A stretch of 64,000 nt of DNA from an uncultured Armatimonadetes bacterium (GCA_963716175.1 OY970296.1:1984001-2048000), one strand, 5' to 3'. Counted from the first letter of the stretch, positions 1 through 64,000 are shown. Notes: generated from the letters alone by a model not told the origin. Numbers and translations: made by a program.

Positions 1-1
1 C

Positions 2-304
2 AGTAAACACCTAACCTATGTCGCCCTCCGCAACGGCCGTAGGTTCGTTGTTAGCGACGGACGAGCCGGCGGCGGCTATGAGCGCATCGTGGGGCCGGTT
101 TTCGGTCCTGACAGCACACATGTGGTGTACGGTGCTGTGACCGGGACAAGCGGGGTCCTCGTGGCGGACGGAGCGGAGATGCCCGCGCGGTATTCCGACT
201 TCCCAAACGCTCGCATCGCCTTCGACACCGCGAACCGCTTTCACGCCGTGGCTCGCAGAGGCAACGATCTTCTGCGCGTCGAGGTGGCAGTCGCTCCGCG
301 ATGA
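2..304 (+). CDS. 3' part of a PD40/TolB-like beta-propeller protein (runs off the window start)
   Basis: Frame is open from base 2 (SKHLTYVALRNGRRFVVSDG...VFGPDSTHVVY...) to TGA at 304; PD40-like FGPDS..VY motif. Confidence 0.55.
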   Translation, partial: SKHLTYVALRNGRRFVVSDGRAGGGYERIVGPVFGPDSTHVVYGAVTGTSGVLVADGAEMPARYSDFPNARIAFDTANRFHAVARRGNDLLRVEVAVAPR

Positions 305-373
305 TGTGCCTTCATCCTCTTCTTTGAGGGAGGCTTCTCCCGAACTCTTGGTGTACAGGAGAGGTGCTGATGG
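296..373 (+). repeat. Duplicated intergenic leader, copy 1
   Basis: CCGCGATGAyGTGCCTTCrTCCTCTTC..GAGGGAGGCTTCTCyCGArCTCTTGGT..ACAGGA..GCTGATG recurs at 3174-3257. Confidence 0.85.
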
Positions 374-3182
374 AGGTTACACCGAGTCTGGCCGGTCTCT
401 GGGCGGTGGTGCGGTGGCTTTGGGCCCCGCGCACCATCGCGATGGGTCCCGTGTTGCTGGTGACCCTCACTGCACTGGTCGGCAGAGCGGTGCCGACAGG
501 AACCAGCCTGCGGGCGAGCGTGGCCGGCGGTGCCCAAAGCGCCCCGTGGCGTAGCTATGGCCCGCCACTGCCACTGGGTATGCCATCGGGTCACCGGCGC
601 AACCAGGGCGAGAGTTACGCGCCCTCCCTCAGCGCCGACGGGCGCTATGTCGCGTTCGCCTCGTCTGCCAGCGACCTGGTAGGTGGTGACACGAACGGCG
701 CGAGCGACATCTTCGTGTACGACCGGCGGAGGGGAACGACGGAGCGGGTGAGCGTGGCCAGCGACGGCACGCAGGGAGACTTCGATCCGCCGCATACCGT
801 CCGCGACGCCGGCTACGGCAGCTGGGCTCCCTCCATTAGTGCCAACGGCCGGTACGTGGCCTTCGCCTCGGATGCCAGCAACCTGGTGAGCGATGACACG
901 AACGACCGCGGGGCATCTTCGTGCATGACCGGCGGACCGGGCGAACGGAGCGGGTGAGCGTGGCCAGCGACGGCCGGGAGGCGAACGGGGACAGCTACCA
1001 CCCCGCGATCAGCGGCGATGGGCGGTACGTGGCGTTCGCGTCGAGGGCCGGCAACCTCGTCGCGAATGACGCTGGCGGGTGGGACGTCTTTGTGCATGAC
1101 CGGCGAACTGGGCGGACAGAGCAGGTGAGCGAGGCCAGCCCTGGCAGGCCGGGCGACGGCAACTTCCCCGCGATCAGCGCCGACGGACGGTACGTCGCGT
1201 TCACCTCAGGCGCGGACAATCTCGTTAAGGGTGACACGAACGGCCGCCGGGACATCTTCGTGCACGATCGGCGGACCGGGCGAACGGAGCGGGTGAGCGT
1301 GGCCAGCGGCGGCAGACAGGCCAGTGCGAACTACCAGTGGTCATTCGTCAGCGCTGGCGGTGACGAGTTCCCGAACATATCGTACACCAGCGACAATGTG
1401 CGGCCCGCCATCAGCGCCCACGGGCGGTATGTGGCGTTCGTGTCGGACGCCAGCGACCTCGTCACGGATGACAGGAATGGCAAGGAGGATGTCTTCGTGC
1501 ATGACCGGCGGACCCGGAGGACGCAGCGGATGCGCGCCTTCGTTGACGGCGGGGAGGGCGAGGCCCGCAACTACTCACCCTCGCTCAGCGCCGACGGGCG
1601 GTATGTTGCCTTCCAGTCGAGAGCCGTAAAGCTAGAGGGAGCCTCCCGCGGGCTATACGGGGATATCTTCGTGCACGACCGGCGGACCGGAAAAACGACG
1701 CGGGTGAGCGTGACCAGCGACGGCACACGGAGGGACCACGGCGACAACTACTGCCCTTCCCTGAGCCGCGACGGGCGCTCTGTTGCGTTTGGCTCATCCG
1801 GCCCGGGCGACTTCCTGGCCGTCGACACCATCGGCTACGGGGACATCCTGGTGTACGATGGGCGGACGCGAAAGGCAGAGCCGGTGCCTACGGGCAAACC
1901 GGGCCGCCCTGGTCGGCTCTATCCCGGCCGCGAGAGCTATCACCCCTCCCTGAGCGGGAATGGGCGGTACGTTGCCTTCGTCTCGTCTGCCAGCAGCCTC
2001 GTGGCTGGAGACACCAACGGACGGCAGGACATCTTCGTACGGGACCGGCAGACCAAGGAGACGGAACGGGTAAGTGTGGCCACCGACGGCAGGCAGGGGA
2101 ACGGCAGCAGCGACTCCCCCTCCGTGAGCGCCGACGGCCGGTATGTCGTGTTTGACTCCTATGCGAGCAGCCTGGCACCCGGCGACAGCAACGGGGTGAG
2201 GGACGTCTTCGTGCGCGACCGGCAGACGGGGAAGACGGAGCGGGTGAGCCTGGCCAGCGACGGCGCCCCAGGCAACGGTGCGAGCCATCGCCCGGCCCTC
2301 AGCGCCGACGGCCGGTACGTTGCGTTCGCCTCTGCGGCCACCAACCTCATAGAGCATGACACGAACGGCCGGGAGGACATCTTCGTGCACGACCGGCAGA
2401 CGGCAAAGACGACGCGGGTGAGCATCACCAGCGACGGTGCACGGGTCGAATACGGCGATAGCTACTCCCCCTCCCTAAGCGCCGACGGGCGGTGCATTGC
2501 GTTCGGTTCGGATGCCCGTGGGCTGGTAGCCACCTACACCGGCAACTGGGGGAACATCTAGATCCACGACCAGCAGACCGGACGCACCGAGCTGATCAGC
2601 GTATCCAGCACGCGTAACATCGGCGGACAAGGGGGGGACACCCCCTGCCTCAGCGCCGACGGGCAGTGCGTGGCCTTCGCCTCCTTTGCGAGGGAACTCG
2701 TGCCCGAGGACAGGAACTTGGCCCGCGATGTCTTCGTGCGAGACCGGCAGCACAGACAGACGCAGCGAGTGAGTGTAGCCAGCACCGGCGCGGAGTCCAA
2801 CGCGGACAGCTACTCCCCCGCCCTCAGTGGGGACGGGAGGTACGTCGCGTTCGTCTCATCAGCGAGCAACCTTGCCGTTGGCGATGGACGTGGAAGACGA
2901 GGCGTCTTCGTACACGACCGGCAGAGCGGACGGACGGAGCGAATCGGCGTCCCCGGCGACAGCGCGAAGAGCGACGCCGAGAGCTACCACCCCTGTCTCA
3001 GTGCCGATGGGCAGTACGTCGCATTCACGGCGAGAAGCCGCGCTCCTGGGAGCGGCGCCGCGAAGGCCGCGAGCGATGTCTTCGTACGCGATCGGTGGAC
3101 GGGCAAGACTGAGCGCGTAAGCGTCGCCAGCGACGGCCCAGCCTTGGCCGCCTGTGTACCGGCTGCGGTCGGGCCGCGATGA
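364..3182 (+). pseudogene. TolB/PD40-repeat beta-propeller protein, frameshift near 914 and in-frame TAG at 2559-2561
   Basis: Many PSLSADGRYVAF..LV.GDTNG..DIFVHDR..TERVSV repeats continue across ORFs 364-957, 921-2561 and 2670-3182 (the last two are in the same frame). Confidence 0.85.
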
Positions 3183-3257
3183 CGTGCCTTCGTCCTCTTC
3201 GAGGGAGGCTTCTCTCGAGCTCTTGGTACACAGGAAGGAGGGCGGCGATGCTGATGG
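3174..3257 (+). repeat. Duplicated intergenic leader, copy 2
   Basis: Near-identical to 296-373. Confidence 0.85.
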
Positions 3258-5479
3258 CACGAGGTGTGGCTGATCTGCGAGTCAACGCGCGGCGATTCCG
3301 GTTGCCCGCGCGCCTCACCCTCCCTTCTGTCGTGATGGTGGCAGTTACTGTGCTGACGGGATTCACCACGCGCGAGAGCGTCGCCGGCGATGGCGCGCAG
3401 GGCAGGGGGAGCAGCTTCCATCCCTTCCTCAGCGGTGACGGGCGGTATGTCGCTTTCGAGTCAGGTGTCAGCCACCCTCCCCGCGCCGGCCGTGTACACA
3501 GCGCGACCGGCGTCTTTGTGCGCGACCTACGGACTGGGACGACGGAACTGGCGAGCACTGCCACCGATGGGAGCCCGTTCCGCGAGCCCTGCGGTGCTGA
3601 AGGCATCAGCGCGGACGGGCGCTACGTTCTGTTCTACCGCGATCCCATTGGCCTCTTCGTGCGCGACCGGCAGGCCAGCAGGACGGAGCGGGTGACCGAC
3701 AGCAGCTACTTCGGCGTCCTGAGCGTCGACGGACGGTACGTCGCGTTCATCTCGGATGCCAGCGACCTCGTGGCCGGTGACACGAACGGTGTGATGGACA
3801 TCTTCGTGCATGACCGGCGGACCGGCAAGACCGAGCGGGTAAGCGTTGCCAGCGATGGGACGCAAGGAAACTCGGGAAGTGACTCCCCGTCTCTGAGCGC
3901 TGACGGGCGGTACGTCGCATTCGAGTCGGAGGCCAGCGACCTCGTGGCCGGCAGCACAAACGGCAGGGGTGGCGTTTTCGTGCATGACCGGAGGACCGGG
4001 AAGACCGAGCGGGTGAGCGAGGGCACGTACCCTTGCCTCAGCGCCGACGGCCGGTACGCTGCGTTCGTGTCAGGGGCAAGCGATCTTGTGCCTGGCGACA
4101 CCAACGGCGTGAACGATATCTTTGTGCGCGATCGGCGGACTGGGAAGATGGAGCGGGTGAGCGTGGCCAGCGACGGTACGCTGGCCGACAGGGGCGGGTT
4201 CGTTCCTCGCGAGGGATTTCTGGGCAGCCTCAGTCCTGCCCTCAGCGCCGACGGCCGGTACGTTGCCTTCACTTCGCATGCGACCAACCTCGTGCCCGGC
4301 GACACGAACGGCGCGACCGACATCTTCGTGCACGACCGGTGGACAAGGAAGACGGAGCGAGTGAGCGTGGCCAGCGATGGCGCGCAGGCCAACGGCTCGA
4401 GCAGCGACCGCGAGCGTCCAGCCATCAGCGCCAACGGGCGTTACGTTGCGTTCACCTCTTACGCCAGCAACCTTGTGCCCAGCGACACAAACGGCCAGGG
4501 CGACGTCTTCGTACACGACCGGCGGACTGGAAAGACGGAGCGGGTGAGCCTGTTCCGCGATGAGAGCATCGTCGAGGCCTGGCACCGCGGCGGCTTCAGT
4601 AGTCCCGTCTCGCTGTCTGTCTACCCCGTAGATGGATCCTGCTGGGTGACTGACCCGGCCGCCGCGCGAGTGATCCACCTCGCCATGAGCGGGGAGACCC
4701 TGTGGAGTGGCGGGGACTTCCGTTCCCCCTGCTCGGCGTCCGTCAACTCGCAGGATGGCTCCTGCTAGATCGCTGATTCCCAGGGCAAGCAAGTCGCGCG
4801 CCTCGCCGCAGACGGTTCGGAGGTGTGGCGGAAGGAGGGTCTCACAGCCCCTTCTTCGGTCACGGTCAACCACGACGACGGCTCCTGCTGGGTGACCGAC
4901 GCGGGCGCGCTCATCCACCTGTCCGCGGACGGCACGGAACTCTCGCGAGCACCCGCGTTCGCGACGGGCTCTGCCGTCAACCCGATGGATGGGTCTTCTT
5001 GGGCAAGTGACTGGTCAGACCCAGAGAAAGCGGACAGGCCGGCACATGAGGTGCACTCCGCGCTGGTCCACCTGTCCGCGGATGGCCGGCAGCTCTGGCG
5101 CCTGCCGGCTCAAGGCTGGTATGCCGGCTTCGAGGCCACTGCAGTCAACCCCGTGGACGGGTCGTGCTGGGTCGCTTGGGTTGAACGACGCCACGATGTG
5201 GGGCGGTACGACAGCAAGGTGATCCACTTCGCGGCTGACGGAAGACAGCTCTGGGAGGCCACTGGGTTCGAGCCTGAAATGCGTCTCGCCGCGTCGCTCT
5301 ATGATGGCTCCTGTTGGGTCACGAGCGGGAACCGGCTGACCCACCTCGCTGCGGATGGCAGGGAGCTCTCGCGAGCCCCCGCCGCGGGCGACGAGATCGT
5401 TGCTCCCAACCTAGCGGACAACTCCGTCTGGGTGGCACGGCCCAGCGGCGGCGTGGTACTGCGGCTCTTGGTCTACTGA
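3248..5479 (+). pseudogene. TolB/PD40-repeat protein with a second C-terminal propeller (DGSCWV repeats), in-frame TAG at 4766-4768
   Basis: ORFs 3179-4768 and 4823-5479 are in the same frame; the stop falls at the W of a DGSCW repeat (TGG>TAG). Confidence 0.8.
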
Positions 5480-5535
5480 ATCGCCCGCGGGCGAAGGCTC
5501 CACTGCTCGCCGCGGTGGATCACGTCAGGCATCAC

Positions 5536-5651
5536 ACGAGGGAGTGCGTTTCGGGATCGCATATCCTAAGCAAACGTTACTCAGGATCGAACCCTCGGAC
5601 CTCGTCCACATCTGGAGACGGTTAGATCCCGGGTAGCGCTTCCTCCACCAT
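5536..5651 (+). repeat. 88-bp perfect direct repeat (5564-5651) with looser 5' extension, copy 1; possible att site or ncRNA
   Basis: Identical to 49044-49131; palindromic; ends ...CTTCCTCCACCA. Confidence 0.9.
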
Positions 5652-5686
5652 GCCTCTCGTTTCGAACCGTCTCTCTCCGGTCAGCG

Positions 5687-5711
5687 GCCGCCTCCGCAAG
5701 GGGCGGTTTTT
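5687..5711 (+). terminator. Probable intrinsic terminator
   Basis: GCCGCCTCC-GCAA-GGGGCGG hairpin followed by TTTTT. Confidence 0.65.
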
Positions 5712-5855
5712 GTCGTGTAATTCCCTGTCTTTTCGGCGTTTCTACACGCCCCAAACATGTGGACGAGCGGCACCCTTTCAGACGCCAATGCCAAACGTTC
5801 GAGTGGCGGGCGGGCATGGATGCCAGTCTGACCCCAAAGAAGGGACGCATCGGGC

Positions 5856-5925
5856 TGACGACACCGCCCACCCCCGACTCCGGCTACCCCCTCGGCTGGG
5901 AGTCACTGCTCGGGGTTCCGTCGCG
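5856..5925 (+). repeat. Cassette-boundary palindromic repeat R1
   Basis: CCCCCGACTCCGGCTACCCCCTCGGCTGGGAGTCACTGCTCGGGGTTCCGTCGCG. Confidence 0.9.
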
Positions 5926-6139
5926 TACCGTCGAGCGACGGCTCTTCTCGGACACGCGGGTCACCGCGTTTCGGTTGGCGGCGTGGTGTCAGGCCGGCTC
6001 CACAGGCGTCTGACAGGGACACAATGGCCATGCAGGCCGAGAAGCCCCGTTCTCGGCCTACTTAGGCCTGCACCACGTGGGGTTGGCAAGTACGCGCGGG
6101 TTCAAGTATCCCCTGCAGAACCAGATGCTGCGTTCACGC

Positions 6140-8329
6140 TCAGGAGACAGGCACGAAGTGGGTCCAGACCAGCTTGACCGCGATCCGGGCCTGCGTGGAG
6201 GCTGCGTTGGGGTCTCCCAGGATGAGGAAGATATCGCGCCCGTGCGCAACTCGCTGGCGGTAGGCGGCGTAGAGGTTGATCTTGCCGACCTGGGCATTCG
6301 GCGACGCGCCACTGAGCTCGCGGGGAAGCTGCTCGGCCTCGTAGTAGACCTGCGGCAGCCAGAAGTTAGAGTTCCCTCTCCGGTATACGGCCCGCGCGGT
6401 GATGCTCTTCTCGTCGGACAGATCGTAGGTCGCGGTCAACAGCGCCTGGACGCCGCGGAGATCTTCTGCTGGCTGCTTCGCCTCCAGCCGCACTTGCTCA
6501 AGCCGGACTTGCCAGGAAAAATCCTGCGTCGGCCGGTAGCCTTGTGATAGCTGCAGGAACCGGTATGGTCCACCCAATCGTGCCCCAAGCGTTCCGTCGA
6601 AAGAGCCCCGGGTGTAGAAGTCCTTGTTGTGCCATTCACGATCGAAGTTGAAGCTTCTCTCTGCGAACCCGGCCCGCTCCCCCGTGCCCAGACTCCAGTG
6701 CCACGAAGTGTCGTTTCTCCAATGCAGGTTGTACCCTCCGCTAACATCCCAGCGGGGGCCAGCAGGGTCATCAAAGACACTGCCGTCGACATCCCACCCC
6801 CGAAGTTCTACTGGCCCGGTGTCGGGGAGTCGGTGCATGTTCAGCGACAGGCCGCCACCTCTGATCCCGGTCTCCGGCACATAGCCTACCCCCACCTCAC
6901 GCCGAACTGGGCCCGACTCGGTCTCCTCGGTGACGGTCTGGAAGCTCCTACCAATCTCCTGGTACCATCCCCACCACCCAAGACCGTTCGGCCGGTCGCG
7001 CCCGGCGTCGATGGTCAGGGCGCGCCCGTCGCCACTGGGGCCCTCGGTGTTCCCCTGGAAAACGCTCGCGGCGAGGGAAGCGGACCCGTCGGGCTTTGGC
7101 CAGGTCCATTCTGTCCCGACGTGCATGGCCACGTTGTCTAGGCCCGCGGGCTCGCGATGGTTGACCAGGCCGACTCGCACCTTTCCGCGGTCACCTAGGT
7201 CGTATCCATAGGCCGCCACAAGGTCGTTGGTTCGGTCGGGCTCCAGTGCGTCCAGTAGGCCGACGCTGTGTCGGCCTAGTTTCCCGAAGGTCTTGGCCCC
7301 CAGGTTCACCAGGGCAATACGGCGGCTGTAGAAGATCATCGTGGGCGGGTAGTAGGAGCCAGCGGGCTCGCCCCACTCGGTCTTCTGGCCTCCGCCTTCC
7401 ATGAAGAAGGGCCGGTACTCGGGGAACTCCCGCTCAGTGTAGGTGAAGTCAATGCTCTCCACCACGTCTTCGATGTTGCGGAAGTCCGGCTTGTAGCTGA
7501 GCACCGAGACCAGACCGTTGGGCATCACGTACTTGGTGTCGAGTCCGCCCGAAACCGCCTTGTCCTCGCTGCTGCCGCCAAGGTCGGCCACAAGGTATGG
7601 CATCAGGATGAGTGGTGGGCTGATGGCGGGAGCCGCTATGCCCACCCAGTCTGCATCCCGAGTCAAGTCCAGCGTCTCGCCGCCCTGACCGAGGTCGGGC
7701 CAGCTGCTCCAATCTGACATCCGCGCCAGGTAACGCGCGAAGTGCACCCCGAACGTCTTCTGCCCAGTCGGGTAACGCAGGATGCCGAAGGGGATGGCCA
7801 TCTCCGCGGTCCAGCCATCGGGGACGATCCGTGCCGCGCCGGTCCAGTCTCCTCGCCACTCGTACTTCTCAGCGGACCCGCCAGGGATCTCCTCTCGCTG
7901 CGTGCCTCGAGGAGTTAGCTGGAACGAGTAGGTGGTTCGGTGGTCGTGGCCGACATCCAGCGAGAGCAGAACTGAATCATCCTTGCTGATGTCGCCATTG
8001 CGCTTCCGCTGGAGTGCGTGAATCTGTTGGGGATGGGAGTCATGGCAGTAGAAGGCCGCGTAGACGTTCCGGGAGTCGTAGCAGATCCAAGCCTCAGTTC
8101 GCTCGAATCCCCGCCCTCGTTTCGTCATACGTGAGAAGCCTTCGACGTGGGTGGCCTGCTGCCAGCAGGGGTCATCCAGAGCGCCGTCAATCACGGGCAT
8201 CCTGTCAATGGCTACGGCCTCCGACCGAGGTGGGCCTTCACCCTCGGCCCAGGCCCCGCTTGACATGAGCGCAGCCACCATCGCTGTCAGGAACGCGACG
8301 ATGCAGCGCAATGACCTCATGACCGGCAT
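6140..8329 (-). CDS. Secreted CBM9-like / DUF5916-type protein
   Basis: Signal peptide; PVIDGALDDPCWQQA, GWTAEMAIPF and YKPDFRNIE...EYRPFFMEG motifs; C-terminal barrel-like region. Confidence 0.75.
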   Translation of the reverse strand: MPVMRSLRCIVAFLTAMVAALMSSGAWAEGEGPPRSEAVAIDRMPVIDGALDDPCWQQATHVEGFSRMTKRGRGFERTEAWICYDSRNVYAAFYCHDSHPQQIHALQRKRNGDISKDDSVLLSLDVGHDHRTTYSFQLTPRGTQREEIPGGSAEKYEWRGDWTGAARIVPDGWTAEMAIPFGILRYPTGQKTFGVHFARYLARMSDWSSWPDLGQGGETLDLTRDADWVGIAAPAISPPLILMPYLVADLGGSSEDKAVSGGLDTKYVMPNGLVSVLSYKPDFRNIEDVVESIDFTYTEREFPEYRPFFMEGGGQKTEWGEPAGSYYPPTMIFYSRRIALVNLGAKTFGKLGRHSVGLLDALEPDRTNDLVAAYGYDLGDRGKVRVGLVNHREPAGLDNVAMHVGTEWTWPKPDGSASLAASVFQGNTEGPSGDGRALTIDAGRDRPNGLGWWGWYQEIGRSFQTVTEETESGPVRREVGVGYVPETGIRGGGLSLNMHRLPDTGPVELRGWDVDGSVFDDPAGPRWDVSGGYNLHWRNDTSWHWSLGTGERAGFAERSFNFDREWHNKDFYTRGSFDGTLGARLGGPYRFLQLSQGYRPTQDFSWQVRLEQVRLEAKQPAEDLRGVQALLTATYDLSDEKSITARAVYRRGNSNFWLPQVYYEAEQLPRELSGASPNAQVGKINLYAAYRQRVAHGRDIFLILGDPNAASTQARIAVKLVWTHFVPVS

Positions 8330-8481
8330 GGAGCATCCTCGCCCAGAAGGAGTGGAGTGCCAGCACCAGGCGAGTTGTAGGCGCGTTCCCCTCCATCCGC
8401 CCTCTCGCCCGCTAGTTTCTTCCTCTCGGGCGCATCTGTATCCTTTCGAAGCGCGACCCGACACACTGCCGTCGGAGGTCG

Positions 8482-8526
8482 CGGCTGCCCCCTCGGCTGG
8501 GAGTCAGTGTCTGGGGTTCCGTCGCG
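8482..8526 (+). repeat. Repeat R2 (left arm missing; tail to about 8660 is shared with R10 and partly with R6)
   Basis: CGGCTGCCCCCTCGGCTGGGAGTCAGTGTCTGGGGTTCCGTCGCG. Confidence 0.85.
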
Positions 8527-8763
8527 GATGAGGACAGCAGCCGCGCCACGGTGGCGATCACAGGCAGCCCCAGCCAGCCCAAGCGCCACCCGGCATCCTT
8601 CTCCGCCCTCCGCGCTCCCCAGAACAGGGGTGTCAGCGACTGGAGAGAATACCGCTACTGAGGCTGCAGCACTGCCTTGGGATGCAAATAAGTTGCTGGA
8701 CACCGCGGGATGCAGGACGCTCCCAGGCGCGGGCGGAGCTGAGGCAGGGGAGGACCGCCGCAG

Positions 8764-10572
8764 ATGAGTTTCGCCTTAGGTCACAGGTCGCACCGATGGA
8801 TCGTCGCTTCGATCCTGGCGTTGTTCGCAGGCGCCGCCGTCGTCTGGGCGCAGCGCGCGCATGTCGATGAGGGCCCACCTGCGCCTGCCGAACTCAGCAA
8901 TCAAGCGTCAGTTAGATTATGGGATACGGTTGCGCCGCTGCAGAGCCAGATCGGCCTGACGCGTCGAGAGAGATGGCGCGCCGTCACGGCCGGTGCGCCG
9001 GGCCGCCTGCAGGGCGACCTCGTGGTAGAAACTAACACGCTGGCGGCCGCCTTCCCCTCGCGACTGGGGAAGGTAGTGGTGTGCGCGCTGGGAGAGCCGA
9101 CCCGCAGCAGAGTGGAACTGGTCCCCTCCGAGTTGCGCGGGAAGCAGACGATCCTCGAGTCCACGAAGATCACCCGGCCGTCAGCCGGCGTGGTGATGGT
9201 GCACGCGGGCTTCGCGGCGCCGGAAGCGAAGAGCCTGCCCATCGCGTTCTCCTTCACCGGCAATCGCATTCTCGCGGTCACTCCAGAGGGAGGCACGCGC
9301 GGGATCAGTGTCATCGCGCCCATTGACCTGGCACTGGTGCCGAGCTTCGTCGGGGATGACCTCATCTACGACCCCCGGGACTACCCCTCGGCCAAGGCAC
9401 TGTCGGTGCCCTCCGAGCATCTGTTACTCGGGCTCCTGAAGGGCGAACGCAGCATGTTCATAGTGACCTGGCAAGATGACAGGCCGCCGGTCAACTTGGC
9501 ACTGAGCGATCCCGGCGGTAACGCGAGCATCCAGGCGGCTGACTTCATGGGTGGCGGTGGCCTGTCGCTGGCCGTGCTGAATGCTCGCGGCATCTGGCAC
9601 TGGGAACCGCTGAAGCCTTCCTATCTCGAGCGGGATGTCGCCATTCAGTGGAAGCCGCCGTACCCTGCCATCTGGCTGACGCAGTTGTACGAGGACGAGG
9701 TGAAGACGACCTTCGAGTTCAGGGACGCGCGGGAAGAGGTGTGGCGCGGCGGGGTGGGCTCGTACATCTTCCCCACATGGTTCTCGGGCGGCAAGACGAT
9801 GCTGTCGCTGGGCAAGAGCATCCCGCCGGAGGGCGAGGCCATCATCTACTTCCTGGAAAGAAGCGACGCCACGCCGGAGCAGGCGCTCAGCCCCATCGAC
9901 GTAGTGAAGGCCACGCTGACCGGCGACGTCCTGGACCGCATCCTCGATGTGGAAGCGCGGCCGTCCTGGTATCCGCAGCGCGCTGATCCGGTGCTCGGGG
10001 GTGCCACCTGCGGCGTCACCGACCAGCTCAAGAAGATCTTCGACGAGGGGCAGGAGGTGGAGAAGCAGGCCATCGTCAAGGGCGGAGTGGAGGACATGTA
10101 CTTCTATCTCGAGGGGATGTTCAGGCTCGATGCCCGCTACTACCCCTTCGCCAAGGACATGCTCGCCTACCTGGAGGCGCAGGAGAAGCAGCAGCCGAGC
10201 CTGGCCCCGTACAGCCGCGAGATGCGGGGCATCGCCGAAGAGATCATCACCACCTACGACAACTCGCGAGACACCATCAGGGATATGAGCTACGCCCATG
10301 AGCTTGGCGACAAGACCATCGCGCTGGCTGCCGAGCATCGGCCGGACAACGCGCAGCGCATGGTGGATCTGAAGCAGGACTGGACCGGCATGGGCGGCGC
10401 GCTCGAGGAGCTGGCGCGGAAAGAGCACACGCTGACCAGGAAGCTCTTCCAGCAAGCGGCATACCGCGCCGCCACGAGGCCCGAGGCAATGGCGGTGGCC
10501 GAGGAGATCAGAAGACGGGCCCGGCAATGCATGGAGAAGCCGGGAAGCTATGAGATCTGGGCGAACTACTAG
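8764..10572 (+). CDS. Hypothetical secreted protein
   Basis: 602-aa ORF, signal peptide, GC3-rich codons. Confidence 0.75.
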   Translation: MSFALGHRSHRWIVASILALFAGAAVVWAQRAHVDEGPPAPAELSNQASVRLWDTVAPLQSQIGLTRRERWRAVTAGAPGRLQGDLVVETNTLAAAFPSRLGKVVVCALGEPTRSRVELVPSELRGKQTILESTKITRPSAGVVMVHAGFAAPEAKSLPIAFSFTGNRILAVTPEGGTRGISVIAPIDLALVPSFVGDDLIYDPRDYPSAKALSVPSEHLLLGLLKGERSMFIVTWQDDRPPVNLALSDPGGNASIQAADFMGGGGLSLAVLNARGIWHWEPLKPSYLERDVAIQWKPPYPAIWLTQLYEDEVKTTFEFRDAREEVWRGGVGSYIFPTWFSGGKTMLSLGKSIPPEGEAIIYFLERSDATPEQALSPIDVVKATLTGDVLDRILDVEARPSWYPQRADPVLGGATCGVTDQLKKIFDEGQEVEKQAIVKGGVEDMYFYLEGMFRLDARYYPFAKDMLAYLEAQEKQQPSLAPYSREMRGIAEEIITTYDNSRDTIRDMSYAHELGDKTIALAAEHRPDNAQRMVDLKQDWTGMGGALEELARKEHTLTRKLFQQAAYRAATRPEAMAVAEEIRRRARQCMEKPGSYEIWANY

Positions 10573-10597
10573 TGGTCGGAGAGTCGAAGAGGCGAGA

Positions 10598-10773
10598 AGA
10601 TGCTATGCTATTTGTCAAGCGGCCTGAGGCGCCAGCATGCGTGTCCTGCGACGCCTGGTTTCGCAGTCCGGATCGAACGGGCGGCCCGTCTCCAGGACGG
10701 CGAAGATGATCCGAAGCAGCTTGCTCATGCAAGCGATGATGGCTGCCTTAGGCCGCTTGCCCCCGGCTGTCCA
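10598..10773 (-). mobile_element. IS110-family transposase C-terminal remnant with right end
   Basis: GKRPKAAIIACMSKLLRIIFAVLETGRPFDP, followed on the minus strand by TTGACAAATAGCATAGCATCT, which resembles IS110 ends. Confidence 0.7.
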
Positions 10774-10806
10774 TGTCAACCGCCCTTGAAGCCGGCCTGA
10801 GGGCAC
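10774..10806 (+). repeat. Orphan 5' head of the cassette repeat
   Basis: TGTCAACCGCCCTTGAAGCCGGCCTGAGGGCAC matches the heads of R5, R6, R12 and R14 but has no core. Confidence 0.8.
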
Positions 10807-10988
10807 TCGCAGGCTTGTGTGCCCGATCCTGTTCCTGCATCATCTGAAGCCAGGATTAGGTGACTTCGGGCGCCGCTTTCGCGTTGAGGAGTGGAACCGG
10901 CATGGAGGTCTTCCCTGCATCCGTCGGGCCGGTCTTCCTGTAGCGGCCGAAAGGACAGAGTGCGGCTCATCGCGGAGGACCCATGGAC

Positions 10989-11059
10989 TGACGGCCCCGA
11001 GCGGCCCCGACTCCGGCTACCGCTTCAGCTTGGAGTCACTGCTCGAGGTTCCGGCGCGT
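10989..11059 (+). repeat. Repeat R3
   Basis: GACGGCCCCGAGCGGCCCCGACTCCGGCTACCGCTTCAGCTTGGAGTCACTGCTCGAGGTTCCGGCGCG. Confidence 0.85.
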
Positions 11060-11444
11060 GTACGGCTGATCCTCGCCCGCACGCAAGCTCAGAGGCCGCT
11101 CAGGGGTGTCCCATCGCCATTTGAAACCGGCAACGATGTCCATGTGCCCCCTGCTTCCAAGCTTTCCGTGCCCAAGCCGACTTCTCACCGCTCGCCTGCC
11201 CTCCTGCCAGTGAGCGGGCCGGCCGCGCTTCGGGAAGGTCCCTGACGCCTGGGGCACAGGTCAGCCCCAGGCCCATGACGAAGGAGAGGCCCCGGTTCTG
11301 CTCGCGGCAGACCAGTGGACCGCCTGCCGAGGTCCTTGTGCTGCCTGTAGTTGGGCACGAAGCTCCTTCCCAAAGGCGCTCGGAAGGATGATGCCGTACG
11401 CCCACGGCAAGATCGTCAGCAGTCCGAAGTACGGAGGTGACCAC

Positions 11445-14201
11445 ATGCGTTGCATCGCACTCCTGGCTCTGGCATCCGCCGCCTTCCTGTTGCCGATCGC
11501 GGCGGAGGCGGGGGAGCGGCTCGGCAGCGATGCCTTCGCCGCCGCGGATGACGCGGCCGCGGCCGCCTGGACCCCCTTCGACGGATCGGGCCCAGTCGCC
11601 GCGGCGCCGGAGCGGACACCGGATGGCGAGCCAGCCGTCGCCTTTCGGTTCGACATGTCCCGCCTGAAGGAGCGCGCCTACTGGGACCGCGCGGTGGCGC
11701 TGGATCTGTCGCGCTTCGGTCGGATCGCGTTCTGGGTGAAGGCCGAAGGAGACCGGTCGGCCATCGGTCACTGCAGTCTGTACCTCCACGCCGGTGCCGG
11801 CTGGTATGCGGCCAGCTTCGGGCTGCCCGACGAGGGGTGGGAGCGGGTGGTGATCGATCGCGGGAGCTTCAGCACCGAGGACACGCCTCAGGGCTGGAAC
11901 GCCATCGACACCATCCGCGTGTCCTTCTGGAAGGGCCAGCCCCGGCAGGCGACCATCTGCCTGGGTGGACTCGAGGCGACCGCGAGCGATGTGGTCGTGG
12001 TCCGGAACACGCGCGCAGGCGGGGAGGCGGAGGGCTACACCAGCGAGATGGTGAGCACTCTGGCGCGTGCGGGCGTCGAGGCCGGCACGGTGGACGATCT
12101 GGACGTGGAAGCCGGCGTGCTGACGGGCAAGCACATCGCCATCTACCCACTGAACCCGCTCCCCTCGGACAAGGAGATGGAGGCCCTGGAGGCGTTCGTC
12201 AGAGCGGGCGGCCGGGTGGTGGTGTGCTATTCGCTGTCGCCCCGGCTGGCCGCGCTGGTCGGCGTGGAGCCCCTGGGTCATCAGTCCAGCGAGTATCCGG
12301 GACAGTTCGCGCGCATGCGGTTCCTACCGGGAGGGCCTCCGGGCCTGCCGTACGAGGCGAAGCAGGATTCCTGGAACATCGAGAAGGTGCGACCCGCGGC
12401 GCCGGGAGCGCGTGTGATTGCGGAGTGGCTGGACACGTCCGGCAAGGACACCGGCTGCCCCGCCGTCGTCCTGAGCGACACCGGTGCCTACATCTCTCAC
12501 GTGCTACTCGATGACGACCCAGCAAACAAGGACCGCCTGGTGAGGGCGCTGCTGGGTCACCTCTATCCGGGCCTGTGGGAGGACATGGCGCAGCATGCGC
12601 TGGCTCAGGTGGGGCCGGTGGCGCGCTGGGCGACCTTCGCCGACGCCGAGGCCGGGATCCGCCGGACTGCGCAGTCGGCCGGCCGGCTGAGGGTGATCGA
12701 GAAGGACCTGGCACGGGCTCGACAGTCACAGGCCGAGGCTGAGGGGTGTCTGCAAGGAAGGCGCTATCCCGAGGCGCTGGAGCTCGCCTCGCAGGTGCGG
12801 CAGCAGTTGCTCGAAGCCTATGCGCGCTGTCAGCCGGCGCGGGAAGGCGAGTTTCGCGCCGGCTGGTGTCACTCTGGCTATGGCGTGACGGGCCTGACCT
12901 GGGACGAGACGATCCGGCGCCTGAAGGAGAACGGCTTCAACGCCATCGTGGTGAACGCGATGCGGGCCGGCATCGCCGACTACCAAAACGAGCTGCTCCC
13001 GGTGCGCGACCGCGTCGCGAAGGAAGGGGACCAGATCGCACTCGCGGTGGCCGCCGGGAAGAAGTACGGGGTCGAGGTGCACGTCTGGAAAGTGAATTGG
13101 AATCTCTCGGACGCGCCGCAGGAGTTCGTGGACCGCATGCGCGCGGAGGGCCGGCTGCAGCGGACGCGCACCGGGAGCGAAACGGACTGGCTCTGCCCCT
13201 CCAACCCGGCCAACTTTCAGCTCGAACGTGACTCTATGCTGGAGGTCGTGCGCAAGTACGACGTGGACGGGATCCACTTCGACTACATCCGGTACGAGAA
13301 CCAGGACAACTGCTACTGCGATGGGTGCCGACAGCGCTTCGAGGAGAGCGCGGGCCTGAAGGTGGCCGACTGGCCCAGGGACGTGATCGAAGGCGGGCCG
13401 CAGTTCTCCGCCTATCAGGAGTTCCGCCGCGCGAATATCACGCGCCTGGTGAAGGCCGTGAGCGAGGAGGCCCACCACATCAAGCCCTGGATCAAGGTAT
13501 CGGCCGCGGTGTTCAGCGACTGGCCGCAGTGCCGGGAGGAGGTCGGCCAGGACTGGGGCGCTTGGGTGGAGCAGGGCTACCTCGACTTCGTCTGCCCGAT
13601 GGACTACTCAGCCTCGGATGCCGAGTTCCGCACGCGGGTGCAGGTCCAGCGCGATGTCGTTGGCGGGCGCATCCCCCTCTACCCCGGGGTGGGCGCCTCG
13701 GCTCCGGGCCTTCCTCTGGGTCAGGTGATCGACCAGATCCAGATTGCCCGCGCAGAGGGGGCGGACGGCTTCATCATCTTCGAGTATCAGGGTGGCGTGG
13801 CCGCGGACTACATCCCGGGCCTGGGCAAAGGCGTCACCCGGGGCACGACGTACGTGCCGCACGACGCACCGGTGGTGGAGTGGCAGGTGCGCCAAAACGG
13901 CAAGCCGCTGCAGGGCGCGGCCACTCCGGAGGCGCCGGTGGAGGTGGAGGCGGTGCTCACGCTTCGCGGACACTTCCAGCAGCCGCCGCGAGAGGCCTGG
14001 GCCACGGTCACGGTGGACAGCCTGGCCGGTGAGCCCATGCGGGAAGTCGGGCGCACGCGATCAGGCGAGCGCGGCACAAGAGGCGCGGTTCGCCTGGCGA
14101 GAGGCCTCTACCGCGTGGTCGCGCGGGGGGAGGTGACCCTCGCCGACGGCACGCGCCAGCAGTTCGTCGTGCGCGGACCGTTCGTGCGCGTTGGAGGATA
14201 G
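11445..14201 (+). CDS. Secreted glycoside hydrolase-like 10 (GHL10/DUF187) multidomain protein
   Basis: GGAGG RBS, signal peptide; EFRAGW, WLCPSNP, YDVDGIHFDYIRY and QDWGAWVEQGYLDFVCPMDY motifs. Confidence 0.85.
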   Translation: MRCIALLALASAAFLLPIAAEAGERLGSDAFAAADDAAAAAWTPFDGSGPVAAAPERTPDGEPAVAFRFDMSRLKERAYWDRAVALDLSRFGRIAFWVKAEGDRSAIGHCSLYLHAGAGWYAASFGLPDEGWERVVIDRGSFSTEDTPQGWNAIDTIRVSFWKGQPRQATICLGGLEATASDVVVVRNTRAGGEAEGYTSEMVSTLARAGVEAGTVDDLDVEAGVLTGKHIAIYPLNPLPSDKEMEALEAFVRAGGRVVVCYSLSPRLAALVGVEPLGHQSSEYPGQFARMRFLPGGPPGLPYEAKQDSWNIEKVRPAAPGARVIAEWLDTSGKDTGCPAVVLSDTGAYISHVLLDDDPANKDRLVRALLGHLYPGLWEDMAQHALAQVGPVARWATFADAEAGIRRTAQSAGRLRVIEKDLARARQSQAEAEGCLQGRRYPEALELASQVRQQLLEAYARCQPAREGEFRAGWCHSGYGVTGLTWDETIRRLKENGFNAIVVNAMRAGIADYQNELLPVRDRVAKEGDQIALAVAAGKKYGVEVHVWKVNWNLSDAPQEFVDRMRAEGRLQRTRTGSETDWLCPSNPANFQLERDSMLEVVRKYDVDGIHFDYIRYENQDNCYCDGCRQRFEESAGLKVADWPRDVIEGGPQFSAYQEFRRANITRLVKAVSEEAHHIKPWIKVSAAVFSDWPQCREEVGQDWGAWVEQGYLDFVCPMDYSASDAEFRTRVQVQRDVVGGRIPLYPGVGASAPGLPLGQVIDQIQIARAEGADGFIIFEYQGGVAADYIPGLGKGVTRGTTYVPHDAPVVEWQVRQNGKPLQGAATPEAPVEVEAVLTLRGHFQQPPREAWATVTVDSLAGEPMREVGRTRSGERGTRGAVRLARGLYRVVARGEVTLADGTRQQFVVRGPFVRVGG

Positions 14202-14793
14202 CATATCGGCGCCGCTCAGCGCGGAGTTCATTTCGTAACCGCGTGCCTTCAACACTACTCGGTGAGATACTCGCCAGTGCCGAGGCGCCGCTCGCCGTGT
14301 TACTGGCGGCGATGTTCGTTGTGGCGCTGGGGAGGAAGTACGTCAGGGGGTGGACTGGATGGAGGACCATCTGCAGTCACCCGGCCATGGTCGCAGGTTC
14401 GAATCGAGGTCGCATAGAGGCGCTTACTTGGAGAGTAAGGACCCCGCTACCAACCTGCGACCTTGGGGCATTTCGGGACTCATTTTGCCTTCGCGTCGCC
14501 CATCCGCCAGGCCCTCGAAACCGTCCCCAGGAGCTTCTGAGGCATCCTGAAGGCGGTTTCGACGATCCAGCGCCGGGTGCGCGTCTTCTTTTCCACTACG
14601 AATCCTGCCCCCGCTACCATCAGCAGACAGCTCCTGCAGGGGGCTTATGGATCCCTTCCCGCTCTATTTCGTGGTCTGGGGCGCCCTGCCAGGTTCGACA
14701 TCCGACCGACTCGCCGACGGAATTTTGTCAATCGCGATGTGAAAACGTACCAATTATCGCGGTGTGAATATGTACCACCCGCGGCCGTCGCAG

Positions 14794-15561
14794 TCAGCTG
14801 TGTGGCATCACCTCCTGCGCCCCGAGTTTGTCCTTCAGCCGGTAGCTGTTGCCCTTGATGTTCACCACCGTGCTGTGGTGGAGCAGCCGGTCCAGGATGG
14901 CGGTGACGATCAGCGGGTCGTGGAAGAGCTCCGACCACTCCTCGAAGGCCTTGTTAGAGGTGATGACGGTGCTCATCTTCTCGTAGCGCATCGCCACGAA
15001 CTGGTAGAAGAGGTGGCATTCCTCCCGGTCGATCGGGGTATAGCCCACCTCGTCCACCACCACCAGACTCGAGGTATAGCAGCGGCGCCCCCGGCCCATT
15101 CGTCCTGTAGTTTGGTCCACCCGCAGCTTGGCGATGAGCTCCGCCATGGTGGTGAACTGGATGGTCTGGCCGGCCTGCGCCGCCTTCACCGCCAGCGCCA
15201 CCGCCAAGTGGGTTTTCCCGACCCCTGGTGGGCCAAGCAGGACGAGATTCTCCTTCCTGGCGAGGAAGGTCAGGTCAAGGGGGCTCAGGATCTGCTGCCG
15301 ATTGAGGCTGGGCTGGAAGGTGAAGTCGAACTCGTCCAGGGTCTTCAGGTAGGGCAGCCCCGCGCCTTTGAGGGCGTGCTCAATGCGGGTCTGCTCGCGG
15401 GCCGCCACCTCCTCCTCGAAGAGCGCATCCAGCAGTTGGGAGTAGCTCCAGGCCTGACCTTCCGCCGCCTTCAGCAGTTCCGGCAGACTCTCCCGCAGGC
15501 GCACCAGCCGCAGACGCGTCAGATTCTCTGTGAGGCGCTCCAGCAGCAACTGCTCAGGCAT
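14794..15561 (-). CDS. istB: IS21 helper ATPase IstB
   Basis: Walker A GPPGVGKTHLA, DEVGY, AILDRLLHH. Confidence 0.92.
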   Translation of the reverse strand: MPEQLLLERLTENLTRLRLVRLRESLPELLKAAEGQAWSYSQLLDALFEEEVAAREQTRIEHALKGAGLPYLKTLDEFDFTFQPSLNRQQILSPLDLTFLARKENLVLLGPPGVGKTHLAVALAVKAAQAGQTIQFTTMAELIAKLRVDQTTGRMGRGRRCYTSSLVVVDEVGYTPIDREECHLFYQFVAMRYEKMSTVITSNKAFEEWSELFHDPLIVTAILDRLLHHSTVVNIKGNSYRLKDKLGAQEVMPHS

Positions 15562-16430
15562 GCGCCACCTCCCCTCCGATCCGCCCGTACACTGACAGAG
15601 GCCGGCGCTGGACCTCGATCGCATACCGGCCCAGGTGCGGGCTGAGGGTGGCTTTCGCCTTGCCCTTGGGAGGCGAGGCGTACTTGCGGGCATTCATCTC
15701 CCGGTCCGCCAGCATCGCTTCCCGCAGCCCCGGCAGTGCCACCAGTCGACCTTTGGCAGCAGACTGCGCGTGCGTCGCCATCAGCCTGTCCCCATCGAAG
15801 ATGCGCAGCACTCCCTCCTGGAACCGGATCAGGATGCGCTTGCCCACCAGCGTGTGGGGTACCTGATAGCGACAGCCCTCGAAGCTCAGCGTGCAGTCCT
15901 TATAGACCTTGCGGTGGAGCCGCTGCGATACATCACAACGCACCAACGGGAGCGGCAACAGAAAGGCCCGTTCCGCCGCAAAGCGATCGCAGACCCGCTC
16001 CCCGGTGGTGCCGTGGACACGCTGGGCTTTCTCTTCCAGGAAGGCCCTCAGCTCCTGGCTGGCCGACCCAACATCCGTGAAGTGATAGCCCCGCCAGAAA
16101 CCTTCCCGCACGAAGTCCATGGGCCGCTCCACCTTGCCCTTCACCCAAGGCGAGTAGGCGGGCGCCACCCGGGGCACAAAGCCATAGTGGTCGGCGAGCG
16201 TCATCAGGCCCTGCGTGAACTCCGTCTTGCCCGCCAGTTTGCGTAGGAAGACGTTACGCATCCGGTCATAGAGCAGCTCCGCCGGCACCCCTCCGAAAAA
16301 GGCGAAGGCCCGCTGGTGTGCCTCCAGGAAGCTGACCAGGTCGCAGCGTGTCAGGTACTCCCCGTAAAGCTGCCGCGAGTAGCCCAGCACCATGCTGAAG
16401 AGGTAGTAGCTGCGTTCGCCCCCTTCCTCA

Positions 16431-17884
16431 GATTATGTCCCGCCCGTAGTGTAAGGTTGGGCGGTCCCTCTCGCGTATCTTAGGCCGCGACACGGCCCTC
16501 GTCAACTGAGATCTGCGACCGGTCGCTAAGCGACTGGCCTTCGTCCAGCACGGCCTTCAGCATCCAGAGGCCCTTGTGCCCCATGATCTTGCGGAAGCTG
16601 CGCTCGGTCTCCAGCGCGGCCGCCCCGGCCCAGCGCAAGGCCATCTCTCCCGAGCGCCAGCGGGTGACGCGGCCGGTGCGACCCTCCACCCCCGAGAGCG
16701 AGCTCTCGATGATGTTGGTGGTGGTCAGGCAGGTGCGCAGCATCGGCGACAGCCCCAGTCGGGCGATGGTGAAGGTCTCCTCCAAGCCCTCCCGCAGGCT
16801 GGCCGCGGCCTTGGGATGAGTTCGCTCCAGCCACTCGATCTGGGTGTGCAGCCGCGCCATCCCTTCCTTGGGCTCCAGCTTCCACGCCGCCCGCAGCGCC
16901 GCCGCCACCTGCCCCTGCATCTCTTTGGGCAGGTAGCCCAGCACGTTCCGGCGCTTGTGCGCCTGGCAGCGCTGCACCGGATGCTGCTTGCCGAAGACAT
17001 CATCAATCGCCTTGCGCAACGCCTTCGAGCCATCAATCACCAACAGCCGTCTGCGCTCCGGGCGCACCCCTCGCTCCACCAGCTCCTCCAGCAGTCCCTT
17101 CACTACCACCGCGTTCTCCGTGGCCCCCTCGGTGAGGCCCAGGACGTGTTTGCAGCCCGCTGCGTCCACTCCGATGGCACTCACCACCTGGTGGCCCCCG
17201 AAGTGCTTGCCGTCCAGGTAGATCACCAACAGGTCAAGGTCATCGAAGCGCCGCTCGCACAGCTCCCGCAGCGCCTCCGCACTCGCCTCTTGCAGCTGCC
17301 GGCTCACCGCCGAGCGCGATACCCCGCAGCGCTCCGCCAGCTCCGGCACCACCTCCTGGTAATGGCGCGTGCTCACCCCTCGCATCACAATCGACAGCAT
17401 CCGCTCCCGCAGCCTCTCATCGGACTGCATCGCGGCATAAGCCGGCACCGCCACCTCAGCCCCCTCCCCGCCGCCCTTCCGGCGCAACCGCGGCTTGCTC
17501 ACCCGCACCTTCTGGCCCCCCAGCGCGACTATCCCGCCTTGCTCGCCATGGCGCCGGATCACCCCGCCCGGCCGGCCCGGATGCGCCGGCCCCGCCACCT
17601 CTTCGGCTGAGATCAGCAGCACCGCCTCCAGCGCCGCCTTTCCCATCTCCCCCACTAGCTCTTCCACGGCGAGTTGCCCCGCCTCCAGCAGTTCCATCAT
17701 CGGCACCAGCGCCGCCCCCTCCCTCGCCAGAAACTGGCGCAGCGCGGCACTACCCTTGCGACCCACAACCTGATACTCTCTTCTCACGGCGGTTCTCTCC
17801 TTTTCAAGCTTTGGGTTACCCGATTCTATCAGAACCGGGCTGGAGAGAGCCGCCTCAACCTTCAACTATGAACGGGACACCATC
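16431..17884 (-). mobile_element. IS256-family insertion sequence
   Basis: Imperfect 26-bp inverted repeats GATTATGTCCCGCCCGTAGTGTAAGG / GATGGTGTCCCGTTCATAGTTGAAGG; 8-bp target duplication CTTCCTCA at 16423-16430 and 17885-17892. Confidence 0.9.
16480..17865 (-). CDS. IS256-family (Mutator-type) transposase; true start uncertain
   Basis: GVSTR, YLDG, IDGSKAL, QRCQAHKRRN and TTNIIES motifs. Confidence 0.9.
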   Translation of the reverse strand: MKVEAALSSPVLIESGNPKLEKERTAVRREYQVVGRKGSAALRQFLAREGAALVPMMELLEAGQLAVEELVGEMGKAALEAVLLISAEEVAGPAHPGRPGGVIRRHGEQGGIVALGGQKVRVSKPRLRRKGGGEGAEVAVPAYAAMQSDERLRERMLSIVMRGVSTRHYQEVVPELAERCGVSRSAVSRQLQEASAEALRELCERRFDDLDLLVIYLDGKHFGGHQVVSAIGVDAAGCKHVLGLTEGATENAVVVKGLLEELVERGVRPERRRLLVIDGSKALRKAIDDVFGKQHPVQRCQAHKRRNVLGYLPKEMQGQVAAALRAAWKLEPKEGMARLHTQIEWLERTHPKAAASLREGLEETFTIARLGLSPMLRTCLTTTNIIESSLSGVEGRTGRVTRWRSGEMALRWAGAAALETERSFRKIMGHKGLWMLKAVLDEGQSLSDRSQISVDEGRVAA

Positions 17885-18434
17885 CTTCCTCATCCACCAC
17901 TTTGAACTCGCCAAAGTCCACCTGCGCCTGCCGCCCCGGCTCGGTCTCGAAGCGCAGATAGGCGATCCGGCCGCGCTCCTCTTTCCGGTCGCGCACGAAC
18001 GCCCTGACGATGGAGTACCCCCCGCGGTAGCCCGCCTTCCTCAACTGATCCAGAATCCAGCTCGCTCGGTAACGGGGGTCTTCCTGCAGCCAGCTCTCGA
18101 TCAGGGGGGCGAAGCGATCCAGCTTGCTGGGCCGCGCCACTTTCCCCCGCTCCCTCGCCCGCAGCTCCGGGTGCTCCGCATAGCGCTTCACAGTCCTTCT
18201 GTCGTGCCCCGTCTTGCGACTGATCTCGCGATAGGAAAGCCCTTGATGCCGAAGGTAGCTGATGTCCACTCTGATCTCCCGTGATACCATGACTCCTGAC
18301 TCCGTGGTGGGTCGCTTCCGACTCAACTCTACGGAGTCACCAGGCCGGAGACTCTTTCCCGGCCCATCCCAGGCTCACGGGTGGTACACTTTCAGACCGC
18401 GATTATTGGATCATTTTGCCACCGCCATTGACAT

Positions 18435-18938
18435 CTGGCCATCGCCCGCGGCGACGGCCGCTATCCCAGAGTGCTGGCCGCGCTCCTCCGCACGGAACTC
18501 ATCGTGCTCGACGACTGGGGGGCGGCCGCGCTGGTCCCCGAGCAGTGCCGAGAACTGCTGGAGATCCTGGAGGACCGCTACCAGCGCCGCTCCACCCTGG
18601 TCGCCTCTCAACTGCCGATCGCCAACTGGCACGAGTACCTGGGCGATCCCACCCTCGCCGACGCCATCCTGGACCGCCTGGTCCACAATGCCCACACCAT
18701 CACGCTGAAAGGGGAATCCATGAGAAAACGTCACAAGCCTTTACCCGCCGGCCGTCTGGAGGGCTTGCAGGCCGACGGAAAAACAGCTACAACAGACTTG
18801 CCCGCCGGCCGGGTGGCGGGGACCAAGTGAACGACCCCGCGTCGTCGCTTCGCTCCGACCAGAATGGGTGATCACTTTCAATCGGAACGCGCGGTTACTT
18901 TGCTTCGGAACGCGTGATCACTTTCGCCGGAATGCGCA
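18435..18938 (+). mobile_element. istB: Truncated IS21 (3' istB and right end), related to the element at 49211-51868
   Basis: Near-identical to 51413-51868; ends CGGAATGCGCA. Confidence 0.9.
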
Positions 18939-19065
18939 GCCTCCCGGAGCGATTTGGCGAAGTGCTGGCAGTTGTGGAGCCGGATTCTCGCGTCAGATGC
19001 GAGCAGAGCCAGCTACCACAGGACTGAGGCCCGCCCGCAGGTGGTGGGCCGCCGGTCCCGGGTAG

Positions 19066-19099
19066 CCCCGACCCCGGCTGCCCCTTCGGCTGGGAGTTA
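19066..19099 (+). repeat. Repeat R4 (degenerate)
   Basis: CCCCGACCCCGGCTGCCCCTTCGGCTGGGAGTTA. Confidence 0.75.
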
Positions 19100-19323
19100 T
19101 CGCACAGGGACCCTTCGGGCAGGGAGGCGATCCTCGACTGGCGAAGAAAGCTTCAGATCCGTACCATGATCGTCTGCCGGGGAAGCTAGCGAAGGCTGAG
19201 GGCGAGTGCAAAGGTACAAGCGCAGGAACGCCGGAGGTGTAGCTGGCCCCAGCCCCCTTCTGTGCCGGAAGCGCTGACACTCTGCACGTTCTTTGGGGGC
19301 AAGGCCAGTCTCACCCACCACTG

Positions 19324-20867
19324 ATGCGGAGGCCGACTGTCATGCTCGTGGGTGCCAATCTGGTGATGATTCTCTTTCTGTTCATGGCATCTAGCGCCCT
19401 TGGCGCGACCCACTACCTCGACTCCACCGCTGGCGATGATGCTAACGACGGGACTTCCGAGACCTCTGCCTGGTGCACACTCGGAAGGATCAACGCCACC
19501 ACGTTCTCCCCCGGCGACAAGATCCTCCTGAAGGCCGGCTCGTCTTGGAACGGGCGCTTGTGGCCCAAGGGCTCCGGGGCGCCCGGCAGGCCGATTGTCA
19601 TCGGCTCCTATGGCGAAGGGCCACCTCCCGCCGTTCACGCCGAAGGGAGGCGCTTCGAAGCTCTCCACCTCCACAACCAGGAGCACTGGGAGATCGCGGG
19701 CCCTCGAGATCACCAACCACGGCCCCGACGGTCCCGCGCCCCGTGCTGGCGTCCGCATCCTCGGCGAGAACGCTGGCGCCCTGAACCACATCTACCTCCG
19801 TGACCTGGAGGTGCACGACGTCAACGGCCACAACAGAGAGGGGCGCGACTCGGGCAAGTGCAACGCAGGCATCCTCTTCGATGTGATTGGGCTCGAGACG
19901 CGCACGTGGTTCGACGACGTCCTCATCGAGGGCTGCTATGTGCACCAGTGTGACCGCTCGGCCATCAAGACCTGGACCGACTGGAGCCGCCTCCGACCCC
20001 GCGACTGGGCCCCCCATATCCACCTCGTCATTCGGGGGAACCGCGTTGACGACATCGGCGGCGACGGCATCATCGCGTGCATGGCCGACGGCCCTCTCAT
20101 CGAGCGCAACGTCGCCTCCCGCTGCAACATGCGCTCCGGCCTCTGGAACGTCGCCATCTGGGTCTGGGAATGCGACGACGCCATCATCCAGTTCAACGAA
20201 GCGTTCCTCACCAAGACGACAAAGGACGGCCAGGGCTTCGACATAGACGGCATGTGTCGGCGCACGATCGTGCAGTACAACTACTCCCACGACAACGAAG
20301 GCGGCTTCATACTGCTCTGCGAGACCGGCGATCCCGATCCTCGACTCTTCAACGACGGCTCCATCGTCCGCTACAACATCAGCCAGAACGATGGTGCGCG
20401 CATCTTCCAGGTCGGGGGAAAGGTCACCAACGCACGGATCTACAACAACGTGATCTTCGTGGATGAGCACCGCGGCGATCCCCTCATGGTCTGGCACAAC
20501 GAGGACGGGATGTGGCCGGACCGCATCCGCTACGTCAACAACATCTTCGCCAACCACGGATCCGGTGGCTTCGATCTCGGCAATAGCAGCAACACCGTGT
20601 TCGACTACAACGTCTTCTTCGGCTATCACGACCGCACCGAGCCCGAATGACGCGCACAAGCTTGCTGACGATCCGCAGTTCATCGCGCCCGGCACGGGCC
20701 AGACTGGCCTCGACACCGTTGGCGGCTACCGGCTCGAGCCCCACTCCCCCTGCATCGACTCCGGTGGAGCCATCGCTGACAGCGGCGGCCGCGACTACTG
20801 GGGCAACCCGGTGCCTTCTCGATCTGTCCCGGACCGTGGTGCACACGAATGTCCACAGGTGCCCTGA
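19324..20867 (+). pseudogene. Secreted right-handed beta-helix (pectin-lyase-like) protein, frameshifts near 19700 and 20645
   Basis: HYLDSTAGDDANDG, PGDKILLKAG, DGQGFDID, YNYSHDNEGG and DYWGNPVP...PDRGAHE spread over three frames; each shift is an extra C in a C-run. Confidence 0.8.
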
Positions 20868-21123
20868 CTCAGCGAGAACGAAGCAGCGCCATCCCACCGC
20901 GGAGCGGACCTCTGGCAGCGGCCCCGTCGCGGTGCCGAGCACCGGCGGGCGCACCCATTTGAATCCCAGCGAGGTATCCTTCATCGGCTCGGCGTAATCC
21001 CGGACCAGGGCTGTCAACGAGCGCAGGGAATACCACCCATGGGCTCTGCAGGGGCCCTGAGAGCCAGATAGGTTTTCGGACAGCGCAGGTACAGGCGGCG
21101 CCACGAGACGAGAGAGTCGAAGA

Positions 21124-22869
21124 ATGAGAGCGGTTATCTTCCTGAGCTGTGTGGTGGGCCTGATGGCAATGCCCGCGGGCTGTGCGGCCGCAACGGATGC
21201 GGTCAAGTCACAGAAGCTGGTGCTGGAGGCGCCGACAGTTCATTGCCTGGGGGTGAGATGGTATGTGGCCGGGGATGAGAACGGGAACGCCTCGGTGCAG
21301 GTGAGTTATCGAGAGAAGGGGGAGAGCAGTTGGCATCAGGCGATGGACTTGTTCCGTGTGGGCACCGGGCCGGATTCGCAGGAAGGCGAGAAGCGACTCG
21401 AAAGCGGGGGCCGAGACGAGTGGCCGTTCCCGCTGGGCAACTTCTTCGCCGGAAGCGTGTTCGATCTGAAGCCAGACACGGTGTATGAAGTGAGGTTTGC
21501 CCTCTCTGATCCTGACGGCGGGAGGTTCGTGGAGAAGGTGCAGGCCCACACGCGCATGATCCCCGTGTCGCCGAAGCCGGAACGCACGCTCCATGTGGTA
21601 CCCGGCGCCGGGGGCGGAAGTGGGACACAGGAGGACCCGCTGCGCGGGCTGGAGGCGGCGGATGCGGTGGCCAGGCCGGGCGATCTACTCCTGGTGCACC
21701 AGGGCGTGTACCAGGGGCCGTGGGAGACCGACAAGAGCGGGAAACCGGGCGCGCCCATCGTATGGCGAGCGGCGGGAGACGGGGAGGCGGTGGTGGACGG
21801 CGGCGGGGCGCACCGGGCGGTGGGGGCAAACCAGACCCATGATCTGTTCTTCGAGGGGCTGGCGTTCCGCAACGCAGACTTCGTCTTCGTCGCGCACGGA
21901 GCTTCCAATCTCTCCGTGCAGCGGTGTCACTTCTACCAGTGTAACTACGGCTTCACCGCCCACAACAACGAGCCGCCCATGGGCGGCTTCTACATCGCCG
22001 ACAACCTGTTCGAGGGGCCCTCCACCTGGCCGCGCACGAAGGGGATCGAGGATGCGCGGGCGATTCAGGTGTCCGGTGAGGGGCACGACATCTGCTACAA
22101 CCGCATCCGCGGCTTTGGCGACGGCATTGACATCATGGGCTCCCCTCCCGGCCGCGCCATTGACTTCTACAACAACGAGATCTCCGAATGCACCAATGAC
22201 GCCATCGAGCTGGACTACGGCCAGACCAATGTGCGCGCATTCAGGAACCACATCACCAACTGCTTTGAGGGCATCAGCACCCAGCCGCTCTATGGTGGGC
22301 CCGCCTATATCTTCCGGAACGCTATGTACAACCTGGAGTACACTCCCTTCAAGATGCACAACCGTCCCTCTGGGGTATTGCTCTTCCACAACACGATAGT
22401 GAAGAGCGGCATCCCGTGGCCCCTCTACTCGGGCGCGCCAGTCGGGAAGGCGATGTCCTGCAACAACCTCTTTGTGGGCGGGCCGGCGGACTATGCGATG
22501 GAGTTCAGCCCATTGGTTGAACAGGCTCACTTCGACCACGATGGATTCGCGGGCGGACCTTTCGCCATGTTCGCCAAGTGGCGTGGCGAGCGATATGTCA
22601 CATTTGGTCACTTCCGGAGCCAGAGCGGCATCGAACGCCACTCGGTCTGGCTGGGGAACGGATCCCCCTTCGCCTCCGGGGTGAAGGTGCCGGCCAATCT
22701 CAGCGAGCAGTTCCCGATCACCGCCAACGACCTCCGGCTGAAGCCGCAGTCACGGGCTGTTGACGCAGGTCTGGTCCTCCCGAACCTGAATGACGGCTAC
22801 TCGGGCAAGGGACCGGACCTGGGGGCGTACGAGCTAGGGCAGGCGCTGCCACACTATGGGCCCCGGTAG
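21124..22869 (+). CDS. Secreted/lipoprotein right-handed beta-helix protein
   Basis: Signal peptide, PGDLLLVHQGVY, parallel beta-helix repeats, C-terminal PDLGAYE. Confidence 0.8.
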   Translation: MRAVIFLSCVVGLMAMPAGCAAATDAVKSQKLVLEAPTVHCLGVRWYVAGDENGNASVQVSYREKGESSWHQAMDLFRVGTGPDSQEGEKRLESGGRDEWPFPLGNFFAGSVFDLKPDTVYEVRFALSDPDGGRFVEKVQAHTRMIPVSPKPERTLHVVPGAGGGSGTQEDPLRGLEAADAVARPGDLLLVHQGVYQGPWETDKSGKPGAPIVWRAAGDGEAVVDGGGAHRAVGANQTHDLFFEGLAFRNADFVFVAHGASNLSVQRCHFYQCNYGFTAHNNEPPMGGFYIADNLFEGPSTWPRTKGIEDARAIQVSGEGHDICYNRIRGFGDGIDIMGSPPGRAIDFYNNEISECTNDAIELDYGQTNVRAFRNHITNCFEGISTQPLYGGPAYIFRNAMYNLEYTPFKMHNRPSGVLLFHNTIVKSGIPWPLYSGAPVGKAMSCNNLFVGGPADYAMEFSPLVEQAHFDHDGFAGGPFAMFAKWRGERYVTFGHFRSQSGIERHSVWLGNGSPFASGVKVPANLSEQFPITANDLRLKPQSRAVDAGLVLPNLNDGYSGKGPDLGAYELGQALPHYGPR

Positions 22870-23016
22870 CCGCCGCCGGGCGCGCCGCCAGCGGGGGCGG
22901 AGGGTGGAGCGTTCATGCCCAAGGGGCAGTCGGCGAGAGTGATCGTAGAGGGAGTCGGCCTGGTCCACCAGGACCGCGGACAGGACCGGCCCCTCGTTCT
23001 TATTCACGGCTCTGGA

Positions 23017-23104
23017 TGTCCACCGCTCGTGAAGCCGGCCTCAGGGCACCTCTCGACTCCGGCTGCCGCTCGTCTTGGAGTCACTGGACGGGGTTCTATC
23101 GCGC
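23017..23104 (+). repeat. Repeat R5 with head B
   Basis: TGTCCACCGCTCGTGAAGCCGGCCTCAGGGCACCTCTCGACTCCGGCTGCCGCTCGTCTTGGAGTCACTGGACGGGGTT. Confidence 0.85.
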
Positions 23105-23195
23105 AGGCAGGGAGGACACCACGGCAGGTCCGGGGCCGGCGCTCGCCGCGGTCACCCGTGCATACCGGACCTGGGATTGCCCCGCAAGCCCCCGA

Positions 23196-23750
23196 TCAGT
23201 CATGGTGGCCTATGGTCTGCTCGTCTCTCTTCGCTAGGTCGAGGACCATGTGGATGTCCTCTGGTTCGCGCTCGTATAGCTCCCTGTTGACATCCAGCGT
23301 CGGGCGGAAGCCGCGGCTGCGGTAGAACCCGACGGCCGAGCGCGACGGGGTGGCAGAGACGTACAGCGCGGCCGACCCCGCGTCTCGGGCAAGCCTCTCC
23401 ACCTCCTGCGCCAACCGCGTCGCAACACCCCGACGACGGTGAGTGCGACTGACCCACAGTCCCCCGAATTCGGACATGCCCGGGCTCAGGTGGGCACGGA
23501 AGATCGCAAGGCCCACAAGGAGATCGCCCTCGAACGCGCCGATCATCACGTCCCCCCTCACCAGGCGCTGGCGGATGCGTTCGACACGTCTGCTGCACTC
23601 CTCATCACTCCATCGGGCTCTAGTCCACTCCTCGGGTACGGCCACCACCTCGCCGTCGATCCACTGGTAGACGATGTCTCCATGCTCGGAGACATCCAGC
23701 TCGCGGAGGCGCTTGGCCTCATCTGGCCCCATCCATCTGGTCTCGATCAT
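23196..23750 (-). CDS. GNAT family N-acetyltransferase
   Basis: LWVSRTHRRRGVA acetyl-CoA motif; SATPSRSAVGFYRSRGF. Confidence 0.88.
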   Translation of the reverse strand: MIETRWMGPDEAKRLRELDVSEHGDIVYQWIDGEVVAVPEEWTRARWSDEECSRRVERIRQRLVRGDVMIGAFEGDLLVGLAIFRAHLSPGMSEFGGLWVSRTHRRRGVATRLAQEVERLARDAGSAALYVSATPSRSAVGFYRSRGFRPTLDVNRELYEREPEDIHMVLDLAKRDEQTIGHHD

Positions 23751-23882
23751 CGTAGATCTCTCCTGCCTCCGAGCGATGTGGCCTGCTCCCGCGCTATGTC
23801 TCCTCGCCGGTGAAAAGGAGACGCCTTCATTGCTTCGCCAACCTGCAAACGTGGCCCAATGGCGTCTGCTTCCCTCTGTCGC

Positions 23883-23970
23883 TGTCAACCGCCCGTGAAG
23901 CCGGCCTGAGGACACCCCCGACTCCGGTTGCCCCTCGGCTCGGAGTTGCTATCCGGGGGTTCGTCTCGTA
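23883..23970 (+). repeat. Repeat R6 with head B
   Basis: TGTCAACCGCCCGTGAAGCCGGCCTGAGGACACCCCCGACTCCGGTTGCCCCTCGGCTCGGAGTT. Confidence 0.88.
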
Positions 23971-24211
23971 TGTGTCCGGTATGGCAGGGCAGCCGCCCCA
24001 CGCTGGCGATCTTGGGCGGGCCCGCCCAGTTCGGGCCCCGACCAACTCCTAGCCCATCCCCAGTGCCTCCCAGACCAGGGATGTCCGCGAGGGCACAGAA
24101 TGGCACAAGAGGGGCTGTGCAGGGGGTCCGGGAGCCATATCGGCTTGCAGACATGATGATCTCGCCCTTCGCGGCGCTCACCATACCAACCACCTAGCGG
24201 GAGCCAACCGC

Positions 24212-25177
24212 ATGCGCGACATCCGCGTTGCCAGCGTCCAGTTCGAACACGCGCCCGGTGGTAAGCAGGCAAACCTCGACAAGATTCGTCACTTCGTCGC
24301 CGAGGCTGCCTCTCAGGGCGTGGAGATGATCGCCTTCCCGGAGTGCTGCATCACCGGCTACTGGTTCCTGCGCCACCTGTCCCACGATGAGATAGCCGCT
24401 TTGGCAGAGCCGCTGTATGACGGTCCGTCCTGCCAGGAACTGATGGCTCTGTCGCGGCGGTACGGGATAACGATTGGCGCGGGCATGATCGGGATCGAGG
24501 ATGGCCGGCGGATCTACAAGCCCTACGTGGTGGCGATGCCGAACGGCGAGTTCCGTCACCACCGGAAGCTCCACCCTTTCGTCCACCCCAGCATTGTGCG
24601 CGGCGGTTCCTACACGGTGTTCGACACTCCTCACGGCTGCCGCGTCGGTGTGCTCATCTGTTATGACTGCAATATCATCGAAAACGTGCGCATCGCCGCA
24701 CTGATGGGCGCGGAGGTTCTGCTCGCACCCCATCAGACCGGCGGCTGTCGCTCCAATGACCCCAACATCATGGGGATCATTGACCGCGCGCTCTGGGACA
24801 ACCGAAGTACCAACCCCGAGGCCATCGAGGACGAGTTCCGTGGCGAGAAGGGAAGAGGCTGGCTGATGCGGTGGCTGCCTTCCCGCGCCCACGACAACGG
24901 GATGTTCCTCATCTTCAGCAACGGGGTGGGGATAGATGATGATGAGGTCCGCACGGGCAACGCTATGATCATCGATCCCTATGGCCGTATCCTCTCCGAA
25001 ACCTGGAAGGCCCAGGACGATATGGTGGTGGCCGACCTCGACGCATCCCTGCTGCCAGAAAGCACCGGACGGCGGTGGATCCGAACACGCCGGCCCGAGC
25101 TCTATGGTCCGCTCAGGATACCCACCGGTCTTGAGCAGGACGCACGCGCGGTGCGGTTCGACGGCAAAGGCGCTTAG
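24212..25177 (+). CDS. Nitrilase / carbon-nitrogen hydrolase family protein
   Basis: E-K-C catalytic triad motifs FPEC, HRKLH and LICYD. Confidence 0.9.
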   Translation: MRDIRVASVQFEHAPGGKQANLDKIRHFVAEAASQGVEMIAFPECCITGYWFLRHLSHDEIAALAEPLYDGPSCQELMALSRRYGITIGAGMIGIEDGRRIYKPYVVAMPNGEFRHHRKLHPFVHPSIVRGGSYTVFDTPHGCRVGVLICYDCNIIENVRIAALMGAEVLLAPHQTGGCRSNDPNIMGIIDRALWDNRSTNPEAIEDEFRGEKGRGWLMRWLPSRAHDNGMFLIFSNGVGIDDDEVRTGNAMIIDPYGRILSETWKAQDDMVVADLDASLLPESTGRRWIRTRRPELYGPLRIPTGLEQDARAVRFDGKGA

Positions 25178-25507
25178 CCCAACTACGCCCGGCTCGGCCT
25201 GACCTGTTTCGTCTGGCTGTGCACCCCAATAGCCCTATCCAAGCACTCCTGGGCGGTTCTCTTCCCGGCTGAGTCGGTGCTATCCTTGCCTCATGAGTAC
25301 CGTTTCGAGCTTCCTGTCTAAGGGATGTTCCGTCAAACGTCGCCCGCGAGGCGTCGGACGCCCGCCGTGACCAGCCGGTCGCGGAACATGCGAGAGGCGG
25401 CCAGACACAAGGTCCGCTGTATCGTGGCACCCCGACCGGAGGCGCAGTGATCAGAGTTGAAGGGCCTGCCAGCAGCACCCTAGTGCGGGCCGCCGAACAT
25501 GCGTCGG

Positions 25508-25578
25508 CGGCGGCCCCGAGCACCCCCGACTCCGGCTACCCCCTCGGCTTGGAGTCACTGTCCGAGGTCCGGTCGCGG
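25508..25578 (+). repeat. Repeat R7
   Basis: CGGCCCCGAGCACCCCCGACTCCGGCTACCCCCTCGGCTTGGAGTCACTGTCCGAGGT. Confidence 0.9.
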
Positions 25579-25657
25579 ACGGGAGAGCGCATCGCGCGGG
25601 TCCGGTACCGGCGATCACTCGGCCGCCCGGGCATGCCGGACCGACGGCGGCAGCCGC

Positions 25658-27643
25658 CTATCCGAACCAGACCTGGTAGCCCGCGACAAGATCGGGTACT
25701 GCGGCGCCCACCAAGCCCCAGACGACGCCCGCGGTGAACACGTGGCCCAAGGCGAAGCCGAGGAAGCCTGGAACGGCCGCCCGGTAGAGCTTCATCCCTC
25801 CGTACCGTAGGATCAGCACCTTGCACAGCCACACGACGAGGAACGGGAACCAGACCAAGTCACCATAGGCAGTAGCCACGGCAAAACCGAGAGGGTGGAA
25901 TGGGGACCATCCGAGGCGTTGCCGTAGCCAGATCAGCGCGCCGGTCGCGACCACGCCCCATCCGGTGGCAGCGATGCGGGCCGGATCGGGCGCGATAGGA
26001 GCCCGCATCGCAGCCATCACCTCTCCGAAGTCACCCTGCGCGAGGTCGCTGCCCCAGATTGCGCCGTCGCGCAGATGAACGGCGCCGTATCGGTAGTAGG
26101 GAACGAAGTGGAAGTAGTACGCCACACCCAGGCCAATGACGAGCGCTAACATGACCGCGACCGCCATGTGCGAGGGCTTCATGCGGGTCTGCTCCGCAGT
26201 CTTGAAGCTGTCCACCTGGTAGCCGATGAGGGCCGGGAAGTAGCCGCGGGACAGGAAAGCCAGCAGCGCAAGCATAGTGAGCGTCGCCGGGTGGCCCCCT
26301 TGCATGAACACTGCTGTCCCCAGGGTGTAGAGCAGGATCTTCTTCTGCATCCAGAAGGGGAAGGCCCAGACCAGGGGCATGCCCGCTTCCGCGCGGATGC
26401 GCGCACACACGAGTGCCACCAGGCCGAGGATGACCATGTAGGCGATGGCCACCCAGGCTGCCATCCCCGCCATACCGCAGAACAGCAGCACGAGCAAGGA
26501 GCTCACCACCAGGCCTACGAGCGCCCATCGGAGTGGGAACGGCGCGCCCGCGTCACTGGGGCTTCGGGCCCGGCTGAGCAGCTCAGCAAGAGCCTGCCTG
26601 ATGGTGCCGCGTGCCGACCACAGCAGCCCAAGCCCCAGGAGGAGGAACGCGCCAAGGCTCTGCTCTTGCGGGTATGGCACGTCGGCAGCCGCATAGCCAT
26701 AGGAGGCAATCAACAGGGCTTCGAGCTTGTAGACAAGGAAGAAGAACCAGATGGAGAAGCTGATCTCGGTGGAGACCAGGAACCCGAAGCCGATCAGAAC
26801 CGGGGTGAAGTAGATAGGGAGGGGGAGTACGGAACTCCAGGGCAAGCTCGGAGAGGCCGGTCCCACATAGCCATACCAGGCTAGGCCGGGTAGTGCCGGA
26901 TAAAGCGCGTGCAGGATATTGACGAGGTTGAAGAGGAAGGTCAGGCTGAACCCGACCCACATGACAGGATTGAGGAAGAATGGACGTCGGGTCGCACGTC
27001 CCATTGTCGGACTGGTCATCTCCAGGGCGAGCTCGACGATGGGGAAGCTGAGGCGTTCCTCCTGGACCCACCGCCTTCGCACCAGTGCCACCATGCACAG
27101 CATGGCGGTCCAGAATGCCGCAAGGAAGCCGCTCCAGACCAGAAGAGGAACCAGCCACGCGCCCCAGGGGACTGGGCCTGACCCCATATACAGACCCTCT
27201 ACGATCGCGGGGCTGTGGGGCGCCATCCAGTTGGGTATCCACCGCTGGAGTGAAACCAGATCGTTCTCCGGCCTGGCGAAGTAGAAGGGGTACGTCACCG
27301 AAGCCAGCCAGTACCGGATCACTCCAACCCCGGCCATCGAGATGGCAATCCCCACGAAGGTGTAGATCGCGAGGATCTCCACCCGGCTCAGTTGCGCCCC
27401 CCGCCGGATCGCGCGCAGGAGTGGGTTGATGGCCAGCAGGAGCATCAGCGCGCCCAGGGCGGGGATGGCGGGCACTGCCTCCGATATCTGGGTCGAGATC
27501 ACGACGATCTCGGCCTGCCGGACCCAGAGCCCGCAGGTGATAGTGAGCAGGACCGCGATTAGGAGGGCTCGCCAGGTCAGCGCCTCCGAAGCCTCCTTCG
27601 CAGTCTGCGTGGCGCGTGTTCGTCCCGGACCAGTCGCGGTCAT
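25658..27643 (-). CDS. Polytopic membrane protein, DUF6785/DUF6784-like
   Basis: Many transmembrane segments; RRWVQEERLSFPI, RIRAEAG, FHPLGF and LRYGGMKLYR motifs. Confidence 0.75.
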   Translation of the reverse strand: MTATGPGRTRATQTAKEASEALTWRALLIAVLLTITCGLWVRQAEIVVISTQISEAVPAIPALGALMLLLAINPLLRAIRRGAQLSRVEILAIYTFVGIAISMAGVGVIRYWLASVTYPFYFARPENDLVSLQRWIPNWMAPHSPAIVEGLYMGSGPVPWGAWLVPLLVWSGFLAAFWTAMLCMVALVRRRWVQEERLSFPIVELALEMTSPTMGRATRRPFFLNPVMWVGFSLTFLFNLVNILHALYPALPGLAWYGYVGPASPSLPWSSVLPLPIYFTPVLIGFGFLVSTEISFSIWFFFLVYKLEALLIASYGYAAADVPYPQEQSLGAFLLLGLGLLWSARGTIRQALAELLSRARSPSDAGAPFPLRWALVGLVVSSLLVLLFCGMAGMAAWVAIAYMVILGLVALVCARIRAEAGMPLVWAFPFWMQKKILLYTLGTAVFMQGGHPATLTMLALLAFLSRGYFPALIGYQVDSFKTAEQTRMKPSHMAVAVMLALVIGLGVAYYFHFVPYYRYGAVHLRDGAIWGSDLAQGDFGEVMAAMRAPIAPDPARIAATGWGVVATGALIWLRQRLGWSPFHPLGFAVATAYGDLVWFPFLVVWLCKVLILRYGGMKLYRAAVPGFLGFALGHVFTAGVVWGLVGAAVPDLVAGYQVWFG

Positions 27644-27883
27644 GGCCTCTCTGTGCTCGCCCAGCGATCTGTCCTGCCGGTGGTCTGGCGATATGCGGCA
27701 CGGATGTCCAACAGGATGAGACGGCGTGCGATTGTCACATCGGCACGGAACGCCTGTCAAGGCGTGGATGGGCGCAGTCCCAGTCGGCCGACGCCGCTGC
27801 CTTCCGGGCAGTCGGGACCGGACTCTCAGCAGGGCACGTAGGGTCCGCCACAGTGGAGCATCCGGGCCCGCCCCCGCGCGTCG

Positions 27884-27935
27884 ACCCCTCGACTCCGGCT
27901 ACCCCCTAGCTGAGAGTCACCGTCAGGGGCCTCGT
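27884..27935 (+). repeat. Repeat R8
   Basis: ACCCCTCGACTCCGGCTACCCCCTAGCTGAGAGTCACCGTCAGGGG. Confidence 0.85.
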
Positions 27936-28147
27936 GGCCTGTAGGATGGCGATCTTCCCCATCCAAGAGCGGCAGACTGCCTCAGGAGGTATAGGGGGCA
28001 GCGGGCCGAAGAGGTCCCTCTGTGGTGGGTGAGCAGCTGGGCGCACCAGGAGGACGATGACCTTCACCTTGGGCGCGGCGCATCCTCTGCGGAGTTGCAC
28101 GCTTACTCAGGAGCTTGTGACGCCCAAGGCACAGGGACGGGCTAGCG

Positions 28148-30805
28148 ATGAGAACCAGTAGTGTCGTTGCTGCAGCAATCCTTGTTGGTCTGCTCGCCAC
28201 GTCTGCGCAGGCGGAGTGGGAATCGTTCGGGCCAGGCGGCGGTGGCTGGCTGTGGTCACTGACGGTCGCGCCCGATGCCGCCGGGACGATCTACGTGGGG
28301 TGCGACGTCGGGGGCGTATACCGTAGCTCCGACCACGGCAGCTCCTGGTCGATGGTCACCACGGGCCTCCAAAACTACTACGTGCAGGCCCTCGCGGTCG
28401 ACGCAGCGCGGCCGTCCACGGTCTACGCTGGCACTCGTGGCGGCGTCTACAAGAGCGTGGACGGCGGCGACCATTGGGCGATGAAGCGAAGTGGCTTCCC
28501 TCCGCTCGCGATCTGGGACACTACGGCGCCCGTCGCCTCGGTGGCGATCGACCCAACGGATAGCCGCCACCTCCTGGCTGGCATCGGCGACCCGCCGACC
28601 AGGCCGATGGGCTGCCGGCGCGGTGGCATCTATGTGTCGCACGACGCCGGCGAGACCTGGAGATCGGTCAGCTCCCCAGCGACATTCTCCCAGGCACAGG
28701 TCTACTCCATCGTCTTCTCTCCCCACAGCCCCAAGCTCGTTCTTGCGGCGACGTCCAGCGGCGTCTTCCGCAGCCGCGATGGTGGTTGGACGTGGGCGAA
28801 GTCCGGAAGAGGGATGCCGTCCCTCGCCGCGGTCGGGCTCTGTCCCGACGGCCGCCGACCTGGCGTGTTCTACGCCACTTTCCTCGATGATCGGACGCGT
28901 TCGGGCGGAGTCGCGAAGAGCGGCGACTTCGGCCTTACTTGGCGCGTCGTCCACTCCCGGACAGGCGAAGGCTACCAGTTTTGGCGTGTCCTCGCCGACC
29001 CCACGAAGCCAGACACCGCGTATGCGGCGGTCGCCACCGACCCAGGCATTCTCAGGACGAGTGATGGCGGCAAGAGCTGGCTGCGCGTCACCCGCGACGA
29101 TAACGTGCGTTCCGCCTGGTTCGGCCGCGGCTTCATCTGCACAGCCTTCGCGATCGATCCCAGAGACCCGCAGCGGCTCTACTATGCCAACGACATGGAC
29201 ATCTACGCTACCGACGACAGCGCTCACACGTGGCATCAGATCGCCACCGACCAAGTCAGACAGCCGGGTCCCGATGAGTGTGCCTCCTGGCGAGGCCGCG
29301 GATTCGAGACCACCTGCAGCTCCGCCATTGCGGTTGCTCCGGGGTACCCGAACCTGCTCTATCTCGGGTACTGGGACACTGGCCTTTGGGTGAGCTTCGA
29401 TGGTGGCCGGACGCTGAGCTGGAGCACGGACTGGATGAGCTATGGCAAGGCGGCGGCAGTGGCCGTTGACCCCAAGTGCCCCTGGCGAGCGTGGATGAGC
29501 TTCGGGCCGAACGAGGGCCCGCATCGCATCTGGCGCACGGACAACTACGGCAAGGACTGGAGGCTGGTCGGCTACGAAGACACCGGTCTCCCCTCCGGCG
29601 CGATCTTCTCACTCGCAGTTGACGGGTCCAGCCCATCCGAGAGCCGGATTCTCTACGCGCCGGTAGCCGGCAGGGGGGTCTACAGGTCTCAAGACGGGGG
29701 CGAGGCCTGGCAGCGAGTAGACGACGGGCTGGGCGGCAATCTGCAGTTCACTGCTTTGGTTCTGGACCCGCGAGACCCGGATGTGATGTACGCTGGGATT
29801 GCCACCGATGAGGGACGACAAGGGTCAGGCGTCTGGCGAAGCGAGGACGGCGGCCGACACTGGTCACTGATCGCCAGCATCCCCGAACGGCCTACCGTCG
29901 CGGTCGCTCCGTCCGATCCGAACGTCATCTACGTCGGCGAGCGGGACTACTCCAGCGTTGGGAAGGGCGGCCTCTACCGCAGTTCCAACCGCGGCGGGAC
30001 CTGGCAACTGATGGCTGAGAGGGTCCAGGCCGGCGTCGGGAACCTGGCGCGCACCTACATCAGAGACCTGGCCGTCGACCCACGCGACTCTAACATCGTC
30101 TACGTGACCTCCATAGACGAGAGCTACGATCTCAGCTGCGGCAAGGGCGTCTTCGTGTCCCGCGATGGCGGCCGCACCTGGCAGGCGATGAATGACGGAA
30201 TCACCAACCTGAACGTCGAGAACCTCGTGCTCGACCCGAACCAGCCTGACCGCATGTACGCGGGCACCGGCGGCAATGGATTCTTCCGTTGGGGGAACTG
30301 GGCCGAGGCCAAGCCATTGCCGGCCGTGCCGGAGTCGCCACTACCGCCCGATCCCAACTGCCTTGCTGCGAACGGATGGACCTGTACGGCCGACAGGCGG
30401 CATGAGATCACGGTCCGCGACGAGGCCTTCTGGTGGGGCCGCGGCTATGTGCTCGCCCGCCTGGACGCTTCGTCGCCCGGGGCCAGCGTTAGCAGGGAGT
30501 TCGCTGACCCGCTCGACCTCTCCCGAGCGAAGGTGGTTTCTTTGCGTCTGCGCGGGAAGCCGGCTGACGACGAGGCGCTGTGTCTCTCTCGGATCGTGCT
30601 CTACGATGTCCACGGCCATCAACTCATCTATGAGCCCGATGTGGAGCTTCACACCACGTGGGCTCTGGTTGAGCTTCCGCTTCGAGACTGGTCCGGCGCC
30701 GACTTCGACCGTTCGTCGGTCAGGCGGATCGAGTTCGTTTTCTGGGTCCCCTACCCCGGCGGAAAGCCCTATGAGTTCGCCGTAGGCGGAATCAGGGATC
30801 GGTAG
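28148..30805 (+). CDS. Secreted Asp-box/VPS10-like beta-propeller glycoside hydrolase with a C-terminal CBM-like domain
   Basis: Signal peptide, GPGGGG start, many S.DGG.TW Asp-boxes. Confidence 0.85.
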   Translation: MRTSSVVAAAILVGLLATSAQAEWESFGPGGGGWLWSLTVAPDAAGTIYVGCDVGGVYRSSDHGSSWSMVTTGLQNYYVQALAVDAARPSTVYAGTRGGVYKSVDGGDHWAMKRSGFPPLAIWDTTAPVASVAIDPTDSRHLLAGIGDPPTRPMGCRRGGIYVSHDAGETWRSVSSPATFSQAQVYSIVFSPHSPKLVLAATSSGVFRSRDGGWTWAKSGRGMPSLAAVGLCPDGRRPGVFYATFLDDRTRSGGVAKSGDFGLTWRVVHSRTGEGYQFWRVLADPTKPDTAYAAVATDPGILRTSDGGKSWLRVTRDDNVRSAWFGRGFICTAFAIDPRDPQRLYYANDMDIYATDDSAHTWHQIATDQVRQPGPDECASWRGRGFETTCSSAIAVAPGYPNLLYLGYWDTGLWVSFDGGRTLSWSTDWMSYGKAAAVAVDPKCPWRAWMSFGPNEGPHRIWRTDNYGKDWRLVGYEDTGLPSGAIFSLAVDGSSPSESRILYAPVAGRGVYRSQDGGEAWQRVDDGLGGNLQFTALVLDPRDPDVMYAGIATDEGRQGSGVWRSEDGGRHWSLIASIPERPTVAVAPSDPNVIYVGERDYSSVGKGGLYRSSNRGGTWQLMAERVQAGVGNLARTYIRDLAVDPRDSNIVYVTSIDESYDLSCGKGVFVSRDGGRTWQAMNDGITNLNVENLVLDPNQPDRMYAGTGGNGFFRWGNWAEAKPLPAVPESPLPPDPNCLAANGWTCTADRRHEITVRDEAFWWGRGYVLARLDASSPGASVSREFADPLDLSRAKVVSLRLRGKPADDEALCLSRIVLYDVHGHQLIYEPDVELHTTWALVELPLRDWSGADFDRSSVRRIEFVFWVPYPGGKPYEFAVGGIRDR

Positions 30806-31019
30806 TTGTGCACCACAGACGCGCTATCTGGGCGTTCCGGGCGAATGCGAGCAGCTGGTGCCGCGGTCAGGCCGCTAAGTGTCAGCCGCCTCCTGATGTA
30901 GACCACCGCCGCCGAATCCGAATTCCTGCGCGCAGGGACCAGTGACCGCTCTTCCGGGCCTGATCCGGTGTTTCCTCAGGCCTACCGCAGGGCGTCCGGC
31001 CGCCCCGCCGAACCATCCT

Positions 31020-31092
31020 TGCCGACGGCCCCGGCCACTCCCGACTCCGGCTACCCCTTCGGCTGGGAGTCAGTGTCCAGGATGCGTCGCGG
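31020..31092 (+). repeat. Repeat R9
   Basis: TGCCGACGGCCCCGGCCACTCCCGACTCCGGCTACCCCTTCGGCTGGGAGTCAGTGTCCAGGATGCGTCGCG. Confidence 0.9.
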
Positions 31093-31224
31093 ATGGCCTG
31101 CCGGCACGGAGCGCGCCCAACGGCTGAGGTTGGGTACTAGCGCTGGCGACGAGCGGGATGAGCCACCACCAGAGCAGAAGACTGTCTGCAGCGCCGCGGC
31201 CGGGCCAGGGACCCGGGCACGCAC

Positions 31225-31530
31225 GTGATAAGGACACCGGACTTGCAGGAGGTGACAATAGGACTTGCCACCCGCCGTAGGGACGAGATGGCCAGCAGGG
31301 AAGTGGAGTCCTACCTGAAGGAGGGTGGTGACCTGGTCTTCGTCCCCTTCGGACCGATCAGCGGCCACGGGGCGTTCATCCCGATGGGGATGCACGGCCA
31401 CTGGGCACACGCGTTCAGCCTGCTGCTGGCTGAGAAGGCGAATGGTCTCGTATTCCCGGTGACCTGGTGCTGCTACGCGGGCGCCACGCGCACCTTCGCC
31501 GGCACCGTGTCATTCCCGATCGCAGAGTAG
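31225..31530 (+). pseudogene. Creatininase-family N-terminal fragment
   Basis: EVESYL..GDLVFVPFGPISGHG...PMG...FAGTVS; far shorter than a full enzyme. Confidence 0.65.
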
Positions 31531-31612
31531 CCCGATCTCCGCACTCACCTGACGAAGGTTCTTGAGAGGCACAAAGGTGTGCTCTGTCATGGTCTCCGGT
31601 GGGGCGGACGAG

Positions 31613-31621
31613 TGCTATAAT
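31613..31621 (+). promoter_or_regulatory. Extended -10 promoter (TGnTATAAT)
   Basis: TGCTATAAT about 30 bp upstream of the ATG at 31651, which has a GAGGAG RBS. Confidence 0.55.
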
Positions 31622-31650
31622 CCACCATCGCAGTGGATGAGGAGCGAGAG

Positions 31651-32760
31651 ATGAAGAGGCTATGGCCGATGCTGTTGGTGTTGTTGGGGACGGGGACGCT
31701 TCGGGCGGCGGGCGACCAGGCGTACCTGGGGGTGTTCGCGGAGACGCGAGTGCAGCAGATGGCGGGGATGCCCAAGATGCCAGCGTTGCCTCCGGGCATG
31801 GATTTGTCCAATCTACCGGGGGCGGGGGCGATGATGGGGATGGGGCGGCCGATGCGGAGTCTGGAAGTGCGGCTGTGGTCTCCGGGGATCGCGCCGGCGA
31901 ACGCGTCGGCATTCCTGGAAGTGCCGGAGGGGCTGGGACAGGGAAAGCGGCTGAACTTGGATCTGTACCGCCCGAAGCCGGGACAGGCGGAGCCGGAGGC
32001 GACAGGGCCGGCGGCTCCGGACTTCACGATCAAGATCTACTGGGGTTCGTCGGCCACCGTGCGGCCGGGGCAGCCGAAGGTGATCCGGATGGCCGATCTT
32101 GCAGGCGAGGCGAAGGCGGCGATGCAGCGCCAAGCGCCGCAAGGGGCGCGCGGGACCTACTTCTACAAGCCGGACTGGACCACGGGGTACTGGCCGACCG
32201 GGAGGCAGCCGGGGCGGATCGGGGAACAGGCCTCCCTGCTGGGGCACTATGCGCTGACGACGACTCACGCCGGGTCGGTGGCGATCGACGATCCGCCGAA
32301 CGTGGACTTTCTGGCGCCGATCGAGCTGACGAGCCCCGACCTCAGCAAGCAGGTGGCGCTGGACGGCGCGATCATGCTGGCGTGGAAACTGGTGCCGGGC
32401 TTGCTGGGCCAGCATGCCATGGTGATGGGAATGGAGGGGAAGAGCACGCTGGTGCTGTGGACATCGGCGGAGACAGCGAGTGCCCCGGCGATGGGGGACT
32501 GGGGCTATCTGGAGATGGCGAAGGTGCGGGAACTGGTGAGCCAGGGGGTGTTGATGAAGCCTGATCGCACCAGCGCGATCGTGCCGGCGGGCATCTTCAA
32601 GAACGCTGACGTGGCGAACCTGATGATGATCGGCTACGGCCCGGGGACGGCACTCGATACCGGGCAGCCGCTGCCGCGGATTCAGACCAAGACGACGCTC
32701 AGCGCGATGCTCGGCGGCAAAGGCATGAGTGGCATGGAGGGAATCGGCGCGGGCGAGTAG
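31651..32760 (+). CDS. Hypothetical secreted protein
   Basis: RBS, signal peptide MKRLWPMLLVLLG, 369-codon ORF. Confidence 0.75.
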   Translation: MKRLWPMLLVLLGTGTLRAAGDQAYLGVFAETRVQQMAGMPKMPALPPGMDLSNLPGAGAMMGMGRPMRSLEVRLWSPGIAPANASAFLEVPEGLGQGKRLNLDLYRPKPGQAEPEATGPAAPDFTIKIYWGSSATVRPGQPKVIRMADLAGEAKAAMQRQAPQGARGTYFYKPDWTTGYWPTGRQPGRIGEQASLLGHYALTTTHAGSVAIDDPPNVDFLAPIELTSPDLSKQVALDGAIMLAWKLVPGLLGQHAMVMGMEGKSTLVLWTSAETASAPAMGDWGYLEMAKVRELVSQGVLMKPDRTSAIVPAGIFKNADVANLMMIGYGPGTALDTGQPLPRIQTKTTLSAMLGGKGMSGMEGIGAGE

Positions 32761-33258
32761 GCGCGGGCCAGGTCTGCTTGCGGATGGCAAGTAGCGACGG
32801 GGCGGCCCGCGGCACCGAGCAGGCTGGGCAGCTTGTGGAGCAGATCGTTCAGCATCCGCAGTAGGACGGTCTGGAAGGGCCGCTTCAGGTCACGCATGAT
32901 CGCGCTCCCGCACGTCGGTCATCAAGGGGCCGGCAGCGATTCCGTGTGGATGTCAAGCGGGCTTGGGACACCGCCTGAGCAGCTCGGACCGGCCCTGCCC
33001 CTGATGACCGGCGACGCGTCGTCGCGTGTAACCGCGACGATGGGACATGGATGAGCCGTCGGAACATCTGTGGGGTGAGAAGCGGGTGCGAAGGGCGCGG
33101 TGAGACGGGCCGGCCTACCAGGTGACACCGGCCACGGTCAGCAGAGCAGTCAGGCCGCGAGCCGATACGCGGTGATCTGAGTATCTGCGAAGAGGCGGCG
33201 CTCAATCGTGGCTGGCAGCGTCCTGGCGGACTTCCCCGGCCTGCCCCACTCTTCTTCC

Positions 33259-33333
33259 TGTCCGACGCCCCCGGCCACCCCCGACTCCGGCTACCCCTTT
33301 GGCTTGGAGTCGGGGGCCGGGGTTCCGTCGCGT
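33259..33333 (+). repeat. Repeat R10 (tail to about 33478)
   Basis: TGTCCGACGCCCCCGGCCACCCCCGACTCCGGCTACCCCTTTGGCTTGGAGTCGGGGGCCGGGGTTCCGTCGCG. Confidence 0.9.
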
Positions 33334-33539
33334 ATGCGTCCGGTATGGCAGGAGCAGTCGCGCCACGGCGGCGATCACCGGCAGCCCCACCCGGTCGAAT
33401 CCCCGCTCGGCACCTTTCTCCATCCCCGGTGGCCTTCCAGCACAGGGGTGTCCTCGAGTACAGAGAATACCGCCACTGGGACCATAGGAGCGTCTTGGGA
33501 GGCAGACGAGCTTTCGGACCGCGCGGGCGGAGGAGCGAG

Positions 33540-33821
33540 AAGCCTGTCTCCAAGCAGACGAAGATCGAGAAGAAGCCGTCCAACCAGTATGACTCTGCGT
33601 ACACTGGGGTGACCTGGGTCACCATCGAGGCCAAGAACAGGAGCTATACGGGTTGGTATGTCGACATCCGGGACACCATAGGCGAACCGGGGACGGCAGA
33701 CGACAACGTCACGAGCAGGAGGACCTCCGGCATCAAGTGCGTGAGCAAAGGGGCTTGCAATCGCTACCAGCACCAGTACCTGAAGCTCCAGCATTCGCTG
33801 GAGCAGTTCGCTGATGCCTGA
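33540..33821 (+). pseudogene. Possible 3' fragment of an unknown gene
   Basis: Protein-like translation (KQTKIEKKPSNQYDSAYTGVTWVTIEAK...) with no plausible start. Confidence 0.3.
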
Positions 33822-33847
33822 CGTCGCGGTGCAGGAGGTGCAGCGGG

Positions 33848-34924
33848 ATGCGTGACTTCCACATCGGTCGTCTTGCTGCCGTGATCTGGCTGGCATATCT
33901 GTGCGCTGCTGGCGCTCGATGCTCGTCGGCAGACATGAGCTCTCTCCTGGGCATCGGCGGCACATATCAGCCGATGAGCGGTGAATCCCCAGTCCGCCTT
34001 CTTCGCGAGTTCATCCGGATCGAGTTCTCCCCTCGCCTGGCGCGCACGGTCGTCCAGTTCGAGTTCCGCAACGAAGGTCGGCCCCAGACGGTCGTCATGG
34101 GCTTCCCGGAGCAGGTCATGTATGAACGCGGGAGGTACCAGCGCTTCCGGGCCGAGGCTGACGGATGGCCACTGGCCGCCAGGCCAACGCCATGGGTGGC
34201 GGAATCATCCGAGCAGCGTTGGGCGCGATGGTGGGTGAGCAAGGTGCACTTCGCCCGCGGGGAGCGCCGCATCATACGAGTACGTTACCAGGAACCCCCT
34301 GGCATAGACGAGACGGACTGCTACGTGTACCGCTACCTGTTCGGGACCGGGCGCTCCTGGAAGGGAAGCATCGGCAGCGTGCAGGTGCTGATGATCCTGA
34401 AGGTTTTCCCCCTGGATGCCACGGTCACGGCCTACTTGCGGGGCGCGACACGTCATGGTGATCGGATTGCGTGGCAGTTCCAAGACTGGGAGCCAGACGA
34501 GGACGTCGCTCTTGACGTGGCGGTGTCGCCCTACATCACGGACATCGTTTTCGACGGCCACTACCCGAGCCTGTCGATGGAGAAGGAGCTAAACTTACGG
34601 CACGGCCATCTCGCTGGGCATCTCCGCAGCATCGCGGACTGGGCGGAGGGGAGTCTGGCGTGGTCTCGCGGTGAGCGGACCGGCTTCATTCATCGGAGGG
34701 CTAAGACCCTTGCTCTGACGGTCGACTCAACCCAGGCGTTGCTACTCCCTGAGAAGAGGGAGATCCGGCTTCCGTTCGCTGCCTATATTGAGCATGGTTT
34801 GCTCCGCGTGCCCGTTCGCGCGGTCTGGGAAGCGCTCGGCTTTTGCGTGGATATGAAGAAGGACGCGATCGGCAACTGGTCCGTGCGTGTTTGCGATCCA
34901 CAGAAGCACGGGGCGGCTTTGTGA
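33848..34924 (+). CDS. Secreted DUF4424-like protein with a C-terminal copper-amine-oxidase-N (stalk)-like domain
   Basis: FEFRNEG...MGFP, YLFGTGRSWKGSIG and LRVPVRAVWEALG motifs. Confidence 0.65.
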   Translation: MRDFHIGRLAAVIWLAYLCAAGARCSSADMSSLLGIGGTYQPMSGESPVRLLREFIRIEFSPRLARTVVQFEFRNEGRPQTVVMGFPEQVMYERGRYQRFRAEADGWPLAARPTPWVAESSEQRWARWWVSKVHFARGERRIIRVRYQEPPGIDETDCYVYRYLFGTGRSWKGSIGSVQVLMILKVFPLDATVTAYLRGATRHGDRIAWQFQDWEPDEDVALDVAVSPYITDIVFDGHYPSLSMEKELNLRHGHLAGHLRSIADWAEGSLAWSRGERTGFIHRRAKTLALTVDSTQALLLPEKREIRLPFAAYIEHGLLRVPVRAVWEALGFCVDMKKDAIGNWSVRVCDPQKHGAAL

Positions 34925-34970
34925 GCCGGGGTATGCACTCCCGCCCAATCGTCGGCTGACCAGCCTCGCT

Positions 34971-35022
34971 CCCCGCCACCCCCGACTCCGGCTACCCCTC
35001 GGCTGGGAGTGAGTGACCGGGC
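34971..35022 (+). repeat. Repeat R11
   Basis: CCCCGCCACCCCCGACTCCGGCTACCCCTCGGCTGGGAGTGAGTGACCGGG. Confidence 0.9.
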
Positions 35023-35152
35023 CGAAACGCGCTATGCGACGATACGTCCCAGGAAGACGAGACTGAGACCTGGGACCATCCCCCTATCGGTCCTGACGGC
35101 CATTGCGGTATGCTGATCAGGCATGCAGACAGTGCGCAAGGAGGTAGAACCG

Positions 35153-36022
35153 ATGAACGCGTGGCGTCAGCTTGCATTCGCGGTGAGCATGTTGTTGGTC
35201 TGCGCATTGGGGGCCGCCACTGCTGCTCGCGCTCAAGACGCTTCCTCCATGATTCTGGCCGGCATCATGGAGGTGATAGACCAGGAGCTCTCCATGCCTT
35301 CACTCGGGGGCCCGACTGGGGTTGTGAGCCTACCGAACGCAATCACCATGCCTGCAGATGGGTGGCAGGCGGCCCTCAGCTACCAGGGGATGCGAGCATC
35401 ATCCTGGGGCATGTACCAGGCTCCCGATGATCTCGGAGTGTGGTCTCTCCAGGCGGCGCATAGAGTGAACGACACGTCCGAGCTGTGGGCAAGTTACTCC
35501 TCTGCAACCGATCACGTGGGTTCCCGCACGTGGGGACTCGGCGGCAAGAAGATGTTCACGCATTTCCAGGGGGAAGGACCCTTCGTGGCCGTAAGCGCCA
35601 GCTACCACAAGTGGGGTGATGCCTTCGGCGAAGGATGGTCAGCAGATGATCCGGCCCGGCCTGACGCGAATGTGACCAAGGCCTACGCGGTGGTGACAGG
35701 ATCTCTGGCACACGAGGGCTGGGCCTCTGGGTTGTTAGGGACCGGGGGCCTCATGGGCCTCGGCTTCGATCCCAATCGCGGCCGTAGCCGGAGCCTGATG
35801 CGACCATTCGTCGCTCTGCAGTTCGTCGGCTGGGGTACCGTGCTGGGCCTCGAGTACCGCTGGCCGGACGCTCCCCTGGATGCAGAGCCGGTTCTCTCCG
35901 CAGCCATTCGTCAAGTGTTGTCGCATGAGCTTACGGTCGAACTGGGCACCACCAACGCCAGCCCCGTCGGTACCGGACTTTCAGCTCAACGGCTGTTCCT
36001 GCGGCTAAGCCATACACTCTAG
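35153..36022 (+). CDS. Hypothetical secreted, probable beta-barrel (YjbH-like) protein
   Basis: GGAGG RBS, signal peptide, GPTGVVSLPNA motif. Confidence 0.65.
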   Translation: MNAWRQLAFAVSMLLVCALGAATAARAQDASSMILAGIMEVIDQELSMPSLGGPTGVVSLPNAITMPADGWQAALSYQGMRASSWGMYQAPDDLGVWSLQAAHRVNDTSELWASYSSATDHVGSRTWGLGGKKMFTHFQGEGPFVAVSASYHKWGDAFGEGWSADDPARPDANVTKAYAVVTGSLAHEGWASGLLGTGGLMGLGFDPNRGRSRSLMRPFVALQFVGWGTVLGLEYRWPDAPLDAEPVLSAAIRQVLSHELTVELGTTNASPVGTGLSAQRLFLRLSHTL

Positions 36023-36077
36023 AGACGGCATCGCCGGGGCGTCGTCTGTTGCTCCCCGGCGTAGGTAACGGGGTGCC

Positions 36078-37709
36078 ATGAGATGCGCTCGACTGGGTCT
36101 GAGCCTCCTCTTCGTGCTCGCCATCGTGCCGCTAGGTGCATTCGGCGAGGGCACGAGTCCGCCGCCTGGTCTGCCACTGCCCAGCACCGGGCTGGTGCTC
36201 GATCAGAAGCTCACCGTCGGCGACATCACTGTCAGTTATCCCCAGGGCCTGGAGTCGCAGGCGAAGGAGCTTGCTGACATCTGCCAGCAGGTCATCCCAC
36301 CTCGCAAAGCGAGGTACCTTGTCGCGGCGCGGGCGTTCTCCGATGAGAAGGCGATAGCACAGCGGGTGGTCGATCTACTCGGTTGCGCGGACTGCACCGA
36401 CTCCACCTATCGCGCGCTCTCTCGACTCGCGCAGGACAGCGGGGCCCTGGTTGACACCCTGTTCCTGCCGATGCTCAGCGACGTGCGGATCTACCGCGAG
36501 GCCGACCTCAGGATCCCCGGCGGCCTACACACCGGTGTGGTGGACTTGGTCTACGACCCGAGTGCGGACCGATTCATGTTCAGCATGGGCGCTCGGATCA
36601 CCGGTGAGGGGGCCAGGGCGCCCGCCGGCAAGGGGTTTATGCCAGTCATCGTGAGGGACGACGGCACGTTCAGAAGCGCAGCAGGACTTGGCCCCGCGGA
36701 GGACCTCGCGGGAAAACTGGATGAGACCGCGGTGAGTGGGGCGATTGTGACCCGCGCCGCGCTTATCCACGAAGAGGCAGAGATCGTGCTGGGGGTTTCG
36801 GGCTTCGACCATCCCTTCGCGCGATGGTTCAACGAGGGGGTGGCGAACTGGGTGGCGCTCCAGGTCGTCGCTGAGGTCGCGCCCGAGTACCTGCAAGTAT
36901 GCAGGGAGCACTTCCTTCCAGGGCGAGAAGCGAATCCGCTGCGAGAGAGGATCAACCTGCTCGCCTGGACACAGGTTACGTATGAGAGGGAGTTCGTCCT
37001 CGCCGGGGATAGCGGTCTGGACGAGGCGCACTACCCCTATGCTACCGAGTTGGTCGAGCGTCTTCTCGATCGGCAGCCACCAGGCACCCTTGCCAGGGTG
37101 GTGGCAAGGGTGAAGGGATCACAATCGCCCGATAGTGATGCCATCTGCCAGGCGTTTCGAGAGGTCACGGGCAAGGATGCCAGGAGTATGCTGCTCGAAT
37201 ACGTGCCGACACATGTCCGGGACGGCCTCGCGCAGGGCCTACCCAGCACGAAGCTGCAAGAAGGCTACGCGGCGCTCTCGGCAGACCAGCTCCCTCAGGC
37301 TGCCGCGCGACTCAAGGAGGCGCTTGAGATGAGCCCGTCTGACCCCGACGCACACCTCAACCTGGCGATCATCATGCGCAGGGCCTTACGCGGGCCTCAG
37401 GTGCCAGACCCAGGGACTGAGCAGCGGCGATGGCAGGAATCGCAGCGCCATATCGCTATCGCTGCCGTGCTCACCAAGCGCGATGCGAGCCGCCAGTTCC
37501 AGATCCATGGGCCAGTTGACGATGAGGCGCGGTACGCGCTTGGCCGGGCGGAGCAGTTCCGGGGACGCACAGAAGAGGCGAAGCGGATGCTCTCGAACCT
37601 GCCCAAGGACCACCAGGACGCGCAGCAGGCGCTGAAGGAGATAGCGGAGGAGGAGAAGTCGTCCGCGTCGAGGCCGACAGAGCACACCGGGCAGGGAGGC
37701 CCGCCATGA
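36078..37709 (+). CDS. Secreted peptidase MA-like (degenerate zincin) plus TPR protein
   Basis: LIHEEAE...WFNEGVANW; C-terminal TPR-like helices. Confidence 0.6.
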   Translation: MRCARLGLSLLFVLAIVPLGAFGEGTSPPPGLPLPSTGLVLDQKLTVGDITVSYPQGLESQAKELADICQQVIPPRKARYLVAARAFSDEKAIAQRVVDLLGCADCTDSTYRALSRLAQDSGALVDTLFLPMLSDVRIYREADLRIPGGLHTGVVDLVYDPSADRFMFSMGARITGEGARAPAGKGFMPVIVRDDGTFRSAAGLGPAEDLAGKLDETAVSGAIVTRAALIHEEAEIVLGVSGFDHPFARWFNEGVANWVALQVVAEVAPEYLQVCREHFLPGREANPLRERINLLAWTQVTYEREFVLAGDSGLDEAHYPYATELVERLLDRQPPGTLARVVARVKGSQSPDSDAICQAFREVTGKDARSMLLEYVPTHVRDGLAQGLPSTKLQEGYAALSADQLPQAAARLKEALEMSPSDPDAHLNLAIIMRRALRGPQVPDPGTEQRRWQESQRHIAIAAVLTKRDASRQFQIHGPVDDEARYALGRAEQFRGRTEEAKRMLSNLPKDHQDAQQALKEIAEEEKSSASRPTEHTGQGGPP

Positions 37710-40405
37710 GAGCAGCGACGCTGATGGCAGCCTTGGTAATCGGCCTCGCTGTGTGTGCAGCGGCGCAGGCCGCCAAGGCAGTGCCCCGGCTGCCCGACGA
37801 TGTACGCCCGACGCGGTACCGACTGGACATCACGCCTGACCTGGACGCCGGTACGTTCAGCGGGTCCGTGGACGTCACGATTCGGCTCGCGAAGCCGCGG
37901 CGGGAGATCGTGCTCAACGCGAAGGAGCTGGAGCTCTCGCAGGTAGAGATCAGCGCGGCCGGCGGCGCACTGAGGGTGTACCCGACAATGAGCCTTGATG
38001 ACGAGAACGGGCTAGTCTTGCTCTCCTCGCCGGAGGTGCTGCCGGCCGGAGAGTACGTGCTGCACATCGCGTTCAACGCGAAGCTGAATGAGCAGCCGGC
38101 CGGGTTCTACCGCGCCGCTTTCACTGATGCGAGCGGGCAGAAGCACACCACCGCAGTGGCAATGATGGAGCCCGTGGACGCGAGGCGCATGTTCCCCTGC
38201 TTCGATGAACCGGCAATGAAGGCGACCTTCCAGGTCACCGCTCACATCAAGCCGGGGGTGGCGGCCATCTCCAATGCTCCGGTGGCGCGAAGGTACGCTG
38301 ACCCTAGTGGGGCGCGGGACGTAGTCGAGTTCGAAGAGACGCTGCCCATGTCGACGTATCTTGTTGCCCTCTGCGTCGGAGAGTTCGAGGCGACGGAGCC
38401 GGTGGTGGCAGAGGGGATACCGGTGCGTGTGTGGGCGGTCAAGGACAAGAGCCATCTCGGAGGCTATGCCCGCGACCTCGCGGTCCGCCTGCTGACCTAC
38501 TACCAGGACTACTTCGGGATTCCCTACCCTTGGAAGAAGCTCGACCTCATCGCCGTACCGGAGGCCTCCTTCTCGGGAATGGAGGACGCTGGCGCCATCC
38601 TGTTCGGTGAGGAGTTCCTCCTCGTGGACCCAAACCAGTCCTCAGCAGCCGCCCGCCGTATGGCTGCGGAGATCATCGCCCACGAAATCTCCCACATGTG
38701 GCTCGGGGATCTGGTGACCATGAAGTGGTGGGATGACCTCTGGCTCAACGAGTCCTTCGCGTCGTGGATGGAAGTGCGAGCCACCCCGCAGGTAGTACCA
38801 GAGTGGGAGCCCTGGGAGGGGTATGCCGCGATGCGCGCGAGTGCCCTGGACAGCGACTACCTGCGTAGCACTCATGCCGTCCACGTGGAGGTAGCCAACC
38901 CGTCGGAGGCCGAGGAGATCTTCGATGCGATCTCCTACCAGAAGGGCGGAGCGATTCTGCGGATGCTGGAAGCCTACGTGGGCGAGGACGCGTTCCGAGA
39001 GGCGATCCGGCGGTATCTCAGAGCACACGCCTTTGGGAGTGCCACCTCCGAAGACTTCTGGAGGGCCATTGATGCGGCCTCCGGCCGCCCGGTCAGCGCG
39101 ATGATGCATGCCTGGGTCTACGAGTCTGGCTACCCGCTGGTCGCAGTAGAGGGAAGCCAGCCAGGCACGCTCACCGCGGTGCAAAGGCCTTTCTGCGTGA
39201 GTGGCCCGCCCGCGAACCCAGGCGTCCTCTGGCAGATCCCACTGCGTTTCAGAGAAGTCACCGATGGTGGTTCAGGAAAGCAACCCACTGCCGAGGCCGG
39301 GCTCCTGGCGGACCACCAGGGCACGCTTCGGTCTCCTACGGCTTTCACCGGCGCGGAGAAGCGACCCTTTCTCGCAAACGCAGGCGCCACTGGCTACTAC
39401 CGGGTTCGCCACTCGCCGGCGCAGTTGCGGGCGCTGCTGCCACTCATAGAGAATGGCATGGAACCCGCGGAGCGCTTCGACCTGATCTCCGGTCAATGGG
39501 CGCTGACGCGGGAGGGGGAGGCTGATATCGGTGATTATTTGGAGATGGTGTCGGCCTACCGCGAGGACACGGATGCTACGGTCTGGAGCGCGGTGCTGGA
39601 CGTGAGCCACCCGGAATGGGGGAACGGTCAGGGCGTACTCAGCTACCTCGACCGCTTCGTTAGCGACGATGCACGCGCCTCCTATCAGCGCTTCGTGCGA
39701 GATCAACTGGGTCCGATCTACGCGAAGCTGGGCTGGAGCAGCTCTCCAGGGGAGAGGGGCGAGCTGAGGCAGCTGCGGGGCGACGTGCTGCGGACGCTGG
39801 GAACCATCGGCCAGGACGAGGCAGTGATAGCCCGCGCCCGCAGGCTGTTTGTGGACTACCTGCGAGACGAGAAGAGCGTGGCTCCCAATCTGCTGGATGC
39901 CGTGTTCTGCACCGTTGCCTACAACGGGGACACTAAGGATCTGACCCATTTCCTTTCCATGTACAGCAGCGCGCCGACTCCCGAGGTGCGATCCCACTAC
40001 GTGACGGCCCTGGCATGCTTCCAGCGTCCCGAATCGGTGCAGCGGGTGTTCGAGTGGGCGCTCAGCGGAGAGCCGCGGGCTGACGATGTTAGCAACTTGC
40101 TAGGCGCCATGCTCAGCAGTCGTGCAGGAGCTGATGTCGCCTGGCCGTTCGTCGAAGCGCGATGGAGCGACATCACAAAGCGCTTGGCCGCCTTTACGAT
40201 GGCCGTCGGCGTCGTCGCCCCACTGGGGAATCTGTCGAAGGCTGCTCAGTACGGGGATGTAGAAGCCTTCCTCCACTCACAGAAGGAGGTCACTGCGGAG
40301 CGCACGATCGCGCAAGTTCTGGAGCAGATCAGAGTGAACGTGGCCTTCCGCGAGCGGTCAGCCGACGGGCTGAGCCGGTGGCTCAGGGAGCACTATGGAG
40401 GCTGA
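37706..40405 (+). CDS. Secreted M1-family aminopeptidase
   Basis: ARRMFPCFDEP, SGMED (GAMEN-like), HEISH...WLNE and ISYQKG motifs; ERAP1-like C-terminal domain. Confidence 0.93.
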   Translation: MRAATLMAALVIGLAVCAAAQAAKAVPRLPDDVRPTRYRLDITPDLDAGTFSGSVDVTIRLAKPRREIVLNAKELELSQVEISAAGGALRVYPTMSLDDENGLVLLSSPEVLPAGEYVLHIAFNAKLNEQPAGFYRAAFTDASGQKHTTAVAMMEPVDARRMFPCFDEPAMKATFQVTAHIKPGVAAISNAPVARRYADPSGARDVVEFEETLPMSTYLVALCVGEFEATEPVVAEGIPVRVWAVKDKSHLGGYARDLAVRLLTYYQDYFGIPYPWKKLDLIAVPEASFSGMEDAGAILFGEEFLLVDPNQSSAAARRMAAEIIAHEISHMWLGDLVTMKWWDDLWLNESFASWMEVRATPQVVPEWEPWEGYAAMRASALDSDYLRSTHAVHVEVANPSEAEEIFDAISYQKGGAILRMLEAYVGEDAFREAIRRYLRAHAFGSATSEDFWRAIDAASGRPVSAMMHAWVYESGYPLVAVEGSQPGTLTAVQRPFCVSGPPANPGVLWQIPLRFREVTDGGSGKQPTAEAGLLADHQGTLRSPTAFTGAEKRPFLANAGATGYYRVRHSPAQLRALLPLIENGMEPAERFDLISGQWALTREGEADIGDYLEMVSAYREDTDATVWSAVLDVSHPEWGNGQGVLSYLDRFVSDDARASYQRFVRDQLGPIYAKLGWSSSPGERGELRQLRGDVLRTLGTIGQDEAVIARARRLFVDYLRDEKSVAPNLLDAVFCTVAYNGDTKDLTHFLSMYSSAPTPEVRSHYVTALACFQRPESVQRVFEWALSGEPRADDVSNLLGAMLSSRAGADVAWPFVEARWSDITKRLAAFTMAVGVVAPLGNLSKAAQYGDVEAFLHSQKEVTAERTIAQVLEQIRVNVAFRERSADGLSRWLREHYGG

Positions 40406-40406
40406 G

Positions 40407-41624
40407 ATGAGGGCGAGACTGGGGCTATGCCTGCTATTGGCAGTGGCGGCCACGGGCGCGGCGCACAGCGCTGAGCTGTCGCTGGCGCAGGCAGAGAAAG
40501 GCCTCAGGGTGGCGGAGGGTTTGCCTTCGAGGGAGAACTGGCAAGGCAGCTCGCTGCGCTACCGAGTCGAGCCGCTGGAGGCTGCCTTCCGCAGCGCCAC
40601 TGCTCACGATCCGGGGCGGGCGTACCAGGGATTGGCGAGATGCCAGATGCTGCTCGGCCGGTATCGTCAAGCCGCTCGCTGGTTCCGTCGAGCCGTGAAG
40701 GCGGCGCCTGGCAATCGCGCGGCCGCGGCAGACTGGCGCCGAGCCCAGCAGTTCGCCACCATCGCCAGGGCCGCGGGCCGGCTGCTTCCCGAGGGCACCG
40801 TCGTGCTTCAGGTCGCGCCGCTGGGAGGTGATGCGCGGGGACCATGGGCGGTGCTCTCCGCAGCCATCGGGCCAGCGATGAGCTTCACCAACGACAACTT
40901 CTACGAGGGGGCGCGTCTGAGACTGCTGCGCGAGACCACGCGGGGACCGAGACTGGTCTGGCGTTCGGACGTGCTCAGTGTTCGGATCGGGCCGGGGCCT
41001 GGATGGACGAATGGCTTCCGGATGTACGTGCTGGAGGAGAGGCCTCTCAAGGTGCTCGTTGAGGAGGTGTTCTACGGGGCAGACTGGTCCCCGTCGCATG
41101 TCGACGCGTTTGCCTGGCAGGGGGGAAGGCTGATCGCTGTGCCAGTGCGTGAAGGCGAGAGCGACCACATCGGGGCGCCGCCGGCTGGTAACACCTTCCC
41201 ATCCATCCAGGCGTCTGCGTTCGATAGTGAGATACCTCCCTGGATCCTGGACCTGGGGCATGATGGACAGCACGAAGTGGTGACGCTGAACAGGATCGGA
41301 TCCGGCCTTGCGATGGCTGCGATGGTGTTCTGGCCCTCCATCTATACCTACGAGCGCGGCGCCTACATGCTCGCCGACAGACGTTTCCCGAAAGCGTACC
41401 TGGAGACCGGCGATGAGATCCGGCAGAGGTCGGAGGAGCATCCGGGCAACTACGAGCTGCTGAAGGATCTGGGGATCTACTACGAGATACAGGGGGATGC
41501 CGAAGCGGCTCTGGATGCGTACCGGCGCGCAGAGGCTGCCCTGACATCACGAGCCGCGGACTCGCCGGCTGCCCAGTCCGAACTCGCTGGCATCCGGGCC
41601 CGTATCCGGCGCCTGGGCGGGTGA
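40407..41624 (+). CDS. Secreted TPR-containing hypothetical protein
   Basis: Signal peptide; TPR-like segments at both ends. Confidence 0.65.
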   Translation: MRARLGLCLLLAVAATGAAHSAELSLAQAEKGLRVAEGLPSRENWQGSSLRYRVEPLEAAFRSATAHDPGRAYQGLARCQMLLGRYRQAARWFRRAVKAAPGNRAAAADWRRAQQFATIARAAGRLLPEGTVVLQVAPLGGDARGPWAVLSAAIGPAMSFTNDNFYEGARLRLLRETTRGPRLVWRSDVLSVRIGPGPGWTNGFRMYVLEERPLKVLVEEVFYGADWSPSHVDAFAWQGGRLIAVPVREGESDHIGAPPAGNTFPSIQASAFDSEIPPWILDLGHDGQHEVVTLNRIGSGLAMAAMVFWPSIYTYERGAYMLADRRFPKAYLETGDEIRQRSEEHPGNYELLKDLGIYYEIQGDAEAALDAYRRAEAALTSRAADSPAAQSELAGIRARIRRLGG

Positions 41625-41745
41625 GCAGGACCCCGTCGGTCCGGCTGAGTCGCTGCCAGCGCCGAGCCGACTAGCTGGAACCCGCGTGTTGTGCCGGATG
41701 AGGAAATGCCGGTGGTCTAGGGCCGCCTTCTGACGCAGTTGTCCT

Positions 41746-41831
41746 TGCCGACCGCCCGTGAAGCCGCCCCCGGTCACCCCCGACTCCGGCTACCCCCTCG
41801 GCTGGAGTCACTGCCCTTGGGCTCTCTCGCG
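41746..41831 (+). repeat. Repeat R12
   Basis: TGCCGACCGCCCGTGAAGCCGCCCCCGGTCACCCCCGACTCCGGCTACCCCCTCGGCTGGAGTCACTG. Confidence 0.9.
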
Positions 41832-42231
41832 ACAGGGAACGACGCGACAGTGAGCTACCAGGGCCGTCGATCTGTCTGTCAGTCGGTGGCAGCGACGTGG
41901 AGACTGCCAGTCGTCTGGACTGCTCTGGCGGAGGGCTCACTGGTACAGCGCGTTCAGCCGGTCCGGCGGCATATCGCACAAGGTCGCGCCGACAGAGCCG
42001 ATACGCGACGGAGCCGCGCACGCTCATCGCCACGCGGCCCCGGAGACGAGGCTTGCACTGCTCAGCACGATTCTCTAGGATTCACCCTGACCGAGTTGCC
42101 ACGCAAGATACTGCGGACCCACCTGAGGCGCAAGAGGCAAGTCCGGGTCCTTGAGTATCCCCGATCACACATTGTGAGGGCAGACTGACACGGACACGCC
42201 GGACTTGGCGGCCCAGACCTGATGGCAGGAG

Positions 42232-42283
42232 GCCGACGGCCCCGGGCAACCCCGACTCCGGCTCCCCCCTCGGCTTGGAGTTG
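42232..42283 (+). repeat. Repeat R13
   Basis: GCCGACGGCCCCGGGCAACCCCGACTCCGGCTCCCCCCTCGGCTTGGAGTTG. Confidence 0.88.
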
Positions 42284-42462
42284 TGCGGACCGGATACAGA
42301 TGCAAGAGCAGCAGGGAAGCCCTGGGCTCAGCAGAAGCGAAGCCCCCGTCTGGGCACGGGTGACCGCGGCGTGTGGTCTGCCTTGGCGCGGGATTCCAGC
42401 CCGGCATCAGGAGGGGCTTCCTCCCAGCAATCAGTGCTCAGGAGAATGAGGAGGGTGTACAG

Positions 42463-42954
42463 ATGAAAGGGCTACGTTCGGTCGCGTTGGTGCTTGGGCT
42501 GGCCGCCGCTTTGGCGGCCCCGGCCCTGTCCGGTCAGCGGGGTGGTGGCGGCCGTCGGGGCGGAGGTGGTGGACAGGGCGGTAGCATGAAGGCCCTGCTC
42601 GACCGCCTTGGGTTCACCGAGCAGGAGCTGGCCGCGGTGCAGAAGAGCATGGAGGCCAAGTCCAAGGCTCATCAGACACTCGAGGACGAACTCGGTAAGT
42701 TGCGCGAGGTCGCTGGCAATGACAAGTCCACCGACCAGCAGCTGCGTCGGGCCATCGACAGCTACACCGAGGCCCTGGCGCGATACCGGGAGACAGTGCG
42801 GACCGAGGATCGCTCCCTCTCAGGCCGGCTCTCAGTAAGGAGCCGGGCGCGCTGCCTGGCAGCCGGGGCCCTTGACAACGGACTTGGCATGGGTGGAGGA
42901 GGGCGCGGCGGTGGGGGCGGAAGGCGTGGAGGTGGGGGCGGACGGCGGCCCTAG
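42463..42954 (+). CDS. Small secreted helical protein with Gly/Arg-rich ends
   Basis: GAGGAGG RBS, signal peptide, helical core. Confidence 0.7.
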   Translation: MKGLRSVALVLGLAAALAAPALSGQRGGGGRRGGGGGQGGSMKALLDRLGFTEQELAAVQKSMEAKSKAHQTLEDELGKLREVAGNDKSTDQQLRRAIDSYTEALARYRETVRTEDRSLSGRLSVRSRARCLAAGALDNGLGMGGGGRGGGGGRRGGGGGRRP

Positions 42955-43024
42955 CCCGCTCCTCCAAGAGCCAGCCTGAAGGCGACTGCCGAGCCGACGG
43001 GGTGAACGACTGGAGAGCCGTGGC

Positions 43025-43095
43025 AGCCGGCCTGAGGGCACCCCCGACTCCGGTTATCCCCTTGGTTTGGGGTCAGTGTAGGTGGTTTCGTCGCG
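43025..43095 (+). repeat. Repeat R14 (last copy; tail to about 43190)
   Basis: AGCCGGCCTGAGGGCACCCCCGACTCCGGTTATCCCCTTGGTTTGGGGTCAGTG...TTTCGTCGCG. Confidence 0.85.
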
Positions 43096-43152
43096 GAGGC
43101 GGTGGCGTAGCAGTAGCGGGCGCGGTCTGGTACCGAAGCTGCCGCGGGGTAG

Positions 43153-43485
43153 GTGCCCGGTCATACCGGACCGATGGCGGTAGCCGTCCTTGCGCCGGAG
43201 CCAGATGAGTTTCTGGACACCACGCGCTTCTCGGTACGCGGCATTGCGCTGTTGGTGAATCGGTATCTGCGGGCGGCCGGCATCACCGATCGCTCCGGCC
43301 CCCACCTGCTGCGCCACACCTTCGCCACCCACGCCCTGCGCGCCCGGCCCAATCTCCGGGCGGTGCAGGAACTGCTGGGCCACGCCTGGGTGACCACCAC
43401 CCAGCGCTACACCCATCTGGAGGTCGAGGATCTACAGGCTCAGGTCGCTGATCTGCCGGCGAACCAGATCCACAGCGCCTCCTAG
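43153..43485 (+). pseudogene. C-terminal fragment of a XerC/XerD-like tyrosine recombinase
   Basis: [12 protein letters not shown]...[10 protein letters not shown]...TTQRYTH (H-x-x-R, H and Y catalytic residues); N-terminal domain and first Arg are absent. Confidence 0.88.
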
Positions 43486-43787
43486 TCAAAGGTGAGTGCC
43501 GACCGAGTCTCGTTCCTCCCCCTGTGACGCAGGTGGACAGCCGGCCAACCTGCCCATTGCCCTTCTAGCCACTGGGTGGTAGACTGGCCGGCGTTGAGCT
43601 GGCTTCTCCGCGGCGTTGGAGAGCCACGCCCTATGAGCGGGGGCGACCAGGCCGAGTCCCCTTCCGCCCACAACCGCGTTCCTGCGCCAGATGGGCCCAT
43701 CGCATCCCTACGCAGCCCAAACGCACCACCCTCTCATGCCCACCGACGCAGCTCATGGCTTGGCCATGCCGTGAAGGAGGCGTGAGG

Positions 43788-46265
43788 ATGAAGTGGACAT
43801 GGTGGCTCGGTGTTGGGCAGGAGCGCAACTCCTGCCATCTGGCCTGCCTGCTGCTTCTCGCCTGGGCCATAGGCTGGACCACTGGCGCAAGCTCACTCGC
43901 TCGTGCCGAGGACATCCGGTTTGGCAACTCCCTCATCTCCGTCACCTTCGACACCGACTCCGCGCTCTTCACCGTCACCGACCTACGCAACGGGCTGGTA
44001 TACGAGCAGGACGGGTCCTTCGGTGTCCCTGTCCTGACTGAATCGCAGGCGGGGGCCGACGGCGCGAGCATGACGGCCAGTCTGTGGGACGGGTACACTC
44101 AGCTTCAGCTCCAGCTCCACGCGGTGACCCCGCCCGGCGTGCCCGAGGTTCGCTGCGAGATCGCCAGCACAGGCCCACTGGAAGCCAGCTGGCTGCCCTA
44201 CCCTGCGCCCTTCGCATCGCAGGCTGGGGATTTCCTGGTCGTGCCCCTGGGCGAGGGGATCATGTATCCCGCGGATGACACCTCCGTCGAGGAGCAGGAC
44301 TTCGCGCTCCACTGCGGATGGAAGATGTCCATGCCCTGGTGCGGCCTCTGCCGCGGCGAGAATGGACCGGGGGCGATGACGATCATCGAGACGCCCGATG
44401 ACGCATGCCTCATGATGAATCGAGCATCCAGCGGCCGGCTTGAGGTGCGCCCTGTTTGGTTCGCCTCCCGCGGGGACTTCTCGTATACCCGGACCCTCAG
44501 GTACGTCTTCACGACCGCGGGCGGCTACGTGTCCCAGGCGAAGCGTTACCGCCAGCACGCCCAGGAGACAGGGTTGTTCAAGTCCCTCGCCGAGAAGCGC
44601 GCCGAGAACCCGAACGTGGACCTGCTGATCGGCGCGGCGAATGTGTGGACGCTCGGGGGCGACTGGGATACGGTTGCCACCACGAAGGAGCTGCAGTCGC
44701 TCGGCATGGAGCGGATCCTCTACAGCGCGGGCTACTGGCCGGCGACGATACCCACCCTCAACGCTATGCCTGGGGTGCTCACCGGCATCTACGACATCTA
44801 CCAGGACGTGTGGCCGCCTGACCAGCCGTCCTGGGCGGCCCACGAGGGTTGGCCGGAAGACCTCGTGTGGGGGCCTGATCTCCAGCCCGTCCAGGGATGG
44901 GTGATCATTGACGGTGACAACAGCTATCCGGGCGGCGTGGTCTGCACGAAGCAGCAGATCGCCCATGCCCAGGCCCGGATCCCAGCAGACCTGGCCGCGA
45001 CCCCCTACCGCGCCCGGTTCATAGATACCACCTGCGCCTCTCCCTGGCGCGAGTGCTACAACCCCGACCATCCGGTGTCCCGGAGCGAGGACCGCTCCTG
45101 GCGGATGGAGCTGCTTCGTTACACCTCCGAGGACATGGGGATGGTGACGGGGACCGAGAGCGGCATCGATCCCTCCGTACCCTATACTGATTACTATGAG
45201 GGTATGCTCTCGCTGGGTCCCTATCGAGTCCCGAATGCGGGATATAACATGTGGGACTACGCCCCGCCTACGCCGGAGCTCCTGAAGTACCAGGTGGGGC
45301 CGTACTACCGCGTGCCTCTCTGGGAACTGGTCTATCACGACTGCACGGTCGCGATGTGGTACTGGGGAGACTCGTCCAACAAGATCCCTGAAGTATGGGA
45401 CCAGCGGGACCTGATCAATGTGCTGTATGGAACGCCGCCGCTGTTCATGATGACCCCTGAGATACTGAGCACATATAAGACCAGATTCGTGCAGTCCTAT
45501 CGCGCGACCTGTCCGGCCGCGCGTACGCTGGGCTATGAGCAGATGGTGTCGCACGAGTTCCTCACTCAGGATCACACGCTACAGCGCAGCACGTGGGCCA
45601 ACGGCACCACCATCACCGTGAACTTCGCCGATACCGCGCAGGCGCTGCCGGAAGGCGGCACCATCGGTCCGAAGGCATACGTGGTGCGAGCGACGGTCTT
45701 CTTCGATACCCCCTCCGACTTCTGGGCCTATGCTCACATCACCGCCTGCGCGGCGGCCGGCATCGTGAAGGGCTACTCCGACGGCCTGTACCATCCTGAG
45801 TATCCGGTCACCCGCGACCAGATGGCGGTCTACATCGCCCGCAGCCTGGTGGGTCCCTCTGGTGATGCCGCCATCCCCGACCCAACACCCCCTCCCAGCT
45901 TCTCCGATGTTCCCTCCACCCATTGGGCCTACGAGCACATCGAGTACGCGGTCAGCCAGAACGTGGTCAAGGGCTATGACGACGGCACTTACAAGCCGGA
46001 CCTGGTGGTGGACCGGGGCCAGATGGCGGCGTTCGTCGCCCGTGCCATGGTCACCCCCAGCGGCGACGTCGGCATCCCCGACCCAGTGCCTCCAGCCACC
46101 TTCTCCGACGTGCCCAGCGACTTCTGGGCCTACAAGCAGGTGGAGTACTGCGTCGGGCAGGGAGTGGTGAAGGGCTACGACGACGGGCTGTACCATCCGG
46201 AGTGGGTGGTGACGCGAGACCAGATGGCAGTGTACATCTGCCGGGCATTCCAGTTGCCGATGTAG
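43788..46265 (+). CDS. Glycoside hydrolase (GH101/GH129-like) with three SLH domains
   Basis: YDIYQD, FIDT, GTE and PLWELVYHD motifs; C-terminal FSDVP...GY.DG.Y.P...VTRDQMA x3. Confidence 0.75.
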   Translation: MKWTWWLGVGQERNSCHLACLLLLAWAIGWTTGASSLARAEDIRFGNSLISVTFDTDSALFTVTDLRNGLVYEQDGSFGVPVLTESQAGADGASMTASLWDGYTQLQLQLHAVTPPGVPEVRCEIASTGPLEASWLPYPAPFASQAGDFLVVPLGEGIMYPADDTSVEEQDFALHCGWKMSMPWCGLCRGENGPGAMTIIETPDDACLMMNRASSGRLEVRPVWFASRGDFSYTRTLRYVFTTAGGYVSQAKRYRQHAQETGLFKSLAEKRAENPNVDLLIGAANVWTLGGDWDTVATTKELQSLGMERILYSAGYWPATIPTLNAMPGVLTGIYDIYQDVWPPDQPSWAAHEGWPEDLVWGPDLQPVQGWVIIDGDNSYPGGVVCTKQQIAHAQARIPADLAATPYRARFIDTTCASPWRECYNPDHPVSRSEDRSWRMELLRYTSEDMGMVTGTESGIDPSVPYTDYYEGMLSLGPYRVPNAGYNMWDYAPPTPELLKYQVGPYYRVPLWELVYHDCTVAMWYWGDSSNKIPEVWDQRDLINVLYGTPPLFMMTPEILSTYKTRFVQSYRATCPAARTLGYEQMVSHEFLTQDHTLQRSTWANGTTITVNFADTAQALPEGGTIGPKAYVVRATVFFDTPSDFWAYAHITACAAAGIVKGYSDGLYHPEYPVTRDQMAVYIARSLVGPSGDAAIPDPTPPPSFSDVPSTHWAYEHIEYAVSQNVVKGYDDGTYKPDLVVDRGQMAAFVARAMVTPSGDVGIPDPVPPATFSDVPSDFWAYKQVEYCVGQGVVKGYDDGLYHPEWVVTRDQMAVYICRAFQLPM

Positions 46266-46314
46266 GCGGCCGCGGCGGGATGACGAGCGCCCCAAAACAC
46301 TGAGACGGAGGTGT

Positions 46315-47562
46315 GTGATGACAGTCTCGAACTGGTTGCAGAGGCATGCGGTCATTCTCGCGGTTATGGCAGGTGGTCTACTCGTGGCCCCGCAGGCGAG
46401 GGCGAGCGCCGCCACAGGGCAGCACCCGAAGGTCGAAGGGCCCGTTGCTGTTCTTCCTCTGGTATCCTGGGAGCACCCGTACCGGGTCACGGGCCTGCCC
46501 GCCGAGCGCAGGACGTGGCAGGATGACGTAGACGAAGTCGCTCAGTTCATGTACTACCACTATGTTTGGGAGAAGAAACCGCGGCCCGAGCCTGGGCCGA
46601 TTTCGGCCGTCTGGATGGATGTGGCGCAGATCCCCGGCGACCTGATACACGCGCAGGGGATCGAGCTCGTTACGAGGGAGAAACTTGATGCTGCCATTTC
46701 CCAGTACATGCCGGCGCTCTGGGACCTGGATAACAGGACGCCCGAGAAGATCGCCGCTCTCGCGGCTGGCACGGGTGCTCAACATGTCATCATGGTCGAA
46801 CTCCTACCATCGAGGTTCTCCGTCCGCATGAACTTCGGCGACTGGCTCACCTTCCAAGCGGCAGCGCCTCAACTGGTGCACGTGGTCGCGAGAGTCGAGG
46901 TCTATGACCGCGCGGGCCGGTCGGAATCCGCGTGTGCAGCGGTCGGACAGGCCAAGAGGGACGCAGAGGTCGATGCCTGGCGCAGCGCTATCTGGCAGGC
47001 CCTCACGCCTTGGCTGGGTCTTCCCATGGACACTCCGCTGCCCCCGGGGCCTGAGCGCTCCGACCCGGATGCGGGAGGCATAGTATATGGACCAGAGAAG
47101 CTCGCCCGCCTCGATCCAGTGCTAGTTGCGCGCGGGACCAAGGTGGGGATCGCCGTTTTCTCCGTGAACCCTGATCAGCACAACTGGAACGCGAAAAAGT
47201 TCACCGGCAGGTTGCCGGGAAGACTCGCCGACTACTGGAGGAGCCGGGGGCTGTCGGTTGTAGAGCTGCCGTCACCCGTGGCGGGCGCTCGCGAGCTCGG
47301 CAGCACATCTGCCGAACACCGGACCGCGGCCAGACTTGCGGATCTGGGCAGGTCTCGCGGCGTATCAACCGTAGTGTGCGCCGAAGTGCTCGGCGCGTAT
47401 AGCTTCAACCCGAAGAAGGGAAGGGCATCAGGTCCCTACTACGTCGTTCTGGCGACTGTCGTGGACGTGGCCTCGGGCAACTCGGCCAAGCGCGTCGCCG
47501 GGACCGAGGAACGAGGCGCCTCCATCGAAGAACAAATCTACAGTCTCCTCAGAGTGGAGTAG
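46315..47562 (+). CDS. Hypothetical secreted protein
   Basis: GGAGGT RBS, signal peptide, 415-aa ORF. Confidence 0.65.
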   Translation: MMTVSNWLQRHAVILAVMAGGLLVAPQARASAATGQHPKVEGPVAVLPLVSWEHPYRVTGLPAERRTWQDDVDEVAQFMYYHYVWEKKPRPEPGPISAVWMDVAQIPGDLIHAQGIELVTREKLDAAISQYMPALWDLDNRTPEKIAALAAGTGAQHVIMVELLPSRFSVRMNFGDWLTFQAAAPQLVHVVARVEVYDRAGRSESACAAVGQAKRDAEVDAWRSAIWQALTPWLGLPMDTPLPPGPERSDPDAGGIVYGPEKLARLDPVLVARGTKVGIAVFSVNPDQHNWNAKKFTGRLPGRLADYWRSRGLSVVELPSPVAGARELGSTSAEHRTAARLADLGRSRGVSTVVCAEVLGAYSFNPKKGRASGPYYVVLATVVDVASGNSAKRVAGTEERGASIEEQIYSLLRVE

Positions 47563-47683
47563 CCGGGCCAGAAACAGAGAGATCTCCTCTCCGGGGAAGG
47601 GACGGCTAGTTGATATGGGGGATCCTGACTCAGTTGACGCTGACGCTGGCACCCCATCCGAATAGCCGCATGGAGGTCAAGCG

Positions 47684-48675
47684 ATGACAGGCTGGCAGAG
47701 AGTCTGTGTTGTGACCGTAATGCTCGTCCTGGTGGTCTCCGCTGTCTGGGCGGCGGAGAGGCCGGCGGAGCGCGTTTCCCCGCGCCCCAGGTGAACCCCG
47801 CGGCCGTGGTATGGCGGACACCCGAACCGCCACCTGACGCGCAGGCTGGTGATGTCTGGGTCAGCCCGAAGGACGGGGCGGAGATGGTGTACGTGCCCGC
47901 GGGGGAGTTCACGATAGGCAGCACGGACGCCGAGATTGCGGCCCTGCTGAAGGCGTACCCCAATGCGAAGGCGGGGTTGTTTGCCGACGAGCAGCCGCAG
48001 TTCCTCGCCCACCTTCCCGGCTACTGGATAGACAAGTGTGAGGTAACGGTGGCCCGCTACAGGAAGTTCTGCAAGGAGACGGGGCGGGAGATGCCGCCCG
48101 CGCCGCAGTGGGGCTGGCAGGACGATCATCCCATCGTCTTTGTCACCTGGGACGATGCTGCGGCCTATGCCAAGTGGGCGGGGAAGCGGCTGCCGACGGA
48201 GCTGGAGTGGGAGAAGGCGGCCCGGGGCACCGACGGGCGCAAGTATCCCTGGGGGAGCCAGTGGCCGCCTCCTGCCGGCAGCGGGAACTTCGCCGACGAG
48301 GCATTCACGCGGAAGGAGCCTGATCTCGCCCGCTTCTTCGCCGGGCTGGGCACCCCTCCGTTGAGCGGCTACGATGACGGGTACGCGTGGACCGCTCCGG
48401 TGGGGAAGTTCCCAGGTGGGGTCAGCCCGTTCGGGGCCCTAGACATGGCGGGGAACGTGTGGGAATGGTGTGCGGACTGGTATGACAAGGATGCGTACAA
48501 GCGCTACGCGAAGGGAAACCTCACACCTCCCGCAAGTGGAACCTTCATGGTGCTTCGGGGCGGGCACTGGCTCCCCGGCGCTCCGGCGTTCTTCCGATGT
48601 GCCCGCCGCAGTAACGACGCCCCCGGTGCCCGCGGCAGCGGCTTCGGCTTCCGTTGTGTGCGAGGACCCGGATGA
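47684..48675 (+). CDS. FGE-sulfatase/SUMF1-domain protein; signal peptide (47684) is out of frame with the domain (47791-48675)
   Basis: RLPTELEWEKAARG, DMAGNVWEW and GFRCV motifs; upstream RBS and MTGWQRVCVVTVMLVLVVSAVWA in another frame. Confidence 0.85.
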
Positions 48676-49014
48676 AGGTGTGCGTGTTAAGTGGGCGTGG
48701 GACACCGGTTTGGGTGCCAGGACCAGCGGCATCACCTCGTGAGCAGCAGTACGACGACCGCGAGAGCGCAGAAGACGGGACGGGGCCGAGTCATCGAGGC
48801 GTGCGGTGGCGCGGAAGAGGTCACGAAGGCCCGCCGGCACGCGCTCGACGCGGAACCGAAGCGTATTCGATTGGCGAGTGGTTCAGGCGGCGAGCCGGTA
48901 GGCGGTGAGGCGGGTGCGGGCGAAGACGCGGCGCTCGATGTTCAACGGGAGTGTCTTCGCCGACTTCTCCAGCTTGGTCCACCGCCCGCCACAATGGGTC
49001 ATGCCAGCCATCGG

Positions 49015-49131
49015 ACGAGAGAGCATGTTTCGGGACTGGTATGTCCTAAGCAAACGTTACTCAGGATCGAACCCTCGGACCTCGTCCACATCTGGAGACG
49101 GTTAGATCCCGGGTAGCGCTTCCTCCACCAT
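49015..49131 (+). repeat. 88-bp perfect direct repeat (49044-49131), copy 2
   Basis: Identical to 5564-5651. Confidence 0.9.
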
Positions 49132-49434
49132 TCATCGGCGGTCGAAACGCCAATCCGCCGTTCTCTCGATCCTCGCGCCGTCGCGTGTTGCCGCCCGTTC
49201 TGGCACCTGTTGCATATTCCGACCGAAACCGGCCGGCCATTCCGATTGAATCCGGCCACTGATTCCGATCCAATCCGGCCACCGATTCCGGGGGAAAGCG
49301 GCCACCCATTCCGGGCGAATCCGCCCGAGGCGGACAAGTCCGGCCAGGGCTGGAGTGAGGCGCGACGCGGGATAATCGACCAAGCGTAGGGTAAGCTGGA
49401 CCTCTTTGGTTGGCATGAAGACCAGGAGGTGCAG

Positions 49435-51015
49435 ATGCCCAGGGAGCGATTATCCATGCGTACCATCAGAGAAGTGCTGCGGCTGCGCTGGGAGGCGGGG
49501 CTGTCGCAGCGAGAGATCGGCATCAGCTGTCGGCTGGGCCGGAGCACGGTGCGGGACTACCTGCTGCGGGCGGAGGCGGCGGGGCTGAGCTGGCCCCTGC
49601 CCGAAGGGGTAGACGAAGAGGCGCTGGAGCGGCTGCTCTTCCCACCTCCGCCTGACGCGGTGCGTCACCGTCCCCTGCCGGACTGGGCGGCGCTGCATCA
49701 GGAGCTGCGGCGCAAGGGGATGACCCTGGGGCTGCTCTGGCAAGAGTATCGGGCAGCGCACCCGGATGGCTACGGCTACAGCCAATTCTGCGCCCGCTAT
49801 CATCAGTGGGCCAATACCCTGGAGCCGGTGCTGCGTCAGCACTATGTGGCCGGCGAGAAGCTGCTGGTGGACTACGCCGGTCAGACTGTGCCCGTGGTCG
49901 ACCGGCATACCGGGGAGGTGCGCCAGGCGCAGATCTTCGTCGCCGTGCTGGGGGCGAGCAATTACACCTATGTCGAAGCCACCTGGACCCAGGGGCTGGC
50001 GGACTGGATCGGCTCGCACCGGCGCTGCCTGGAATTCCTGGGCGGGGTGCCGGCGCTGATCATCCCGGATAACATCAAGTCCGGCGTCACCTCCCCCTGT
50101 TTCTACGATCCCGATCTCAACCGGACCTACCAGAAGCTGGCGGAGCACTACGGCGCCGCCGTAGTGCCGGCCAGAATCCGCCGTCCCCGCGACAAGGCCA
50201 AAGCCGAAGCTGGCGTCCAGGGAGCAGAGCGCTGGATACTGGCGCGGCTGCGGCATCGGCGCTTCTTCTCCTTGGGGGAGCTGAACGAAGCCCTCCGGGA
50301 GCTGCTGGCGGAGTACAATCGCCGCCCCTTCCAGAAGCTGGAGGGCTGCCGGGAATCGCTCTTCCTCACTCTCGATCGGCCCGCCCTCCGGCCCCTGCCC
50401 GCGCACCCCTACGAGTACGCCCAGTGGAAGAAAGCGAGGGTCAACATCGACTACCATGTGGAGGTGGATCGGCACTGGTACTCGGTGCCCCATACCCTGA
50501 TCCGCCAGCAAGTGGAGGTGTGCCTGAGCGCCCGCACCGTGGAGATCCTCCACAAAGGCAGGCGGGTGGCCTCTCACCTGCGCTCATTCCAACAGGGCCG
50601 GCACACCACGGTGCTGGAGCACATGCCCCGCCACCACCGGGAGTATGTGCAGTGGAGTCCCGAGCGCCTGATCCGCTGGGCCGAGCAGACTGGCCCTGCC
50701 GCCACTCAGGCGGTGGAGCGGATACTGGCCTCCCGCGCTCACCCCGTCCAGGGCTACCGGGCCTGTCTGGGCATCCTGCGGCTCGGCCGACAGCACGGAG
50801 CGGCACGGCTGGAGGCGGCCTGTGTCCGCGCCCTGGTGCTAAACGCGCTCAGCTACAAGAGCATTGACTCCATCCTCAAACACGGGCTGGAGAGCCAGCC
50901 TCTACCCACGGCCACTGCTCCGCACGCACCGATTCGGCACGCCCATATCCGGGGCGCGCAGTACTACTATCCCGAGGAGGATACCACCCATGCTGCATCA
51001 GCCGACGCTGGATAA
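49435..51015 (+). CDS. istA: IS21 transposase IstA
   Basis: GEKLLVDYAG, PDNIKSGV and PRDKAKAE motifs. Confidence 0.95.
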   Translation: MPRERLSMRTIREVLRLRWEAGLSQREIGISCRLGRSTVRDYLLRAEAAGLSWPLPEGVDEEALERLLFPPPPDAVRHRPLPDWAALHQELRRKGMTLGLLWQEYRAAHPDGYGYSQFCARYHQWANTLEPVLRQHYVAGEKLLVDYAGQTVPVVDRHTGEVRQAQIFVAVLGASNYTYVEATWTQGLADWIGSHRRCLEFLGGVPALIIPDNIKSGVTSPCFYDPDLNRTYQKLAEHYGAAVVPARIRRPRDKAKAEAGVQGAERWILARLRHRRFFSLGELNEALRELLAEYNRRPFQKLEGCRESLFLTLDRPALRPLPAHPYEYAQWKKARVNIDYHVEVDRHWYSVPHTLIRQQVEVCLSARTVEILHKGRRVASHLRSFQQGRHTTVLEHMPRHHREYVQWSPERLIRWAEQTGPAATQAVERILASRAHPVQGYRACLGILRLGRQHGAARLEAACVRALVLNALSYKSIDSILKHGLESQPLPTATAPHAPIRHAHIRGAQYYYPEEDTTHAASADAG

Positions 51016-51760
51016 ACTGCAGGAGCTGAAGCTCGCCGGAATGCTGCGCGCCTACCAGGAACAGGAGCAGCTCCCTGATTGTCAGGCCTTGAGCTTCGAG
51101 GAGCGGCTCGGACTGCTGGTGGATCGCGAGCTTACCGAGCGGGCCAACCGAAGACTGGCCATGCGCCTGCGCTTCGCCCGGCTTCGTCAGGAAGCATGCC
51201 TGGAAGACATCGACTTCCGCCACCCCCGGGGGCTGGATCGCTCCGTGCTGCTGTCCCTGGCCGACTGCCGCTGGATCGCCCACCACGATAACTGTGTGAT
51301 CGTGGGACCGACCGGGGCCGGGAAGACCTACGTCGCTTGCGCGCTGGCCCAGCAAGCCTGTCGGGAGGGCTACTCCGTGCGCTATCTGCGCTTACCGCGG
51401 CTGCTCTCCGAGCTGGCCATCGCCCGCGGCGACGGCCGCTATCCCAGAGTGCTGGTCTCCCTGGTCCGGATGGATCTGATCGTGCTCGACGACTGGGGCA
51501 CCGCCGCCCTGGCCCCGGAGCAGTGTCGGGAACTGCTGGAGATCCTGGAGGACCGCTACCAGCGCCGATCCACCCTGGTCGCCTCTCAACTGCCGGTCGC
51601 CAACTGGCACGAGTACCTGGGCGACCCCACCCTCGCTGACGCCATCCTGGACCGGCTGGTCCACAACGCCCACACCATCACCCTGAAAGGGGAGTCCATG
51701 CGAAAACGCAATAAGCCCTTGCCGACGAGCGAGAAAACGGGTACAACAGGGACCAAGTGA
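50990..51760 (+). CDS. istB: IS21 helper ATPase IstB
   Basis: GPTGAGKT, LDDWG and ADAILDRLVHNAH motifs. Confidence 0.95.
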   Translation: MLHQPTLDKLQELKLAGMLRAYQEQEQLPDCQALSFEERLGLLVDRELTERANRRLAMRLRFARLRQEACLEDIDFRHPRGLDRSVLLSLADCRWIAHHDNCVIVGPTGAGKTYVACALAQQACREGYSVRYLRLPRLLSELAIARGDGRYPRVLVSLVRMDLIVLDDWGTAALAPEQCRELLEILEDRYQRRSTLVASQLPVANWHEYLGDPTLADAILDRLVHNAHTITLKGESMRKRNKPLPTSEKTGTTGTK

Positions 51761-52268
51761 ACGACCCCGCGTCGTCGCTTCGCTCCGACCCAGCGGGCCG
51801 GCCGCTTTCAATCGGAATGGCCGGCCGGTTTCCTTCGGAACGCGTGGCCGCTTTCATCGGAATGCGCAACCTGTAGCGCCCTTCTGGCGATTCGGCTCTC
51901 CCCAGACCATCTGACGGATTGGGTACTGGGACCCCCACTTCCACCACCGGAAACGGCCTTTCGGCTTCTCTTTCTCTGTTTCCATCGGACTTCTGCAATC
52001 CGTCCGATGATAGAGAATCGGCGAGGATGCCCTAGGAGAGTCTAGCTTGAGGCCGCCGAAATCAGGGTTCTATTCCCAAGCGGAGTAGGACACACCGGTC
52101 GCGAACTCCCACCGCCGTCCGCTGATAGAGAAAGTGAGCAATCCGCTTGCTTCTTTGAAGGGCTTATTTCCCCAGGGCCCGCCCACTCCACGGTGACTCT
52201 CAACGGTGTCTCATCGCCATCTATGACGCGCATCTGATCCCACAGGTGGACTCTGTGGGACACCACGA

Positions 52269-53351
52269 TCAGTTGGAGTAGCGCCTTCCTTCGTCCAGCA
52301 TCGCCAAGTAATTCTGGAGAGGGATGTAGTTGGCCACCGAGTTGCCTGTGCCCAGGCAGTAACCGCCTCCTTGCAGACAGACATCCAGCGTCTCCCGGAC
52401 CCGCCAGCGCACCGCCTCCTCATCGGCCCGGCAGAGAAAGTCAACGTCTATCCCCCCTATCAGAGATAGGCGATCCCCCCAGTGGTGCTTTGCCTGCGTA
52501 ACCGGCTCGATCGCATCCTCGAACGAGTGCTTCCCGTCCAGCTTCACCTCCTCGATGAAGCTGGGCATCAGGGCCTCGAGGTTGCCGCAGGCATGGAGAA
52601 GGTAGAGCTTCTTGTGTTGGTGTGCGATCTCCGCACTGCGCTGATGCCAGACCAGGGACTTCTCCCTGAGAATGCGCGACGAGATCAGGGGACCGGTGCG
52701 GTATCCCATGTCGTCCATGCTGAACACGATCGCAACACGCTCGAATCGCATCAACTGCTCGCACCAGCCTTCGCACATGAGTCCGGCTCGCGCGAAGAGC
52801 ATATCGACCAACTCCGGGTCGTCGTGGAGCGCGTAGCACAGGTGCTCGTATCCCATGAGGCCGAAAACCCACTCGAAGGGCCCGAAGATGGGTACCACTA
52901 GGCACATGTCGTCGGGGAGGTGCCGGGAAAGCCATTCGATCCTCGAGGTATCGGCGGCCGCGGGATCGGGCCAGGGATAGCGCTCGGCATCATCTTTGCT
53001 GCGGACCGGGCCCACGTGATAGTCCGTCCAACTGCGTCCACGTGATCGCGGCAGCTCTGCCGTGTCGCCGGCCACCAGGAAGTTCTCGCGCGGCCCCCCG
53101 GTATTCCCCAGCCAGGCGGTGACGTAGTCATAGCCCAGGAAGCGGTGGATGCGGATGCTCTGCCAGCCCCAGTAGTCGGGGTCACCCCGTCGGAGGTCTC
53201 CTTCGAGATCGAAGCGCTCCCAGATCGCTTGCTCGATCTCCCCGTCCCAGAAGAGCTCCATGAAATGCACCCGTGATGGAGTTCCTTCTCGGCGGAGGTT
53301 TCTCAGTAACCCCTCATAGTCGGTTCTCAGCGGCAACTCCAGCATCGCCAT
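52269..53351 (-). CDS. Uroporphyrinogen-decarboxylase-like (URO-D/MtaA fold) protein
   Basis: DDMGY, LHACGN, GGIDV and GGYCLGTGNSV motifs. Confidence 0.85.
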   Translation of the reverse strand: MAMLELPLRTDYEGLLRNLRREGTPSRVHFMELFWDGEIEQAIWERFDLEGDLRRGDPDYWGWQSIRIHRFLGYDYVTAWLGNTGGPRENFLVAGDTAELPRSRGRSWTDYHVGPVRSKDDAERYPWPDPAAADTSRIEWLSRHLPDDMCLVVPIFGPFEWVFGLMGYEHLCYALHDDPELVDMLFARAGLMCEGWCEQLMRFERVAIVFSMDDMGYRTGPLISSRILREKSLVWHQRSAEIAHQHKKLYLLHACGNLEALMPSFIEEVKLDGKHSFEDAIEPVTQAKHHWGDRLSLIGGIDVDFLCRADEEAVRWRVRETLDVCLQGGGYCLGTGNSVANYIPLQNYLAMLDEGRRYSN

Positions 53352-53612
53352 CTCCTCCGTGCCAGCGTCTTGATCGCAGTGCACCTTCTGTAGTCTGACG
53401 CACCCAGGTGGCCACAGGCCCCAGTCCTGGGCATCCTCGGGGCCGACTCCTCGGGTCCTGGGGACTGCCGATGACCGCGGTGCTGTCATCTGGAGCTGCT
53501 CGTCGGCACAGAGACATCAGGCCATAGGCCTCGCGGCACGCTGGCAACAGCGCTCGCCTGACTTCGCTGGCGGCACCGATGAGCAATACCTTCAGCTCCG
53601 TCGTCTGTCAGC

Positions 53613-54221
53613 TCACTGCAGACACTCAAGCAATCTGAGCCAGGCCACCATCCCCGGATCGTCTCTGCCCACACTTCGCTGCCCGAACATGCGGGCGCGG
53701 CCTTGGCGGGCGGGACGGTCGCGGAACTGGTCAATGGTCTCCCCAACCGCGTGGAGCGCGGCCGGCAGCATGGCTTCTGGCTGCCCCGCCTGCTGCAGCG
53801 CCTCCGCCGTGGCCGCAATAGCATCGAGCACGGTCTTGTCGCCGAGTTCGGCCTTGCCTCGTGTCCGCATTGCGTCCAAGGCGGCGGCGAGCAACTCCGG
53901 CGCCTCCTGCCAGCCAGCCTCGGTGCGTCCTCGCATCGCTCTTGCGGCGCTCATCGCACCGGTGGCAAGGAGCGTCCCAAAGGTCGAGCCGGAAATGCTG
54001 ACAAAGGCCTTTGCGCACTGAAGCAATGCGGCGCCGACGTCAGGAGGAAGGCTCTCGGCTTGCTCTGCGACGCTCCTCAGACCACGCACCAGGGTCACCC
54101 CGAGATCGCCGTCTCCTAGAGCCCCGTCCAGTGCACTGAGATCATCTGCACATCGCTCCGCCTGGGCGGTTAGCAGTCGGATCGCCTCCCGTAGCGTTTC
54201 CGTTGTGAGCACCTGACCCAT
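53613..54221 (-). CDS. dhaL: Dihydroxyacetone kinase-like subunit L (Dak2)
   Basis: LDGALGDGDLG, GDKTVLDA, GRA and DPG motifs. Confidence 0.88.
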   Translation of the reverse strand: MGQVLTTETLREAIRLLTAQAERCADDLSALDGALGDGDLGVTLVRGLRSVAEQAESLPPDVGAALLQCAKAFVSISGSTFGTLLATGAMSAARAMRGRTEAGWQEAPELLAAALDAMRTRGKAELGDKTVLDAIAATAEALQQAGQPEAMLPAALHAVGETIDQFRDRPARQGRARMFGQRSVGRDDPGMVAWLRLLECLQ

Positions 54222-54234
54222 ATGCTTCGTCTCG

Positions 54235-55233
54235 TCATACGCGCCAGAACGGGCAGTCGCAGGGCGCCTTCAGGAGTTGTTCAAGTTCGTTATCGAGCAG
54301 GCAGAAGGTCAGCGACATGCCCGTCATCTCCATAGAAGTGGCGTAGCGTCCGACCAGCGGCATGACGATCTCGACGCCGAGGTCGCGCAGCCGGCCCGCG
54401 ACATAGCGGTAGACAATATACAGCTCCTCTGGCGGGGTCGCTCCTAAGCTGTTGCACATGACCGAGACGCGGTCGCCGGCGGCGAGGGGCAAATCGGTGA
54501 GTAGTGCGTCGACCATCGTCGATGCGATCTCATCGGCAGTCTGGAGCGGGCCCCGCTGGATGCCTGGCTCGCCGTGGATGCCCATGCCGATCTCCATCTC
54601 GCCCTCCCCGAGCTGGAAGGTTGGCTTCCCTACCTGGGGCACCGTGCAGGGCGTCAGCGCCACCCCGATAGAGCGGGTCGCGTCGAGGGCCTTCCGCGCG
54701 ATGGCGGCTACGGCCGGGAGATTGGCGCCGGTGTCGGCCTTGGCGCCGGCGATCTTGAAGCCATACACCATGCCGGCGACGCCGCGCCGCTTCTCGCGTT
54801 CCGCGGGCGGCGCGCTCGCGACATCGTCCGCAGCCAGCACGGTCTCGGTCGCAATGCCCTCCATGCCCACCATTTCCGCGGCCATGTCGAAGTTCATGAC
54901 ATCGCCACCGTAGTTGCCGTACAGCAGGAGCACACCGGCGCCGCCATTGGCCGCCTGGATGGCATCGGACATCTGGTCTACGGTGGGAGAGGCAAACACG
55001 TCTCCGATAGCGCAGGCGTCCAGCAGGCCCTTCCCCACATAGCCAGTGAATACGGGAAGATGGCCGGACCCCCCGCCCGTGACCAGACCAACCTTCCCTG
55101 CGACCGCCCCCCCCGCACGCGCAGTCACACGCCCGTGGGGCCCACGCTGTTGGTAGTACTGGGGATGGGCCGCGCACAGCCCTTCCAGCATCTCATCCAC
55201 GTAGTGAAATGGGTCGTTCAGGATCTTCTTCAT
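54235..55233 (-). CDS. dhaK: Dihydroxyacetone kinase-like subunit K (Dak1)
   Basis: GGGSGHLP, NYGGDVMNF and GMGIHGEPG motifs. Confidence 0.9.
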   Translation of the reverse strand: MKKILNDPFHYVDEMLEGLCAAHPQYYQQRGPHGRVTARAGGAVAGKVGLVTGGGSGHLPVFTGYVGKGLLDACAIGDVFASPTVDQMSDAIQAANGGAGVLLLYGNYGGDVMNFDMAAEMVGMEGIATETVLAADDVASAPPAEREKRRGVAGMVYGFKIAGAKADTGANLPAVAAIARKALDATRSIGVALTPCTVPQVGKPTFQLGEGEMEIGMGIHGEPGIQRGPLQTADEIASTMVDALLTDLPLAAGDRVSVMCNSLGATPPEELYIVYRYVAGRLRDLGVEIVMPLVGRYATSMEMTGMSLTFCLLDNELEQLLKAPCDCPFWRV

Positions 55234-55361
55234 CTTCCGTTTATCCTCACTGCCCGGTTCGCATTTCGCCCTCGACCAGGCCCGATGCTAGGGCGCTCTT
55301 TTGCCGGCATTCGGTGCTAATCCTGTACACCTTCTTCCTGCGCTGGAATGGGCAGCCGCCG

Positions 55362-56690
55362 TCACGCGCCGCCGATGGAACGACGGCACGCAATCGTCCG
55401 TCGCACCAGATCCGAGATCCTTCCCTCGCCAAACCCGGCGACGACCGTCTTCACCGTATCGTTCAGCGGAGCCATCCACCGCTGGTCCAGTCGCTCGTAG
55501 CCAACTGCGGCGCCGCAGATGCTGCCGGCCGTGGCGCCATTGCAGTCGGTGTCGATACCACACAGCGCGGCCGTGGTCATGGTTCTGGTGAAGTCGAGCT
55601 GGCCGTGCAGCACCGCCAGCACCACGATGGCGACGTTATTCGTCGTGGCGGCGAAGTACATATGGCCGTAGTAGTCGTAGATGCGGTCGCAAGTCGCCAT
55701 CCAGTCGCCGGTCTCGGCGTACCATCGCCGCACGTTCCGGACGGCCTCGGCGAGACGGGAACGGCGCGGGATACACGACAGCCCGCCCGCGATGATGGTC
55801 TCGACGGAGGGGATTGGAGAGAGAGCGGCGCTGATGCAGCCGCTGACGAACATCCCTCCGTAGATGCCGTTCTTCACCAGATCGAATGAACACTGCCGAT
55901 GGACCCAACGCGCCCCGAGCCGCGGGTCGCCTGGACTGAGGTAGCCCCACAGGTCGGCTTTGAGCTGTCCGTCGATGCACTCTCGCCAAGGGTTGAGCTT
56001 CAGCGGGAACTCGTCCACCTGCTCCTCCACGCTGCGGTCGGAGCTGAGATTCACCATGTGATAATAGGCCTGCCGGTCAGCCACCCACAGCCAGTGGTAG
56101 GGGATATTGTCGAGCAGGTTCCAGCCGACGTCAGCCTTCGTAAACGCCAGCCCCTTCTGCTCCATCAGCATGAGAGAGAGGATGGTGTAGTGGATATCAT
56201 CATCGGGCTGCACGAACTGGACGTGACCCTGCGCGGAGGGAAGACAGTCCATGCGCAGCGTTCGGCCAAGCTTCTCGGAACGAATGGGCACCCAGTCCTC
56301 CAGGGGATAGGAGTCGAGGCTCTCCAGATACTCCCTGATCTCCGGTCGGGTCAGACCAACCTCGAGTGGCTTTCCCAGCACGAGACCCGCGCAGCGGCCA
56401 TACCAGGCCCCCTTGATCCGCTCCGCGTAGTCCGCGTCGCTCACTGGACCGAGTGCCGGCACCGGCTCGGCCTCGGCGAGGATCGCCTCGAAGTCATCCG
56501 GCTCGACATAGGGAAAGTCCGGCCGCAGGCCCTTCTCTCGAACCTTCCAGAGCCGGCGGCACGCTCGCTCCCAGTCGCGTTCGGTCAGGCCGTCGCCAGC
56601 CGGTGGCTTTCCCGTCACCGGGTAGCCTTCCTCCGCGAGCTGTATGCGCTCTGCCTCGTAGAGCGTCCTCCAATTCCCATTCCCTGGCAT
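55362..56690 (-). CDS. ADP-ribosylglycohydrolase family protein
   Basis: GAWYGR..G..LGKPLE, DDDIHY and GIDTDCNGATAGS motifs. Confidence 0.88.
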   Translation of the reverse strand: MPGNGNWRTLYEAERIQLAEEGYPVTGKPPAGDGLTERDWERACRRLWKVREKGLRPDFPYVEPDDFEAILAEAEPVPALGPVSDADYAERIKGAWYGRCAGLVLGKPLEVGLTRPEIREYLESLDSYPLEDWVPIRSEKLGRTLRMDCLPSAQGHVQFVQPDDDIHYTILSLMLMEQKGLAFTKADVGWNLLDNIPYHWLWVADRQAYYHMVNLSSDRSVEEQVDEFPLKLNPWRECIDGQLKADLWGYLSPGDPRLGARWVHRQCSFDLVKNGIYGGMFVSGCISAALSPIPSVETIIAGGLSCIPRRSRLAEAVRNVRRWYAETGDWMATCDRIYDYYGHMYFAATTNNVAIVVLAVLHGQLDFTRTMTTAALCGIDTDCNGATAGSICGAAVGYERLDQRWMAPLNDTVKTVVAGFGEGRISDLVRRTIACRRSIGGA

Positions 56691-56703
56691 GCCTCTTCTC
56701 CGA

Positions 56704-56892
56704 TCACTTTGGCTTCAGCGCTCGTCGCGCCGCGATGGCGAGAGCGATGCCTGAGACCATCCCCGAAGCTGTGCTACACAGCGGGTTCACGGCTCGCGCC
56801 GTCGACCGCGTGCTGGAGCATTGCGGACACTCCACGTTGGAGAGCGGCAGCACGTAGCCGCACTTCGGGCAGGTGCGTTCCCCTGTGGTGAC
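56704..56892 (-). pseudogene. Small zinc-ribbon ORF lacking a canonical start codon
   Basis: VTTGERTCPKCGYVLPLSNVECPQC... with a hydrophobic tail; GGAGG upstream. Confidence 0.35.
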
Positions 56893-57274
56893 CGTAACCT
56901 CCCGCCAGAATGTGATTCCGCTGCCCTCCGCGGCAGGGGACTAGACCACTACGCTCAGGCCGCCCGGAGTAGCGGCCTTGCGGAGTATACCATTCCCCTC
57001 CCAGATGTGTAAGCAGGCGCTCAGGCCCATACCGGCCGGAAAGAGGCTCCCTCTTGGCCCTGGGCGCCGCGTGCACCAGGCGTCCCCATCTTGATCACTG
57101 CCCACAAGTATCAGCCTGCTTTCCAGCTGCGCCGCAGGCTGGGATCTTCCGGCGTTCCCCCCCCACTTCTCGCAAACACAGTAGTGGGGCACTGCTCGGC
57201 CCGCGCGGCCCAAGCCACGCCCCACATCCCACCGGGAGGCTGTCTTTGCGGAATGGGCCGGCCCCGAGTGTGTG

Positions 57275-57685
57275 TCAGCCCATGCCCAGCACACGCCTCT
57301 GCTCGTCCCACTCCAGAGGCAACCGGTGCAGCTTCTCCAGCGAGAGCCCGTCCGGCTCCTGTCCCATCAGGATCGCCTCCACGATGTCGGGGGCGAGCAG
57401 CGCGAGATTCAGATGGCGGCCCACGTAGGAGCCATCGACCCCCATCCGCGCCGCCAGCGCGTCGATGGAGGGATAGCGACCGCTCTCCAGCAACTCCTTC
57501 CAGCGGTGGCCGCGGATCACGGCCAACACGAGCGCGCTGTAGGTCTGAGGAGTCGTCTTTCGCGGGCGCGGCAGGCCCTGGGGGACGATGATCTCTTTCC
57601 GGCCCCCGCGGCGCTTCAGTGCCATCGGCACCCGAATGCGCAGGCGGCCGTCGTCACCGACCATGTCTGGAGCTTCACCGTTCAT
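57275..57685 (-). CDS. Conserved protein found downstream of large serine recombinases
   Basis: KRRGGRK, LLAPDIVEAIL.G and P.EW.EQR motifs; ATGA-type overlap with the recombinase. Confidence 0.75.
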   Translation of the reverse strand: MNGEAPDMVGDDGRLRIRVPMALKRRGGRKEIIVPQGLPRPRKTTPQTYSALVLAVIRGHRWKELLESGRYPSIDALAARMGVDGSYVGRHLNLALLAPDIVEAILMGQEPDGLSLEKLHRLPLEWDEQRRVLGMG

Positions 57686-59253
57686 GCCGGCACCTCCGCA
57701 CGCTCATGGCTGCGAAGCTCGAGGGCCAGGCTCTCGAGGCCCTCCGCTCGCAGCTCCAGGTCCAGCCCGTCAGGCCCCACCTCCACCCGGCGCACGAGAA
57801 GCTGCACGATGCGCTCCTGCTCCGCGGGGAACAGCTCCTCCCACGCCGGGTCGAGCGAGGCGAGCGCCCCGATCACCTCCCGCTCGCCGACACGAGACGA
57901 CAGCGCCTGCATCTCCTGGTCGGCCTGGGTGACGGCGCGCTCCTGCGCCTCCACCTGCGCGGTCAGCTCAGCCAGCCGCCCGGCGACCAGCGGGGAGTCG
58001 CCGTAGGCCCCGGACATCAGCCGCTGTGCTTCCTCCCTGAAGGCGGTCAGCTTGGTCGCCGCCGCGGTGTGCTGATGCGTCACCTCCTCCAGCCGGGCCT
58101 CCCGCTGCTTCCGCGCCGCGCGGACGGTCGCCGCCACCACCTCCGGCGTCTCGAAGACGGCTCTCAGCTGCTCGATCACCGCGCGCTCGATCTCTCCGGC
58201 CGGCACCGTGCCCACCGGACAGGAGCCAGGCCCGTGCTTGGAGGCATGGACGCACAGATAGTAGCGGTACACCTTGCCTCATCGCTTGGTGAAGCTGGGC
58301 CCCATAGCGCAGCCGCAGTGGGCACACCGGATGATGCCTCGCAACAGGGCCGGCGTCTTCGTGCGGGTCCGCACCCCGCGGGTGCGGCAGTTCCACGCGA
58401 GGATGCTGTGGGCCTGATCCCAGAGCCGGCGTGTCACGATCGGCTCGTGCTCTCCGGGGTAGCGCTCACCCTTGTGGGTCACCTCCCCGATGTAGAGAGG
58501 GTTGTTGAGGACACGGTAGACGAGAACCTTGTTCCAGGGCATGCCCGCCCGCGTCCTGCCCTTCTTCGTCGTCCAGGACTTGGTGGTGTAGCCCTTCTCG
58601 TTCAGCTGCTGCGCCAGTGTCGTGGTGGAGCCGGTCTCGGCGAAGTCGGAGAAGATGCGCAGCACGAGTTCCGCCTCCTGGGGGTTCACCACGAGGCGCT
58701 TGCGCTCCCGATCCACGTCATAGCCCAGCACCGGCGGCCCGCCCGTGTACTTGCCCTTCCGCCTGGTGGCTGCCACCTTGTCGCGGATACGCTCTCCGAT
58801 GATCTCCCGCTCGAACTGGGCGAAGGAGAGCAGGATGTTCACCATCAGCCGGCCCATGGAGGTGCTGGTATCGAAGCGCTGGGTCACGGAGACGAAGGAG
58901 ACATTGTGGCGGTCGAAGACCTCCACGAGCTTTGCGAAGTCCAGCAAGGAGCGCGTGAGGCGGTCGAGCTTGTAGACCACCACGCAGTCGATCTTCCCCG
59001 CCTCGATGTCGGCCAGCAACCGCAGCAGCGCGGGCCGGTCCAGGGTGGCGCCGGAGTAGCCCCCATCGTCGTAGCGGGTGGACAGGGCAACCCACCCCTC
59101 ATGCTTCTGGCTCGTGACATAAGCCTCGCCTGACTCCCGCTGCGCGTCCAGGGAGTTGAACTCGGAATCCAGTCCCTCCTCGGTGCTGGTCCGTGTGAGG
59201 GTGGCGCACCGGACGCGACGCAGGGCCTGTCGCTCTCGTTCCTGGCGTGTCAT
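57682..59253 (-). pseudogene. Large serine recombinase with an in-frame TGA at 58279-58281
   Basis: SLDAQRE, YKLDRLTRS, FAQFERE and LLRGIIRCAHCG...*GKVYRYYLC; N-terminal motif degenerate (TLTRTS). Confidence 0.9.
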
Positions 59254-59438
59254 CGGTCGGCACTCCTGTAGGTGGGTCGCAGTCCAAAGAACACCTTGCC
59301 GTTCCAGTGACCACCGGTGATGGTGTTCGCGATGGCGGACAGCGAGCGATACGGCCTGCCCTCGAACTCAAAGCCGGTGGCCGTGACGGTGACCTCGTAG
59401 CGGCGGTAATCCCACATCGTCGGCAGCATCGCCCGCAC
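59250..59438 (-). pseudogene. DUF2924 C-terminal fragment
   Basis: GFEFEGRPYRSLSAIANTITG.HWNG..FFGL. Confidence 0.75.
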
Positions 59439-61935
59439 TCAGGGAGTCGGCGCGCAGGTGCAGAACGTCGTGCCGCGTCCCTCCCAGAGTGCGACGGAGC
59501 GTCAGCTTCTTCCGCACCGCGTCGACCGAAGCCAAGAGGCCGCGCTCGTGGAGGCGCTTGCGCAACGTGTACGGCGATACGGTGATCTCCTCACCAGTCG
59601 CCCTGCCCATCGCCTGCGCCACCGCGAAGCTGGCATCGGGCTGCAGATAGAGATCCTCGCCGTCCAGCCACCCGATGCGATCACCGTGCGGTTGCCACGT
59701 GCCGGGCTCGTCACGCCAGCCCCAGGCCTCTGGATTGTCGGGTTCACTTCCGTTCGTGGCGGCGATGTGAGCGCGGCCGGATGTGATCGCGGCCGACAGC
59801 AGGCGGATGAACAGGCCGGTTGGCTCCGTTGTCCCTATGTGGGCCGCCTGGTGCGCCGCGACCTCCGTGAGCGCCGTCCATCCGCGCTCCCACAGCCCTT
59901 TTGCCTCCTTTTCAGCGAGTGCGCCGGCATCCTGGGCGAATGCGATGAAGTAGCGCAGACCAAGCGCCTGGTTTGCAGCAATCTCGGGGGTTCTCGGGTG
60001 CATGCCGAGCCGCGTGAGCGCCGCGCGGAGCTCCCGCACCTCACCCGGCAGCCGCGCCGATATCTCTGCGTATCTCGGCGCCAACCATCGCACGTATCCC
60101 GCCATGGCCGCCGTGTACAGCCCCTCGGCTGCATCGGCCTGACAGGCTGTCAGCGCGGTCACGTCCACATCGCCTTTCCGAAACTCAATCACGAACACGC
60201 GCGCTCCCAGCGATTCGCCTCGCGGCAGGTCCTCCCCGGTGGCGACAATCAGCCCGCGAGGCGGCTTGGGCGGCCGGGGGGTCGAGTCTGCTCCCAGTCG
60301 GCCCCGGCCAGACCGATTCGCCTGGCCCCGCAGAAGGCGGTCAGCATCTCGCTGCTGACGGTCCGCAGCAGCCCCGGCTCTTCGGGGGACATCATCGTCC
60401 ACGATCAGCAAAGCGTCTTTAGCCGCGAAGGCAAGGGCCTCCAGGTAGTTGGCGGTGCTCTTCCAGTCCGCCGGCAAGTTAGCGAGATCCATCCCTGCAC
60501 CGAAGTGCGACTGGGCCAGAGCACTCACGGAGGTCTTGTACAGCCCCGTCCTCCCGACCAAATACCCGGAGACGTCGCTGTCACCAAGCGGCGCCCGCCA
60601 GGTCATGCAGAACAGCGGGACGATCACCCTATCGGGCGCAAGACCATCCAGGAGACGCAGCGATGCCCGCACCGCCGCGCGCAGCTCCTCGCCCGCCGGC
60701 GGAGTTGGCAGCTGGTAGCCATTCAGCTCACGGGGCAGATCGACTTCAACATCGCCCACTGCGCCATCCGCGCCAATCGCCCCGCCGCCATGGAGATAGA
60801 GCCACCGCCCGTCGATCTTGCGCCAGCTGGTGTGGGCGTAGAGGCGCCGGTACGGTGTGGGGCCACTCAGAAGCTGAATGGCGGCCCGCGCGTGATCCCG
60901 AGGGTACATCCCGGGGTAGACCACTGCCTCCGAGCCGAGGTGCTCGAGGTGCCAACTCATGCCGTTGAATGAGGTACTGGGAATCGCAAAGCGAGATCGG
61001 CGTCCGTGGAGGTTCGCCTCGATCTCGAAGAGCCGCTGCGTTTCAGCCCCGTCATCGCGCACGATCTGCCCAGTGACACGCGCGGTGAAGTTCGTCAGGG
61101 GTGTCGGGATCTCGCCATCCCTCGTCTGCCTCAGCCAGACGATCCCATCCTCGGTTTCGCGATAAGGCCCGGCCCCAGGCTCATCGTCCGGCGAAGGGAG
61201 GCCGCGCAGCTCGGGAGAAGAGCAGGCGAGCAATTCCTCCACGGTATGCCCGGCCGCGAGATAATCATCCAGACCTTGCTTCGCTCTGGCCGGTCCCGAT
61301 GGGGGATAGATGAAGTGCACGGTCGCTCCCCGCAGCTTCAGAAACGCGGCCAGCCGTTCGAGCGCGAGGTGGACTTCCGGCTTCGTCATCACGTCCGAGT
61401 CAAAGCAGATGCAGACTAGCCGACCGTTCGGGGGGATGTACTCCCAGTCGGCAAGAGCGGCATTTCCCCCCAACTCATTCGTGCCGCGCCAGTTCCAGAC
61501 CCCGAGTAGCGCGATGCAGCAGAGGCCGGCGCTTGCGCCCGAATCGCCCTTCCGCACTCCCTCCGTGATCCATAGCGGCACGCTCGGATCGGCCAGTTTC
61601 GCGCGAATCAACGGAGGCACGTCGAGCGCCATTCGGCTGCCGCCTGGCGTTTCATACTTCACAGCCTTGCCGTCGCTGTTGATGCGCGGCTGGTCGGGCC
61701 GGATCTGGTAGGTCGCCAGCTCACCGAGTACATTCCAGACCGGCACTACCAGCGCGGGACTGAGGCACTGGCTGTCGCTGAACCCGAGCCGCCGCAGTTC
61801 GCTCTTCCTCTGCGCTGACCAATACCCGCGCGCCTGGGCCACCTCCGGCGATATCCCCGAGGCCTCAATGAGGGCCGCGTGTTGGGGCAAGAGAACGCCT
61901 TCACTTCGCCTGGCTTCTACCGTGGTTGTCATCAT
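59368..61935 (-). CDS. DUF3854 (Toprim-like) primase fused to a P-loop/DUF927-like domain
   Basis: WITEGVRK, GVWNW, FDSD and KQGLDDYL motifs; GRTGLYKT and LIVDD in the C-terminal half. Confidence 0.8.
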   Translation of the reverse strand: MMTTTVEARRSEGVLLPQHAALIEASGISPEVAQARGYWSAQRKSELRRLGFSDSQCLSPALVVPVWNVLGELATYQIRPDQPRINSDGKAVKYETPGGSRMALDVPPLIRAKLADPSVPLWITEGVRKGDSGASAGLCCIALLGVWNWRGTNELGGNAALADWEYIPPNGRLVCICFDSDVMTKPEVHLALERLAAFLKLRGATVHFIYPPSGPARAKQGLDDYLAAGHTVEELLACSSPELRGLPSPDDEPGAGPYRETEDGIVWLRQTRDGEIPTPLTNFTARVTGQIVRDDGAETQRLFEIEANLHGRRSRFAIPSTSFNGMSWHLEHLGSEAVVYPGMYPRDHARAAIQLLSGPTPYRRLYAHTSWRKIDGRWLYLHGGGAIGADGAVGDVEVDLPRELNGYQLPTPPAGEELRAAVRASLRLLDGLAPDRVIVPLFCMTWRAPLGDSDVSGYLVGRTGLYKTSVSALAQSHFGAGMDLANLPADWKSTANYLEALAFAAKDALLIVDDDVPRRAGAAADRQQRDADRLLRGQANRSGRGRLGADSTPRPPKPPRGLIVATGEDLPRGESLGARVFVIEFRKGDVDVTALTACQADAAEGLYTAAMAGYVRWLAPRYAEISARLPGEVRELRAALTRLGMHPRTPEIAANQALGLRYFIAFAQDAGALAEKEAKGLWERGWTALTEVAAHQAAHIGTTEPTGLFIRLLSAAITSGRAHIAATNGSEPDNPEAWGWRDEPGTWQPHGDRIGWLDGEDLYLQPDASFAVAQAMGRATGEEITVSPYTLRKRLHERGLLASVDAVRKKLTLRRTLGGTRHDVLHLRADSLSAGDAADDVGLPPLRGHRHGHRL

Positions 61936-62215
61936 GCTCCATGCTCCATTTCTCCGGGCCGCCGCCCCTTGCGGTTGGAGCGGCCGCGTCCGCCCGGGCG
62001 GCGGGCGACGCCCCGGAGTCATCTGTGGGTTCGGACTTGGCGATGGCTGGACGGAACAGCTCGGGGTGATCGGCCGCATAGGCGCGCGCCACCAGCCGCG
62101 CCAGCAGGCTCTCCGCAGCCTGCCACTCCTGGGCCGGCATGGGGTCCGGCGAGATGTGGCTTACGAACGTCAGCCGAGATCTTCGATTGCCAACCTGTCC
62201 CTTCGGCACATCCAC
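61901..62215 (-). CDS. Small hypothetical protein of the element
   Basis: Co-oriented ORF with a helical segment EWQAAESLLARLVARAY. Confidence 0.4.
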   Translation of the reverse strand: MDVPKGQVGNRRSRLTFVSHISPDPMPAQEWQAAESLLARLVARAYAADHPELFRPAIAKSEPTDDSGASPAARADAAAPTARGGGPEKWSMEHDDNHGRSQAK

Positions 62216-62460
62216 TCCAAACAGGAAAGCCAGGAGAAGGAAGCGAGATTCGACTCGCTCTCATCTCCTGGCTTCGCTTAGTCGGGTCTCTGCCGACCTG
62301 ACGAAGGCCCGCAGCACCCTTTCGCTAACTTCCGAAGTCTACACCAACAGCAACTTGCCCTTGCTCGTCACTTTCAGATGTCTTTCGACCCTCGCTCCTT
62401 TGCGGTCTCGTCCCACGATTCGAATCAGGCGCTCACCACCCAAGTTCAAATGCAGCTCCC

Positions 62461-63282
62461 TCACCTCATCGGGGATGCTAAGCGATGCTGACTCTCTAAA
62501 GCTGGTCCCGTCCCTGGTCTGAGGGTCAGGTACCGCTGCCGTCCTCGCAACCGCTCTGTCATCCTTCGCTTCGTGTACGTGACTGCTTGCCCCATTGTAG
62601 CCTTGCCTTGGTGCCGCCGTGACCTTGCTGTCGCCAGTCCGCCCACGGATAGCGGGCGTTCATGAGCTTGTACTTCAGGAACTTGAGCCGCATCTCGACA
62701 ATCGCCCGGTTGGCTCCAAAGAGTATCCATCATTCGGTCCTCGTAGAGATCGAGGTTGATCATCTCGGGCGGCTGCTTGCGGTCGAGCAACCAGACGACC
62801 TTCCCAAAGGGCATCATCAGCTCACCCGCTGCGCAGTCGGCCTGCCACTCCAGGCGCGGCTTTCGCGGCGTGGCCTCCCCGATCTCCCTGCTGAAGAAGG
62901 ACCGCTGCAGCCTCTCCCCTGTGACCCCCTTCAGGAAGTGAAGCAGGTAGTGGCCCTCTACCTCATGCAGGATCGTGAACGTCTCGTTCCGCGTCGTGGG
63001 ATCGAAGTTGGGGCTGGGAGTCATGTTCACGACCGCGATCCTATCTCTTGACCAAGGCGACGGCCTGCCGTCAGGAAACAGACAACCTACAATCCCCTCT
63101 CCGTACTCGCGGTTCACCACTCCGCTGTCGTCGTAGTACACAGGAATGCCGAAGAGCCGATCCGCCAGGTCCGCGCCATCGAGTGGGAACACGTCCTCTT
63201 TCCCCCGCGCTCGCCGATAGAGCCGGAGCGTCTCTTCTGCGTAGAGCCGGATCTGCTCGATGGGCAGGAACGGGACGTTCAT
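62461..63282 (-). CDS. ImmA/IrrE-family metallopeptidase (probable frameshift near 62720)
   Basis: FTILHEVEGHYLLH and EWQADCAAGELMMP motifs. Confidence 0.8.
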   Translation of the reverse strand: MNVPFLPIEQIRLYAEETLRLYRRARGKEDVFPLDGADLADRLFGIPVYYDDSGVVNREYGEGIVGCLFPDGRPSPWSRDRIAVVNMTPSPNFDPTTRNETFTILHEVEGHYLLHFLKGVTGERLQRSFFSREIGEATPRKPRLEWQADCAAGELMMPFGKVVWLLDRKQPPEMINLDLYEDRMMDTLWSQPGDCRDAAQVPEVQAHERPLSVGGLATARSRRHQGKATMGQAVTYTKRRMTERLRGRQRYLTLRPGTGPALESQHRLASPMR

Positions 63283-63587
63283 TCCTTCCTCTCTCCACGG
63301 ATGACCTTGCGAAAGTACGAGGACGCCTGATTCGGGTACTTCTCCTTGATCTCGCGGATCAGCCCTGCAACGTTGCGAGCAAGGAACACCACCCGCTCCT
63401 CGTCGGCCCCGAAGACCGCCGCAATACGACGGGCGAGGTCCTCGCTTGGAGTTGCCAGTCCGTTCTCCAACTGGCTCAGATAGGAGTGCTTCACCCCGAG
63501 CTTGTCGGCCAGTTCACGCAACGTCAGGTTGGCCTCCTTGCGCTGCTGCTGTAGCCACTGGGCGAAGTCTTCCTCTGGCACCGCCAT
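63279..63587 (-). CDS. XRE-family helix-turn-helix regulator
   Basis: LTLRELADKLGVKHSYLSQLENG; GGAGG RBS; ATGA overlap with the immA-like gene. Confidence 0.9.
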   Translation of the reverse strand: MAVPEEDFAQWLQQQRKEANLTLRELADKLGVKHSYLSQLENGLATPSEDLARRIAAVFGADEERVVFLARNVAGLIREIKEKYPNQASSYFRKVIRGERKE

Positions 63588-63893
63588 CCTCCTTCGGTAG
63601 TGTGTTTACCTACCTACCAACAATGCACCGCATCTCGTCCGTGCTGTCAACCATCTCTGGGCGTGGGTTTCGCAGTCGCACGCGGTCATTCTGCTCGTAT
63701 CAGCGGACTCGGCGATGATCTCGGTGCTCTAGGACTGCGCCCCCGGTTCCCAGCCTCCGGGCGGTATCTGTTGAGAGGCCGAGCAGCCAAACGGGATGGA
63801 GCCCAGCGCCGCGCTGTCCGATCTCACCCTTACTCGCAGTGGTGTTCTGCATGGGGCCCCCGGCCAGCGCCCGAGGCGATGAGTCGTAGGTTC

Positions 63894-63917
63894 GTAGCGG
63901 GGGCGGGATTCGTACCC
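63894..63917 (-). other. Degenerate tRNA-Met-like 3' fragment (possible att site)
   Basis: Reverse complement GGGTACGAATCCCGCCCCCGCTAC resembles the initiator tRNA 3' end GGTTCGAATCCCGCCCCCGCTACCA. Confidence 0.5.
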
Positions 63918-64000
63918 GATTCGTACTCTGAGATGCTGCCGGCATTGACGGTGCGCTGGGCATACGGCCCGGGAAAGCAGGGAGCCGGGGAGATGCGGCG

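Follow-up and report, generated by a model that had tools for sequence, protein, structure and literature searches.

Co-oriented hairpin repeats border recurring accessory-gene blocks in an uncultured Armatimonadetes bacterium and may be structured recombination sites

Background

A 64,000-nt stretch of DNA from an uncultured Armatimonadetes bacterium (hereafter the window) contains a series of palindromic repeats, all on one strand, between genes of unrelated function. The locus raises the question of whether such repeats are sites at which gene blocks are exchanged, as the initial annotation had proposed in describing an integron-like cassette array with a non-attC site and possibly a Xer-like recombinase, or whether the repeats spread, or serve the neighbouring genes, in some other way.

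Results

Fourteen hairpins of one orientation in the window

A covariance model was built from repeat families D8 and D14, which between them account for all 14 window copies. Scanning the window with this model returned exactly 14 copies, each intergenic and on the + strand, agreeing to a few bases with the positions first assigned; the earlier statement that 1-5.8 kb, 43.2-64 kb and the − strand are free of copies also held. The typed consensus, with ≤3 mismatches allowed, matched seven copies, all on the + strand, versus 0 in 100 shuffles. The copies are located at 5848..5930 (R1, 89.1 bits), 8448..8531 (R2, 59.1 bits; inspection of the sequence showed a degenerate 5′ arm), 10981..11063 (R3, 81.6 bits), 19042..19124 (R4, 68.5 bits), 23025..23108 (R5), 23891..23973 (R6), 25500..25582 (R7, 85.7 bits), 27858..27944 (R8, 53.6 bits), 31015..31096 (R9, 83.0 bits), 33255..33337 (R10), 34955..35037 (R11), 41754..41836 (R12), 42226..42303 (R13, in which the 3′ part is replaced by IS481-family end-like sequence) and 43017..43100 (R14, 74.1 bits, the final copy of the window array).

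The repeat unit is an 83-nt imperfect palindrome, longer than the core first described, with consensus ends GACGGCCCCGG and CCGGGGTTCCGTC. Inside two outer stems (GACGG/CCGTC and CCCCGG/CCGGGG) lies an internal loop, then the inner stem GACTCC(GGCT)/(GGCT)GGAGTC, which is capped by an asymmetric loop, ACCCCCTC, that is itself conserved. Conservation is highest in the middle 29 nt and the loop, and the bulged bases are on one arm. Stem positions were paired in 84.4% of alignment cells versus 34-53% in slid controls, and 44 cells with double changes were seen versus 22.3 in shuffles, none of which (of 500) reached that number; both results count for a structured recombination site. Alignments of the copies showed no T-run 3′ of the hairpin on either strand. 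No known RNA family matched the repeats, which supports the initial annotation: Rfam 15 gave 0 matches at gathering score in the 64-kb window, and around R10 there was a single match at chance level (E = 0.73). As a separate observation, one IS family specifically targets the hairpins.

Genes between the hairpins

Gene calls and Pfam searches bore out the cargo that had been named for the intervals, which hold 0-4 genes of either strand: a weak CBM9 match, GHL10, two beta-helix proteins, GNAT, CN hydrolase, DUF6785/DUF6784, BNR/sortilin, and an M1 peptidase with TPR proteins. The genes at 6140-8320, 23196-23750/23915 and 25658-27760 lie on the − strand, each with + hairpins on both sides, so the orientation of the hairpins does not follow that of the genes. 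The R3-R4 interval also contains three transposase-related genes of the − strand that were missing from the earlier gene list, namely an IS21-family IstB gene (14794-15561; Pfam IstB_IS21, 2.1e-78), part of an IS21-family transposase (15554-16393; Mu-transpos_C_2, 2e-15) and a Mutator-family transposase gene (16480-17865; Transposase_mut, 6.2e-30). The M1 peptidase was present in 1 of the 16 genomes searched, and the DUF6785 copy has a 90% identical counterpart in another genome, G005, but in an unrelated neighbourhood; both findings count for an accessory content of the blocks.

Arrays across the genome and in other assemblies

The arrays extend far beyond the window. The genome (G000) contains 100 hairpin copies, 0 of them within predicted genes, in approximately 10 arrays that occupy approximately 9% of its length. 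Copies scattered genome-wide in both orientations had been named as the pattern of an ordinary REP or MITE; both orientations do occur (71 + and 29 −), but they are segregated by array rather than scattered. Orientation switches at 8 of 99 adjacencies, versus a shuffle mean of 41.2 (0 of 100,000 shuffles as low), 65 of the 99 spacings are <4 kb, and there are no inverted adjacent doublets among the 100 copies. Hairpin orientation was independent of transcription: relative to the hairpin, the upstream and downstream genes are same/same at 43 copies, opposite/same at 25, same/opposite at 21 and opposite/opposite at 11, giving a co-oriented downstream gene at 68 copies, an opposite one at 32, and an opposite upstream gene at 36. 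Mean identity between hairpins is 70%, and is equal within and between arrays (0.702 for each), so neither local duplication nor gene conversion explains the arrays. The hairpin homology is short for RecA-type exchange.

Three separate genome assemblies contain the family, as do 80 contigs that derive from many metagenomes. In G005, 20 of the 21 copies on five contigs have the orientation of their contig, and the third assembly, G011, has 24 + and 3 − copies. Among metagenome loci with at least two hairpins, 39 of 41 were uniform (adjacent pairs: 61 same and 2 opposite, of 63).

Recurrence of blocks and ends of homology

Sequence blocks bounded by hairpins have counterparts of 92-100% identity in other arrays and strains, next to different neighbours. 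Four of these, X, Y, Z and U, have 92-98% identical copies in different arrays, and occur in the combinations X-Y, Y-Z and U-X. Block U (41795..42267, +), which has R12 as its 5′ border in the alignments, contains no long ORF and matches G000 1060667-1061141, in a minus-oriented array, along its whole length at 92% identity (469 nt of 473/475 aligned). Block X (42267..43058, +) carries a Spy/CpxP-like gene at 42373-42954, with a Pfam Metal_resist match below cut-off, and is also found at G000 1949181-1950035 (98%) and 2258962-2259817 (97.5%) with differing neighbours. Strain-level contigs of 91-97% identity (L140, L151, L176 and L143) showed blocks ending at or near hairpins, and gene order for the genes common to G011 and G000 differs between the two, with hairpins at the joints.

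Of 10 pairs with one-sided homology, 4-5 lose identity at the 5′ stem base, 3-4 at the 3′ arm or stem base and 2 within the loop. One example is the pair 1914562/2007066, in which the 2 kb upstream of R5 matches G000 1912.5-1914.6 kb at 98% identity up to a point within the loop. The proposed cassette shuffling thus stands in that blocks recur with new neighbours and homology ends at hairpins; it does not stand as to a fixed crossover, since the ends are scattered over approximately 55 nt with no one crossover point, and this spread counts against the reading of the hairpin as a recombination site. The same is true of R11, which lies within a 3.9-kb segmental duplication (partner G000 1978.8-1982.7 kb) that continues straight through the hairpin. 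No circular or deleted form of a block was observed in the genomes used, all of which are metagenome assemblies, in which repeats invite misjoins.

Modules 3′ of the hairpins

A 3′ module common to at least one other copy was found at 61 of the 100 hairpins, 52 of which fall in six groups of at least three (class a, 23; class b, 15; class d, 5; and three groups of 3). In the window, R1 is followed by a class-b module (~5924-6023, cluster member d1989889p), and class-a modules follow R2 (~8525-8709, member d1992490p), R6 (~23967-24151) and R10 (~33331-33515). The class-a module is conserved at all codon positions and has promoter-like features: a conserved extended −10 (TGGTATTCT), a Shine-Dalgarno sequence and ATG directed towards the hairpin, and, ahead of the next gene, the palindrome GCCAGATGAGTTTCTGGAC. 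This palindrome, which has 5-bp arms and a 6-bp spacer, marks the distal end of hairpin-linked 3′ modules and is present in the window at 43200..43218 (+). There are 32 copies in the genome, versus 1 for the reversed control; 20 of them follow a same-strand hairpin at a distance of 142-286 nt on its 3′ side, the next gene downstream is on the same strand in 25, and in 26 the ATG within the palindrome opens no long ORF. By their sequence, the recurrent modules look like promoter or operator DNA, suiting a regulatory role, and the fusion of more than half of the hairpins to such modules counts against recombination sites.

A Xer-like recombinase near the arrays

A multi-copy Xer-like tyrosine recombinase gene, paired with a small divergent RHH gene, is found near the arrays at a distance of 7-54 kb. 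Copies located within 60 kb of a hairpin run opposite to the hairpins in 15 cases and in the same direction in 2 (5/2 in G000, 6/0 in G011 and 4/0 in metagenome contigs). Some recombinase genes are broken at residues 187-207, and their fragments directly adjoin hairpin elements in two distinct arrangements; in the window, a C-terminal fragment (residues 207-300; 43195..43470, +; 92% identity) is joined approximately 10 nt past GCCAGATGAGTTTCTGGAC. One joint has microhomology at 9 of 10 bases.

The suggestion of a Xer-like recombinase was therefore borne out as to a multi-copy, array-associated family, but its members lie at some distance and the family is also present in a repeat-free genome (G018; four copies, approximately 70% identity), which counts against recombination-site hairpins. 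Single copies with an in-frame stop were found in G008 and G012. The DNA between recombinase and arrays shows no homology from one locus to another and encodes, among others, a type III restriction-modification system and helicases; the recombinase may therefore be an ordinary island integrase.

Comparison with known systems

The attC sites of integrons end in R″ (RYYYAAC) and R′ (GTTRRRY) with a variable middle, and IntI carries a specific extra domain. Neither end motif was found at the hairpin ends, and, in contrast to attC, conservation is strong in the central 29 nt and the loop. A search with the integron integrase model TIGR02249 (cut-off 265 bits) gave 28 matches, none above the cut-off, the best at 90 bits and in the C-terminal part only; the array-linked recombinase scored 63.6 bits. 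The blocks carry 0-4 genes, which lie on either strand and seem to have promoters of their own, and homology ends at both stem bases and in the loop, unlike the integron cassette with one mostly promoterless ORF, one site and a fixed crossover; approximately 100 sites in approximately 10 places, with the recombinase outside the arrays, also differ from integrons. Attribution to attC-type integrons was therefore rejected. A classical integron, or a CALIN (an attC cluster that lacks an integrase) with divergent attC sites, is very improbable for the same reasons, despite the co-oriented, folded palindromes on one strand with bulges on one arm. As in integrons, blocks recur across arrays and the opposite strand carries a tyrosine recombinase gene. 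PMC4889954 describes integrons and CALIN by co-oriented folded imperfect palindromes on one strand between unrelated accessory genes, and clusters CALIN sites by at least two attC sites on the same strand <4 kb apart; the array spacings and rare orientation switches agree with this.

The hairpin resembles REP, BIME and REPIN elements in being a short intergenic palindrome with approximately 100 copies and mosaic flanking modules, and in being a specific target of one IS family. REPs are found in either orientation and often form inverted doublets, whereas the hairpins lack both inverted doublets and the GTAG tag and are strictly co-oriented locally. A RAYT-type REP was rejected, as the five Y1_Tnp genes of the genome are flanked by GTAGGGCGGGCA-type palindromes and none is near a hairpin.

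Short sites that flank gene modules and serve Xer-family recombinases are found in the pdif modules of Acinetobacter plasmids and in Xer1-driven vpma switching of Mycoplasma agalactiae; these are 28-bp duplex dif-like sites, alternating or inverted, and a dif-type site has 11-bp arms and a 6-bp spacer. The arrays are similar in having many short sites around gene modules and Xer-family recombinases, but each of their sites is a hairpin of 83 nt, and the orientation is direct. The host dif-like site, GGTCCGATAATAGTTCTTATGTTACAT, has no sequence in common with the hairpin, excluding a Xer/dif-type module site, and GCCAGATGAGTTTCTGGAC, with its 5-6-5 core, is yet not dif-like. Neisseria dRS3/RS mosaic elements and minimal mobile elements are exchanged by transformation and homologous recombination in conserved flanks. 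They share with the hairpins the mosaic intergenic repeats that border variable blocks and act as hot spots of recombination or insertion; we know of no array-wide co-orientation of dRS3/RS elements such as the hairpins have.

Discussion

Folded structure, arrays, co-orientation, reshuffled blocks and homology ends are observed here, and the arrays are integron-like in behaviour, not integrons by membership. From the sequence data we tentatively favour the reading that the hairpins are structured recombination sites bounding movable accessory-gene blocks, with a candidate enzyme, although this falls somewhat short of being probable. A rather doubtful alternative is a polar, REP/BIME-like mosaic, in which a non-autonomous hairpin spreads via single-stranded DNA at replication forks, with its orientation set by the direction of replication and its rearrangements arising incidentally when forks stall or the template is switched at the GC-rich stem base. 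A replication-linked orientation bias is described for IS200-type elements in PMC3971601. In G000 (GC-skew minimum ~1.15 Mb, dnaA 1.343 Mb, a single dif-like site at 3.594 Mb) orientation flips across the likely origin and 91 of 100 copies obey the replichore rule, but in G011 (dnaA 2.648 Mb, dif-like site 0.091 Mb) only 15 of 27 do, and an 11-copy + group lies on the wrong replichore. Taken array by array, the rule fits 13 of 20. Intergenic, palindromic copies with alternative flanking modules, scattered homology ends about the stem base and the microhomology joint all suit such spread. Against it are the absence of inverted doublets, the different flanks of the RAYT-like genes, the clustering in a small part of the genome, and folding energies with no clear strand preference (RNA parameters favour the written strand in 56 of 100 copies, DNA parameters in 30 of 100).

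It is unlikely that the hairpin is a gene-boundary expression module, which insulates or terminates transcription while 3′ modules supply promoter and operator, and in which arrays are co-oriented as repeated hairpin-module-gene units. The shared modules, the promoter-like class a, the GCCAGATGAGTTTCTGGAC copies and the predominance of co-oriented downstream genes point that way, but genes of opposite orientation are common on either side of the hairpins, co-orientation persists where gene strands alternate (window R1-R8), the hairpin has no T-run, the ATG in the palindrome mostly opens no long ORF, and such a role accounts for neither block reshuffling nor hairpin-located homology ends. That repeat-driven misjoins created apparent arrays and reshuffled blocks is scarcely conceivable: while all genomes and contigs are metagenome-derived, and Logan contigs over the window are short and broken at repeats, the family, its clustering and its co-orientation were seen in separate assemblies and contigs, contig L189 is 100% identical to G000 through two hairpins, and misjoins would randomise orientation, not unify it.

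If the hairpins are recombination sites, a block would exit or enter an array when the DNA is broken and rejoined at the hairpin, in most cases at the CCCGGG-containing stem base and at times within the loop. A block with one site, inserted into a resident site, would leave two direct copies, which would account for the clustering as well as for the strict co-orientation seen locally. We infer that these events are enzyme-driven and directional; the most likely enzyme would be the Xer-like tyrosine recombinase with its RHH partner, almost always encoded on the strand opposite to the arrays. That blocks hold variable numbers of genes on either strand, with their own upstream regions, counts against recombination-site hairpins.

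It is possible, if doubtful, that the arrays represent a second, independently evolved gene-capture system, in which a dedicated Xer-like recombinase and RHH protein would act on folded or cruciform non-attC sites cut at the stem base, and in which arrays in Armatimonadota would hold hundreds of kb of accessory genes exchanged between genera. Swappable blocks bordered by hairpins in uncultured Armatimonadota may indicate an undescribed route of accessory-gene shuffling.

Co-oriented hairpin repeats in the window and across genomes

The initial annotation described 14 co-oriented repeats on the plus strand (R1-R14), separated by unrelated cargo genes. Repeat finding recovered 14 of 14 hairpins (families D8 and D14), and a covariance model built from the window repeats returned exactly 14 in the window, all on the plus strand, between 5848 and 43100; the originally proposed consensus gave seven matches at up to three mismatches, all on the plus strand (0 in 100 shuffles). 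Pfam bore out that the intervening genes are unrelated, and three minus-strand genes each have plus-strand hairpins on both sides, so that hairpin strand does not track gene strand. Rfam gave no match in the window at the gathering score, and an E-value scan around R10 gave a chance match only. The first observation is confirmed and greatly extended by the genome-wide data below. Elsewhere in the window, protein-coding tandem repeats with a period of ~174 nt occupy 600-4600 (ORFs 921-2561 and 3179-4768), which we take to resemble a TolB/PD40-like beta-propeller repeat protein, and two direct duplications that are not hairpins were found (18435-18942 and 51413-51872; 5561-5669 and 49041-49149; 81-92% identity for both pairs).

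An HMM search of the source genome (a single contig of 4.56 Mb, in which the window spans 1984001-2048000) identified 100 hairpin copies, 71 plus and 29 minus, of which none lies inside a gene predicted by a codon-usage gene caller. The copies form ~10 arrays at 0.72-2.82 Mb, plus a single copy at 2.9 kb, and 65 of the 99 spacings are below 4 kb. Orientation switches at eight of 99 adjacencies relative to a shuffle mean of 41.2 (0 of 100,000 shuffles were as low), and there are no inverted doublets among the hairpins. Flanking genes are same/same relative to the hairpin in 43 cases, opposite/same in 25, same/opposite in 21 and opposite/opposite in 11; hairpin orientation is therefore not set by transcription. 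The five RAYT-like Y1 (HUH) genes of this genome (C1:961975-962520, 1199809-1200342, 3132006-3132578, 3625714-3626256 and 4050696-4051292) are flanked by a different, GTAG-type palindrome (GTAGGGCGGGCA), which constitutes a second, classical REP family, and identity of the hairpin as a RAYT-linked REP was ruled out on this basis.

The core pattern is present in three of 41 related genomes (the source genome, G005 and G011), with no control matches, and the covariance/profile model found 69 copies in G005 and 27 in G011. On five G005 contigs, 20 of 21 copies have the orientation shared by their contig, and G011 has 24 plus and three minus copies. An exact-core scan of metagenome contigs yielded 143 hairpins at 80 loci; 39 of the 41 loci with at least two hairpins are uniform, and adjacent pairs are in the same orientation in 61 cases versus opposite in two. 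Both mixed loci, L145 (3906-4139) and L168 (467-699), have hairpins ~230 nt apart that face each other; they probably represent repeated sampling of a single locus, and the facing pair may lie at an inversion joint. The G005, G011 and metagenome counts thus establish local co-orientation as a robust feature of the hairpin family.

Orientation in the source genome flips across the likely origin. The skew minimum lies at ~1.15 Mb and dnaA at 1.343 Mb, and the only dif-like site, at 3.594 Mb (C1:3593679-3593705, GGTCCGATAATAGTTCTTATGTTACAT), coincides with the maximum of cumulative GC skew; 91 of 100 copies conform to a replichore rule. The rule appears not to be general. In G011, dnaA is at 2.648 Mb and the conserved dif-like site at 0.091 Mb (C1:91175-91201, a three-mismatch version of GGTCCGATAATAGTTCTTATGTTACAT, again one per genome), and by these landmarks the rule fails: only 15 of 27 copies fit, and an 11-copy plus-strand group lies on the 'wrong' side. 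Counted by array, 13 of 20 fit the rule. GC skew in G011, from 47 sampled stretches of 14-20 kb, is too noisy to judge the rule by.

Hairpin structure and linked 3′ modules

The hairpin unit is ~83 nt long and, from its 5′ end, comprises an outer stem P1 (GACGG/CCGTC), a stem P2 bearing a TT bulge (CCCCGG/CCGGGG), an internal loop and an inner stem P3 (GACTCC/GGAGTC), which may extend into a P4 (GGCT/GGCT) that contains G.T pairs and one bulged base; the hairpin loop (ACCCCCTC) is conserved and asymmetric. Across 91 copies (89 distinct), 84.4% of stem cells pair, compared with 34-53% for a slid partner strand. Each of the 11 outer-stem pairs has changes in both of its positions; double-change cells number 44, against 22.3 for shuffled data (none of 500 shuffles reached 44). 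G.T pairs outnumber A.C pairs in the stems (125 vs 74); despite this excess no folding strand is named, because folding energies show no consistent strand preference among the copies.

In the source genome, the 3′ flank of 61 of the 100 hairpins recurs beside one or more other copies, and six groups of at least three hold 52 hairpins (23 in class a, 15 in class b, 5 in class d and 3 in each of three further groups). The class a module is ~185 nt long, and its opposite strand carries TGGTATTCT as well as a Shine-Dalgarno sequence plus ATG; a small protein gene was ruled out by 10- and 29-nt indels, a stop, and conservation at all codon positions. The module ends in the palindrome GCCAGATGAGTTTCTGGAC (5-bp arms, 6-bp spacer), which has 32 copies in the genome, one at window 43200-43218, versus one for the control. 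Twenty copies follow a same-strand hairpin on its 3′ side at a distance of 142-286 nt, and 12 are away from any hairpin, mostly upstream of a same-strand gene. In 25 of 32 cases the next gene downstream shares the strand of the palindrome, and the ATG within the palindrome was ruled out as the start of that gene in 26 of 32. The palindrome might serve as an operator or as the core site of a recombinase.

Blocks between hairpins recur with different neighbours

Inter-hairpin segments were set in hairpin orientation and compared all against all. Block X (R13-R14, with a Spy-like gene) occurs in three places at 95.7-98.4% identity, block U (R12-R13) in two at 92%, and blocks Y and Z in two each at 94-97%. 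Their combinations differ, being U-X in the window, X-Y at 2.259 Mb and Y-Z at 2.057 Mb. Among ten pairs related on one flank only, near-identity ends in the 5′ stem base in four to five, in the 3′ arm or stem base in three to four, and in the loop in two; CCCGGG is present in both stem bases. Two observations run counter to this pattern: the ends of homology are scattered over ~55 nt, and a 3.9-kb duplication passes straight through R11. Hairpins are ~70% identical, equally within and between arrays (0.702 vs 0.702; 986 of 2,000 label shuffles reach the observed difference). The arrays therefore did not arise by local copying or by homogenisation through conversion, and hairpins this dissimilar offer little homology for RecA-type exchange. 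Blocks on strain-level contigs L140, L151 and L176 are 92-97% identical to the source genome and end within ~20-75 nt of a hairpin centre. In G011, genes A and B-C-D of the 2104-2109 kb region of the source genome are reordered, with hairpins at the joints. Contigs from four sequencing runs over the window are short, with joints only between repeats and sides of at most 38 letters.

The genes within the arrays are accessory. The M1 peptidase was found in one of 16 genomes searched, the DUF6785 copy is 90% identical in G005 and at most 36% identical to other family members, and the DUF6785 and GHL10 genes have unrelated neighbours in G005 and G011. The DUF6785/DUF6784 family (window copy 25658-27760) is hugely expanded in the lineage, with 47 matches in the source genome and 38 in G005.

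A 1.29-kb IS481-family element encoding a 383-aa DDE/rve-type transposase has four copies that are 99.9-100% identical (C1:1725521-1726812, 1904479-1905770, 1934793-1936084 and 1973971-1975262). All four are inserted at one hairpin-loop position in one orientation, with a 5-bp duplication (CTACC or CTCCC), and at one of these sites the hairpin is uninterrupted in metagenome contig L143. IS110-family copies were rejected as hairpin-targeting elements because their flanks are not hairpins.

A candidate Xer-like recombinase

The Xer-like recombinase suggested in the initial annotation has a candidate of 302 residues, whose scores do not reach the XerC or XerD cut-offs and whose alignment to the integron-integrase model is confined to the C-terminus. 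The source genome has two intact copies (808917-809822, plus strand; 2242368-2243312, minus strand), one degenerate copy and at least five fragments, one of them directly after R14 (window 43195-43470); G011 has eight recombinase loci. Copies or fragments within 60 kb of hairpins are anti-oriented in 15 cases and co-oriented in two, with L135 and L194, which represent a single locus, entered once. The intact genes are situated upstream of the arrays, at a distance of 7-16 kb in five loci. A conserved platform linking recombinase and array was ruled out, as the intervening DNA shows no homology among five loci; at one locus this stretch codes for a type III restriction-modification system and helicases. 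The promoter region of the recombinase gene is conserved, and several loci also have a small RHH gene in divergent orientation, such as the 64-aa RHH-like gene at 2243556-2243750 (plus strand; L034:3556-3750), which has a weak NikA-like match; the pairing also occurs in several G011 loci and at two loci of other MAGs (L055 and L059). Fragments broken at residues 187-207 adjoin hairpin elements in two different ways. An attI-like site formed by GACTCC-like direct repeats upstream of the gene was ruled out, being found in only two of nine loci. G018 has four family copies (~70% identity) without the hairpin repeat, and G008 and G012 have single copies with an in-frame stop, which argues against a dedicated role.

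Discussion

Among systems that use folded DNA sites to store genes as cassettes and shuffle them, integrons are, to our knowledge, the only one that is well understood, and their occurrence is largely restricted to a few phyla. The hairpin family resembles such a system in three ways: its copies are strictly co-oriented locally, they cluster in accessory islands, and the blocks between them recur beside new neighbours. This part of the integron-like array originally proposed stands. The integron label itself fails on membership: the hairpin is unrelated to attC and there is no IntI. A divergent classical integron is accordingly very improbable, since none of 28 TIGR02249 matches in the source genome is near the cut-off and attC-type motifs are absent from the hairpin ends. 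Integron-like behaviour is, tentatively, the best single account of the co-orientation, clustering and reshuffled blocks, though we hold it with less than even confidence.

A polar REP-like element is a less likely explanation of the hairpins. Somewhat less likely again is a regulatory one, in which the hairpin belongs to an expression module at gene boundaries, as the shared 3′ modules, the Shine-Dalgarno sequence plus ATG of class a and the palindrome GCCAGATGAGTTTCTGGAC would suggest. An assembly artefact is the least probable of all. A search of literature listings found no description of such arrays.

If the arrays are enzyme-driven, they would represent a new way of capturing genes in a phylum about which little is known, and would supply a structured recombination site of a new kind, together with a candidate recombinase amenable to bench tests. 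If no enzyme is involved, the hairpin family would still be an unusual polar repeat that marks the places where these genomes rearrange.
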